Assembly: GCF_006345805.1 (NCBI RefSeq)
Contig: NC_043014.1
Location: 36,704,001-36,768,000 of the forward strand
Direction of reading: 5' to 3'
Length of the DNA: 64,000 nt
Origin: Octopus sinensis
Lineage: Eukaryota
The notes beneath the pieces were generated by a model. That model did no database searches and had not been told where the DNA came from. It saw only the letters and a program-made list of their open reading frames with translations. The first letter of the stretch is position 1, and every line of letters starts with the position of its first letter. Shown one piece after another: positions 1 through 64,000 of this stretch. The position numbers and the translations under genes are program-made.

Positions 1-1442
1 TATTGCCGGCTGAAAAAAGCTACAGTCAAATAGAAGAAGAGGCATTAGCCATCATATTTGCGGCAAAATAATTCCATTAATTTATACATGGAAGATGGTT
101 CCGTCTGCAGATAAACTACAGTCCATTATTGTCTATATATCGAAAAAGTGTCTTTCCATTCATGAAACCAATTGATTGAAGCTCTGGGGAACGATCCTAT
201 TGAATTACGAGTTCAAAATGGAGTATTTGCCATCGAAAAATTGGGACATGCAGATGGATTGTCAAGATTAATACTAAAATACAGTGAACCACTACAAGAC
301 AGTGATAGCGGCGTTAGAAACCGAAAATGAAATAAAAAAACATATTGTGCAATGTTTTACGCGAATTGCCGCTGTTGTTGGAGGAAATAAAAATGAAGGC
401 AGAGACATACGAGTTTATCACAGAAATGAAAATATAGTGAAATCAGAAGAAACAAATAAAAAAAATACGTGTGGCTGAAAGTAACAGAGTTTCGAATTTG
501 TATTTGATATATGATAATGTGCTTATGTAGAGGGGATCGTAATGCCTACCTCACTGCAAGGTCGAATGTTAAAGAAATTCCAAACTGGACAACCAGGAAT
601 TTCTAGAATGAAGTTGCTTATGAGGAGTTATGTTTTCTGACCAAAAATGGATCTAGATATCTAGAAATTAGTAAAATCCTGCTGTGGCTGTGTTCTTGCA
701 GCGAAAGCACTGCCTATGAAATTCCAACCATGGCCAAACACCAATATTCCATGGTCCAAAATATGCATACACTTCGCAGGATCGTTAAACCGATCATTTT
801 ATCTAATAGTGGTATATAGCTATACAAATGTGAAAATGTGGCAAACTGAACTCAACGGTAACAGTAAAATTTCTAAGGCGGCGAGCTGGCAGAAACGTTA
901 ACACGCCGGGCGAAATGCGTAGCCGTATTTCGTCTGCCGTTACGTTCTGAGTTCGAATTCCGCCGAGGTCGACTTTGCCTTTCATCCTTTCGGGGTCGAT
1001 AAATTAAGTACCAGTTACGCACTGGGGTCGATATAATCGACTTAATCCGTTTGTCTGTCCTTGTTTGTCCCCTCTGTGTTTAGCCCCTTGTGGGTAGTAA
1101 AGAAATAGGAAACAGTAAAATTTCAACACGAACTTTATGGTAGGTATGATGTCTCGGACACCATAGTATCTAGATACAGTACACAATTCACGGCGAATGA
1201 ATTTAAGAACTTTTGCACGATGTACTCAATTGAACATATAAAACTCCTCCGTATCAGCCAAGATCTAACGGGCAAGCAGAAAGTTCGTTGATACATTTAA
1301 AAGAGCATAACAGAAATCGAGAAACAAGCTAGTCGATGACACAACATTCACGCAATACTTGGGGGATTATAGGATAACACCAAACCCAAACGCTTTTTCA
1401 GGTTCGAAAACTAAAGTCAAATTTTGACAAGATACTACTGGT
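1..1442 (+). mobile_element. Decayed Ty3/Gypsy pol fragment (RNase H + integrase), interrupted by a SINE
   Basis: Frameshifted translations such as AEKSYSQIEEEALAIIFA, FQPWPNTNIPWSKICIHFAGSLNRSFYLIVV and PRSNGQAE. Homologous to the Gypsy copies at 24091-27213 and 43914-45990. Confidence 0.85.
874..1110 (+). mobile_element. tRNA-derived SINE
   Basis: GGCGGCGAGCTGGCAGAA head and GTTCGAATTCC B box. 14-bp TSD AACAGTAAAATTTC at 860-873 and 1111-1124. Confidence 0.85.
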
Positions 1443-1858
1443 GAATGATGAATGATTATTCTCACCACGAACACGTCGTAAGCGATGTCTTTTCTCTACA
1501 CTTCTAATTTCCTGTAAATATTTCTTTTTGATTAAACCCAATATCTGTTATTAAATTTACCCATCAATTCCTGCGTAACTGGTTGGCTAATTTGATATGC
1601 ACAACTTCTCCATTTTGTGTGAGATATGTTCCGTCTTCAGTATCCTGAAGCTGTTTATTAATCTCGTCTATGTTGATTGTATTGATAACCAATTTGACTT
1701 CACTGTAACCAGCTGCCCAAAACTGTGGACAACATACACAATGCCTATCGGTTATTTTGTAAACAATTTATCTACAACCCAAATATCCTACTGTTATTTC
1801 TTCGGCGTTGGTGATACCGGTTTGACAGTTGTGAGTCGGAGCGCACTAAGTATCATTC
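1443..1858 (-). pseudogene. Gene A terminal exon (now 3' UTR), decayed cysteine-rich/TNFR-like coding remnant, truncated by the Gypsy element
   Basis: AG acceptor at 1859-1860, near-identical to 33200-33622 and 53300-53722. Reads NDT*CAPTHNCQTG...HCVCCPQFWAAGY...EDGTY with stops. Confidence 0.5.
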
Positions 1859-2549
1859 CTAATAATATTATTAATATTACATAAGGGTATAAGTGTATGT
1901 TAATGAAAAGAGTATATACATAAATGGAAATACGCATGCATACATATATTCAAAATCACGCGTGTGTGTAAACGTACACAAAATATGCATGCCCCCATAT
2001 ATATATAAATATGAATGCAAGCGTATATCTAAAAGAAACTTTGCCCAGATATTTGCACCCCCCATCAAGGAAACATATCCATTTCATGTATGCAAATGCA
2101 CAGTAAACCACATACATATAACCACATAAATATAGCTTGTGTGCAAAGACCCACACGTATAAAAACATGAAAGCATATTCGTATGCACGAATGCACAAAG
2201 ACACACACACACATGTATGAAAAGTATGAATACATACAATGGCATAGATACATCGTAAGCATATATAAACGAAAATACCTCTATGTGGAATTTTAACTAA
2301 CAAGAAATAGTAGCCAGCCACGTACATATCACGAAACCTGTCTTAAAAGAAAATTGGACACATTGGATATTAAAGTTGTAGTTATATCATTCCTGAAATG
2401 AACGGATGTAATTGTCTACCCAGAATACCTTCGACCACCGTCGACTCTTAGATAGCGGTTGAGCTGAGGCTAAATAAACATTGTTACAAGAAAAGGGGAA
2501 ACATTAATCAGGGTAAGAAATAGAAAATTAACTTACTTTTTTTACGAAC

Positions 2550-2863
2550 TTATAACTCATTGGAAATTTGTGCCTTAAGTGAACCAAAGTTTGTTTTACA
2601 TGTGATATTTGTGTCAGATACGTCTCTGGGTGGTGGAATGAAAGTATAATCGGATGATACCAGAGAATAACAGCTTGCAGTAAGCGGGATTTTCTCATTT
2701 TTGACGAAATAAAATTTTTTACCATTTTTTATCACAATCCACGTAAAGGTTAGTTGCGATTTAAAAGGTGCCCCAACAGTTGCTACACATCTTAGGTGTC
2801 TTACTTCTCTGCCTTCTTCATTAAATCCGTCGGCAATTTGCAGACTCTCTAACCTAGATTTTG
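2550..2863 (-). CDS. Gene A exon 3: C2-type Ig domain with stop codon
   Basis: TTTTCAG acceptor, phase 1, open frame (A)KSRLESLQ...LRCVATVGAPF...FTWIV...CYSLVSSDY...NITCKTNFGS...NEL*. Ig C..W..C spacing. GTAAGT donor 13 nt after the stop. Conserved in two paralogs. Confidence 0.8.
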
Positions 2864-3171
2864 CTGAAAAGAAATCGATCTAATATAGCAAAATGTTAGA
2901 ACAATATGCTTTGACTATTGGGTGGTTTCACTAATATAAACAACAATCTTCATACTAAACTAAAATGGTTAACACCACTCGAATGGTTCTTGATGCTGGA
3001 CCCTGTGAACTACTGTTTCTAACTTACATTCACATAAACACACGCAGACCGAGACACACATGCGCATGGACAAGCACACATCTCATGCGCACATACAGAC
3101 ATGCACATATGCTCAAACAGATACACACACACATATATTCACGCGTACTCACACCAACATGCACACACACA

Positions 3172-6100
3172 CTTCCAACAGTTCTGTTCATTTCCTCTTT
3201 CTTGTGCTGCTACTCCTAGGTTGGATTTGTAGCGGTAGCAAAGAGAGTTCAATGATCTCCATTGCAAGAAAGATTATTGAATAACCTCCCGTTATTCCCG
3301 TTTCTCGAAGCACCTGTATCATGAGATGTGATTCTTAATTATTCAAGAAACTTAGCGTTACTCTTGGAAGTTTCTACATTGTCTAGTGTTCCGTTAATAT
3401 AAGCAGCCTGCTAACCTGGCTCTTCTCTTCTTAGTCGATTAGGCTTAGAGCCATTCACGTCATTACTATGTCCGTCTATTTCTCTACGCCAAATGACTGA
3501 AACCCACCACTTAGCTGTTATTTCTATTTTCCTATCTCTGAACTTTCTTACATAGATTACTTCATTCAACTAGTTTCAACATTTTGATTATGTATCATCA
3601 TCTACCATTATATAAAATATATATAGTTCTTGAATTTATTCTTCATTTCTATATGAACTCTTTTAATAATAAACACACAGCCACATCAACACATAGTACT
3701 GACTATATATAACCACTACATAAATTGGTGACCCCGACGTGATAGAAATACGTATCTATTAAACCGCCAGCAGGTCATTGTCGTTTTTTGTCACTCGTGT
3801 GCACACACTCTCTGCATCAGTCACGCTCTGACTGGCATTTTCTGCACTCTGCGCACGCAAAACGACACTGCTATTCGGACTCCCTCGGATAAATCCTGTC
3901 CTCTATACATTTCTTTGAATTCTGTTTCCTGAGATGCACAATTTTCACTACCTCTATATTGCGTGCACAAACATACACGTTACAGAAGTTTGAACTTTGA
4001 TTTTTCACTTTGGACCTCAAATATTTCATTTATTCCATTCTGTTTTCATCTATTTTTGATATTTTATGATGTATACATTTTTGTTACTGTTATTGTATAC
4101 CGTTACCTCTGCCTGAGGGGTAGCAAGATAGTTGAGTGATCTCTCTTACAAGAAAGATTATAGAGTAACGTCCGTTCTAAGTTTCTCGGAGCATCTGCTT
4201 CATGAAAATTGATTCTTACTTACTCAAGAAGTTTAGCGTTTCTTTTCGAAGTTTCTAGAATGTCTAGCGTCCCATTAATAAAAACAGCTTCCTCACACTG
4301 GTCTTCGCTTCTTAGTCGATTAGACTTGGAGCCATTCACGTCATTGCTATGTCCATCTATTTCTCTACGCCACATTTCTGAAAGCTAACATTTAGCTGTT
4401 ATTTCTATATTTCTTATCGCTGAACTTTCTTGCATAGATTACTTCATTCAACTAGATTCTATATTTTGATTATGTATCATCATTGTCCAGTAAATAAAAT
4501 ATATATTTTTATGTAGTAAATGTATAGTTCTTGAATTTATTCATCTCTGTATGAACTCTTGTAATAATATACACGCTGCCATATCGACACCTTGTACAGA
4601 CGATATATAACCACTACAGACTTCATGTGGAACATCAACGGTGTCGTAGAGCACTTTCATAAGTATCTCTTTTTTTTTTTCGTATATCTTTTGTGTTCTC
4701 ATTTTTCGCGTCTTATATACATCATTTTGCCAATTCGCTTTTGTTACTACTTCGTCTTCCCAAACTTCTCTTCATTTTCATACATTTTGAAAAAAACACC
4801 TTGTCACCGATATTAAAGAACTTTCTCGTATTTTTAGTGCTTTCCCTATTTGTTTTTCTTACTGATAACAGCTTGTGAAAAATTGGTTTTGTTTTTCGAG
4901 CAATCGTTAGTTACGTAAGCAACTTGCCTGAACAAGGGCTTGGGTATGGTGCTATCCAATAAACCCTCAAGAATTCTGTCAATCCTGCATCATCGACTAG
5001 CTCGTTTCTTGATTTCTTTAATGCCCTTTTAAATGCATCCACGGACCGTTCCGCATACCCGTTTGATCTTCGCTGATATGGCAGAGTAGAGATGTGTTCA
5101 ATTTCATTTTTTGCAAAAGACCTCATACGCCGTAAACTGTGCACCGTTTTTGGATACTATGGTATCCAGGACACCATATCTTGCAAAGAGTTCATGATGA
5201 AATTCTGGTGTTACTGGAGAGGTTGGTTTCCTACATCTACAAATTTCCAGCCACTTATTATAACTATCTAATACAATCAGGTAATATGGGACATTTACTG
5301 CTTCAGCAAAATCTATATAAAGCCCGGTCTATAGACTGTCGGTTTTAGACTACGGCTGGAATTTTACCAGTGGTAACGTAACTGGCAGTTCACAGATAAC
5401 TTTACAAAAAACATTTTAAATTTCATTTTCCTCTCGCAAAGCGGCAATCACAGTATCTTCGAATGGTTCCACGTTTATCTAAATCAGGCTTGATAGAAAA
5501 TCTGCAAGACCAAATTTCTTGGATGGTATACACTACATCTTGAAATCATAGTTTGATAGTACCGTAGCCTAGCGTTGTAATCTATTACCAGTATAGGTAC
5601 AGATTCCTTTTTTCGACCCAAATATCGATAATAACGGTCGGTGATCAGTCTGTAGCCGAAAACTTCTACTATGCAAAAATCTGTGAAATCTATTCACAGC
5701 AAACATGATTGCTAGACCTTTTTCTTCGATTTGACTATAATTTTTCTCTGCTAATATCGGAGAACGTAAACATGAACCACCGCTTTCATGTTACCATTGT
5801 TATATTTATGTAGCATTACTTCTCTATACTGTTTTCACAAGTGTCTGAAGCTACAACAATCTCCGCTGCAGGATCAATGTGAGCTAATGACAAATCAAAT
5901 ATTAATATTTTGGCAATTTTCTAACCAGTTCCATTCCATATCTTTTTTCAGCAAATTATTCAGTGGAGCCCTAACCTGATGCATATTTGGGATATAATTT
6001 GGTAATAATTTGCAAGTCGTGAAAATGCTTGTAAGGTCGCTATATTAGTCTGAGGAGGGCATACTTTTAATTATAGCTGCCCTCGACAGGTCAGGTTGTT

Positions 6101-8463
6101 TCTGTCAATGACTTGTCCAAAATATCTCATTTCCGGTAAGAAAAATTCATATTTTTCTTCATTCAAGGTAAAGCCGTAATCCTAAATTTTCTCAAATACG
6201 TATTTTTCTGTGCTCGACGTGTCGATCCCTGGATTCACTTTTAATGTCTATATCAACCAGATACGGAATTGCGAATTCACAGTCCGCTCACAGTGCATCA
6301 ATGCACTGTTGAAAAATCGCTGGTGCGACTTTTAAACCAAATGGTAACCACTTATACTTATACAGTCTTTTATATGTGTTAACTGTTAGATATTTCGAGC
6401 ATTTATCGTCTATTCTAACTTCTATGTACGCGTCAGAGAGATCCAATTAAGAAAAGATTTTTTCGCCGTTCAATCTCGCAAATATATCCTGCGGAATAGG
6501 TTGCGAATAGTGGCACATTTTAAGACATTCGTGTAAACCCGTGGAAAGATCAGCACACACTAATTTTATTATTCTTCTTAATATATATAGTTGCTGCTGC
6601 CCCTTTAGAATATCTCATTGTTTGGATAAATACAATGTTTTCTAGTCTCTCTCATTTTTCATTGATTTGCTTCATCGCTGGGAGGGGCACCATTCGTTTT
6701 CGTTTAAATACTGGTATGGCGTTTACTTTTATTTGAAAACATGCTTTTGTCTTGGTACACAGATCTAATTTATCGGACAGAACTCGGGGGAAAATATTTA
6801 TTACTTTTTCTTTCAATTCGTCTGTTTTTACTGGAGGAAAAAGCATTTCTAATTTTATAGAACAGATTTATGGGAAGGTCCCATCAATTAAACAATTCCA
6901 TTCAGTCAGTACCGAACAAGTTTGCTGCATTATTTCACACAAAAACTTTTGCTTTCAAGGTTTTACACCGAAATCTCACATCAATTATCATTTCGCCCAA
7001 AACATTTAATTTTTTCCTGAGAGACGTTTTGCAAATTTTGAAGTTTTCATTAATGTAATCTTTCCAATTTTTTTCATGCATCAATATTAATTCTTAATTG
7101 TAATATCACTGTCTGTATCTAGTTATAACTTCACGTTCACAATATTAATTTTTATGTACACAAACTTTCTTTTGTGAGCTTCGCATAGACTTTCTGTTGA
7201 GAAAACCTTACCGCAATTTATTTTCATTCGGCCTTTTTTTTTGCTCTGCAATGTGAGGTTTTATGTCCGATTTAAATCTTTGAATTAACAGTTATTTTTA
7301 ACATGTAGACATCCGCACACATAGCATGGATTCGGTCTTGATCTTGGTTTTCTTTTTTCCTTATCCAACACTTCTGTATATGAGAGTAATGCTCTTCTTC
7401 GATTTTATTTGCGTTATATCGTAGAGTAATAGTTCTCTGACATTCCACTGCCACTGCCTGAAGAATGAAATTCTGGTCCTGTTTTAGTTTTGTCAATTAG
7501 ATCCGGCCACGTATCTGTGCATTTTTGCTTGCAGTTAACCCTTGAACAAAAATTAAATATTTGAACAAGTCCAGACTTAATTCTTTCAGTTTAAATTTTT
7601 CACGTTCTCGATTTACGACTCTGGTATAAATGACAAAATCATCTTTTTCTTTTTTTTTTACTAAATTCAAACATTACTAGCAAGTATTGGACAGGAACTT
7701 CTCTCATTGAAAATTTTCGATAATAATTTGTTTCATCGAAACAAATTTCACGTGTTTTCCTCTTTTGTTTGTTATCTTTTGTTTTGTTTTTATTCCGTTT
7801 TTTTGCAGAATAAATATACGGTATTTTTCGTGTTCGGCAGGAAACACTTGTCTTAAAGGTAGTCGTACCTTTTTATTGTCCGTCCAATTTTTGCACTCCT
7901 TCTTGAAGATTTCTTCACTGGAAATATGCAAAAGAAGTAATACCTTCTTCTGGGTTGTAATTAAATTCTGCAATTGCGTTTGCTACGCCGATGGTGAAAG
8001 CGAGCCTGGAGTATTTTGGGACTTCAGCATTAACTTCAGCAACTGTTGATATTGTTGTGGTTGCTGTAATTGCTGCTGTAACTGTTGTTGTTGCCTGCTG
8101 CAATCGCACCACGGAGGCTAATAAGTCTTCAACGTTAACTAATTTTTCTTTGATTCTGTATCAAAAGGAAATGTTAACGTCCGACGTCGCCACTTTATAT
8201 CTTGCTATACGTTGGATATACAGATGTCATGAAGCGGAGATGGACACAAGTGTCTTCTCACGAAGTGTTTCAAATTACTCCATTAAACACGATATTCCAA
8301 TAAATGAAAACTCTCAACGATCTCAAGGTCTTCCTACGCCGTCTACAAACCCTTAACAATTCCTACGACCGCCTTCAATTCAACCAATACGCAACCCTTA
8401 ATAAAAGTTCGGCTAGTTCTTTTCTCCAATCCCACAAGGGTATCAATGACTTTCGCCACCACA
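3172..8463 (-). mobile_element. Decayed Ty3/Gypsy element (LTR, PBS, gag, PR, RT, RH, INT) in intron 2 of gene A
   Basis: PBS-like TGGCGACGTCGG (rc of about 8181-8192) beside an LTR-like block at about 8197-8463. Gag-like AEFNYNPEEGITSFAYF, RT-region PVFKRKRMVP, INT PYQRRSNGYAERSVDAFKRAL. Its 3' part recurs in genes B (about 34855-35375) and C (about 54960-55870). Confidence 0.8.
3228..4618 (+). mobile_element. Short non-autonomous LTR element (TRIM-like) nested in the Gypsy element
   Basis: Two ~490-bp direct repeats (3228-3720 TGTAG...CTACA; about 4119-4618). PBS TGGTGACCCCGACGTGA at 3726 matches the tRNA-Trp 3' end. ~400-bp non-coding interior. GATT/GACT flanks. Absent at the paralogous site near 34910. 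Confidence 0.8.
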
Positions 8464-9186
8464 AAACTATTTCCTGTTTTATAGAAAAAAGGTGAATAAA
8501 ATGTTCAGCCTTGAAAAATTCGAGACTAGAATTGAAAAGATAAAAAAAGTTTTAATTGGCATTTTGTTTCACTTTTTGAAAAAAAAAGTTTTCATAATAA
8601 TTTCCTCTCTTTCATATCTTTCTTTTCCTTTTCACTCCTCCATTCCATTGTCTCCTTCCGTCTATAATGCATCTAATTGTGCTTCTAAAAAAATGCTATA
8701 ATTAATATTTATTTGTTAATATATTGGGATCGAAGTGTTGGTATCTCTCAATTCGTTTAAAAATAGGGTTGGTTTGTTGCTCATGAGACTAGCATTTAAA
8801 AATATGCAACAGAATACCACTTAATTATTTTTTAATTTTTCTGATACTAATTTCTAACTTTTGAAGACTCAACATTTTATTAAACCTTTTTTTAGAGAAA
8901 AATTTAACGTTTGAACATTTTATTGAACTTTTTTCCTGCAAAACAGGAATTTTTCCATTAACATTTTTTTATATCCTTTATTATTTAGATTATCATTCAA
9001 ATACCATTGCCAGCGTAAGCCTAATTTCTGGTTCACCCCCATTCCACGTTGAGGAGATTCTTTGTAGGATTAATTTCGACTTCACCAATTATCTAAAGTA
9101 TTACACTTCGAAATCTGAAATCTATGCTTATTATTAAACTCATATTGAGTCATATATTTTGTATTAATCAAGCAATATTTAATTTC

Positions 9187-9198
9187 ATATATATATAT

Positions 9199-9247
<49 letters not shown>
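9187..9247. repeat. (TA)n microsatellite
   Basis: Direct reading. Confidence 0.95.
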
Positions 9248-9251
<4 letters not shown>

Positions 9252-11471
9252 ATAGAAGGCTATTCATTTCATTTGATTTGGTTCAGTGTGGCAAAAAGCA
9301 ATGCAAATAATATTACATATTGTACAAATTTTATTTTAAACAATATGAATGCATTAATATTTTTGCATTTGAAATAAATGAGGGATAAAAAAATTGTTTT
9401 CAAATATCTCACATAATAATTAGACAAGGGAAGTGGCCAGTTAAACACAAAGAAGTAGTGAAAAAAACGGAAATGGACAAAAATTGAGGCAACTGTTGGA
9501 ACACTGCGAGAGAACCAAATAGAGACAATAGAGCCACGTTGTATAATAATAATAGAGAAGAAAACCAAGCGAAATGTAAATACGAAGAGGTTCTTAAGTA
9601 AATAATGTTAAAAAAATGTTGAGTTTTCGGAGATTTGACAACGAAAGAAGCAAACAACTTCACTGTTTTGTAGCGATTTTGCAGCGAGTATTGTTCTTCA
9701 TTGTTATTACTACTACATTTGTCATTGTAGCATCCATGTGTGACTTTCATTTTTATTTTTGCTTCATTGAGGTATACGGTCTAATTCTATGCTATCGGCA
9801 AATAAAATTTCAACCTAGTCTTAGCAATACAAGTATAATAATTTAACGCATGAGCTAAATATTTTAAAACGTATTGGGCAATTAGCTTTAGTTATAATAT
9901 TCTCCACTGGGCGCAAGATGAAATATCAAGATTTGAGAGGGGAAATAAAGAAAATGAAATCTATACTGCATTTAAAATACACCTCTCATAATTTGAAATC
10001 TGACAAAGAAAGATTATATCTACCGCTAACACAGAGTTATGAAACTATAACACTCTTATAAAATATCGACAGTGGAATTAGAAATATAACTAATAAGGAA
10101 GAATAGTAAGCAAATACATATAGCTTAAAGACCTGATCAGACAGAAAACACTTCTCTATATTCAAAGTAGCAAACAGTTAGAAAATACGTAACAGTAGCT
10201 GAGTTATTATACAATGGACATAAATGAGGTAATTTAGGCTTACATCAGAAAAAGCCGCAGAAAAACCAGTTTGGGATCTGTTAGTTCACAGAGACCAGGA
10301 GATCAATGTTAATCGACCTCATATTTTCAAACGCTAGCAGAAAAGGAATTACTTTTTTTTACCAAAATACTAGTCCTAACAAGTGATTTATTTTTATACG
10401 AAATATTTTTACAAATGAAAAATAAAAAAGGACACCTAGAATGTCGGAAAGGACAGAAACGGTCCCTATAATGACAGATCCCTTGGGAATGATTTTAAAA
10501 GATACATCAGAAACATAATCCAAATTCCAAATTACACACCGTACAGAAAATACACAGGGACGCTTAAGAAAGCTTAGCAGTAATGGATGATAGCCAAATG
10601 CTAATGGCAATTCAAGATACAATATATCATAATTAAAAATAAAACATTTTCTAGTCAGAATAAATACTTCTATAAATAACTCATGTCAGTCACTGCTACA
10701 TAAAACAGAAGAGACAATCCAATATTAAATAGAGACTGTAGTAAAGCAGGAGTATGGTCTTTCGTTTTACTGGAAAATTACCAAATTTGTTTCGTTTTTA
10801 TTAGACTTGATTTGCGAATCTTCGGCTAAATTTAACTGATAGTCATGGAATGACGAGCAGATATATAGCTGGATGAAAAGATAATAATTAACTGATTGCT
10901 ATAACCCAGGAATATTTATCTATAAAGTTATACCTTTATTGATTAGAACAATCTTTTTGTAGATTACTGACTCTGATCAGAAACAGGTGGGTGGATCTCA
11001 GAAATTTAGTTAATTATAATTCATCAAAAATAAAAAGTAACAGGGAGAGATTTTAATATTTAGCAGCTGTATGGAGACAACCGAGGACATTCTTTAATCT
11101 TATTCCTAAATCTTATCCTTAAAATATAATCTAACCGTGACTGGAAAATTATAATTTTTACAAAATTTAGTCATTCACATAATGAATTGCTTTTAACATG
11201 AAGTTGTTTGATATTGATTAATTAAATTTTTTTGTCCTACATCAATTATTCTAACCTCTATTTAATTCTACGGAGAATAGAACAACTAGATAGTGTACAC
11301 CATGCACAGTGTATTTTCATTGCAATATAACATAGAAAACCAAACCAAAGAATTTTGGCTTGTGCAAAAGATTGCACATGTCAAAATCTGCAGATACACA
11401 CAAAATAAATAAAGCTACTGAAAATGAATATTTCTGGGGCTGAATGAGTGCAAAAGCTGGGTAACACCAAC

Positions 11472-11789
11472 CTTTAAGAACCTTCCTTTCTGAAATTGCG
11501 TAGAATGTTTTACATGCGTAAGCTGCTACATCTCTGCAAGTGGGATTATATTTCCAACAGGTAACATGACCTTTTAAATTAGTAGGTAAATCACAGTCGA
11601 AACCTTGGCTAGTATTTAATTTTAGGTAGCCCTTGCTACGGTCATATTGTATATGTACGACTGTATCTTCGTTTTGTTGTAGTTTGAAGTCAAGAAGATT
11701 ATATACCTTATACTGGCATGTTAGTGATATACGAACTGTATTTCCCACATCAATACCCTCAGCTGGTTTCATTTCTACAACCTCAATAT
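11472..11789 (-). CDS. Gene A exon 2: V-type Ig domain
   Basis: TTACTTATAG acceptor, G|GTTGGT donor, 318 nt, phase 1-1. Reads IEVVEMKPAEG...SLTC...PTCRDVAAYACKT...VLK, with the V-set D-x-A-x-Y-x-C motif. Confidence 0.85.
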
Positions 11790-11994
11790 CTATAAGTAAA
11801 AATCAAAGAAATATATAATTGCAGTTATAGAACAACGGCGAAGAATATAATATGGAGAGTCATGGCATTAAAGAAAATGAGTGAATAAATGAATGAATGA
11901 ATGAATGAATGATGGTAGGCTCACGTAAGCCGAGAAATGGGGTTCTGCAATTTGCTGCTGAACACCCTGCAAAATGATTTGTTTAAAGTGATCA

Positions 11995-12410
11995 GGCGTA
12001 GGAGTGGCTGTGTGGTAAGTAGCTTGCTTACCAACCACATGGTTCCGGGTTCAGTCCCACTGCGTGGCAACTTGGGCAAGTGTCTTCTACTATAGCCTCG
12101 GGCCGACCAAAGCCTTGTGAGTGGATTTGGTAGACGGAAACTGAAAGAAGCCTGTCGTATATATGTATATATATATATATGTATGTGTATATGTTTGTGT
12201 GTCTGTGTTTGTCCCCCAACATCGTTTGACCACCGATGCTGGTGTGTTTACGTCCCTGTAACTTAGCGGTTCGGCATAAGAGATCGATAGAATTAGTACT
12301 AGGCTTACAAAGAATAAGTCCTGGGGGCGATTTGCTCGACTAAAAAGGTGGTGCTCCAGCATGGCCACAGTCAAATGACTGAAACAAGTAAAAGAGTAAA
12401 GAGTAAAGAG
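11995..12410 (+). mobile_element. tRNA-derived SINE with internal (TA)n/(TG)n and (GAGTAAA)n tail
   Basis: GGCGTAGGAGTGGCTGTGTGG head and GGTTCAGTCCC B box. Copies at 12999 and 50111. Absent from the paralogous site near 36385. Confidence 0.85.
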
Positions 12411-12998
12411 AGAAGTATGTGTTGTACATTAAATTAACTCCCTTCATCAAATCGACGTTCGCTGAACAGGAGTACGGTATACCACACATCGGGTATCGAA
12501 GTGATGGAAAACATCTTTTTCACAAGAAAATAACGCACCACCCAATCCAGAAATGGATTTCATGATCTCGTCATCGTGACTACGATACCCTGACAACTAG
12601 GACATGTGCCCTTATATTGAAAACGATAATCAAAGCATGTATGATAGCCCAAGCTAAACAAGGAGATAGAAAACGGTAATGAAGGAGAAATAGCAGAAGA
12701 TCAAATATCAAACAAATGAAATGCAGGAGTTGGCACAAAGCAAATGAAATTAAGGAGAACAGTAGAAAACGAACAAGAAGATCACATACAGCAAAAGATA
12801 AATGGAAGAACAAATGCGAACAAAAACGAAATCAGCATATATACACGAAAATAAAACAATCGATAGCGATCCATTATACCATCGAGAAAATAGTATGAAA
12901 GTGAAGCTGAATGAGAAAAATGCAAGAGTGCAGACTAAGGAGACAGAAACATTAGCGGTTAAAGTAAAATAATAAAAAAATAAGTGAAAATAAATGAA

Positions 12999-13136
12999 GG
13001 AGTGGCTGTGTGGTTCCGGGTTCAGTCCCACTGTGTGGCATCTTGGGCAAGTGTCTTCTGCTATAGCCCTGGGCCGACCAATGCCTTGTGAGTGGATTTG
13101 GTAGACGGAAACTGAAAGAAGCCTGTCGTATATATG

Positions 13137-13167
<31 letters not shown>

Positions 13168-13396
13168 TTGTGTGTCTGTGTTTGTCTCCCTAGCATTGCT
13201 TGACAACCGATGCTGGTGTATTTACGTCCCCGTCACTTAGCGGTTCGGCAAAAGAGACCGATAGAATAAGTACTGGGGTTACAAAGAATAAGTCCCGGGG
13301 ACGATTTGCTCGATTAAAGGCGGTGATCCAGCATGGCCGCAGTCAAATGACTGAAACAAGTAAACGAGTAAAAGAGAGAAAAGAGTAAAAGAGTAA
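12999..13396 (+). mobile_element. SINE, same family as 11995-12410, 5' truncated
   Basis: Near-identical body and tail. Confidence 0.85.
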
Positions 13397-13627
13397 ACTA
13401 ATACATTAAAACTGAGGAAGGAGAGTGGAAGGATAGATAAATGAAAGAGAAAAGGGGAGTGAATTGCAGTGAAAATAGATTATGGGGCCAGCTATAAGAA
13501 ATTAGTGTTAGATACATCAGCGATTAGGGAAGATTCTGTGGGGTGAAATACTCAAGTGGATGAAGTATAAGACATTCCGTTAAAATATTACCAGCATGGC
13601 CATTTGCGACATACAGGAGGGGAGACG

Positions 13628-13985
13628 TAAGTAATGTCACACCTCAGCTTACGTCAGTAATTGGTTCCAAGACATGCAACTTATCAAGAAAAGCGACGTA
13701 ACTCGGAAACCCATTTAAAAATTCATTGAAATTTGAAAAGAAAGGCCTCCGGTCGCTGTAAATTAATACACTTTAAATATTTCAATATAAATGGAAAATA
13801 ATAGGCATAAGTAATGTCACACCCCAGCTTACGTCGGTAATTGGTTCCAAGACATGCAACTTATCAAGAAAAGCGACGTAACTCGGAAACCCATTTAAAA
13901 ATTCATTGAAATTTGAAAAGAAAGGCCTCCGGTCGCTGTAAATAATACACTTTAAATATTTCAATATAAATGGAAAATAATAGGC
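13628..13985. repeat. Tandem duplication, two copies of a 180-bp unit
   Basis: TAAGTAATGTCACACC... starts at 13628 and 13808, nearly identical. Confidence 0.9.
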
Positions 13986-14092
13986 CAAGTTGGAAAAGAA
14001 TTACACAATGAAGACAGAATTGGAAGCGGATTCTGACCAGCGGTGTACAACAGCATCTGTCACATAGTCGATACTGTGATATTCGTACGTAT

Positions 14093-14478
14093 GTGGAGTC
14101 GCAATGGCCCAGTGGTTAGAGCAGCGGACTCGCGGTCATAGGATCGCGGTTTCGATTCCCAGACCGGGCGTTGTGAGTGTTTATTGAGAGAAAACACCTA
14201 AAAGCTCCACGAGGCTCCGACAGGGGGTGGTGATCCCTGCTGTACTCTTTCACCACAACTTTCTCTCACTCTTACTTCCTGTTTCTGTTGTACCTGTATT
14301 TCAAGGGGCCGGCCTTGTCACTCTCTGTGTCACGCTGAATATCCCCGAGAACTACGTTAAGGGTGCACGTGTCTGTGGAGTGCTCAACCACTTACACGTT
14401 AATTTCACGAGCAGGCTGTTCCGTTGATTCGGATCAACCGGAACCCTCATCGTCATAACTGACGGAGTGCTTCCATCC
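14093..14478 (+). mobile_element. tRNA-derived SINE (another family)
   Basis: GCAATGGCCCAGTGG A box and GGTTTCGATTCC B box. 12-bp TSD ATTCGTACGTAT at 14081-14092 and 14479-14490. Absent in the gene C paralog. Confidence 0.88.
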
Positions 14479-15710
14479 ATTCGTACGTATATACAATTTC
14501 TATTTTCTGAACTTTACATTTTCTTTTTCTTCTATTCACGCTCTTATCTCTTACCGTTAATAATATTTTTTTTACCTTGTCAATTTTTCTTTCATTCCAG
14601 CATTTTCTGGACAATTCATTCTCTTTCTCTTTGCCTCTTTGATTTCTCATTGCCACTTTTCCCAGGCCTTCACTGTCCTCCACAATTTTAAATCGCTTCG
14701 ATTTATTTGGATTATCTTAGACGGAGTCGTGAAAATGTCCGTATTCCAAACCGACAAAGTGACTAATGCATTACTTTAGAAATAGCGGGCAACTTACACC
14801 GAAAGAATATCTCCTTCTTGAGGCACGCATTTCCAAGAATGGCAATCACTATTCCAGTCACTTTCAGGATGGATGTGAATGGAGAGGCTGGAATAGTGTT
14901 CCGTCAGTTTCTAAAAGAAACCTATCTACAGTAACTTCTGTTAGAAATACACAATTTCATTGAGAATTTCTACACAGTTGTATTTTCTATGGCGATTACG
15001 ACAAAATAGAAGCAATTTTTGGAAGACCTTTAACGTTCGAAATTTTAGTAATTTTAACCAATCAGCTCTATACAATCCCCACAATGCCGTAACGATGGCA
15101 TGAAAAGTACATTGTGTCAGACATGTGACGCAAGGAAAATTACAAACAGACATTTTTAGAGAAATTAATAATGAAAAGGTTACAAAACAATTAAGCCAAA
15201 AAAAAGAATGTAAAAATTAAAAGAAACAACAAATTAATATTTACAATGGTATTTTGAAAGACTCTATAAACACTAAACTTAACTCTAATCCTAAAACTTA
15301 TCCTAAACCTAGCCCGAACCCTAAACCTTAAATCCAAATCATGATTATAATCCTAAATACTATCCCTGACTCTAAAACTTAACCCCAAACTCTAACCCTA
15401 AAGCCTAAAACTTGCGATAGGGCTGAACGTTTTCCTATCTGAAAGCAGCCGACATTTACTCAGCTTGCCAAACTTTGTCGGTTAGATGAATGCCGGACCT
15501 GAAGCCGATTTCATAAGACTGCATGCATCAACGTTGTGTGATAGAGTGACTGAACATACGGCCTTATCCACGCGACGATCTGACCGAGATTTTTCAGTTC
15601 CAAAACCATTCTCGATTACTCATTGTTTTTCCAAATCGGAGATTGTCGCTTTTGACAACATACTTTTAGTTAAGAAAATATTAAATTTATTTAAGTAATT
15701 AGATGATATA

Positions 15711-16990
15711 CGAGAGTCAGCTGGAAAGTTCATAGGCCGACTGTCAAATATTTTCATTAATTCTGAAATCTCTAAACTCTTTTCATTAATTTCAACTAGC
15801 TTTATTAATAAGTGAATTGTCACGTTCCAAGTAAACTGACGTTTAATTATTTATGAAATATTTCAGAACTAACTGGTAGCGACTTCTCTTGAAGATGGAC
15901 AATTTTGTCATAGCATTTTTAGCACGTACTTGTAGAAATGGGTTCAAACCCCAAGGACGTTCCTACTGACATGGTTGCTACTTTATTGAATTGTGCTCCA
16001 GGTTTATAAACAATGCAAAAGTGGGCAGCTGGATTTAGAAGGGGATGGGAACCTTTTGAAGATGAACCCAAATCTGAGCGTTTTGCAACCGCCACCACCA
16101 AAGAAAGCATTGATAGTATTCACCAGACAAATAGTGGATGACAGGCAGTTGACTATAAATCAAATAGGCAATGCTAACAGCATATTCCATGAGGGGGTTA
16201 AGAATATTTTGCACAATGAACTTGGTATAACAAACGTTTCTACTCGATGGATGCCACGTATTCTAATACCTGATCAAAAGCGACCCAGGCCAATCATATG
16301 ACGGGAAAATCTCACATCGTTTCAAGAAGATCGAGCTGATTTCCTTGAATGTTTCCTTACCTAAGATGAGTGTTGACTTTATCACTTTGAGCCAGAGACT
16401 ATGAAACAATCCCTGGAGTAGAAATGCCCCTCCTCACCTGCAGCAAAGAAGACCAAAGTCTTTTAATCTACAGGGAAGATGACAGCCTCAGATTTTTGAG
16501 ATACAAATGACATTGTGTTTCTTGACCTATCTTCAAAATGGCCACATCAGAACTGGAGAGTTTTATTTCAAAATGCTGAGGCAGTTAAGAAGGGTTATCA
16601 AGACCAAACACCCATGAAAACTGGAGAAAGGAGATTTGTTTCATCAGGACCATCCTCCAGTTCACAAATCCTTGCTTTCAATGGCTATTTTGAGTGACTG
16701 TGGTTTGAACTGGTTGATCCCGTTCGCAATTCTCCTGGTTTGACCCCAGCAGAATACCCATTGCTTCCACAGCATGACGAATGACTAGGTTGCGTACCAG
16801 TATCGCAGTCTGGACGACCTCATATCTGCTGTTGGATGAAAGCTTCTTCACGGATTGAATCCAAGCACTGCAACACCGATGGAGGCAGTGTATGGACTGC
16901 AAGAGGGACTACGTTGAGAAATAAACTTCATTTGGTTATTTTCCGTGGGAGTATCTTGATCAGCCTATAAATTTTCAGCCGACCATCTTA
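15711..16990 (+). mobile_element. Decayed mariner transposon in intron 1, shared by all three paralogs
   Basis: TA-flanked imperfect TIRs (CGAGAGTCAGCTGGAAAGTTCATAGGC / GCCTATAAATTTTCAGCCGACCATC). Translation VSTRWMPRILIPDQK. Copies at about 36985-37648 and 58855-60124. Confidence 0.85.
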
Positions 16991-17065
16991 TAGTTTATAC
17001 CTCTAGTTTATTGTAAATTAGTGCGTGTTATGAGAATTTTGCAAACCATTGATGTCAGAAAAGTC

Positions 17066-17089
17066 AGTGTGTGCGTGTGTGTGTGTGTT

Positions 17090-17121
<32 letters not shown>

Positions 17122-17161
17122 TGTGTGTGTCTGTGTGTGTGTCTGAGTGTGTGTGTGTGTA

Positions 17162-17223
<62 letters not shown>
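17066..17223. repeat. (GT)n microsatellite
   Basis: Direct reading. Confidence 0.95.
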
Positions 17224-17226
<3 letters not shown>

Positions 17227-17334
17227 ACACTTGTTTGGGTGGCACAGAAATAAAGAAAGCATGGCAAACAATGTAGAAAAGGAAGATTGTGTGTTGGAGC
17301 CCCACAAAAAATATTTTCTTTAATCTTAACTTAC

Positions 17335-17458
17335 GATCTTTTTCATGATACATCACTGCAATTATAACTGACAACATCGATGAAAATAAAATGCAAATAC
17401 GAGATAGACGGGGAAATAGCCGTCGGCTTCCAGTAACTGAAATATAACCATAAGACAT
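17335..17458 (-). CDS. Gene A exon 1: hydrophobic leader (signal peptide or signal anchor)
   Basis: ATG...MSYGYISVTGSRRLFPRLSRICILFSSMLSVIIAVMYHEKD, then C|GTAAGT phase-1 donor. ATG and frame conserved in paralogs with synonymous changes (TCA/TCT, ACT/ACA, GGA/GGG) and an in-frame 30-nt length difference. Confidence 0.7.
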
Positions 17459-17787
17459 GCATGATTCACGTAAAAATGATGGTTAAACAGCAAAAGAATA
17501 AGAAACCTTGAGAGGAAAAAGGAAAATATATAAGCGTGAATAATCGAGAGTGATGTATTGGTATCAAGTTCCATAACTCTTAAGTCATCCCTCTACTCGT
17601 TTTGTGTCATCATTCTTTTCACGACTACAAACCGGATGTCTCTACTCTCCTCCAATAATAAGAGAGCAGTCACCATATTTCATTTCATATCGGCTACCTG
17701 TGATGTGTGCAGGGTTGCATAATCGGATTGTTGCCTAACAATCCGTGGAAACCCTAGCACGAAACTGATTGCTAAGATCGAACGTAA

Positions 17788-18086
17788 TCTTTATATATAA
17801 AACTGAAGTTGTGTGTGTGAGACTGTCTCCTCCGATTTAGATTCCTAACTGCTCCCACATTTTGCGGTGCAGTTTAACCAAAAGCAGGTATAGTCGTCAT
17901 TCATATCGAGCCCTTCTGAGTATTAGCGCGCGTCTACGATGAGTCTACGATTTTTTAAAAATTTACCATCATTTTTCCGCATTTTTAATGATTTTTGCTC
18001 GGGTTATATAAGGGATATAACTCTCTAAAAATGCTTATATAGTTATTTCCCTCACAAACCCAAGCAACGCCGGGCGATACTGCTAG
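17788..18086 (+). mobile_element. Non-autonomous Helitron
   Basis: 5' TC, 3' CCCAAGCAACGCCGGG hairpin then CTAG, inserted between A and T with no TSD. Confidence 0.8.
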
Positions 18087-18324
18087 TAGATGTATAATAT
18101 TGTACATTTCGGAAAATGTGAGTGTGTGTGTCTATGTATGGGCGTATGTCTGTATGTATATTGTATGCGTGTGTGCGTGTGTGTGTGTGTGTGTCTGTGT
18201 ATTAAGCAAATAAAGACTTTTCAGTAATAATAACATGTCAGTTTACAATACTACTATAGTACATAGTGATTAATTGTTTCTCATCCACGTTAATCCCTTT
18301 CAGCAAGTAAAACTGAATCATTTG

Positions 18325-19040
18325 TGACTACTTCGCGTTTCAACTATCACGGATTCACAACTTCGTGGATTTTAAAAATATATATAAATATGAACACCTA
18401 AAATTTTTCATTAAATCCAAAGAAAAAGAAACGCAGCAATAAACAGAAGTTGTCGACCAGACTGGCTTGACTTTGGAACGGCTAGCCAAGCTCTGCAACC
18501 TGGCTAAAGAATTGAAAGAGGAGTCACAGGAATGGGACGACGATATGGTTCCTTCTGTGCAATTATGCAACAAGGTCGACGAAGTCATGAATCCCTACAA
18601 GGTGCTCTTTTTACGGAAAAAGAAGCAGCGGCAGCAACTTCCTATCACAATGTTTTTGCAACTTCGCAAAAGAGAGCCATTTCCTGCTGCTACGACTACG
18701 GTTGCACCTTCGGAAGAAGTGGAAGAGGTGTCCCAGGAAAGGGCACCGCCGTCAGCTTCATCATCATCATTTCTACTACGCAGCAAATTCACCATCATCA
18801 TTCAAATTTTACTTCAACTTCTTTCGTGTTGAGTAGAGTAAAAATCTTTATTTTTTTTTATCTAAAGTGTTATTACTTAACAGTTGTCCTTGTTATTATT
18901 AGACTACTGTAATGGGTGAGTTGTTAACAGTGCAGGGAGGGTTTTAAAAGTCCAAGTACACGTTAGACAAATACTGAAAATATGGTGTCCCTACTTCGCG
19001 GAAATTCAGTTATTGCGGCCGGTCTCGGAACCAATCTACC
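18325..19040 (+). mobile_element. Tigger/pogo-type DNA transposon remnant
   Basis: Right TIR ...CCGCAATAAACGAGGAATCACTG followed by TA. TIGD-like C-terminus LTLERLAKL...KKKQRQQLPITMFL. Absent at the paralogous site near 63130. Confidence 0.75.
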
Positions 19041-21294
19041 GCAATAAACGAGGAATCACTGTAATGTTTCTTGGCTACAGATAGGTACAAGCTGTTGGCG
19101 ATCCATATTGATTCATTCATTCGTTTTGTTATGCACCGTACATAAAATGATGCAAGGAAGACTCTTCAATCACTCACACTTGTCAAATTCATGAAAGTCG
19201 AAACAAAGAGAGAATGCTACATAACGCTGAAAACGACGAATTGATAAATATGCAAATTTAATTATATTAGCAACCGTTTCTCAGTTGACATTTATTAGTG
19301 ATTTATTATTGCTTTCAAATGAGTAATACCTATATGTAATGAATGTTATCACATAGACTCACTTCAAAGTTAACAAAGTGTCAGCTGTTGCAGCATGCAA
19401 AAACATATTCAATAAACATGCCTGATGTTTTATTAGTCACTTTTAACAGATAGTTCCTTTAATGTTTGGAGGGTGAGATAATCAGGATTTGAGACCCAAA
19501 ACTGGAACTTTTCCTACTATATATACTAAATATATCTTGTCTAAAGTAATTTTGTCAACTTCATTTAATCTCCTACTGCAACTACAGATATGTCGTAGAC
19601 ATGTCTAGTCAATACTCTATCAACATTGTACTACCTACTGAAGATAATACCTACAGTTCATTTCAACAATTTGCCATACTCCGGTGTACTCAGCTACGTT
19701 TGGTGAGAAACAGAAGGAAAATACGTAGTTTGGCTGATGTCTATAAGTGTACACGTGCCACTTACGCTCATGTTGTGTTGCCATTAGATTTGGTAGACTG
19801 GCACCCATGGGACATCAAAGTTTCGACAACAAGGATAGCAAATCCCTGCTCTGTCTTTGTGATTTTGCAGCGAGTATTGTCCTTCATGCTGATATTGTTG
19901 CTACCTTTGTCATGTGACTATCATTTCTGCTTTCGCTACATTGAGGCATAAGCTCTAATTCTATGCTAACCTGAAATAGAACTTCAACCCAGTCTCGTGT
20001 TGCCTTCTCAAATGATGGTTGTAACTGATGTAGCGTTTCTGTTGTTGCCTATTAAATGTATTTTGGAGTCGTTGTTAATGTTTCCGGTTACATAACAGGA
20101 GCGACCGCAGAGGAAGTGCTTGACCAATTGCAAGCGGAAGCGTATTGATTCCTTGGATTAGTAAGTTCAGAAATATTTCATTGTATTTTGTAGATGTAAT
20201 GTTTGCGTTGTTACTGTTGTTGTTCTTGGTGTTATTACTGTTATAGTAACCTACAGGTTACTCTAAATCAGACTCAGACACAAAGGTAATGGATGATCAC
20301 GTAAACATCTTTTGTATATGAACACGCTCCCGTTGTGAGATCATGCACAAATAGAGCATATGCTACACACAGTACAGACATTCATTTAGGCACTGCATAT
20401 GAGATTTGGATTAGAAAACTGCACCGAAATAACAATCAATGGCAGGAAATAGTTAAGAACACTAATGTTAAGAACTTTAATGTCATTTGATAAAGGAACG
20501 AGGGACATAGAATGAGATCAACTAGATATTTACAAGTACGTAGGAGATAGATACACACGAAGGAAAAGTTTAGGAATACAAGTATAATGTATTAAAGCAT
20601 AGGCTATTTTTTTTAATGTATTAGGCAATAATATTTTAAACGTCCTAGCAAAATCAGTTGACAAGAATTGAGAGAAGAAATCAGAAAAAGTAAATCTATA
20701 CTGTATACAGAATACACAACTCCAAAGCTTACGGAGATTATATTTACAATAAACACAGAGATATATGGAAATTATACAACTATAAAACTGTGGAATTATA
20801 AATATAAGTGGTAACGAACAACAGAAGGCTAAAATAAAATGCCCCAAGTCATGAACAGAAAGAAGACACTGCTTTCTATCTTCAAAGTAGCCAACTATAA
20901 GAAAATGCATAATAATGGCTCAGTTATTAGATATGTGTGAATAAAAAGGAGTGTAGAGAACGGAAATTGTGGAAAAAGCACAACGATCATGCTACAGAAA
21001 AAGATGTTAAAATGATGATTAATACCTAATAATACTATGGAACGTGGGGAAAGATAAAGAAAGGCGAGGACTGTCGAAGATTTGAGTGCGGCACAGAACC
21101 AAAAGTTTTCTTCAATTGAAGTTACCAAAATCATATAATGAAACAGAATGAATTAAATAACTGCGTAATATATGGATATTGGCGAGTGAAAAATTAATTA
21201 TAGTCACTAGTAAACACAGATTTAACAAAGACTGAATACAAGAGATGCGACAAACTTGGAAATTTCATTTACCGGAAATTACATTAACTTTATA

Positions 21295-21710
21295 TAATCC
21301 TTTCTATATTGGGCACACGGCCTGAACTTTTGGTGTGGAAGGGGCTAGTCGAGTACATCTTAAATGGTACTTATTTCATCGACCCCGAAAGGATAATATG
21401 TAAAGTCAACCTAGTTGGAATTTTAACTCAGAACGTAAAAGGACAAAACACTGCAAAGCGTTTTTTGACTTGCTAACGATTCTGCCAGCTCGCTGTCTTA
21501 GTGATTTTATATGATCCTTACTACTAAAGGTGGGAAATTTAACGGACAAGTCGATTACATCAACTGCAGAGTTTCACTGGTACTTAATTTATCGACCCCG
21601 AAAGGGAAGGTCAAAATCGACCTCGACGGAATTTGAACTTAGAACGTACGAAATACCGCAAAGCAATTTCGTCCAGCGTGCTAACAATTCTCTTAGTTCA
21701 CTGCATTATT
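21295..21710 (-). mobile_element. Two degenerate SINE copies in tandem (family of 874-1110); paralogous pair at about 39965-40395
   Basis: Reverse-complement matches such as GGTACTTATTTCATCGACCCCGAAAGGAT and GTCAACCT...AACTCAGAACGTA. Confidence 0.65.
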
Positions 21711-21992
21711 ACCTTTATATAATACAAACATAAATTAGGTAGTTTAAACTTATACCGGAAAAAGGCCTCTGCAAGTAACAAAAACAACAGTCTGGGGTGT
21801 GTCAGTTCACATAGCCCTGGAGATCAACGTTAATCGACACTGATACATTCAAAGGCTACCAGGAAAGACATTGCTGTTTTACAAATAATACCAGTCCCAA
21901 CAAGTGATAATTCATTTCTAAACAAAATGGAGAAGCTTTCCAAATATACAGAAATGAAATAAGTGACAACTGGAATGCAAGAGATGAAAATA

Positions 21993-23062
21993 ATCTCCAG
22001 TTCTGGTAGTGATGATGGTGGAGGATATCGACTCCTTGCTTGTTTTCTATAATGCACCATAAATGTTCAGTAATATTGAGATCAGGGGACTGTGGTGGTC
22101 AGAGAATCTGTTCAATTTCACTGTAATGTTCCTCGTGACATTCAGTAATAACTTTAGCTCTGTGAATTGGTCCATTATCAACCTGAAAGATTGCGTTTCC
22201 CTCCAGAAACAGTTCCGCAACCATAGGATGGATTTTATCAGATAAAATGAGGATTTTCAAGATATAGCCCTCCCCACCCCACCCCCGATCATCGCAGATC
22301 CCCCTCCATGTTTAACAGGTAGAAGAAGGCAGTCTGGGTCAAATTCTTCTTTTGACTGTCTCCACACGTATACTCGGCCGGTGGTCGGAAATAAGACAAA
22401 GGGTTACTCATCCGAGAATATAACATTCTTCCACTTCTTTAGGGAACAATTCTGTAGGTTTTTTTTTACTCCACTCTAAACGCTGTGCAACGTTTGTTTT
22501 TGAAAGTAGTGGTTTTCTGGTTGCAGACCTCCGGTGAAATCTGACTTTGTGCAGCTCCCGACGAACAGTGTTTGTGGAAACTGGGTTCTCGAGATGGTCA
22601 CTGAGATCTGCAGTAATTTTGGGAGCTATGTTTTTGTGATCCTTTCTAACATTTTGCGTATAAGTCCGCACGTCCCTATCTCAATGTTTTGGTTTTCTTC
22701 CGACGTTCTATTTCGAAGAGGAGGTTGTTTTCCTCTTTCTCAAAAGCTGTCATTAATTTTGAGACAGAACTTCTTGAAGCACCAAACATTTCGGCTGTTT
22801 TCCTTACGCTGGCGCCTGCCATACGAGCACCAAGAATTTAACCTCTTCGAAAGTCCGATAGATCTGTCATTTTAATGAATTTTAATTACCTTTTTCTGAT
22901 GATATCTGAAAAGAAACAGCAATTTTAGCAAAACATATTAAGCAACACTAATAATAAATCAAAAACATAAAAATAAACAAGATTTTGACGGTTTTATAGA
23001 TGTTTCGAAATTATGGTGCTATGATGCTAGGCGCTTCCATTATTTTTTCCAACTCTTGCATA
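21993..23062 (-). mobile_element. Decayed Tc1-type transposon
   Basis: ORF 22408-22671 VSTNTVRRELHK...RKPLLSKTNVAQRLEW, followed out of frame by VIFSDE...VYVWRQ...VKHGGGS. Absent from unit 2. Confidence 0.85.
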
Positions 23063-23396
23063 TAGCTCCATGAATTTCGTCATTTATGTAATTAAATGAT
23101 CTTGTTATAAAGGTGTTTAAATTTTTCTAATTAATTTTTTTTTTCTACATCAATTATCCCAACGTTTATTCCATTCTACTGGAAAAAGAACACTTAAGTA
23201 CTTTACACAGTACATAGATTATTTTCATTGCAATATAAAACTAAAAACCAAAGGGCTTTGGCATGTGCAAAATATGGCACACACCAAAGTCTACAAATTT
23301 GGTCTCGAAAGTTGCAGTAGAAATACGCAATAGAAATAAAACTACTGAAAATTAATGGTAATGTAGCTAAATAACTCTAAGCCTGATAACACTTAC

Positions 23397-23698
23397 CTTT
23401 AAGCATTTTCCTTGTTGAAGTTCGTTTATAAGCTTTACATGGGCAGACTGCTACAGCTTCGCATGTAGGATTTGGTTTGCAACACGTAATATAGCTTACA
23501 TCACCAAAAGGTAAATCATTCTCGAAACCTTCGATAATTATTAATGGTTTTCACATATACGTATTGTATATGCACATCTCTAACTTCGTTTTGTTGCAGT
23601 TAGAAGCCAAAAAAATTATATACCACATACCATCATGTTACTTGTCATCCCAACTGCAATACCGTCAGCTGGTGTCATTTTTAGAATCTAAATAAAAA
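23397..23698 (-). pseudogene. Disabled V-type Ig exon (psiV1), paralog of exon 2
   Basis: MTPADGIAVG...F*LQQNEVRDVHIQY...EGFENDLP...ITCCKPNPTCEAVAVCPCKA...MLK G|GTAAGT, with in-frame stops and frameshifts. Confidence 0.8.
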
Positions 23699-24090
23699 CT
23701 AAAGGTGAGAAACATATAAATCACAGAAATATGTAATCGCTGTCATATAACGATGGTTAAGAAGATAATAGTATGGAGAGCAATGGCATTGAAAAACATG
23801 AATGAGTGAATGACAATTGTAGTCTCTCGCACTCTGAGGAAGAAGGTTCTGCAGTTTCTTGCTGAAAAGACTGCACAAAGAATTTGTTCATAATGATCAA
23901 ACGTATGTAATGTACTTTTATATCCTTGAAACGTTCGGATATATAATTTAACGAAGCAAAGTTAAAATCAATGTCTTTACAAGGCGTACTTTTTATTTCT
24001 CTGCTTACAAAACGCAAGATTCAAAAACGCCCTCTGACGTCATTAACGATATAACAATCCGACGAGTCTACACAGATGTGTGTTAATGTC

Positions 24091-27000
24091 TATCACATCT
24101 CCCCTTTTGAGATTGACTTCTGTTGGAAGTGAATATTTTTTCTACTCCACATCTCCTTTCTTTGAGATTTACTTCCATTTCAAACTCAATATTTTTTCGT
24201 TTTGGTACTACCTCCAACTATTCCTCAGGCTTTCTTTTTCTTGTACTGTTACAACTTGATTCGAGTCGGCACATTAAAAATATCGTCGTGGACTGCCATG
24301 GATACTTCTTTCCTCGTAAACCTTTCTTCAGCAAACCTTCTTTTCAACTGGTTTATGTGTCTTTTATGTTTCCGTTTCGAACCTTTCACAATGTACGTCA
24401 TTTTACCGACTGGTTTTATTACTTTGCCGCTTTCCCAGCCTTCTTTTCCATTTCTGTACACTCTTAAAACACCTTATCACCAGATTTAAAATACTTGATC
24501 GTATTTTGAGTATTCTCCTTAGATTTTAACTTTCTTCCAGGTAATAACTTCTCAAAAACTGACCTAAGTTTTCTTGCGAATATCAGTTCAGTAGGCGACT
24601 TGCTTAAAAAACGTATTAGGGTCTGGTATTACACGGTAAACTCTCAGAAATAGTGTCAATGCTACATCATCACCTTTCAACACATTTCTGGATCTCTTTA
24701 GTGCCCTTTGGAACGCGTCAACAAAGCGTTCAGCTTGTCTGTTTGGTCTTGGGTGATACTGAGGGGCAGTGATGTGTTCAACTGACTACATCTTGCAAAA
24801 AATATTTAATTAATTGTGTACTGTTATCGGTGACTATGGTATCTGGGACACCATACTAGCAAGAAGTTCGTGTTGAAATTCGTCTGTTACCGTGGAGGCC
24901 GGTTTCTCACATTTACAAATTATTTCTGGTCATTTTGTATAGCTATCCACCACTATTAGATAATATGATCGGTTTAACGGTGCCGGTGCTGCGACGTCTA
25001 TGAGTAACCCGGTCCATAGAATACCGGTCTTGGGCCAAGGTTGAAATTTTGTACATGGTGATTTCGCTGCAAGAGCATAACTTCTGAAGGATGTTACCAA
25101 CTTCTCAATAACTCCTCATAAGCGACTTTATCCTAGAAATTCCTTGGATGTCCAGTGTGGAACTCCTTTAACATTCGATTTTGTAGCGAGGCATGCATTA
25201 CGATCCTCTGTGTGTACATAAGAATATTATCACATATTGAATACAAATTCAAAACTGTGTTGCGTCCAGCCACATGCAATATTTCCTTTGTTTCTTCTGA
25301 TCTCACTATCTTTTTCATTTTTGTGATAAACTCGTTTTTCTTTCCTCCGATGTCAACGGTAATTAACGTACAACGTTGCACAATAAATGTTTTATTTAAT
25401 TTTCGGCTTTTAACGCCGCTGTTTCTATGTTTTCTAGTGGTTCACTATATTTTGGTATTAATCGCGACAAACCAATAACATGTCTCAATTTTTTAGATGG
25501 TAAATACTTCATCTTGAAGTCATAATTCAATAGAATCGTCCCCCAGGGCTGCAATCTGTTGGCTGTGTGTGAGGATATGGGAACACCGTTTTTTAATTCA
25601 TAGAGCGACAATAATGAGCGGTGGTCTCTCTGATAACGGGGCTTTCTTCCATGTATAAATTTATGAAACTTTTTACCGTAAATATGGCTAATGCTTCCTC
25701 TTCTATTTGACTCTAACTTTTTTCAGCCAGCAGTAATGAACGCGAAACATGAGCTACTACTTTCGGGCTAACATCTTCATATTTGTATAAAATCTCAGAT
25801 TCAATGCCACTTTAACTAGCATCTGATGCCACTATTATTTCTAAATTCGGGTCAAAATGTGGTAACAATTCCGATGTTAATACGTTTTCAATTTCTTCAA
25901 ATTTTTTGGCATTTATCCGACCACTTCCGCTTAACGTCTTTTTTTAACACGTTATTCAGGGGTACTCTTAAATCGTTCATGTTTGGTATGTATACCTAGT
26001 AGTAATTTGCGAACCAAAAAGTGCTTGTAACGTCGTAATGTTTGTCGGGGGAAGCATATTTTTTATTGCATTTGCCCTAGACAGGACTGGTCTACGCCCA
26101 TTTTCGTTGATAATATGCCCTAGATATTTTATTCTTGGCCAAGAAGATTCACACTTTTCCTAGCTGAGCTTAAAGTCATATTTTTTTATGTTTTCGAAAA
26201 GATTCTTAACATACTCAACATGCTCACCCCGTGATTCATTTTTAATGAGTATGTCGTCAAGGTAAGCTACAGCGAAATCCGAGCATAATGTCCATAACTT
26301 GTTGCAAAATGCCACGAGCTACATTTATACTCCAAGGAAGTCGATTAAATTTATGCAACATTTTATGAGTATTAATTATCAAAAATTTTGAACATTCCTC
26401 AACAACCTTTAACTGCAAGTTTGCTTCAGATAGGTCCAACATTGAAAACATTTTCCTCCATACAACTTCGCGAAAATTTCCTCCGGACTTGGTAACGAGT
26501 AGTTATATGGCATCAAACATTCATTTAAACCTGTTAAAAAATCCACGCATACTTGGAATTTTTTTCTTGAAATAAACTTTTTGTGTCACCTATTTTGTGT
26601 AATCATTTTTTTTTTCAATAACGCCAATCTTTTCAAGTCTATACAATTCTACGTTGACTAGTTTCAACGCTGTGAATGGTACCGTTCGTTTTGGTTTATA
26701 GCGTTATAGCGTTTTCTTTCACTTGAAACTTCACCTGTTTTGGAGCAAAGACCCAATTCATAAAAGAAAACTTCAGGAAATTTTCTTAAGTCTTCCGATG
26801 CTTTAAATGTACTGGCGGAAGAGCCAATCCCATTTTCCAAAAATTATTTGAGAAGATCCCATAAGTTAAATAATTCCATCCACCTGTTCCAAATAAATTT
26901 TTCGTATTTTGCAATACAAAATCCTTGGCTTCCGAAGTTTTTCCACGAAATGTAACTTCACTTCTCATTTCGCCCATAGAATGCATTTTTTTCCTGAAAC

Positions 27001-27213
27001 ACCATGCGAAATTTCGAAGTTTCCTTTAATCTAGGTTTCCCTAATTTCCTCCATGCAGTTGTAATAATTACCCTGATACCACTGCTCGTACCCAATTGTA
27101 ACTTGATATTTACGTTATTCATTTTTATGGACACAAATTCTCTTTTCTGTGTCTCGCCTAGAATTTTTGTTGACAATACATTCTTTCCAGGATGTTTTTG
27201 CTTGACACCTTCT
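24091..27213 (-). mobile_element. Decayed Ty3/Gypsy pol (PR-RT-RH-INT) with polypurine tract
   Basis: FSMLDLSEANLQL, AYLDDILI, LKEFHTGHP, KGSKRKHKRHINQLK. GGGGAGA-TGTGATA PPT/LTR junction at about 24091-24104. Paralog at 43914-45990. Confidence 0.85.
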
Positions 27214-27480
27214 TTTATTTTGCACAATGAACTTGGTATAACGAAGCATGAGCTACTACTTTCATGGATGCCATGTATTTTGACACTTGATCAAAAGTGA
27301 CCCATGCCAATCATATCACGGAAAAATCTCCTAACCCAGGATGGGTGAGTGTTGGCTTCATTAATATGCGCCGGAGACAAAGTGACAATCCCTGCAGCGG
27401 AAACGCTTCTCCTCGCCAGCTCCAAGTTGGCCAAGGTCGTTTCATCTGCAGGGAAGGTGATGGATTCAGTTTTTAGGATG
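27214..27480 (+). mobile_element. Mariner transposase fragment
   Basis: ILHNELGITK...WMPCILTLDQK, then SSAGKVM-like motif. Confidence 0.7.
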
Positions 27481-27981
27481 TAAAATACACCATTTAACTA
27501 CCATTTACTGCATATTCTCTAATAAACGTATACAAATTAATTTATTTTATATATATATATAAAATATGGTTACGTTGGAGTCAAATGTTTATTTAAATAA
27601 GATAACTTTTAGACACATTCAATATTAACTCAGTAGTAATTCAATCATTATTTATATTAGGATCATTAATTAATAAACTAAATAAATTTAAAAACTATAA
27701 TGTAATAAAATTCATTAATATAATATTAATTAATTAGATAAACATCTAAATAAATCTACTTCGAGATATATAATAAAATACATTTTGATTAATATAAAAA
27801 ATTTATTTATTACAATCTATAAACTTAACTGTCGTTTATAATAAATATATATTATATATCATATAAATACTCAAAACAAATGCTAAATAATAATAAATTA
27901 AACTTATTATATAAGTAAAGTAATTTATATTTAGATCAAGTACTTCGCTCTTTAATTGAATAAATAAAGTACATATTATCA

Positions 27982-28170
27982 TCTATATATATATAACTGA
28001 GAATGTGGGTCTCTCTGTCTGTGTGAATCCCTAAAACCTGAAAACTACACAACCAATTTCATTCAAATTTTACACATGCCTTACTTAGGGTCCATGTAGT
28101 GTCATGAGCAAACAATTTTAACTTCTTGCCTAGGGCGAGTCCACAGCAATATCATATCTTCTCCACTATG
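27982..28170 (+). mobile_element. 5' fragment of a non-autonomous Helitron-like repeat
   Basis: A|TCTATATATATA start followed by TGTCTGTGTG...ACCAATTTCATTCAAATTTTACAC, similar in layout to 60775-61136. Confidence 0.45.
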
Positions 28171-28689
28171 AATCCCTAAAACTTGTTATAAATAAATATT
28201 ACATAAAGAAAAAAATATTTCACTACACATTAAAAATTATTTATTTAACGATACTAAAACTATTACCAAAAAAGATATATATATTTAATACTATTAATTT
28301 TAGTAGACATATAATAATCATAATACTAACAGTAACAATAATAACAATATCAACCACAAAAAATTAAATAACTATCTTTTAATCTATATTATTTAAATAA
28401 ATTATATATTTAGTAATAAAATAAACATCTAAATATAATCTAACTATAAGTATTTAAAGAACCTTTACTAACTCTTATTTACTAATACTCAATCCACTTA
28501 CAGAAGTGCAAACACAACACTACTATCATAAATTAATTAATTTATTCAATTATTTATTAATTTATTTAATAATATTAAATTATATTTATTAAATTATGTA
28601 ATATACAATATAAATCATATACTAAATTTTAGAATTAATACTAGTACAAAATATAACTACAAATTAGAAACAAAATAGGGTTTAAATAT

Positions 28690-29100
28690 AGTCGCTATTT
28701 ATCTAGAAATGTATTATATAAATAAAGTAATTTGTGTCTACATTTAATTTTACGCTCGTCTAATGTATTCACTAATTTATTATGATTATTAAATAATATT
28801 TCATTAAATTCACTAGAACATAAATAACAGGACTTGCTACCTATAATATATGATTTCGCCTTACAAATTATCTCCCACTTTAAATTATACTTAATTTGTT
28901 GGGATTTTAGTCATCATATGTATTTGCTAAGCCTTGTAGAGTTCATAAGATTTCTAGTTTTAAAGGAATGCATATGCTGTGCTACTCTTAATTTAATTTT
29001 AGAGGACGTGGACCCGATATATATGGCGTTTAAGTTATTATTATTCCTATTATTCTCATTAATTAATGTAATTACACATTTATATACAACATCGTTTAAA
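28690..29100 (-). mobile_element. Penelope-like element GIY-YIG endonuclease remnant
   Basis: YIGSTSSKIKLRVAQHMHSFKTRN...LKWEIICKAKSY...CYLCSSE...LVNTLDERKIKCRHK, the typical PLE endonuclease C-terminus. Confidence 0.75.
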
Positions 29101-29369
29101 TCACATTTATTATTAAATTAAACTTAGTTTTATCTCTACATGTACAATCTATGAATGCTTTATCTTTATTATTATTGATATTTTTGATAAGTTACGTTAT
29201 TGTTGTTGTTGTTGTTGCTGTTGATGTTGTTGTTTGGCTGTTGTAGGAAATAATCCTAATGTTTTAAGTTTCTAATTTAGTTAGTGGATTTTTTTCTATA
29301 GGAAAATTATTATCTTATTTATTTATTAAATAAATATTATTTGCTTATTTATTTAACTATTATCCTCAA

Positions 29370-29620
29370 ATAATATGGTTACGTTGGAGTCAAATGTTTA
29401 TTAAAATAAAATAACTTTTAGACACATTCAATATTAACTCAGTAGTAATAATAATAACATAAATGCCATTTATATAGGATCCACTTCCTCTAAAATTAAA
29501 TTAAGAGTAGCACAGCATATGCATTCCTTTAGAAATAGAAATCTTATGAAATCTACAGGGCTTCGCAAATACATATGGGGACTAAAATCCCAACAAATTA
29601 AGTATAAGATTGACTATAAT
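29370..29620 (+). mobile_element. Second, inverted Penelope-like GIY-YIG remnant
   Basis: IYIGSTSSKIKLRVAQHMHSFRNRNLMKSTGLRKYIWGLKSQQIKY. Reverse complement of about 28885-29045. Confidence 0.75.
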
Positions 29621-30046
29621 TTTAAATCAAATTAATTTCAATTGAATTTAAACTTAATTGTAATTCGAATTTAATTGCAGCCATGAAACGTACGTGGTGT
29701 TTTTACTTATAATATTATATATTTATCATTCATTTTATACTTTTTGAGATCTAGTTATAAGTTATATCTTTTATAAAAATATTTATTATTTGTTATTTAT
29801 GTATTGGTTTTTGTCTATCACTGTTTGAGTTGCATAATAGTGGTTATATTTCTAATTTATATTCTATATATATATATATATATTTACAAAAAGTCTAGGT
29901 GGCATACGAGTGGGAGTATATTTATAAAACAGAAGATTGAAAACGCCACTATATAATAAATTTTAATTATCTGAGAGATTTTGCATGTTTCGGTTCCACT
30001 TGAAAAATCGAACCTTCTCAAAAATATATATATTTAAAACCTAAGT

Positions 30047-30190
30047 GTAATTAAAGAAACGTTCATAATTATTTCTTAGTAGTCTCAACAAAGTCCACGT
30101 GGAAGCGTTTTATGTTCCTACACATAAAACACTTCCACGTGGACATTGTTGAGACTAGTAAGAAATAATTATGAACTTTTCTTTAATTAC
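30047..30190. repeat. 144-bp near-perfect palindrome (69-bp arms, 6-nt loop)
   Basis: GTAATTAAAGAAACGTTCATAATT...TTTTATGT tcctac ACATAAAA...AATTATGAACTTTTCTTTAATTAC. Confidence 0.9.
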
Positions 30191-30611
30191 TGTTAGCTTT
30201 TAAATATATATATTTTTGATAAGTTACGTTATTGTTGTTGTTGTTGTTGCTGTTGATGTTGTTGTTTCGCTGATATTGTTGTTTCGCTGATATTGTTGTA
30301 GTTGTGTTGCTGTTATCATTACCATCATTTTTATCCTTATCATGCACGGGTAATTGCAGAAGGTTTCGTAATATCGCCATATACAACCGTTTTAACGTCG
30401 TTTCTATGAAAATAACTATTTTAGTTAACGTTAGCTGATTCCTGTAGGAATTTAAAGTACTGCTTGCGATAAAATATTTTGATGGTCCAGGATACTATAA
30501 AACATTTCTTCTTGGAGAATGAGTACAGAATGAATAAACTGATTGTGCTCCATGGCTTTCTTCAACGGAGTAAGTATTCGATAAGAGAATTGCGATTGAG
30601 GATGCCGAAAT

Positions 30612-31000
30612 GGATGGAAGCACTCCGTCGGTTACAACGATGAGGGTTCCGGTCGATCCGAATCAACGGAACAGCCTGCTCGTGAAATTAACGTGTAAGT
30701 GGCTGAGCACTCCACAGACACGTGCACCCTTAACGTAGTTCTCGGGGATATTCAGCGTGACACAGAGAGTGACAAGGCCGGCCCCTTGAAATACAGGTAC
30801 AACAGAAACAGGAAGCAAGAGTGAGAGAAAGTTGTGGTGAAAGAGTACAGCAGGGATCACCACCATCCCCTGCCGGAGCCTCGTGGTGCTTTTAGGTGTT
30901 TTCGCTCAATGAACACTCACAACGCCCGGTCTTGGAATCGAAACCGCGATCCTATGACCGCGAGTCCGCTGCCCTAACCACTGGGCCATTGCGCCTCCAC
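30612..31000 (-). mobile_element. SINE (family of 14093-14478)
   Basis: Reverse complement of 14093-14478. TSD GGATGCCGAAAT at 30600-30611 and 31001-31012. Confidence 0.88.
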
Positions 31001-31306
31001 GGATGCCGAAATATATGAAAGATAAAGGAGATCCCAAACAGTTTTAATTATTTTCATTCCCCGTTTGTTATCCAATATCTTAACAGACTAAATATAATTC
31101 TCAAACCATAGCAGTTTGTTCGCTTTCTATACTTTTTCTTTTGATGTGATACTTTATATTAAATGTTACGATCGTTAATAATTGCTACTGCGTGTGGATA
31201 TATTGCGGCCTTGAGAATATTATTCAATTACTGCAGTAGTTGAATGATATATATATATATATACATGTATATTGATATACATTTATAATGATATATATTC
31301 ATACAT

Positions 31307-31613
31307 GTGGGGGCACAATGGCCTAGTGGTTAGGGCAGCGAAATCGCGGTCGCAGGATCGCGGTTTCGATTCCTAGACCTGGCGTTGTGTGTGTTTATTG
31401 AGCGAAAACACCTAAAAGCTCCACGAGGCTCCGGCAGGGGGTGCTGATCCCTGCTGTACTCCTACACCACTCTTTCTCCCACTCTTTCTTCTGTTGGCCT
31501 GCTCGCTTAGCCAGCGGGGTGACGTCATTCGAAGGCTAAAACAATGCAAACGCATTGTGACCAGCGATGTGAAGCAACATCTGATGGTCTGGTCGGTCAC
31601 GGTGATCACGGTG
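31307..31613 (+). mobile_element. SINE with the same tRNA head but a different 3' half
   Basis: Shares ~190 nt of head with 14093, ends in (CACGGTGAT)n. TSD ATATTCATACAT at 31295-31306 and 31614-31625. Confidence 0.85.
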
Positions 31614-32099
31614 ATATTCATACATACTTAATACTGAAAAGCAACAAGTAGTAACTACTGAACAAAGAACTCAGTACACTATTTAGAGGAAATATATATA
31701 TATTTATTACCAATAAAGTTGAGGTCGAAATTTTCGAAAAGATGTTAAGCAAACAGCAGTCTGAAAAAGGGAAGAATTGACATCATATAGAGAAAATATA
31801 CTTAAGTTATGAAGAAGGTAACAAGTATACATATTTACACGCGCGCGCGTTTATGTGTGTTTATGAATATAAAAGGATAAATACATACACAGGTAGAAAG
31901 ATATATATACATACGTAAATACATACATACATACATACTTTTCGGGCATGTTCGTTTGTTGGCTGCACCATATTACTCGTAACTATAAAATTCATACCAA
32001 ACATTCAACTTCATTTCATCTCAAGTGTACCTTCCGAAAAGATTTCTTTATCATTCTGAAGTATGTACTATTTAGAATCTTATTGTAGATGATGACAAT

Positions 32100-33622
32100 T
32101 TTTCCTCTTCCATTTACAGCCATGATATCCAATAACCCTGTAAATGTGAAATTCGACGTTTCACACAGCTCCTTGTCCTGTTAATACAATGTGGTAGGTG
32201 CTTGGAAACATTCAAGATACAAAACCCCGAAATTTCTATGAACCTTTCTGACAAGAGTAAAGAACGGGGAAGGAAAGCAAGTGTACGAAAATGAGCTTCA
32301 GAACTGACATCCATGTCTGCCTGACTTGTTTATTTGGAAGTTTTGCACAGTATTTTCATGTCTTCACATCATCAGTTTACACCATCACACGTCTTCAATT
32401 GAAATGGATGCATCTCTTGAACACTGAACCCTGTTCCTTCGACAAGAAACAAAGTGAATTGTTGTCACTCTGCTCAGAAGGTTCTTATGACGAGATCAGC
32501 CGTCATTCAGCTACACCAATACCAAACAGTTATCACCAGTACTTAATCCTTTCTGAGTGGGAAGGGTAACGATGCTTGAAAATTATTCTCAATTTTAATT
32601 AACATGGACATATGGACTGAACCAGAATACCTAAAATTATAAACGATATCCATTCATCTTGTCATCTATAACAGACATTCATGCAACCATCTCGATCGCT
32701 TTTGGTAATGCACCGTTTATCATGAGTTCCAGTGGTCGGAACGATGAGAGTGAAATCGCCAGTATTTATGCAGACACGATTCTTCCTTCTCTGTCATAGT
32801 TAGGGCGTTATACTTTTCAATATCTATAACAGCTTGTTACGATCCTCAAGATAGAGAACATGTAAAAAAAAACAAAGAGGCAAATTTAATGCAGCAAACT
32901 CTAGAGTCAACGCACGACCAATAGATTATTGCTTATTTTGATAACCAACAGAAGTCACTGTGCATTATAGCAACGATCCACGTTCAAAATCCGACATCTC
33001 CAGTCTGTTGTTTTTGGAAACATTTAGGCTAAGTTCCACTTATAAACCGCTACCATTGTCTGGAACCATTTGACTTACTCGTTGCAGTCCGTCACAGACA
33101 TAAATGGGGCCTATATACGCACTGAGTCTCTGTAAATCCCTGTCCATGAATTTCAGGGATCGAGCCCTAAGTACAAGCACGGCATACTTCGTGATTCGTG
33201 TCGAGAAAATGATGAATGATTATTCTCACAAAGAACACGTCGTAAGCGATGTCTTTTCTCTTCACTTCTAATTTTCTGTTAATATTTCTTTTTGATGAAA
33301 CCCAACATCTGTTATTAAATTTACCCATCAATTCCTGCGTAACTGGTTGGCTAATTCGATCTGCACAACTTCTCCATTTTGTGTGAGATATGTTCCGTTT
33401 TCAGTATCCTGAAGCTGTTTATTAATCTCGTCTATGTTGATTGTATGGATAACCAATTTGACTTCACTGTAACCAGCTGCCAAAAACTGTGGACAACATA
33501 CACAATGCCTATCGGTTATTTTGTAAACAATGTATCTACAACCCAAATATCCTACGGTTATTTCTTCGACGTTGGTGATGCCGGTTTGACAATTGTGAGT
33601 CGGAGCGCACTAAGTATCATTC
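32100..33622 (-). pseudogene. Gene B terminal exon (now 3' UTR), decayed TNFR-like cysteine-rich repeats plus TM remnant
   Basis: About 95 codons nearly open after the acceptor (NDT*CAPTHNCQ...CVCCPQFLAAGY...ENGTY). Later segments FLDTNHEVCRACT*G...TETQC and NRVC...PTTGTHDKRC...WISFIILGILVQSI. Many stops and frameshifts. Distal boundary uncertain. Confidence 0.5.
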
Positions 33623-34305
33623 CTAATAATATTATTAATATTACATAAGGGTATAAGTATATTTTGATGAAAAAATTATATACATACATGGTAATACGCA
33701 TGCATACATATATTCATAATCACGCGTGTGTGTAAACGTACACAAAATATGCATGCCCCCATACATATACAAATATGAATGCAAGCCAATTTCTAAAAGA
33801 ATATTTGCCCAGATATTTGCACCATCCCCCATCAAGGAAACGTATCCATTTCACGTATGCAAATGCACAGAAGCCACATACATATAACCACATAAATATA
33901 GCGTATTTGCAAAGACCCACACGTATAAAAACATGAAAACATCTTCGTACGTAAGAAGGCACAGACACACACAAAGACATACACACACACACATGTATGA
34001 AAGGTTTGAATACATACAATAGCATAGAGACACCGTAAGCATATTTAAACGAGAATACCTCTATGTGGCATTTTAACTAACAAGATTAGTAGCCACGTCA
34101 CATACATTTTACAAGAACTATTTTGAAAGAAATTTGGATACATTGGATATTATAGTTCCTGAAAAGAACGGATGTGAGATCACACCCGGAATACAGTCGA
34201 CTCTTAGATAGCGGTTGAGCTGAGTTAAATAACCGTTGTTACAAGAAAAGGGTAAACACTAATCAGGGTAAGAAATAGAAAATAGATTTACCTTTTTTTA
34301 CAAAC

Positions 34306-34619
34306 TTATATCTCATCGGTAATATGTACCTCAAATGAACCAAACTTTGTTTGACATGTTATATTTGTGACAGAATCGTCTTGGATTGGTGTAGTGATAT
34401 TATAATCAGATGATACCAGAGAATAACAGGTCGAAGTAACTGGTATGTTCTCTTTTTTGATGACATTATATGATTTACCGTGGTTTGTTACAATCCACAC
34501 AAATTCTACATGCGATTCAAATGGTGCGCCAACATTTGCTACACAACTAAAGGTTCTCACTTGTCTGCCTTTCTCCTTAAATTTCTTGACATATTGAAGA
34601 TGCTTTAAGCTAGATTTTG
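34306..34619 (-). CDS. Gene B exon 3: C2-type Ig domain with stop codon
   Basis: TTTTCAG acceptor, 314 nt open, (A)KSSLKHLQ...FSCVANVGAPFESHVEFVWIV...CYSLVSSDY...NITCQTKFGS...DEI*. Confidence 0.8.
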
Positions 34620-34782
34620 CTGAAAAGAAAACGATCTAATATAGCAAAATGTTAGAACAACATGCTTTGACTATTGGGTGGTTTCATTAATATAAACAAC
34701 AATCTTCATACTAAACTAAAATGGTTAACACCAGACGAATTGTTCTTGATGCTGGACCCTGTGAACTACTGTTTCTAATTTG

Positions 34783-34825
<43 letters not shown>

Positions 34826-35832
34826 CACACACGCGCACATACACACAAACAAACACTTCCAAAAGTTCTGTTTATTTCCTCTTCCTCGTGCTGCTCCTCT
34901 TAGGTTGGAATTATTGTGGGACATCAAGTTTGTCGTTGAGCACTTTCACGGACGTCTCTTTGTTTTTTCGTATATCTATCTGGTTTAAACGTCTGTTGTG
35001 TCCTCATTTTTCGCCTCTTGTCAAATATATCATTTTACCTACTCGTTTTGTTACTACTCCGTTTTCCACAATATCTCTGCATTTTTATGTATTTTGAAAA
35101 ATTTGGCACCGATATTTAAATACTTTCTCGTATTTTTAGTGTTTTCCCTATTTGTTTTTCTTACTGGTAACAGCTAGTAAAAAATTGGTTTTATTTTTCA
35201 AGCAAACATTAGTTCTGCAAGCGACTTGCCTGAACAAGTGTTTGGGTTTGGTGTTATCCTACAAACATTCAACAGTTCTGTCATTGCTGCGTTATCGATT
35301 AGCTCGTTTCTTGATTTCTTTAATGCTCTTTTAAAGGCATCCACGAACCGTTCCGCTTGCCCGTTTGATCTTGGGTGAATGAAAAGTAAAAGGAGAGAAT
35401 CTAATATTTAGCCGCTGTATGGTGACTATGAAGGACCTGCTTTAATCTTATTCCTAAATCTTATCCTTAAAACCTAATCTAACCGTGACTGGAAAATTAT
35501 AAATGTTTTAACCGAATTTAGTCATTTACATAATGAATTGTGTTTAACATACAGTGGATGATTGAAATTTTTTGTCCTTCTACATAATTAATACTAACTT
35601 CTACGTCATTCTACAGAGAATAGAAAAACTAGGTATAGCACATCATACACAGAGTATTTTCATTGCAATATAAAATACAAAAGCAACGGATTTTGGCAGG
35701 TGCAAAATATTGCATGTGTCAAAATCTGATGGTCTGCATTCCACAGTGCATTAGAAATACACAGAAGAAATAAATCTACTTAAAATGAATATTTCTGGGG
35801 CTGAATAAGTGCAAAAGCCGGGTAACACCAAC

Positions 35833-36153
35833 CTTTCATGATCTTCGGTTGTGAAGCTGTTGTCAATGTTTTACATGAGTAAGCTGCTACATCATTGCAA
35901 GTGGGTTTATATTTCCAACACGTAATATAACCTATATTATCAACAGGTAAATCACAGTCGAAACCTTTGATAGTATTTAATTTCAGGTATTTCTCCTTTT
36001 TCCTAGAATATTGTATATGTACGAGTGTAGTTCCGTTTCGTTGGAGTTTGAAGTCAAGAAAATTCTTTAACGCATGCAAGCATGTTATTGATATATTAAT
36101 TGTCTTTCCAACTTCAATACCTTCAGCTGGTGTTATTTCTACAACATATATAG
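35833..36153 (-). CDS. Gene B exon 2: V-type Ig domain
   Basis: CTTATAG acceptor, G|GTTGGT donor, 321 nt, phase 1-1. Reads ...SITC...PTCNDVAAYSCKT. Confidence 0.85.
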
Positions 36154-36984
36154 CTATAAGTAAAAACAAGTTAACAAGTAAATGAGAGAAATATACAATT
36201 GAAGTTATATAACAATGCTGCAGAAAGAGATAACAATATGGAGTCATGAAATTGAAAAAATGAATGAATTAATTAATTAATTATTTATTTAATTAATTAA
36301 TAATAGTAGGCTCTCGTAGGCCGAGAAAGAAGGTTTTGCAATTTCTTGCTGAACACCCTGCAAAATAATTTTTTTAAAAGTAATCAGAAGTATGTGTCGT
36401 ACATTAGCTAACTCCATTCATCAAATCGACGTGCTGTGAATAGGAGTTCGGTATATCACACGTTGGGTGTCGCAGTTATGGAAAAGTAATGTGAGTAGAT
36501 ATGATTTGCTCAAGAAAACAATGCACCACTCAATCCAGAAATGGATATCCTGATCTTGCGGTTATGACTACGATACCCTAAAAGCTAGGCCATGCAACCT
36601 TATGTTGAAGACGATAACCAAAGCATGAACGGCAGCCCAAGCCAAAGGATGTGATAGAAAACGGGAATGCAGAATAAAACGTTGCGTAGGCTTCCAACGA
36701 AATAGCAGAAGTCATATAAGTACAAGGTCTGAGGAAGATCAAATACAAGACAAATGAAATGAAGGAGTTGGCAGAAAGCGAAATGAAATTAAGTAAATCA
36801 GTAGAATACGAACAAGAAGAAAGCATACAGCAAATTATCAATGAAAAGAACAAATGAGAACAGAAATGAAATCAGCATATATATACAAGAAAATAAATCA
36901 AACGATAGCGATCCAGTATACCATCGAGAAAATAGTATGAAAGTGAAGCTGAATGAGGAAAATACAAGAATGCTAACAGATAAT

Positions 36985-37648
36985 CCATGAGAGGGTTCAG
37001 AATATTTTGCACAATAACGACCGTTTCTGCTCGATGGGTGCCACGTCTTCTAACACTTGATCAAAAGCGACCCAGGCCAATCATATGACGGGAAAATCTC
37101 TCATCGTTTCAAGACGACCGAGCTGATTTCCTTGAATGTTTACTTACCTAGGATGAGTGTTGACTTTATCACTTTGAGCCAGAGACTCTGAAGATGACAG
37201 CCTCAGATTTTTGAGATACAAATGACATAGTGTTTCTTGACCTATTTCCAAAATGGCCACATCAGAAACCTAAAGTTTATTTCAAAATGCTGAGATCAAA
37301 CACACATGAATGTTTCAAAAATCCTTGCTTTTAATGTCGATTTTGTGTGACTGTGGCTTTGAACTGGTTGATCCCTCCCACTCACAATTCTCCTGGTTTG
37401 ACCCCAGCAGACTATGCATTGCATCTCTGGCATGGAGAATGACTAGATTGGGTACTAGTATCGCAGTCTGAACGACCTCATATCTGCTGTTGGATGAAAG
37501 CTTCTTCACGAATGGAATCCAAGCACTGCAACACCGATGGAGAAGTGTATGGACTGCAAGAAGGAATACGTTGAGAAATAAACTTCATTTGGTTATTTTC
37601 AGTCAGGGTATCTTGATCAGCCTATAAATTTTCAGCCGACCATCTTAT
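36985..37648 (+). mobile_element. Internally deleted copy of the intron-1 mariner
   Basis: Homologous to 16185-16990 including the right TIR. Confidence 0.75.
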
Positions 37649-37890
37649 AGGTACCTCTAATTTATTGTAAATAAGTACGCGTTATGAGACATTTGCTGAC
37701 CATTAATGTCAGGAAAGTCAGTGTTCTACTTCTATATGCATGTATGTGTAGGTGCCTTTGTGTGTATTTGCGGGCGTATCTAAGCACTTGTCTGGGTGGC
37801 ACAGAAATACAGAAAGCATGGCAAATAACCAAGTGAGAAAGATTGTGTGTTGGAGCCAAAAAGAAAATATTTTCTTTAATCTTAACTTAC

Positions 37891-37984
37891 ACTCCCTTTT
37901 CTTCATTAACAGTGAAATCATAGCTGTCAACAGCGTTGAAATGAAAATGCGGCCTCCTGTAACAGAAATATGATCAAAACACAT
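37891..37984 (-). CDS. Gene B exon 1: hydrophobic leader
   Basis: MCFDHISVTGGRIFISTLLTAMISLLMKKRE, then T|GTAAGT phase-1 donor. Confidence 0.7.
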
Positions 37985-40876
37985 GTATGATTCAGGTAAA
38001 AATTATGGATAAACAGCAAAAGAGTAAGAAAACTTGATAGAAAGTTGGAAAATATCTAAGCGTGAATAATCGAGTAATGTTTCTTGGCTACTGATAGATA
38101 CACGCTATTGACGATCCATATTGATTTAGTCATTCGTTTTGGTATGCACCATACATAAAATGATGCAAGGAAGACTCTTCAATCACTCACACTTGTCAAA
38201 TTCATGACAGTCAAAACAAAGAGAGATCGCTACATAACGCTGAAAATGACAAAGTAATCAATAAGGAAATTTAATAATATTAACAACCGTTTCTTAATTG
38301 ACATTTATTAGTGATTCCTGTAGTGTTTTTATTAATGCTATCACACCGACACATCTTAATGTTAGCAACGTGGCAGCTGTTGCAGCAAGCAAAAAATATT
38401 CAATGAAAATGTCTCTGATGTTTTTTTTTCTTATTCATGATAATAATTTATTGATATTGCTGTGGTTTCACTAAGTTACTGAGAATTTTGGTGTCCTTCT
38501 GACATTTCTTTTTCTCTTTTTTCTTTTTCTTTTTTCTATTTATTTTTCGCTTACTGATACTAATGTAATTTTATTTTGGTTTTCTTCCACATCTTGATCG
38601 CAATTTGCCGCACTCTCATGTATCTATCGACGTTTGATGAGACACAAGAAGAAAAGACGGAATTTGTCTGATGCCTATAAGTGTACATCTGCCATTTGTG
38701 CTCATGTTACGATGTCGTTAGTTTTGGTAGGTTGGCACCCCTGTGGGACTTCAAAGTTTCGATAACAGGAGTGGCCAACCCCTTCTCTGCCTTTGTTGTG
38801 AATATGAAGCGAGTAATGTTCTTCATGCTGCTGTTGTGGCTACCTTTCTCCCTATAGTACCCGTGCGTGACTATCATTTTTGCTTTCACCTCATTGGAGC
38901 ATAAACACTAAATCTATGCTGTCCTGAAATAGAATTTCAACCCAGTCTCGTGTTGCTTTCTCAAATGATGGTGCTAACTGATGTGGTGGTCTTGTTGTTG
39001 CCTATTAAGTTTATATGGAAGTCATTGTTAATGTTTCCGGTTACACAACAGGAGCGACCGCAGACGTGGTGCTTCACCAATTTCTGTTGCAAGCGGAAGA
39101 GTATTTCTGGGTTTAATAAGTTCAGAAATATTTCATTGTATTTTGTTGATGTAATGCTTGCGTTGTTGCTGTTATTGTTCTTGATGATGTTATTGTTATA
39201 GAAACCATCAGGTTCCTCTAAGTCAGACTCAAATGCAAACGTAATGGATGATCACGTAAACATCTTTTCGTATACAAACATGCTCTTGTTGTGAGATCAT
39301 GCACAAATAGAGCATCTGCTACACACAGTACAGACATTCATTTAGGCACTGCATATGAGATTTGGATTAGAAAACTGCACCGAAATAACAATCAATGGCA
39401 GGAAATAGTTAAGAACACTAATGTTAAGAATTTTAATGTCATTTGATAAAGGAACGAGGGACATAGAATGACACCAACTAGATTATATTTACTATTAACA
39501 CAGATATATGGAAATTATGCAACTATAACACTGTGGAATTATAAATATAAGTTGTAAAGAACAGAAGAAGGCTAAAATAAATTGCCGAAAGATATGAATA
39601 CAAAGAAAATATTGTTTCGTATCTTCAATATAAGCAACAATAAGAAAATGCATAACAATCATGCAATAGAAAAATGTTAAAATGATGTTCAATACCTGAC
39701 ATTTCTACAGAAAGTGGGAATAGATAGAAGAATGCGAGGACTGTCGAAGTTTTGAGTGAGGCACAGAATAAAAGCTTTCTTAAATCGAAAATACTAAAAT
39801 CATGTAATGAAACAGAATGAATTAAATACCTGTGGAATATTTGGATATTGGTGAGAGAAAAATTAAATATAGTCGCTAGTAAACACAGATTTAACAAAGA
39901 CTGAATACAAGAGACGCGACAAACTTGGAAATTACGCTTACTGGAAATTATATTAACTTCATATAATCCTTTCTATATTGGGCACAAGGCCTGAACTTTT
40001 GGTGTGGGAGGGGCTAGACGATTACATCTTAAATGGTACTTATTTCATCGACCTCGAAAGGATAATAGGTAAAGTCAACCAAGGTGGAATTTAAACTCAG
40101 AACGTAGAAGGACAAAACACTGTAAAGAGTCTTTTGACCAGCGTGCTAACGATTTTGCCAGCTCGGTGTCTTATTGATTTTATATGATCCTTACTACTAA
40201 AGGTGGAAAATTTGGTGGGAGGGGACAAGTCGATTACATAAACTGCAGTATTTCATTGGTACTTGATGTATTAACACCAAAATGATAAATGACAAATTGA
40301 CCTCGAGGGAATTTGAACTTTGAATGTAGTGACGTGCCAAATACCCCAAAGCAATTTCGTCCTGCGTGCTAACAATTTTATTAGCTCACCGCATTAATGC
40401 CTTTATATAATACAAAAATGAGGTGGTGTAAACTTACACCAGAAGAGCCTCTGCAAAAGAAAAAATCAACAGTCTGGGATGTGTCAGTTCACATAGCCCT
40501 GGAGATCAACTTTAATCGACACTGATACATTCAAAAGCTACCAGGAAAGAAATTGTTTTTTTTACAAAAGATACCAGCCTCAACAATAGATAATTCATTT
40601 CTAAACGAAATGGAAAAGTGTCCTAAATATACAGATAGGAAATAAGGGACAACTAGAATGTAAGAGATGAAAATAGAAATAATCGCTACAATAAGATGTC
40701 TTAGGAGTGATTTAAAAAGAAATATCAAAAACCTAAGCCAAACTCCAAATTTATCAACATACAGAAAATACTCAGGGACGCTTACTCGACAGTGCTGTAG
40801 AAATACACAATAAGAATAAATCTGCCGAAAATTAATAGTAATGTAGCTGAATAACTGTAAGCCAGATAACACTAAC

Positions 40877-41190
40877 CTTTAACCATCTTCCTTGTTCAAG
40901 TTCGTTTATAATCTTCCCATGAGCAGACTGCTACAGCTTCGCATGTGGGGTTTGCTTTCCAACACGTAATAGAGCTTACTTCACCAGAAAATAAATCATT
41001 CTCGATACCTTGGATAATTATTAATGGTTTTCACGTATGTTGTCCTTCGTGACGTATTGTATATGCACAACTCTAACCTCGTTTTGTTGCAGTTTGAAGT
41101 CAAAAGAATTATATACCACATATCATCATGTTACAAGTCATCCGAACATCAATACCGTCAGCTGGTGTCATTTATAGAATCTAAATGAAC
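40877..41190 (-). pseudogene. Disabled V-type Ig exon (psiV2)
   Basis: MTPADGIDVR...FDFKLQQNEVRVVHIQY...ITCWKANPTCEAVAVCSW... with stops and frameshifts. Positional counterpart of psiV1. Confidence 0.8.
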
Positions 41191-41459
41191 AATGAAGAGA
41201 AACATATATATCAGAGAAATACATAATTGCGCTTATATAACAATGGTTAAGAAGAAGATATAGTACGGAGAGCAATGGCATTGAAAAGGTGAATGAGTGA
41301 ATGCCAATTGTAGTCTCTCGCACTCTGAGAAAGAAGGTTCAGCAGTTTCTTGCTGATAGACCTGTATAAAGATTTTGTTTATAATGATCAAACGTATGTA
41401 ATATACTTTTATACCCTTAAAATGTTCGGATATATAATTTAACGAAGTGGACTTAATAT

Positions 41460-42517
41460 TGTTACGAGGTGGGGGGCATCCGATTCGAACTGTTACGGAA
41501 ATCTTCACACAGGCCCGTTCCATGCAGCGAATAAGCTACGGAAACTCGTCGGAGAGAGGAGAGAGAGACACAACCGCAGCAAGGCAACAGAGACACAGAG
41601 ATACAACCGAGAGATACACCAAAAGAGGCAGGACGGCAACACTGGCTTACATTTAACAACCAGTTTATATGACAATCAATTGTTACACATCAAATACATT
41701 TAAGGCAAACATTTAAAGGAGGACATGCACGTGACTACTCAATACATCATGTTCAATAACAACAGCATTTCAAAGGTACACGTCCGAAGACAACAGTTCT
41801 ATTTCAAATCACTTCAACAGATAACGTTCACAGTTCTTTTGCAAAACACATCACAGATAACGTCACATCAACAAGTCCTTTACTGTTCTTTTCACTGTTC
41901 AATACACCAATTCTTTTCACTGTCTCTTTACATCGTGACACGTATCAATACATAATCAAATACCTTAATTCCTAATTAGAATCGCCGGTGTCCCATATTG
42001 CACTCCATCTCTCTCTCAATTCTGCTAACTCCAGCTTGCCAAGTCCTGAATCCAGCCGCTTGCTCCTAAGGTTCCAACTACTCCCTTTGACTTCCAAAAT
42101 CCGACTGTCCTTCTTGACGACCGACTACCAACTGCCAAAACCTCACTTCCTCTCTCTCCTTCCACTACCCTAATCTCCATCTGCTCTTCTGCTTATAGCC
42201 TCTCTCTCTGCCCTGGTCCCTAACTGCCTATGTCTATCGCCCCTCATCCTCTCTCACTGCCAATATCCTCTCTATCTGCTGTCTGCCCTTACTGCCTATC
42301 TCTATCCTCAATCTCCCTTAGCCTTATACCCTATCTCTCTCACTAATTTTCTTCCTCTTCTTCAAGGGGTGTCTAGGACGACCTCCAATCGACCGCACAA
42401 GGCCAAAAGGTCCCATTAATCTCCCAGTAAACAAAGGACTGTCACTTTTCTTCCAGACGTGCCGGCGCCACACCCAAAAGTGGGTCAGAAATACTGCACT
42501 AGCCAAAATCCATAACA
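41460..42517. mobile_element. Solo LTR (~1.06 kb)
   Basis: TGTTA...TAACA termini and ATAT 4-bp TSD (41456-41459, 42518-42521). Absent at the paralogous site near 23965. Confidence 0.75.
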
Positions 42518-42641
42518 ATATCAATGTCTTCACAAGGCGTAATTTATATTTCTCTGTTTACTGAGCGGAAGTTTCAAAAGCACCCTTTGACGTAATTAAC
42601 GATATAACAATCCGATAAGTCTACACAGATGTGTGTTAATA

Positions 42642-43911
42642 CGAGGGGCGTTCAATAAGTAATGCCCCTGACCCACGTCCCATAACAGTAGAGCAACGAC
42701 ACTTGGCACAGTTATTAGTCTTTTCCTACATAGGAACTACCCAGAGTTATGCATTTCTCCCATCGTTTGATACAGCTCTGGAGGCCGTTTTTGTAGAAGA
42801 CTCCAGCTTGGTCCTCCAACCACGACGTGACTTCAGAAATGAAGGCTGCATCATCTGGGAAACGCTTTCCTTTCAAAATCAACTTCATGGCTGGGAAGAG
42901 GTGAAAATCAGAGGGTGCAAGGGAAGGAGTTCATAGCTGCACGCCTGTGCTTCTGATCTGGCGACACGCGAGTTGTGGACCGGAGCGTTGTCCTGCAGGA
43001 GGAGGATGCCTTTGCTGATCTTGCCCCGCCTCTTGATTTTGATAGCTTCTATTAATTTCCTCAAAAGTGAAGCATAATAGGCTCCTGTAATTGTGGTACC
43101 CTTTGCCAGGAAATCTGTCATCACTACTCCGTCCTGGTCCCAGAAGACTGTGAGCATAACCTTGTCAGCGGAGGGCTGCACCCTTGCCTTCTTTGGAGGA
43201 GGTGAGTCACGGTGCTTTCACTGCATTCACTGGGCTTTGGTCTATGGATCATAGTGATGGAACCAGGTTTTATCCTGTGTGATCAGTCTTTTGAACAATT
43301 TTGACTCATCTTCTTGGCACATCTCCAAATTCATCCTCGAGCACTCAACGCGTTCTTGCTTCTGGAAAGGTGTGAGCAACCTGGAAATCCATCTGGCAGA
43401 CACCTTTTGCATATGTAAATGGTCATGAATGATAGTTTCGACAGACCCGGTACTAATCTTGACCTTATGGGCTATTTGGCGAATAGTTATGCGTTGACCT
43501 TTCAAAATGGCAGCCTCAACTTGACGGACAGACGTCTCATCAACTGCAGAAAGGGGCGACCAGATCAGGGAGCTGTTTCCACAGAGTTCCGACTATGTTT
43601 GAATTCACAATGCCAGCGTTTTACAAGGTCATATGATGGGGCATCATCACCATAAGTTACTTTCATTTCATCAAAAGTCTCCCGTGGTGTGCGTCCTTTC
43701 AAATACAGAAACCAGATCACTGCTCGACACTCAACAGGCTCCATTTCACACTTGACTCAGTTCAAACACCTGTAAATCAGAAACCACAATTAGTTCAGAG
43801 CTGTAATTCGCCACTTAATCTATAGAGGTATAAATACGTGCACATGCAAACTTTCAGCTAGATCAAACAACTGCAAGTGGGTCAGGAACATTACTTATTG
43901 AACGCCCCTCG
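42642..43911 (-). mobile_element. Full-length mariner (1270 bp) with inactivated transposase
   Basis: TIRs CGAGGGGCGTTCAATAAGTAATG...CATTACTTATTGAACGCCCCTCG and TA TSD. Motifs VSARWISRLL, TQDKTWFHHYDP, KVMLTVFWD, LLQDNAPVH. In-frame stops and the YSPDLAPSD region is lost. Confidence 0.92.
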
Positions 43912-43913
43912 TA

Positions 43914-45990
43914 TCTATCACATCTCCCTTTTTGAGACTGACTTCTGCTGGAAGTGAATATTTTTTTCTACACCACATCTTTCTTTTTAGAATTTGTGGT
44001 ACTACCTCCAACCATTTCGTATACTTTCTTTTTCCTGTACCGCTACGCCTTGATTCGACAATTTCTTGTGGAGTCGGCGCATTAAAAATATCGTCGTGGA
44101 CTTCCATGGATACTTCTTTCCTCGTAAACCTTTCTTCAGCAAACCTTCTTTTCAGCTGATTTATGTGTTTTATGCTTCCATGTCGAATCTTTCACCAGGT
44201 TTGTCATTTTACCGACTCGTTTTATTATTTTGCGAAACTGACCTAATTTATCTTGCGAACATCAGTGTAGTAGGCGACTCGCCTGAAATAGATATTAGGG
44301 CTTCGTATTACACGGTTCAGCTTGTCCGTTCGGTCTTTGGTGACACTGAGGGTTAGTGACTTGTTCAACTGAGTAGCTCTTGCAAACATTCTTAATTTCA
44401 TTCGCCATGAATTGTTTAGTTATCGGAGACTATGCTGTCGGGCACATCATACCTAACAAGAATTTCATGTTGAAGTTCGTCTGTTACCGTGGAGCTCGGT
44501 TTCTCAAATTTATATATTTCTGGCCATTTTGTATAGCAATCTACCAATATTAGATAATATGATTGATTTAACGGTCTAGCGAAGTCTAGGTGTGGCCTGG
44601 TGCATAGCATATCGGTCTTGGGCCAAGGTTGAAAATTTTTAGGTGGTGCTTTCGCTGCAAGAGTACAACTTCTGAAGGATGTTACCATCTTCTCAATATC
44701 TAGATTCATTTTCGGCTAGTAAACATAACTGCTTTTATATCGTTCATAACGGTCTGTATACCTGGTAATAATTCGCAAGGCCCCAAAAATATCTGTAACA
44801 TTGTAATGTTCGTCGAGAGTGGCATATTATTACACTCACCCTATACGGGTCTGATCTGCGTCCATTTTCATCAATAATCTACCCTAGATATTTTATTCTT
44901 GTCATAAAAAATTCACACTTTTCCCAGCTGAGTTATTTTTTCGAAGGCCATTTTAAAACACTCAACATTCTGACACCGAAATTCACTTTTATATGAGCAT
45001 GTCGTCAAGGTATGTCGTTCATAACTTGTTGGAAAATGCCAGGTGCTACCTTTATACCAAAACGAAGTAGCTTAAATTTATACAGCCCTTTATGAGTATT
45101 AATTGTCAATAATTTAGAACATTCATCATCAACTTTTTCATGCAAGTATGCTTCCGATAGGTCCAACATTGAAGAAATTTTCCTCCATTCAAATTCGCGA
45201 AAATTTCCTCCGGACTTGATAACGAGTAATTTTATGACATCATGTTATGTTGTGCCAGGGGAGAGTCCTTTTCTTTCCGTGCCTTATAATTTACCACACT
45301 CACCGGTAAAATTTCCACTAATTTCTTATTTTAATTTTCCCAAAATTTTCGTTGCGTCTTGCAACCATTTCAATAGTCTTGACTCTCATCAAACATTTAT
45401 TTAAGCCTCTTAAAAAATCAGCACCTAATCGGATTTTACTTTTTTTCTTGACATATAGTGTTGGGGCAGCCCATTTTGTGTAATCAATTATTTCAATAAC
45501 GTCAATCTTTTCAAGTCTATCCAATCCTTTTTTGACTTGTTTCAATGCTGTGAAAGGTACAGCTTGTTTGGGTTTAAATACCGGTATAGCGTTTTCTTTC
45601 ATTTGATGTTTTGCCTCTGTTTTGGAGCAAAGACACAATTCATAAAAAACTTTTTTTTAAGTCCTCCGATGCTTTGTATGTACTGGCGGAGGACCCAATC
45701 CGATTTTACAAAAATTTTATAAAAAGATCCCATAAGTTAAATAATTCCATCTAATCAGTTCCAAATAAATTTGTCATATTTTTCAATGCAAAATATTTTG
45801 CTTTCAAGGTTTTCCCACGAAATGTAACATCACTTATCATTTCGTCCCTAAAATGCAATTTTTCTTTCCTGGAAAACCACGCGCAATTTTCGAACTTTCC
45901 TTTAATCTAAGCTTCCCTATTTTTCTCCATGTATCTGTAATAATTATCGTGATATCACTGCCCGTACCGAATTTTAAATTGATATTTAAG
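43914..45990 (-). mobile_element. Decayed Ty3/Gypsy pol, duplicated counterpart of 24091-27213
   Basis: Same PPT junction. PWPKTD...HLDFARPL...VDCYTKWPE...VPDSIVSDN integrase and WAAPTL RT. Confidence 0.85.
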
Positions 45991-46079
45991 TAAAAGACGT
46001 ATTAGTCAACATAACTGGATGCAGACGAAGTTTCATGTGATATATCAGTGTAAGGTTTCCATCAGAATAAGGGATCTTA

Positions 46080-46290
46080 TTCCAACCTGTTGGATGGCCA
46101 TTAAATCTACCGCGTTAATACACATTTTCACAGGTTTTGTTTTTCGTCCTGTGGGGTGTCCAACGGAAATCACCCTCCTTACCAAACCAGCTGGGTAAGT
46201 CTCCCGGTATATTCACCGACAGTTCGACTATGCGACCGGCTGTGCTGGGTTGCACCTTACCAGTATCACTAAAAGTGACCTGGTTTAAAC
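46080..46290 (-). mobile_element. Probable RTE-type LINE 5' UTR fragment
   Basis: Reverse complement TTGGTAAGGAGGGTG...TTGGACACCCCACAGGACGAAAAACAAAA matches the repeat at 61525. Confidence 0.45.
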
Positions 46291-46365
46291 ATATACACAT
46301 GCATATATGAGTGCAGGTATACATACACACGTGGATACATACACTCCTATTACTCCTTAACTATG

Positions 46366-46660
46366 TTATTTCTGTTACTCTTTTACTCATTTACTTGTAT
46401 CAGTCAAACGGATGCGGCCATGTTTGAGCACCGCCCTATAACGTTGCTTGAAGAAATCGAAACAAATGATTTTTCTGCGGGAATATTTTGTCGAAACGCT
46501 AAGTTATATGGACGAATACAAATCATCACAAGTTATCAATGATTGTGAGCAAAACAGGAAGTCCGCAAACACACACACGAATGTTTCTACACATTTTCCG
46601 TCTACAAAATGAACTCATAAACCAATGGTTGAGCAGAGTCTATTGATTCAAGCCAATTCA
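46366..46660 (-). mobile_element. Degenerate SINE (family of 11995)
   Basis: TTACTCTTTTACTC tail and GCGGCCATG...GAGCACCGCC reverse match. Confidence 0.6.
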
Positions 46661-46989
46661 CTTCTTCTATCAATGCACGTCATGATGACCATTAGATAGC
46701 ACGCACAGGGATTTCGTACTCAGTGGTGAAGGCTTGTATAGACTAAGTTTAGTGTCCAAGCTACCCTGCTGGCTTAATGCGCACTTAAATACTTAAGTCA
46801 GAAATCGCTCAATCATTCTCTCTCTCTAAATATGTATGTGTATATGTGTGTGTTTGTAACCATATATGTATTGCATGTATATATGTATAATGAATATATA
46901 TAGATATATATATATGTAAAAGTATATATAAATATATATATCTTGTTCTTCGTTATAACATATTCCACTATTTGCCACGGATCACAGAC

Positions 46990-47550
46990 TAGTTCACAGC
47001 AAAGTATTTGTTAAAACATATACAAAGAGGATACTGAGATGCAGTATACATCTGAGAATAAACATCGCTTCTTGAAAAAAATCTAGAAACGACAAAACAT
47101 TTTGAAATGCATTTAAACTCAAAGCTTGCAGAAATAGAGGAGTGTAACAACCATGAAGTGTTGTAGCACAATTGGTTCAACGAGAACGATTCTCAAATTA
47201 AATCTCTCCCACAAACTTTGCACAAGAGACACAATACACGGATTCCGGACTAAAACTCACCAACACTAAGATCACTATACATTTTCTCTAGAAAAACTAC
47301 ACAGAAAAAATTGTATGATATGAAAATTTCTTGGAGGGTCAAAAAGCCCAAGAACTTGAACAGGATGATAACTCTCCGAAACTTAGAGGAATGTATAACA
47401 ATCTAAAGGGAGCCACAGAACCTTTTCTCTCTAGCGACAGAACAGAAATTAGCAAAGTTGAAATTCTGGGAAAGATGGGTTGAACACTGTAAATTTGTTC
47501 TAAATCAAAACTCCACTACCGATCCTGAAATAATCAGCGAAATCACCCTA
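46990..47550 (+). mobile_element. Degenerate RTE-like LINE ORF fragment
   Basis: NWFNENDSQIKSL and ILGRWVEH...VLNQNSTTDPEIISEI, typical of the linker before the RT domain. Confidence 0.55.
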
Positions 47551-48385
47551 TAACGAAGGATTATGTGACCATTGTTCGAAAATAATAGTTTGAAAACAAT
47601 TATGCGAAAACATTTATTCAAAAATCATTTATTCGAATGGAAAATTGTATGAATGAAAATTATTCAAAAGGACAATTTTACGAAATGTTAATTATTGTAA
47701 TTTTTATTATTTTATTCAAACAAAAATGATAAACTTAAAAATCAGTACACAAATGATATTTATTTAATATACATATATCTTTATCTGCAATGATTAAAAA
47801 CAATTACGAATGAAACAAATAAATTTGTATAAGAGTATTAGAGAATATACAGTAAATTGTAGTTATATAAATTTATTTAACTATATGGTAATTTGAGTTT
47901 ATTTATATTTTATCATAGTTAATTCTAAATTTTAGGTTTCTAGTGGATGATATCTTATTGTTTAGTATTTGTTTCTCTCTTAGAGATTTTATTCTCTTTT
48001 TTGCTAAGCTAAAATATATTTGTAGTTTTCATGGATAAAATGTATATTTCCATCTGTTTGTTCTATTTCTCTAAGCCACGTATTCACGAGTAAATTTATA
48101 AACGCTAAGTAATACGTTTTTCGTTTTGAAACTTTTTAGTTCATAATACACCTTTTGGAGAGATAAGTAGACATTTTTGTTTGAGATATTTATTTAATCT
48201 ATATAAGTATTGATTGTTAAATATGATTTTCTTATTTTTTATTAGTTAATGATAATTTAGATACATTTATTTAATTATTATTATTTTATAATTATTATAT
48301 CTGAAAATATAATCACTGTGATTTTGATTGTACAAATGTTTTGGTATAACTAAAAGCTCGTATTATATTTCGAGTACTATTAAAT

Positions 48386-48387
<2 letters not shown>

Positions 48388-48434
<47 letters not shown>

Positions 48435-48560
48435 GAAGAAGAAGAAGAAGAAGAGAAGAAGAAGAAGAAGAAGAAGAAGAAGAAGAAGAAGAAGAAGAAG
48501 AAGAAGAAGAAGAAGAAGAAGAAGAAGAAGAAGAAGAAGAAGAAGAAGAAGAAGAAGAAA
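48388..48560. repeat. (AAT)n(AAG)n compound microsatellite
   Basis: Direct reading. Confidence 0.95.
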
Positions 48561-49089
48561 GATAATATGTATCTTTTCGTAAATAAGTTTATAAACGATA
48601 AGTTACACGTTTTTACTTTGGAATTTTTCATTTCTTATATTCAGTTTCATAAATATTTTCGGAATGATATCTATAATATTTATTTAAGTAATAATGGAGT
48701 AATTTATTTCTTTATTTATATGTTTATGGATTGAAAAAATATGGACTTTCAATTACTATATATTTTTTTTACTTATAATTCAGATACGTAACATAATATA
48801 AATTTATTATTTAATAATTATTATATGTAAGCTAAAACCTAAAACCTGAACATCTGATTTAGGTGTATCTGTCATGTAGATGTTCTTCTCGAGAGCTGAT
48901 TTCAAGAGGTATCTCATTAAAATAAACTCTGTGTCGCAAGATTTCTTCTTGGTCTTCGTATATACAAATGGCAAATTATGCTATACAGCTTCCTTCTTAC
49001 AGAAGATCCATAACAAATATCCATAACAAATATCTTTTCATTTTATTACTGCAAAAACGTCATCTTTTTGGAAGATCTCTTGTGCACAG

Positions 49090-49570
49090 CTTCTGGGATG
49101 GCCATCATCAAACACCAGCATTACTCCACCATCATATCTGAGTCCGATCGCCCTTGGTAGTGTTCTTCGATTATGTTAACTGTTTGATGAAAGCGTTCAC
49201 CTTTTTCGTCGCTAACATCACTCAGATTCTCAGAAAACTCATCCAAGAAACTGAGTAAGTAGTGCAATTTAATGTTCATTCTACATCCAAGTGCTTGCAA
49301 ACTCAAGAGCAGCTCTTTCACAATCTCTTCATATTTGTCACCTTTCCTGTTCCCAAAGAATTCAGCACCACATCATAGAAGCCCACCCTCATTATAGCAG
49401 CAAAATGTGGATCCCTGAGGAGTGTTCTTATTTCATGTCCATCATATATTCCTGCCTTCTTCTCGTCACAGATACTTAGAAAGGATGTACCTTAATAACT
49501 AAAACAGCCTCCACTATGATCAAGAGCTGTTGTGATTTGCTTCATTATACTAAGTTTCAAGACATGTTTT
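49090..49570 (-). mobile_element. DNA transposase C-terminal remnant, probably Chapaev3-type (CMC)
   Basis: LGCRMNIKLHYLLSFLDEFSENLSDVSDEKGERFHQTVNIIEEHYQGR matches the recalled LG-M..K.H.L.SHLD.F..NLG.VSDE.GERFHQ...ME.RYQG motif. Superfamily assignment is from memory. Confidence 0.65.
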
Positions 49571-50110
49571 GCAAATTTATGGGGAGCCCAAGTTTTGACC
49601 TGGTCTCAAAGTGCTACTTTAATGTAAGAAAGACACACCGTCTAGACAAAGTTATTGATGTTGCACCAATGAGCCTATAGAATGAAGTATCCACTGACAT
49701 AGAAGATATCGGGGTCATTACGGAACGTTCTTATCTTTGAGGATATATCCACAACTAGGTCACTGTGGTTCAGTTTACACCCAAAAAGAATAGGAAGGAT
49801 TATAAAGCAAAACTCAGCTTTAATATATTATTCAAAATTAACATCACAATCCAGCCAAAATTCCTGCAAATAGTAGTGCAAAGTTAATTTTTGGTATTAA
49901 CTTTGTATAGAGAACTACATATCAAATCCTAATGAGATTTGTCGAAGGCTAATTAGTTCATTGATAAATTCATCAATTAATTGATTAACAATGCGTGCAA
50001 ACCAAATACATTGTGATGAATAGCTTAAAAAGCTATTCAAATCTCTCAGAACCTTGAAGTTATGTAACAACATCGACTTCATTTTTGCGTCTGGTAAATA
50101 TATATATATA

Positions 50111-50520
50111 GGCGCAGGAGTGGCGGTGTGGTAAGTAGCTTGTCTGCCAACCACATGGTTCCGGTTTCAGTCCCACTGCGTGGCACCTTGGGAAAGTGTC
50201 TTCTACTATAGCCTCGGGCCGACCAAAGCCTTGTGAGTGGATTTGGTAGACGAAAACTGAAAGAAGCCCGTCGTATATATGTATGTATATATGTATGCGT
50301 GTGTGTGTTTGTGTGTCTGTGTTTGTCCCCTAGCATTGCTTGACAACCGATGCTGGTGTGTTTATGTCCCCGTTACTTAGCGGTTCGGCAAAAGAAGACC
50401 GATAGAATAAGTACTGGGCTTACAAAAGAATAAGTACCGGGGTCGAGTTGCTCGACTAAAGGCGGTGCTCCAACATGGCCGCAGTCAAATGACTGAAACA
50501 AGTAAAAGAGTAAAAGAGTA
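50111..50520 (+). mobile_element. SINE (family of 11995)
   Basis: Full head, body and tail. Confidence 0.88.
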
Positions 50521-50743
50521 ATATTACATGGAAAATGCGAGCAAGAGAAACAATATTCTTAAGATTAGAAACCTGCAAAATTACAGGAAGCGTTATTATA
50601 CTTGCAAAAGTTCATGAAAACTTATTAGATCTGGTAAAATACAGATGTAGAAAACTTTTACTTAAAATATTGCAGATAAGGATAAAATTTCAGATGAAAT
50701 ATTTAGATTCAGAAAATATTAGCTTTTATAAAAAGTAAAAGTT

Positions 50744-50842
50744 TTATTACAAGTTATTACTTCTATTAGTTATTACAAGTTATTACTTCTATTTGTTATT
50801 ACAAGTTATTACTTCTATTTGTTATTACTTGTTACTTCTATT
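50744..50842. repeat. ~26-bp minisatellite (TTATTACAAGTTATTACTTCTATT[A/T]G), about 3.5 copies
   Basis: Direct reading. Confidence 0.85.
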
Positions 50843-51333
50843 AAATATTAAAAATAGCTCAGTTAAAATATATTTCGCACTTTAAGAAAATTTATCATTT
50901 TAATTATTAATTTATAATAGGAATTTTTAAAATGGACTATAAAAAATTATAGTAGTACAAAATTAGTACAATAAACTGAATGATACAATAATAAATATTA
51001 TATATTCAGCAAAATTTAGCCATAACAAATACACAATAAAATTTGCTTGCGTGAGCCAATACTTCTTTTTTACATAACGAATTTGCCTACCATACATATC
51101 ATTTCATTTTGCATAACACTTTAGCTATATTGATACTTTTTGTTTCTCACTTTTTAAAGTATTCTCGCTTGATCAAAACTCAATTTCTTTCTGCCAAAAT
51201 GTACCTCGGAACAAGTCCTCTACGAAAATATTAACTATTTCAATTTGGTTAATAACTGAATTAGTGACAATCTCTGAAATGTACTGCGTGTGAATATATT
51301 GCGGCCTTAAGAATATTATTCAATTACTACAGT

Positions 51334-51334
51334 A

Positions 51335-51409
<75 letters not shown>

Positions 51410-51478
51410 ACTGTATGTATAAAATATATATGTATATATATATGTATGAATGTATATACATATATTTATATATGTATG

Positions 51479-51548
<70 letters not shown>

Positions 51549-51619
51549 TACATACATATATATATATATGTATATTCATTCATACATATATATACACATA
51601 TATATTTTATACATACAGT

Positions 51620-51688
<69 letters not shown>

Positions 51689-51702
51689 TATATATATACT
51701 AG
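51334..51702. repeat. (TA)n-rich fold-back (inverted duplication)
   Basis: ATGTATGACTGTATGTATAAAATATA at 51403 is mirrored by TATATTTTATACATACAGTCATACAT at about 51601. Confidence 0.85.
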
Positions 51703-52229
51703 TAGATTCATACATACATACATACTTAAGACTGAAAAGTAACAAGTAGTAATAGCTGAACAAAGAACTCAGTACACTATATAGAGGAAATATATTTATT
51801 TATTACCAAGAAAGTTGACAGTGAAGTTGACTTCGAAATTTTGGATCAGGTGTTAAGTAAACAGCATTCTGTAAAAGGGAAGAATTGCCATCATATAGAG
51901 AAACAATGGTTAGGTTATGAAGAAGGTAACATGTATACATATTTACAAGCATGCGCTGTGTCAGTGCGTGCGCATTTATATGTGTGTGTTTATGAATATA
52001 AATAGATAGATAGACAGGTAGATAGATATACATACATACGTACATACATACATACATACATACATACATACATACATACATACATACATACATACATACA
52101 TACATACATACATACATCCTTTTCGGGCATGTTCGTTTGTTGGCTGCACCATATAACTCGTAACAATAAAATTCATACCAAACATTCAACTTCATCTCAT
52201 CTCAAGTGTACCTTCCGAAAAGATTTCCT

Positions 52230-53722
52230 AACTTCCATTTACAGTCATGATCTCCAATGACCCTGTAAATGTGAAATTCGACGTCTCACACAGCTCATTG
52301 TCCAGTTAATACAATGTGGTAAGTGCTTGGCAACATTCAAGATACAAAACCCCTAAATTTCTATGAACCTTTCTCCCAAGAGTAAAGAACGGGGAAGGAG
52401 AGCAAGTGTACGAAAATAAGCTTCATAACTGACACCCACATCTATCTGACTTGTTTATTTGGAAGTCTTTGTTCAGTATTTTCATGTCTTCGCATCATCA
52501 GCCACACCATCTCACGTCTTCAATTGAAATGGATGTTTTGAGTAGATGCATCTCTTGAACACTGAACCCTGTTCCTTCGACAAGAAACAAAGTGAATTGT
52601 TGTCACTCTGCTCAGAAGGTTCTTATGACGAGATCAGCCGTCTTTCAGCTACACCAATGCCAATCAGTTATCACCAGTACTTAATCCTTTCTGAGTGAGA
52701 AGGGTAACGATGCTTGAAAATTATTCTCAATTTTAATTAACATAGACATATGGACTGAACCAGAATACCTAAAATTATAAACGATATCCATTCGTCTTCT
52801 CATCAATAACAGACATTCATGCAACCATCTCGATCGCTTTTGGTAATGCACCGTTTATCATGAGTTCCAGTGGTCGGAACGATGAGAGTGAAATCGCCAG
52901 TCTTTACGCAGACACGATTCTTCCTTCTCTGTCATAGTTAGGGCGTTATACCTTTCAATACTTATAACAGCTCGTTACGATCCTCATGAGAGACAATATG
53001 TAAAAGAAAAAACAAAAATGCAAATTTAATGGAGCAAACTCTTGATTCAACGCACGACCAATAGATTATTGCTTATTTTGATAACCAACAGAAGTCACTG
53101 TGCATTATAGCAACGATCCACGTTCAAAATCCGACATCTCCAGTCTGTTGCTTTTTGGAAACACGTTCCGCTTAAAAACCGCTACCATTGTCTGGAACCA
53201 TTTGACTTACTCGTTGCAGTCCGTCACAGACATAAATGGGGCCTTTATACATGGTTAGTCTCTGCAAATCTTTGTCCATGTATTTCAGGGATCGAGAAAA
53301 TGATGAATGATTATTCTCACGACGAGCACGCCGTAGGCGATGTCTTTTCTCTTCACCTCCTCTGTCGAAACTACACTTCTAATATTCTGTAAATATTTCT
53401 TTTTGATGAAACCCAACATCTGTTATTAAATTTACCCATCAATTCCTGCGTAACTGGTTGGCTAATTCGATCTGCACAACTTGTCCATTTTGTGTGAGAT
53501 ATGTTCCGTCTTCAGTATCCTGAAGCTGTTTATTAATCTCGTCTATGTTGATTGTATGGATAACCAATTTGAGTTCACTGTAACCAGCTGCCCAAAACTG
53601 TGGACAACATACACAATGCCTATCGGTTATTTTGTAAACAATTTATCTACAACCCAAATATCCTACTGTTATTTCCTCGACGTTCGTAACAACTGTGATT
53701 CAGAGTGCACAAAGTATCATTC
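52230..53722 (-). pseudogene. Gene C terminal exon (now 3' UTR), decayed TNFR-like/TM remnant
   Basis: Paralog of 32100-33622. Begins NDTLCTLNHSC in frame with the exon-3 donor. Confidence 0.5.
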
Positions 53723-54075
53723 CTAATAATATTATTAATATTACATAAGGGTTTAAGTGTGTTTTGATGAAAAAAGTATATACATACATGGAAATACGCA
53801 TGCATACATATATTCACAATCACGCGTGTGTGTAAACGTACACAAAATATGCATGCCGCCATACATATACAAATATGAATGCAAGCTTGTTTCTAAAAGA
53901 ATATTTGCCCAGATGTTTGCACCATCCCCCATCAAGGAAACGTATCTATTTCACGTATGCTAATGCACAGAAACCACATACATATAACCACATAAACAAA
54001 GCTTTTTTGCAAAGACCCACACGTATAAAAACACGAAAACATCTTCGTACGCAAGAAGGTACAGACACACACACA

Positions 54076-54132
<57 letters not shown>

Positions 54133-54451
54133 CTATGAAAAGTATGAATACATACAATAGCATAGAGACGCCGTAAGCATATTTAAACGAGAATACCTCT
54201 ATGTGGCATTTTAACTAACAAGAAATAGTAGCCACGTCACATACATATCACAAGAACTGTTTTAAAAGAAATTTGGATACATTGGATATTATAGTTCCTG
54301 AAAGGTACAGATGTGTGATCACACCCGGAATACCGTCGACTCTTAGATAACGGTTGAGCTGAGGCTAAATAACCGTTGTTACAAGAAAAGGGTAACCACC
54401 AATCAGGGTAAGAAATAGAAAATTGATTTACCTTTTCTTACGAACTGCTCC

Positions 54452-54750
54452 CTAACCGGAGATTCGTCTGGTAATTGAACCAAAATTTGTTTTACATGTG
54501 ATATTTGTGTCAGATACGTCTTTCATTGGTGTATGGAAATTATACTCAGATGACACCAGAGAATAACAGCTCGAAGTAACTGGTATTTTCACGCTTTTGG
54601 TGACATGATTTGATTTTCCATGTTTTGTTACAATCCACACAAAGGATACATGTGATTCAAATGGTTTGACAACATTTGCTACACATCTAAAGGTTCTTAC
54701 TTGTCCGCCAGACTCCTTAACTTTTTCCAGACTCTTTAAGTTGGATTTTG
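54452..54750 (-). CDS. Gene C exon 3: C2-type Ig domain with stop codon
   Basis: TTTGCAG acceptor, 299 nt open, (A)KSNLKSLEKVKESGGQVRTFRCVANVVKPF...VWIV...CYSLVSSEY...NITCKTNFGS...ISG*. Confidence 0.8.
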
Positions 54751-57009
54751 CTGCAAAGAAAACGATCTAATACATCAAAATGTTTGAACAATATGCTTTG
54801 ACTATTGGGTTGTTTCACTAATATAAACTACAATTTTCATACTAAACTAAAATGGTTAACACCAGACGAATTGTTCTTGATGCTGGACTTCTGTGAACTA
54901 CTGTTTCTAATTTGCATACACATACACACACGCACACAGTGACGCACACGCGCTGGTTTAAATGTATTTTGTGTTCTCATTTTTCGCCTCTTATCAAATA
55001 TATCATTTTACCTACTCGTTTTTTTTACTACTCCGTCTTCCCAATGTCTCTGCATTTTTATATATTTTGAAAAACACATTGGCACCGATATTAAAATACT
55101 TTATCGTATTTTTAGTGTTTTCCCTATTTGTTTTTCTTACTGGTAACAATATTTCCAACTGATAACAGTATTTTTAACAGTATTTGCTAACTATTTGTTT
55201 TTCTTACTGGTAACAGCTAGTAAAAAATTGGTTTTATCTTTCAAGCAAATATTAGTTCTGCAAACGACTTGCCTGGACAAGTGTTTGGGTTTGGTGTTAT
55301 CCTATAAACATTCAACAGTTCTGTCATTGCTGCGTTATCGATTAGCTCGTTTCTTGATTTTTTTAAATGCTCCTTTAAACGCATCCACGAACAGTTCCGT
55401 GATATGACGGAATACAGATGTGTTCAATTTCATTTTTAGTAAAAATCTCGTACGTCGTAAGCTGCGTACCGTTTTCTGATACTATGGTGAGTTGATGAAG
55501 ATATTCTAGTGTTACCGTAGAAGTTGGTTTCCTACATCTACATATTTCCAGCCACTTAGTATAACTATCTACTACAATCAGGGAATATGCGCCATTTATT
55601 GATCCAGCAAAATCTATACACAGCCTGATCTATAGACTGTCGGTTTTAAACTACGGTTGGAATTTTACCGGTGGTGACCTGGCTGCAAGTGTACAACCTC
55701 TGCAGGATTTCACCGACTCTTTAATATCACTGTCCATTGTAGGCCAATATACGAATTTTTCTCATTTGTGGTTTCATTCTCGAGACTCCTGGGTTCCCCA
55801 TAGGAAATTCCTTTATTAAAAGCTTTTGTAGTGCGGATGGCACTACGACTTTCTTCGCATGCATCAACCCTTTCTCAAACTTGGATGTTTCAATTGCTTG
55901 GAAATTAAATAAATTAGGTAATTTAGACTTACATCTGAAAAAGACGTCTGCAAGTCACAAAACAGCACATTGGAATCTGTTAGTTCACAGACTCCAAGAT
56001 ATCAATGTTAATCGACCACATATTTTCCAAAGCTAGCAGGAAATGAATTGCTTTTTCATTTTTTACCAAAATGCTACACACCGTACAAAAAATACACAGG
56101 GACGCTTAAGAAAACTTAGTAGTAATGGATGATAGCAAACTTCTGATGGCAATTCAAGATACAATATATTATAATTAAGAATAAAACCCTTTTTGTCAGA
56201 ATAAATTACTAATCTTAGTCACTGCTACATAAAACAGAAAAGAGAGACAACCCAATATTAAATAGAGACTGTAGTAAAGCAGAAGTATGGTCTTCGGTGT
56301 TACTGAAAAATCGCCAAAACTATTTCGGTCTTATTAGACGTGATTTGCGAATCTTCGGCTAAATCTAACAGATAATCATGGAATGACGAGCAGATATATA
56401 GCTGGATGAAAAGTTAACACTTAAATGATTGCTATACCCCAGGAATTATTATCTATAAAGTTACACATTTATTGATTAGAACAATCTTTTTGTAGATTAC
56501 AGACCCTGGTTTGAAACAGGTTGATGGATCTTAGAAATTTAGTTAATTATAATTCATCAAAAATGAAAAGTAAAAGGAGAGAATCTAATAATATTTAGGA
56601 GTTGTATGGTGACTTATTCCTACATCTTATCCTTAAAACCTAATCTAAGCGTGACTGGAAAATTATAATTGTTTTAAGCGAATTTAGTCATTTACATAAT
56701 GAATTGTTTTTAACATACAGTTGTTTAATAGTGAATAATTGAGATTTTTTGGCCTTATACATCATTAATACTAACTTCTACTTCATTCTACAGAGAATAG
56801 AAAAACTAGGTATATCACATCATACACAGAGTATTTTCATTGCAATATAAAATAGAAAAGAAAAGGACTTTGGCAGGTGCAAAATATTGCATGTGTCAAA
56901 ATGTGATGGTCTGCGTTCCACAGTGCATTAGAAATACACAAAAGAAATAAATCTACTTAAAATGAATATTTCTGGGGCTCAGTAAGTGCAAAAGCCGGGT
57001 AACACCAAC

Positions 57010-57324
57010 CTTTAATGATCTTCTGTTTTGAAACTGCGTGAAATGTTTTACATGAGTAAGCTGCTACATCATTGCAAGTGGGGTTATGTTTCCAACAGGT
57101 AACAAAACCTATATTATTAACAGGTAAATCACAGTCGAAACCTTTGCTCATAAATATTTTCTGGTATGATCTAGATTTCCTGTGATATTGTATATTTAAA
57201 ACTGTAGTTCCGTTTTGTTGGAGTCTGAAGTCAAGAATATTCTTTAACACATGCATGCATGTTATATTAAATGTCTTTCCAAATTCAATACCCTCAGCTG
57301 GTGTTGTTTCTACAATGTTAACAG
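57010..57324 (-). CDS. Gene C exon 2: V-type Ig domain
   Basis: CTTATAG acceptor, G|GTTGGT donor, 315 nt, phase 1-1. Reads ...NITC...PTCNDVAAYSCKT. Confidence 0.85.
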
Positions 57325-58854
57325 CTATAAGTAAAAGCAAGGGTAACAAGTAAATGAGAGAAATATACAATTGCAGTTATATAACAATGGCGCAGAATGA
57401 GATAACAATATGGAGAGCCATGGACATTGAAGAAAATGAATGAATTAATTCATGAATGAATGAATGAATGGTAGTAGCCTCTCGTAGGCCGATAAAGAAG
57501 GTTTTGCAATTTCTTGCTAAATACTCTGCAAAGTAATTTGTTTAAAGTAATCAGAAGTACGTGTCGTACATTAGCTAACTCCATTCATTAAATCTACGTG
57601 CTAGAAAATAATAGGCTAATTTGGAAAAGAATGACACAATGAAGACAGAATTGGAAGCGCATTCTGTCCAGCGGTGTGTAACAGCATCTGATACATAGCC
57701 GATACTGTACATATATACAATTTCCATTCTCTGACCTCTACCTCTTCTTTTTCTTGTATTCACGCCCTTGTCTCTTACCGTTGATAATCTTTTAGTTCCT
57801 TGTCACTTTATCTTTCATTCTAGAATTTTCTGGACATTTCATTCGCTTTCTCTTTGCTCTTTGATTTCTCATTGCCACTTTTCCCAGGCCTTCACTGTCC
57901 TCCATAATTTTAAATCGCTTCGATTTATTTGGATTATCTTAGACGGAGTCGTGAAAATGTCCGTATTCCAAACCGACAAAGTGACTAATGCATTACTTTA
58001 GAAATAGCGGGTAAGTTACACCGAAAGAACATCTCCTTCTTGAGGCACGCATTTCCAAGAATGGCAATCACTATTCCAGTCACTTTCAGGATGGATGTGC
58101 ATGGTGAGGCTGGGATAGTGTTCCGGCAGTTTCTAAAAGAAACCTATCTACGGTTGTTTCTGTTAGAAATACACAATTTCATTGAGAATTTCTACACAGT
58201 TGTATTTTCTATGGCAGCTACGAGAAAATAGAAGCAATGATCGAAATTCTAAACAATATCGTAACAGTGATATGAAAAGTACCTTGTTTTTTTTTTGTTT
58301 TAATAGTTTTGTTTCCGACACATGACGCAAGGAAAATTACAAATAGACATTTTTAGATAAATTAATAGTGAAAAGGTTACAAAACGATTAATGCAAAAAG
58401 AAAGAATGTAGGAATGAAAGGAAACAAATTAACATTTATTATGGTATTTTGAAAAACTCTGTAAACACTAAACTTAACTCTAAAACCTAATCCTGAACCT
58501 TATCCCTAAACCTAGCCAGAGCACTAAGCCTTAAATCCAAATCATGATTATAAATCCTAAATACTAGCATCTAACCCTACAGCCTAAAACTTGCGATAAA
58601 GCTAAAATTTTTCCTATCTGAAAACAACCGACATTTACTCAGCTTGCCAAACTTAGTCGGTTGGATGAATTCTGGATCTGAAGCCGATTTCATAAGACGG
58701 CATACATCAACGTTGTATAATAGAGTGGCAGAATGTTTCGTGCATTACAACACACGGCCTTCTCTACACGGCGATGTGGCCAGTTCCAAAACCATCCTCG
58801 ATTACTCATTGTTTTTTCAAATCAGAGATTGTCACTTTGGACAACATACATTTA

Positions 58855-60124
58855 GTTAAGTTCATAGGCTATCTGTCAAATCTTTTCATTAATTCTGAAA
58901 TATCTGAAATCTTTTCGTTAATTTCAACCCATTTTTTTTATAACTGAACTGTCACGTTCCAGGTAAACTGAGGTCTGATTGTTCAAAGAATGTTCAAGAA
59001 CTAACTGGTAGCGGATTCTCTTGAAGATGGACAAAACTGGCACACCTTTTTATCAAGTACTTGCAGAAATAGTGTTTCAACCCCAAGAACATTCCTGCTG
59101 ACATGGTTGCTACATAATTGGTGACGCTCCAGATTTATCAACAATGCAAAAGTGGGCAGTTGAATTTAGGAGAGGAAGGGAGCATCTTGAAGATGTACCA
59201 AAATCTGAACGTTCTGCAACCGCCTCAACCAAAGAAAACGTTGATAATATTCACCACATGATGATGCATGATAGGCGATTGACTATAAATCAAATAGGCA
59301 ATGCTAACAACATATTCCATGAGAGAGTCGAGTATATTCTGCGGAATGAAATTTATACAACGAACGTTTCTGTTCGATGGATGCCACGTCTTCTAATACC
59401 TGATCAAAAGAGACCCAGACCAATCATGAGACGGGAAAATCTCACATTGTTTCAAGAAGATCGAGCTTATTTCGTTGAATGCTTCCTAACCCAGGATGAG
59501 CATTGGCTACATTAATATGAGTCTGAGACAAAGAGACAATCCCTGCAGCGGAAACACCTCTCCTCGCCAGCTCCAAAGATGGCCAAGGTCGTTTAATCTG
59601 CAGAGAATATGATAGCGTTACATTTTTGAGATACAAATGACATTGTGTTTCTTGATCTATCTTCAAAATGGCACAGCATAAATGGAGAGTTTTATCTTAA
59701 AATGCTGAGGGAGTTAAGAAATGTTATCAAGACCAAACACCTATGAAAACTGGCGAAAGGGGATTTTTTTATCAGGACCATCCTCCAGTTCAGAAATCCT
59801 TGCTTTCAATGGCGATTTTGAGTGACTGTGGTTTTCAACTGGTTGATCCCTCCCACTCACAATTCTTCTGGTTTGACCCCAGCAGACTATCCATTGCTTC
59901 CATGGCATGAAGATTGACTAGGCTGAGTACCAGTATCGCAGTCTGGACGACCTCATATCTGCTGTTGGATGAAATCTTCTTCACAAATGGAATCCAAGCA
60001 CTGCAACACCGCAGGGGGCAGTGTATGGACTGCAAGAAGGAATACGTTGAGAAATAAACTTCATTTGGTTATTTTCAATGAGAGTATCTTGATCAGCCTA
60101 TGAATTTTCAGCCGTCCATCTTCT
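58855..60124 (+). mobile_element. Decayed mariner in intron 1 of gene C
   Basis: ORF 59144-59515 KWAVEFRRGREHLED...VSVRWMPRLL...TQDEHWLH. Right TIR present. Confidence 0.85.
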
Positions 60125-60368
60125 AGGTACCTCTAATTTATTGTAAATAAGCACGCGTTATGAGACATTTGCTGACGAGTAATGACAGGAAAGTCTGTGT
60201 TCTACTTCTATATGCATGTATGTGTAGGTGCCTCTGTGTGTGTTTGCGCGTGCGTGTCTAAGCACTTGTCTGGGTGGCACAGAAATACAGAAAGCACGGC
60301 AAATAACGAAGTGAGAAAGATTGTGTGTTGGAGCCGAAAAGAAAATATTTTCTTTAATTTTAACTTAC

Positions 60369-60462
60369 ACTCCCTGTTTTTCATTAACAGCGCAATTATA
60401 GCTGACAACAACGTTGAAATTACAACGCGGCTCCCAGTAACTGAAATATGACGAAAAGACAT
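60369..60462 (-). CDS. Gene C exon 1: hydrophobic leader
   Basis: MSFRHISVTGSRVVISTLLSAIIALLMKNRE, then T|GTAAGT phase-1 donor. Confidence 0.7.
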
Positions 60463-60774
60463 GTATGATTCAGGTAAAAATTATGGTTAAAACAGCAAAA
60501 GAATAAGAAAACTTGAGAGAAAGTTGGAAAATATATAAGCGTGAATAATGAAGTGTGATGATTTGGTATCAAGGGGCATAACTCTTAACTGAACCCATCA
60601 TCCTTTTCACAACAACTACAAACCGGATGTGTCTGTTCTCCTCCAACAATAGAAAGCAGTCACCATATTTCATTTCATATCAGCTACCTGTGATGTGCGC
60701 AGGGGTGCATAATCGGATTATTGCCTGACACTCTGGAAAGCCTAGAAGGATTCTGATTGGTAAATCGGCTGTAA

Positions 60775-61136
60775 TCTCTCTCTATATAAATGGCAGTTTG
60801 TCTGTGTGTGTTTCTGTGTGTCTGTTAGGTTGTACCCTCACCCTGACCACGGCTTTCAACCGATTCTGATGAAACTTGACACACACATAGCCCAATGTCA
60901 TAATTCAAAACTAACGCAGCGAAAATTTTGGAAAGTGCCCCCAGTTCTGAAAAAAATCGATAAATTCGACATGGGGTCGAGAATCAGAAACACAAACTGT
61001 CTAGGGGACGCAACTCGACCTTTTTAACTAAAAAAATTTACCATCACTTTTTTCCCATTTTTTGGCTATAACTCTCTAAAAATGCTTTATAGTTATTTCC
61101 CTTACAAACCCGAGCAACGCCGGGCGATACTGCTAG
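60775..61136 (+). mobile_element. Non-autonomous Helitron
   Basis: A|TC start, CCCGAGCAACGCCGGG hairpin and CTAG|T end. Confidence 0.8.
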
Positions 61137-61182
61137 TGGATGTATAAAATTGTACATTTCGGATAATGTGAGTGTGTGTGTC

Positions 61183-63017
61183 TATGTATGTATGTATGTA
61201 TGTATGTATGTATGTATGTATGTAGGTAGGTAGGTAGGTAGGTAGGTTGGTAGGTAGGTAGGTAGGTAGGTAGGTAGGTAGGTAGGTAGGTAGGTATGCA
61301 TGTATGTACGTATGTATGCATGTATGTATGCATGTATGTATGTATGTATGTATGTATGTGAATGTATGTATGTGTGTATATATGTATATATATGTGTGTG
61401 TGTATGGATGCATGTATGTATTATGCATGTATGTATGTATGTAGGTATGTATGTATGTATGTATGTATGTATGTATGTATGTATGTATTATGTATGTGAA
61501 TGTATGTATGTGTGTACATATGTATCGGCGACTAAACCGGCAACCCTACCAAGCTTGCTTGGTGAGGAGGGTGTTTATTGGACACCTGCGGGATGAAAAA
61601 CAAAATTCGTCAAAGGGCGGGGGAACTCTTGAGAGTCAACGGCCATCCAATAAATGTCTAAAGGCTGTATCATGCGCGGGGACATAGAAATAATCGGACT
61701 GAATACCCGATCGTGCAGTTAAACCATTGGGAATGAAGGACTTCTAGCCTTTGTTAGGGCATCCTTCTAGGAGAAGGTAACTCAGGTAACTGGGATAACT
61801 CCGACATAAAACCTGCGGCTCAGTGGCTACCGATGATGTTGACTTGTTCTTCTTTTCGGATTATGGCTGCTTAGTGAGTGGGATTGACTCAGTGCACAGC
61901 CTTTCCTCACTTTAAAAAAATCTCTTGCACAGGCATTGCACGATAACAACATTGATTAAGCTTCGTGCCATGGCCGTACTCGATAACGAGGGGGCAGCCA
62001 CCATGTATGTATGTATGTATGTATATATGTATGTTTGTTTGTTTGTATGTATGTATGTATGTATGTATGTATGTATGTATGTATGTAGGTAGGTAGGTAG
62101 GTAGGTGGTTGGTAGGTAGGTAGGTAGGTAGGTAGGTAGGTAGGTAGGTAGGTAGGTATGCATGTATGTACGTATGTATGCATGTATGTATGCATGTATG
62201 TATGTATGTATGTATGTATGTGAATGTATGTATGTGTGTATATATGTATATATATGTGTGTGTGTATGCATGCATGTATGTATGTATGCATGTATGTATG
62301 TATGTAGGTATGTATGTATGTATGTATGTATGTATGTATGTATGTATGTATTATGTATGTGAATGTATGTATGTGTGTACATATGTATCGGCGACTAAAC
62401 CGGCAACCCTACCAAGCTTGCTTGGTGAGGAGGGTGTTTATTGGACACCCTGCGGGATGAAAAACAAAATTCGTCAAAGGGCGGGGGAACTCTTGAGAGT
62501 CAACGGCCATCCAATAAATGTCTAAAGGCTGTATCATGCGCGGGGACATAGAAATAATCGGACTGAATACCCGATCGTGCAGTTAAACCATTGGGAATGA
62601 AGGACTTCTAGCCTTTGTTAGGGCATCCTTCTAGGAGAAGGTAACTCAGGTAACTGGGATAACTCCGACATAAAACCTGCGGCTCAGTGGCTACCGATGA
62701 TGTTGACTTGTTCTTCTTTTCGGATTATGGCTGCTTAGTGAGTGGGATTGACTCAGTGCACAGCCTTTCCTCACTTTAAAAAAATCTCTTGCACAGGCAT
62801 TGCACGATAACAACATTGATTAAGCTTCGTGCCATGGCCGTACTCGATAACGAGGGGGCAGCCACCATGTATGTATGTATGTATGTATATATGTATGTTT
62901 GTTTGTTTGTATGTATGTATGTATGTATGTATGTATGTATGTATGTATGTATGTATGTATGTTTGTTTGTATGTATGTATGTATGTATGTATGTATATAT
63001 GTATGTATGTATGTATG
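61183..63017. repeat. (TATG)n/(TAGG)n tracts containing an ~863-bp tandem duplication of an RTE-like 5' UTR fragment (61525-62003, 62388-62867)
   Basis: The two copies are near-identical including microsatellite interruptions. The GGCATCCTTCTAGGAGAAGGTAACTC motif resembles RTE 5' UTRs. Confidence 0.75.
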
Positions 63018-63709
63018 CAAATTAAGACTATGATAAAGACAATAACCACTAGTTTTACAATACAGTACATAGTGATTAATTGTTTCTCATCCACGTTAAT
63101 CACTTTCAGCGAGTAAGACTGAATCATTTGTAAGTAATGTTTCTTGTCTACAGATAGATAGACGCTATTGATCCATATTGAATTAGTCATTCGTTTTGTT
63201 ATGCACCATTTCTCAAATTCATGAGAGTCAAAATAAAGAGAGATCGCTACATAACTCTGAAAATGACAAAGTAATCAATAAGGAAATTTAATAATAATAA
63301 AAACCGTTTCTCAATTGACATTTATTAGTGATTCCTGTAGTGTTTTCAAATGATTAATACCTATATGTAATGAATGTTATCACATAGACTCACCTTAAAG
63401 TTAACAAAGTGTCAGCTGTTGCAGCAAGCAAAATGAATATGCAATAAAAATGTCTGATGTTTTATTAATCACCTTTAACACAGAGTTCCTTTGTTGTGGA
63501 GGGTGAGATAATCAGGATTTGAAACTCTAGTACTGCAATATATAGTAAATATGTCTCGTCTAAAGTAAGTTTGTCAACTTCTTTTAATCTCCTACTGCAA
63601 CTACAGATATGTCGTAGACATGTCTAGTCAATACTCTATCAACATTGTACCACCTACTGAAGATTGTACCTACGCTTCATTCCATTGTACCTACGCTTCA
63701 TTCCATCTT

Positions 63710-64000
63710 CAATTTAAAGTATCTCAAAATGTACTCATTCTTTAATCCTGAAATTCGAAATTGCTTGTTCATTTGCTGATAACAGGGAACCTATGAGGTG
63801 ATAAACTTGCCCTTGAACTTTGACCTCGACATAAATTCATGTTTATCTATCTTTTTTGATGCACCAAACGATGTCATTTGAAATACAGAATTGTATTGTC
63901 TGATATCGTCCAGAAAATCCTTTGACTGGATGGAAGTGCCTTCTAGAAGATTCATAAGCAGTTGAGAAGGAGCTGGTAGTGCTGGCAATGTTATCTGACC
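63710..64000 (-). mobile_element. Helitron Rep/helicase fragment, runs off the window
   Basis: LPALPAPSQLLMNLLEGTSIQSKDFLDDIRQYNSVFQMTSFGA, then after a frameshift VQGQVYHLIGSLL, a conserved Helitron N-terminal motif. Confidence 0.85.

What the first reader, a model, noticed from the sequence alone, without database searches (positions are those of the whole stretch)
2550..34780. Ig exons diverge far more than adjacent introns and UTR, suggesting diversifying selection
Seen (hand counts): C domain A vs B 54/103 aa identical and V domain about 65/106, whereas the intron directly upstream of the C exon (2864-3020 vs 34620-34780) and the downstream block (1500-1880 vs 33260-33650) are nearly identical base for base. 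All exonic indels are in frame. V-domain changes cluster after the first Cys (QYKVY/LHALK/MHVLK), in the C'-C'' region (DRSKG/SRKKEK/HRKSRS) and after the second Cys (FYAISER/LTTASQP/FHAVSKQ), i.e. CDR-like positions. Inference: positive selection on a binding surface, as in immune or gamete-recognition proteins.
Basis: partly seen in the sequence, partly recalled or inferred. Interest (0 to 1): 0.82.

Follow-up and report, generated by a model that had tools for sequence, protein, structure and literature searches.

The report
Octopus antibody-fold gene cluster under selection
Three neighbouring octopus genes encode small proteins predicted to have an antibody-like fold and likely to be secreted; they belong to an unnamed cluster of about two dozen copies whose predicted binding loops change faster than silent DNA, as expected if they were likely racing against parasites or microbes.

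Summary
Largely real, but overstated. The window holds three intact leader-V-C immunoglobulin-fold genes (251, 242, 235 aa) and two dead V relics. Copy B's V exon matches Octopus sinensis LOC118766817 at 100%. They lie in an 840-kb cluster with 23 intact V and 25 intact C exons. V exon: silent sites match the non-coding rate, replacement sites run about twice as fast, CDR-like loops have omega 4.0 against 1.1, and a dead V pair diverged half as much as the live pair. A seven-copy sister clade confirms this (pN 0.111, pS 0.031, intron 0.044). The three copies alone fail the strictest test (p 0.097). All named strong relatives are octopods and include transmembrane, GPI-like and anchorless forms, like CEACAM/PSG. 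Function is untested; host-parasite recognition is my best guess. No paper found.

The parts
17335..17458 (-). Gene A leader exon (ATG to phase-1 donor; 41 codons, hydrophobic stretch from residue 21)
   Evidence: Open, in phase with V and C, GTAAGT donor; homologous to family leader exons; splice inferred, no RNA join seen
11472..11789 (-). Gene A Ig V-type exon
   Evidence: AG acceptor, GTTGGT donor
2550..2863 (-). Gene A Ig C-type exon, coding part; stop 13 nt before the family's usual donor
2864..3020 (-).
1463..1859 (-). Gene A last block, likely 3' UTR exon plus flank (AATAAA at 1659); likely gene-converted with B or C
23398..23694 (-). Dead V-exon relic upstream of gene A (frameshifts, stops, no C exon)
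37891..37984 (-). Gene B leader exon (31 codons)
   Evidence: its 3' part is in RefSeq model P0001
35833..36153 (-). Gene B Ig V-type exon
   Evidence: 100% identical to LOC118766817 over 106 aa; V fold
34306..34619 (-). Gene B Ig C-type exon, coding part; stop 14 nt before donor
34620..34776 (-). Intron segment upstream of C exon B
33227..33623 (-). Gene B last block, likely 3' UTR (AATAAA at 33423); the RefSeq model reads part of it as a 51-aa tail, which folds poorly (pLDDT 43-68)
40899..41179 (-). Dead V-exon relic upstream of gene B, duplicate of the relic at 23.4 kb
60369..60462 (-). Gene C leader exon (31 codons)
57010..57324 (-). Gene C Ig V-type exon
   Evidence: 71/71 identical to part of protein P0010
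54452..54750 (-). Gene C Ig C-type exon, coding part; stop 20 nt before donor
54751..54908 (-). Intron segment upstream of C exon C
53318..53723 (-). Gene C last block, likely 3' UTR (AATAAA at 53534)

Best explanation
Three tandem octopus genes encode two-domain proteins predicted to have an Ig V + C fold and likely to be secreted; their V exons change at replacement sites about twice as fast as non-coding DNA, most of all in the predicted tip loops, likely because selection drives them to bind changing parasite or microbe molecules, while gene conversion likely keeps some flanks alike. Steps: (1) shown: intact frames, about two dozen paralogues, excess replacement change in V with silent sites at the non-coding rate; (2) inferred: the subfamily lost the membrane anchor of its ancestor through a stop just before the last donor; (3) inferred: conversion overwrote the 3' block between A and B/C, and converting tracts that enter the exons are selected against, which leaves the C exon older-looking than its flanks even at silent sites; (4) guessed: the proteins act as soluble recognition molecules or decoys for the anchored family members. 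I put steps 1-3 at about 0.85 and the host-parasite role at about 0.55.
For: V silent third positions in unchanged codons: 6, 4, 2 observed against 6.0, 5.8, 3.6 expected from the non-coding rate. V pN 0.232/0.243/0.171 against non-coding 0.127/0.133/0.074, p 1.7e-5 to 3e-6. Dead V relic pair 31/289 different against live A-B 67/312, p 4e-4. Loop omega 4.0 against 1.1 in A-B-C (p 2.4e-7), and 5.2 against 2.9 in the sister clade (p 0.007). M8a vs M8 for V: A-B-C p 2.7e-7, with neighbour D 5.6e-8; 0 of 109 null simulations reached the gap-masked M1a/M2a statistic. Seven-copy sister clade, gap-free V: pN 0.111 [0.085-0.139], pS 0.031 [0.012-0.052], none of 5000 bootstraps with pN <= pS; intron 0.044, omega 3.4; multi-hit null still rejected, p 6e-7. 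Conversion: last block A-B/A-C/B-C 0.042/0.053/0.047 while all are 0.245 from D, the same as D's distance in intron 3; the B+C grouping seen in intron 3 (17 of 23 informative sites) disappears (0 of 3). Fold: pLDDT 96-98 over both domains, Z about 12, rmsd about 2 A over about 100 residues to VH/TCR V domains. No hydrophobic stretch after the leader. Relatives with a TM helix and 14 GPI-like tail exons in the cluster.
Against: Whole-exon pairwise omega is never significantly above 1 (best p 0.24); tree-free bootstrap for the window gives P(pN<=pS) 0.10 for V and 0.42 for C. With gap-flanking codons masked and multi-nucleotide changes allowed, A-B-C alone are not significant (V p 0.097, C p 0.27). 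Loop positions in A-B-C were first noticed from the variation, so that test is partly circular. In the sister clade the DE loop (omega 8.5) and the framework (2.5) are also fast, so change is not confined to CDR-like loops. The pairwise tests share sequences and are not independent. The leader ends in a charged stretch unlike the family's usual signal-peptide end, so cleavage and secretion are inferred. No expression, ligand or tissue data bear on the immune role.
Confidence: 0.5

Rival explanations
1. Same selection, but reproductive: the proteins are sperm, spermatophore or egg-coat recognition factors.
For: Small, basic (net +9 to +18), likely secreted and fast-evolving; best O. bimaculoides counterparts are only 65-76% identical per domain.
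Against: O. vulgaris protein P0010 is assigned only by its neighbours in the same search, but its V part is 71/71 identical to copy C, so there is no sign of fast species-level change there. About two dozen diverging paralogues with anchored and soluble forms fit a repertoire better than one lock and key (inference).
Confidence: 0.18
2. Same selection, but the proteins are saliva, venom or mucus components that target prey or microbes outside the body.
For: Introns more alike than exons in a tandem secreted family is the pattern of snake venom genes (PMC2474615, abstract and passages).
Against: Most of the cluster carries GPI-like or TM anchors, and the sister clade with the strongest selection has a GPI-like tail.
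Confidence: 0.1
3. A cell-identity or self/non-self adhesion code (neural wiring or allorecognition) built from V+C ectodomains.
For: Atlas look-alikes include fasciclin-3-like, CADM4 and CD200-like proteins (leads only); anchored forms exist.
Against: Secreted copies, birth-and-death turnover (dead V relics, frameshifted copies) and omega above 3 are unusual for wiring molecules (own knowledge).
Confidence: 0.09
4. No positive selection: exons drift under relaxed constraint and the contrast comes from conversion of the flanks alone.
For: C exon dS equals dN (omega 0.83-1.05) and its silent sites run 1.9-2.4 times the non-coding rate (P 0.014-0.047). The last block looks converted.
Against: Fails for V: silent sites are at the non-coding rate, the dead V pair diverged half as much, all 4 indels keep the frame, and sister-clade pN is 3.6 times pS in a tree-free test.
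Confidence: 0.08
5. Exon-targeted hypermutation or clustered multi-nucleotide mutation mimics selection.
For: 10-21 codons per pair differ at two or more bases; a multi-hit null removes significance for A-B-C alone.
Against: Multi-hit null is still rejected with D added (V p 0.007, C p 0.015) and in the sister clade (V p 6e-7, C p 0.009). V silent sites are not raised. The dead V copies mutate like introns.
Confidence: 0.05

Closest known systems
Vertebrate CEACAM / pregnancy-specific glycoprotein (PSG) family
   Same: Tandem Ig-superfamily cluster with secreted members, strong diversifying selection on the receptor-binding domain exons and rapid loss of orthology (PMC7893922, abstract); repeated selection and gene conversion under pathogen pressure (PMC8860441, abstract). 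The TM/GPI/secreted trio is recalled, not from a call.
   Different: No homology shown: no CEACAM among the named hits; CEACAM7 N-domain is only one of many tied V-fold matches (rank 47, Z 11.3). The octopus V has three extra invariant Cys and Leu in place of the C-strand Trp. No ligand known.
Gastropod FREPs and amphioxus VCBPs
   Same: Invertebrate germline-encoded, diversified immune families (PMC13428168, passages); FREPs are also molluscan.
   Different: Those carry a fibrinogen or chitin-binding module; the window genes stop after the C domain and no gastropod or amphioxus protein was among the named hits.
B7 / butyrophilin / CD200 / nectin-type V+C2 ectodomains
   Same: V + C arrangement and overall fold; the ancestral member has V-C-TM-tail.
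   Different: Below Pfam V-set and C2-set cut-offs; octopod-limited sequence family; window copies have no anchor.
Snake venom PLA2 and three-finger toxin genes (evolutionary pattern only)
   Same: Introns of paralogues more alike than exons (PMC2474615, abstract and passages).
   Different: Unrelated fold; no sign of toxin function.
RHD/RHCE and Innan's conversion-versus-selection model
   Same: Divergence peaks at selected exons because selection blocks conversion there (PMC3966226, section 5); fits the C exon.
   Different: Here about two dozen copies rather than two, and no polymorphism data to test shared against fixed sites.

Membership tests
Immunoglobulin superfamily, V-type domain | Beta-sandwich with C' and C'' strands, superposing on known V domains | tested here: met
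   DSSP strands; Z 11-12, rmsd about 2 A over 95-105 residues to VH, VHH, TCR V; predicted model, not a solved structure
Immunoglobulin superfamily, V-type domain | B- and F-strand Cys and D-x-x-x-Y-x-C motif | tested here: met
   C25, D88, Y92 invariant and C94 nearly invariant in 29 V exons
Immunoglobulin superfamily, V-type domain | Canonical C-strand Trp; Pfam V-set match at the curated cut-off | tested here: not met
   Leu37 in that strand; 1 of 50 rows matches PF07686, at E 0.008; 0 of 3 window V ORFs match an Ig family
FREP / VIgL | IgSF domains followed by a fibrinogen or other lectin domain (architecture recalled) | tested here: not met
   All three models stop at the end of the C domain
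FREP / VIgL | Homology of the Ig domain to FREP IgSF domains | tested here: inconclusive
   No gastropod among named hits; Atlas lists unnamed Mollusca clusters at 0.92-0.93, leads only
VCBP | Ig-like V domains plus chitin-binding module (PMC13428168) | tested here: not met
   No further domain after C
CEACAM / PSG | Sequence homology to the CEA family | tested here: inconclusive
   None among named hits; only a tied fold match. Treated as an analogue, not a member
CEACAM / PSG (works like) | Anchored and secreted paralogues, selection on the V exon, gene conversion | tested here: met
   GPI signal and secretion judged from sequence only
CEACAM / PSG (works like) | Binding by pathogen adhesins or immune modulation | not testable with these tools
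   needs binding assays
Rearranging Ig / TCR loci | V segment lacking the G strand, completed by a J segment | tested here: not met
   Each V exon runs to the C junction and splices in phase to its own C exon; recombination signals were not searched for
Dscam-type combinatorial splicing | Alternative exon arrays used mutually exclusively | tested here: inconclusive
   One V precedes three C exons at C18:36.80 Mb; two O. bimaculoides RefSeq isoforms share a V and differ in C; window genes are one V, one C

The most novel reading that the evidence does not exclude
Octopuses have evolved their own germline-encoded Ig recognition repertoire: one ancestral membrane receptor expanded into about 40 V+C genes, with GPI-anchored sensors and secreted decoys whose V loops track parasites, and with extra diversity from splicing one V exon to different C exons. 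It would be a convergent CEACAM/PSG-like system and the first diversified Ig-type immune family in cephalopods.
Probability: 0.2. Interest if true: 0.85.

Novelty: new member of a known kind. Interest (0 to 1): 0.62.

Why it matters
My searches found no diversified Ig-type recognition family described for cephalopods; the 2026 review read here names FREPs for gastropods and bivalves and, in the passages seen, only blood-cell formation for cephalopods. These genes fall below Pfam cut-offs and carry the label 'uncharacterized', so immune-gene surveys would likely miss them. They give named candidates, with predicted binding loops, for asking how octopuses recognise parasites or mates, a question that matters for aquaculture. 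The locus is also a clean example of selection and gene conversion acting together, with a dead exon pair as built-in control. The evolutionary pattern itself is well known.

Tried and rejected
Expression: no RNA holder listed; laying four runs on unit B showed no splice joint; neither counts for or against expression. Allele test: the table of other letters was cut (210 rows not shown); of the 6 exonic substitutions shown, 5 change the residue, about what chance gives, so not used. Homodimer of copy B (residues 27-231): no verdict, score 0.00, alignment not used. Sequence search of solved structures: 1 hit, E 0.68. Pfam on 8 window ORFs: no Ig family. Idea that the intron segment upstream of C is a constrained splicing element: it is closer to D than other introns are (0.11-0.15 against 0.23-0.25), but in the sister clade it is no more conserved than the rest of the intron (7/88 against 149/1385 variable columns, p 0.48) and one of seven copies lacks it; left open. 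Idea that the sister clade has a TM exon (weak tblastn hits): rejected, the annotated tail is a GPI-like exon just upstream. Idea that the last block is coding, as in RefSeq P0001: judged unlikely, since A and C lack that donor, it contains AATAAA, D has a stop there and it folds poorly. In one search the D segments given for the introns beside V did not align (0.43-0.56) and were ignored; the downstream flank of copy y1 misaligned and was ignored. C-domain tree placed copy C by long-branch attraction, not used. Earlier scan findings: none.
Full report
WHAT IS THERE. Self-comparison shows three homologous units on the minus strand. Each has a leader exon, a V exon and a C exon joined in phase 1 with canonical splice sites, giving open frames of 251, 242 and 235 aa with one hydrophobic stretch, in the leader. 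The splicing is inferred from sites and from the RefSeq model, not seen in RNA. Copy B's V exon is 100% identical to Octopus sinensis LOC118766817. The window lies on a 55-Mb contig of a 2.7-Gb genome. Two further V exons in the window are dead (23398-23694, 40899-41179).

FOLD. AlphaFold2 on a 50-row alignment gives pLDDT 96-98 across both domains. Residues 24-134 superpose on antibody and T-cell-receptor V domains at Z 11-12 and rmsd about 2 A; Foldseek's best rows are Fab, TCR and butyrophilin chains at 12-15% identity. Pfam barely sees the family. The V domain keeps the B/F cysteines and D-x-x-x-Y-x-C, has three further invariant cysteines and has Leu where the usual Trp lies.

THE FAMILY. 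The genome has at least 42 V matches. In 864 kb around the window an iterated profile found 27 V loci and 27 C loci once frameshifted halves are merged; 23 V and 25 C are intact. A second cluster lies at C18:6.4-6.55 Mb. A search of 1.84 billion representatives gave 46 hits. Of the 37 with E below 1e-9 I looked up 25: 23 are named and all are Octopus or Argonauta, 2 are unnamed. The 9 weaker hits are fish, crinoid, bacterial or unnamed. The gene at the cluster's edge (LOC115221679), its intronless copy on another contig and the Argonauta protein have V-C-TM-tail. Fourteen exons in the cluster encode a short hydrophobic tail that looks like a GPI signal (judged by eye). Ten of 27 C exons, including A, B, C and neighbour D, stop just before the donor that other members read through. 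Copy A groups with an O. bimaculoides protein (V: 99/91), so the A versus B/C duplication likely predates that species split.

THE OBSERVATION. The counts hold: C 54/103, V 64/105, intron 6/157, last block 17/397; all 4 exonic indels keep the frame. Six other homologous blocks differ at 0.127 (A-B), 0.133 (A-C) and 0.074 (B-C) over 2185 sites, against 0.038, 0.061 and 0.056. Only distances involving A drop. In the last block all three copies stay 0.245 from D, the same as in intron 3, and the usual B+C grouping vanishes. That points to conversion rather than constraint (inference; the blocks were picked after the fact). The intron segment before C is also closer to D and is recognisable near at least 12 more distant paralogues (16 hits in all); constraint and conversion cannot be separated there.

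SELECTION ON V. Whole-exon omega is 1.3-1.6 and not significant. But silent third positions in unchanged codons diverge at the non-coding rate (12 observed, 15.4 expected over three non-independent pairs) while replacement sites run 1.8-2.3 times faster (p 1.7e-5 to 3e-6). The dead V pair, which likely duplicated with A and B, differs at 10.7% against 21.5% for the live exons (p 4e-4). Site models favour a class with omega above 1 (M8a/M8 p 2.7e-7). With gap-flanking codons masked the M1a/M2a p is 0.006, and 0 of 109 null simulations reach the statistic. Allowing multi-nucleotide changes as well raises p to 0.097 for three copies and 0.007 with D. Loops defined from the model (BC, C'C'', FG) have omega 4.0 against 1.1 elsewhere. 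An independent test comes from seven intact copies of a young sister clade 200-420 kb away; three further units were left out because their V exon is frameshifted or missing. Their V exons align without gaps and give pN 0.111, pS 0.031, intron 0.044, omega 3.4. The multi-hit null is rejected at p 6e-7. There the C'C'' loop (10.9) and DE loop (8.5) lead, and the framework is also above 1.

THE C EXON. Here dS equals dN (omega 0.83-1.05) and silent sites run 1.9-2.4 times the non-coding rate (P 0.014-0.047). Site models are marginal for three copies (M7/M8 p 0.078) and significant with D (p 5e-4; multi-hit 0.015). Import of exon pieces from other paralogues is an alternative; the last third of B's C domain is 44-56% identical to every relative tested.

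HOW IT LIKELY WORKS. An ancestral membrane V+C receptor duplicated many times. Some copies took a GPI-like tail, others lost the anchor. Selection favours new residues at the membrane-distal loops of V, copies die and are replaced, and conversion evens out some flanks. A family of anchored and soluble binders under such pressure most resembles CEACAM/PSG, where pathogens drive selection and conversion (PMC8860441 and PMC7893922, abstracts only). I therefore favour host-parasite recognition, as sensors or decoys, at about 0.55 given selection. This last step is analogy only.

LITERATURE. Seven searches aimed at this family (one search used six locus names and found none) listed no paper describing it; I judged most from titles and abstract starts. 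I read passages of PMC10370119 (not relevant), PMC13428168 and PMC2474615. The library lacks most subscription papers, and supplements were not searched.

LIMITS. Codon models are my own implementation (GY94, F3x4; branch lengths scaled, not fully free, in the seven-copy and multi-hit fits). Single-base frameshifts in some cluster copies could be assembly errors. There is no tissue, ligand or population evidence.

VERDICT. Observation confirmed, contrast overstated about two- to threefold, selection on V real, conversion also real. The new thing is the undescribed octopod Ig cluster, not the evolutionary pattern. Interest 0.62; new member of a known kind.

Noticed in passing
G000:C18:36795579-36806506 (L039, L040): One V exon followed by three tandem C exons, the middle one frameshifted; possible alternative C use or partial duplications.
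   Followed up: partly
proteins P0002 and P0004: Two O. bimaculoides RefSeq isoforms of one locus share leader and V but have different C domains; real alternative splicing or a merged model.
   Followed up: no
L011:1297-2343 (G000:C1:167.3 Mb): Intronless, fully open copy of the ancestral V-C-TM gene, likely a retrogene; L014 on C3 looks like a partial leader+V retrocopy of another member.
   Followed up: partly
G000:C18:36.28-36.55 Mb: Young clade of about ten copies in two orientations; a repeat that looks like a SINE sits just upstream of the C acceptor in all ten; two V exons carry frameshifts where O. vulgaris P0008 has an open frame for one of them.
   Followed up: partly
G000:C18:6.40-6.55 Mb and contigs C9543, C12040, C9019: Further family members; related annotated proteins end in GPI-like tails.
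   Followed up: no
protein P0007 / G000:C18:36876889-36883455: A member with a Thr-rich mucin-like stalk, modelled as five near-identical repeats in O. vulgaris.
   Followed up: no
window 17335-17458 vs 37891-37984: The leader exon is also fast between A and B (28/88 different, 30-nt in-frame indel) and ends in a charged stretch unlike the family's usual signal end.
   Followed up: partly
window 61173-63019 and 13628-13985: Near-perfect tandem duplications (about 860 bp at 97%, 179 bp at 98%); recent duplications or assembly artefacts.
   Followed up: no
window 4600-7200, 24100-27100, 43900-46000, 54950-55700: Degenerate retrotransposon-like relics (reverse transcriptase/integrase-like fragments, recognised from recall) in the introns and spacers; mariner-like transposase fragments near 15990-16300, 42900-43600, 59100-59500.
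   Followed up: no
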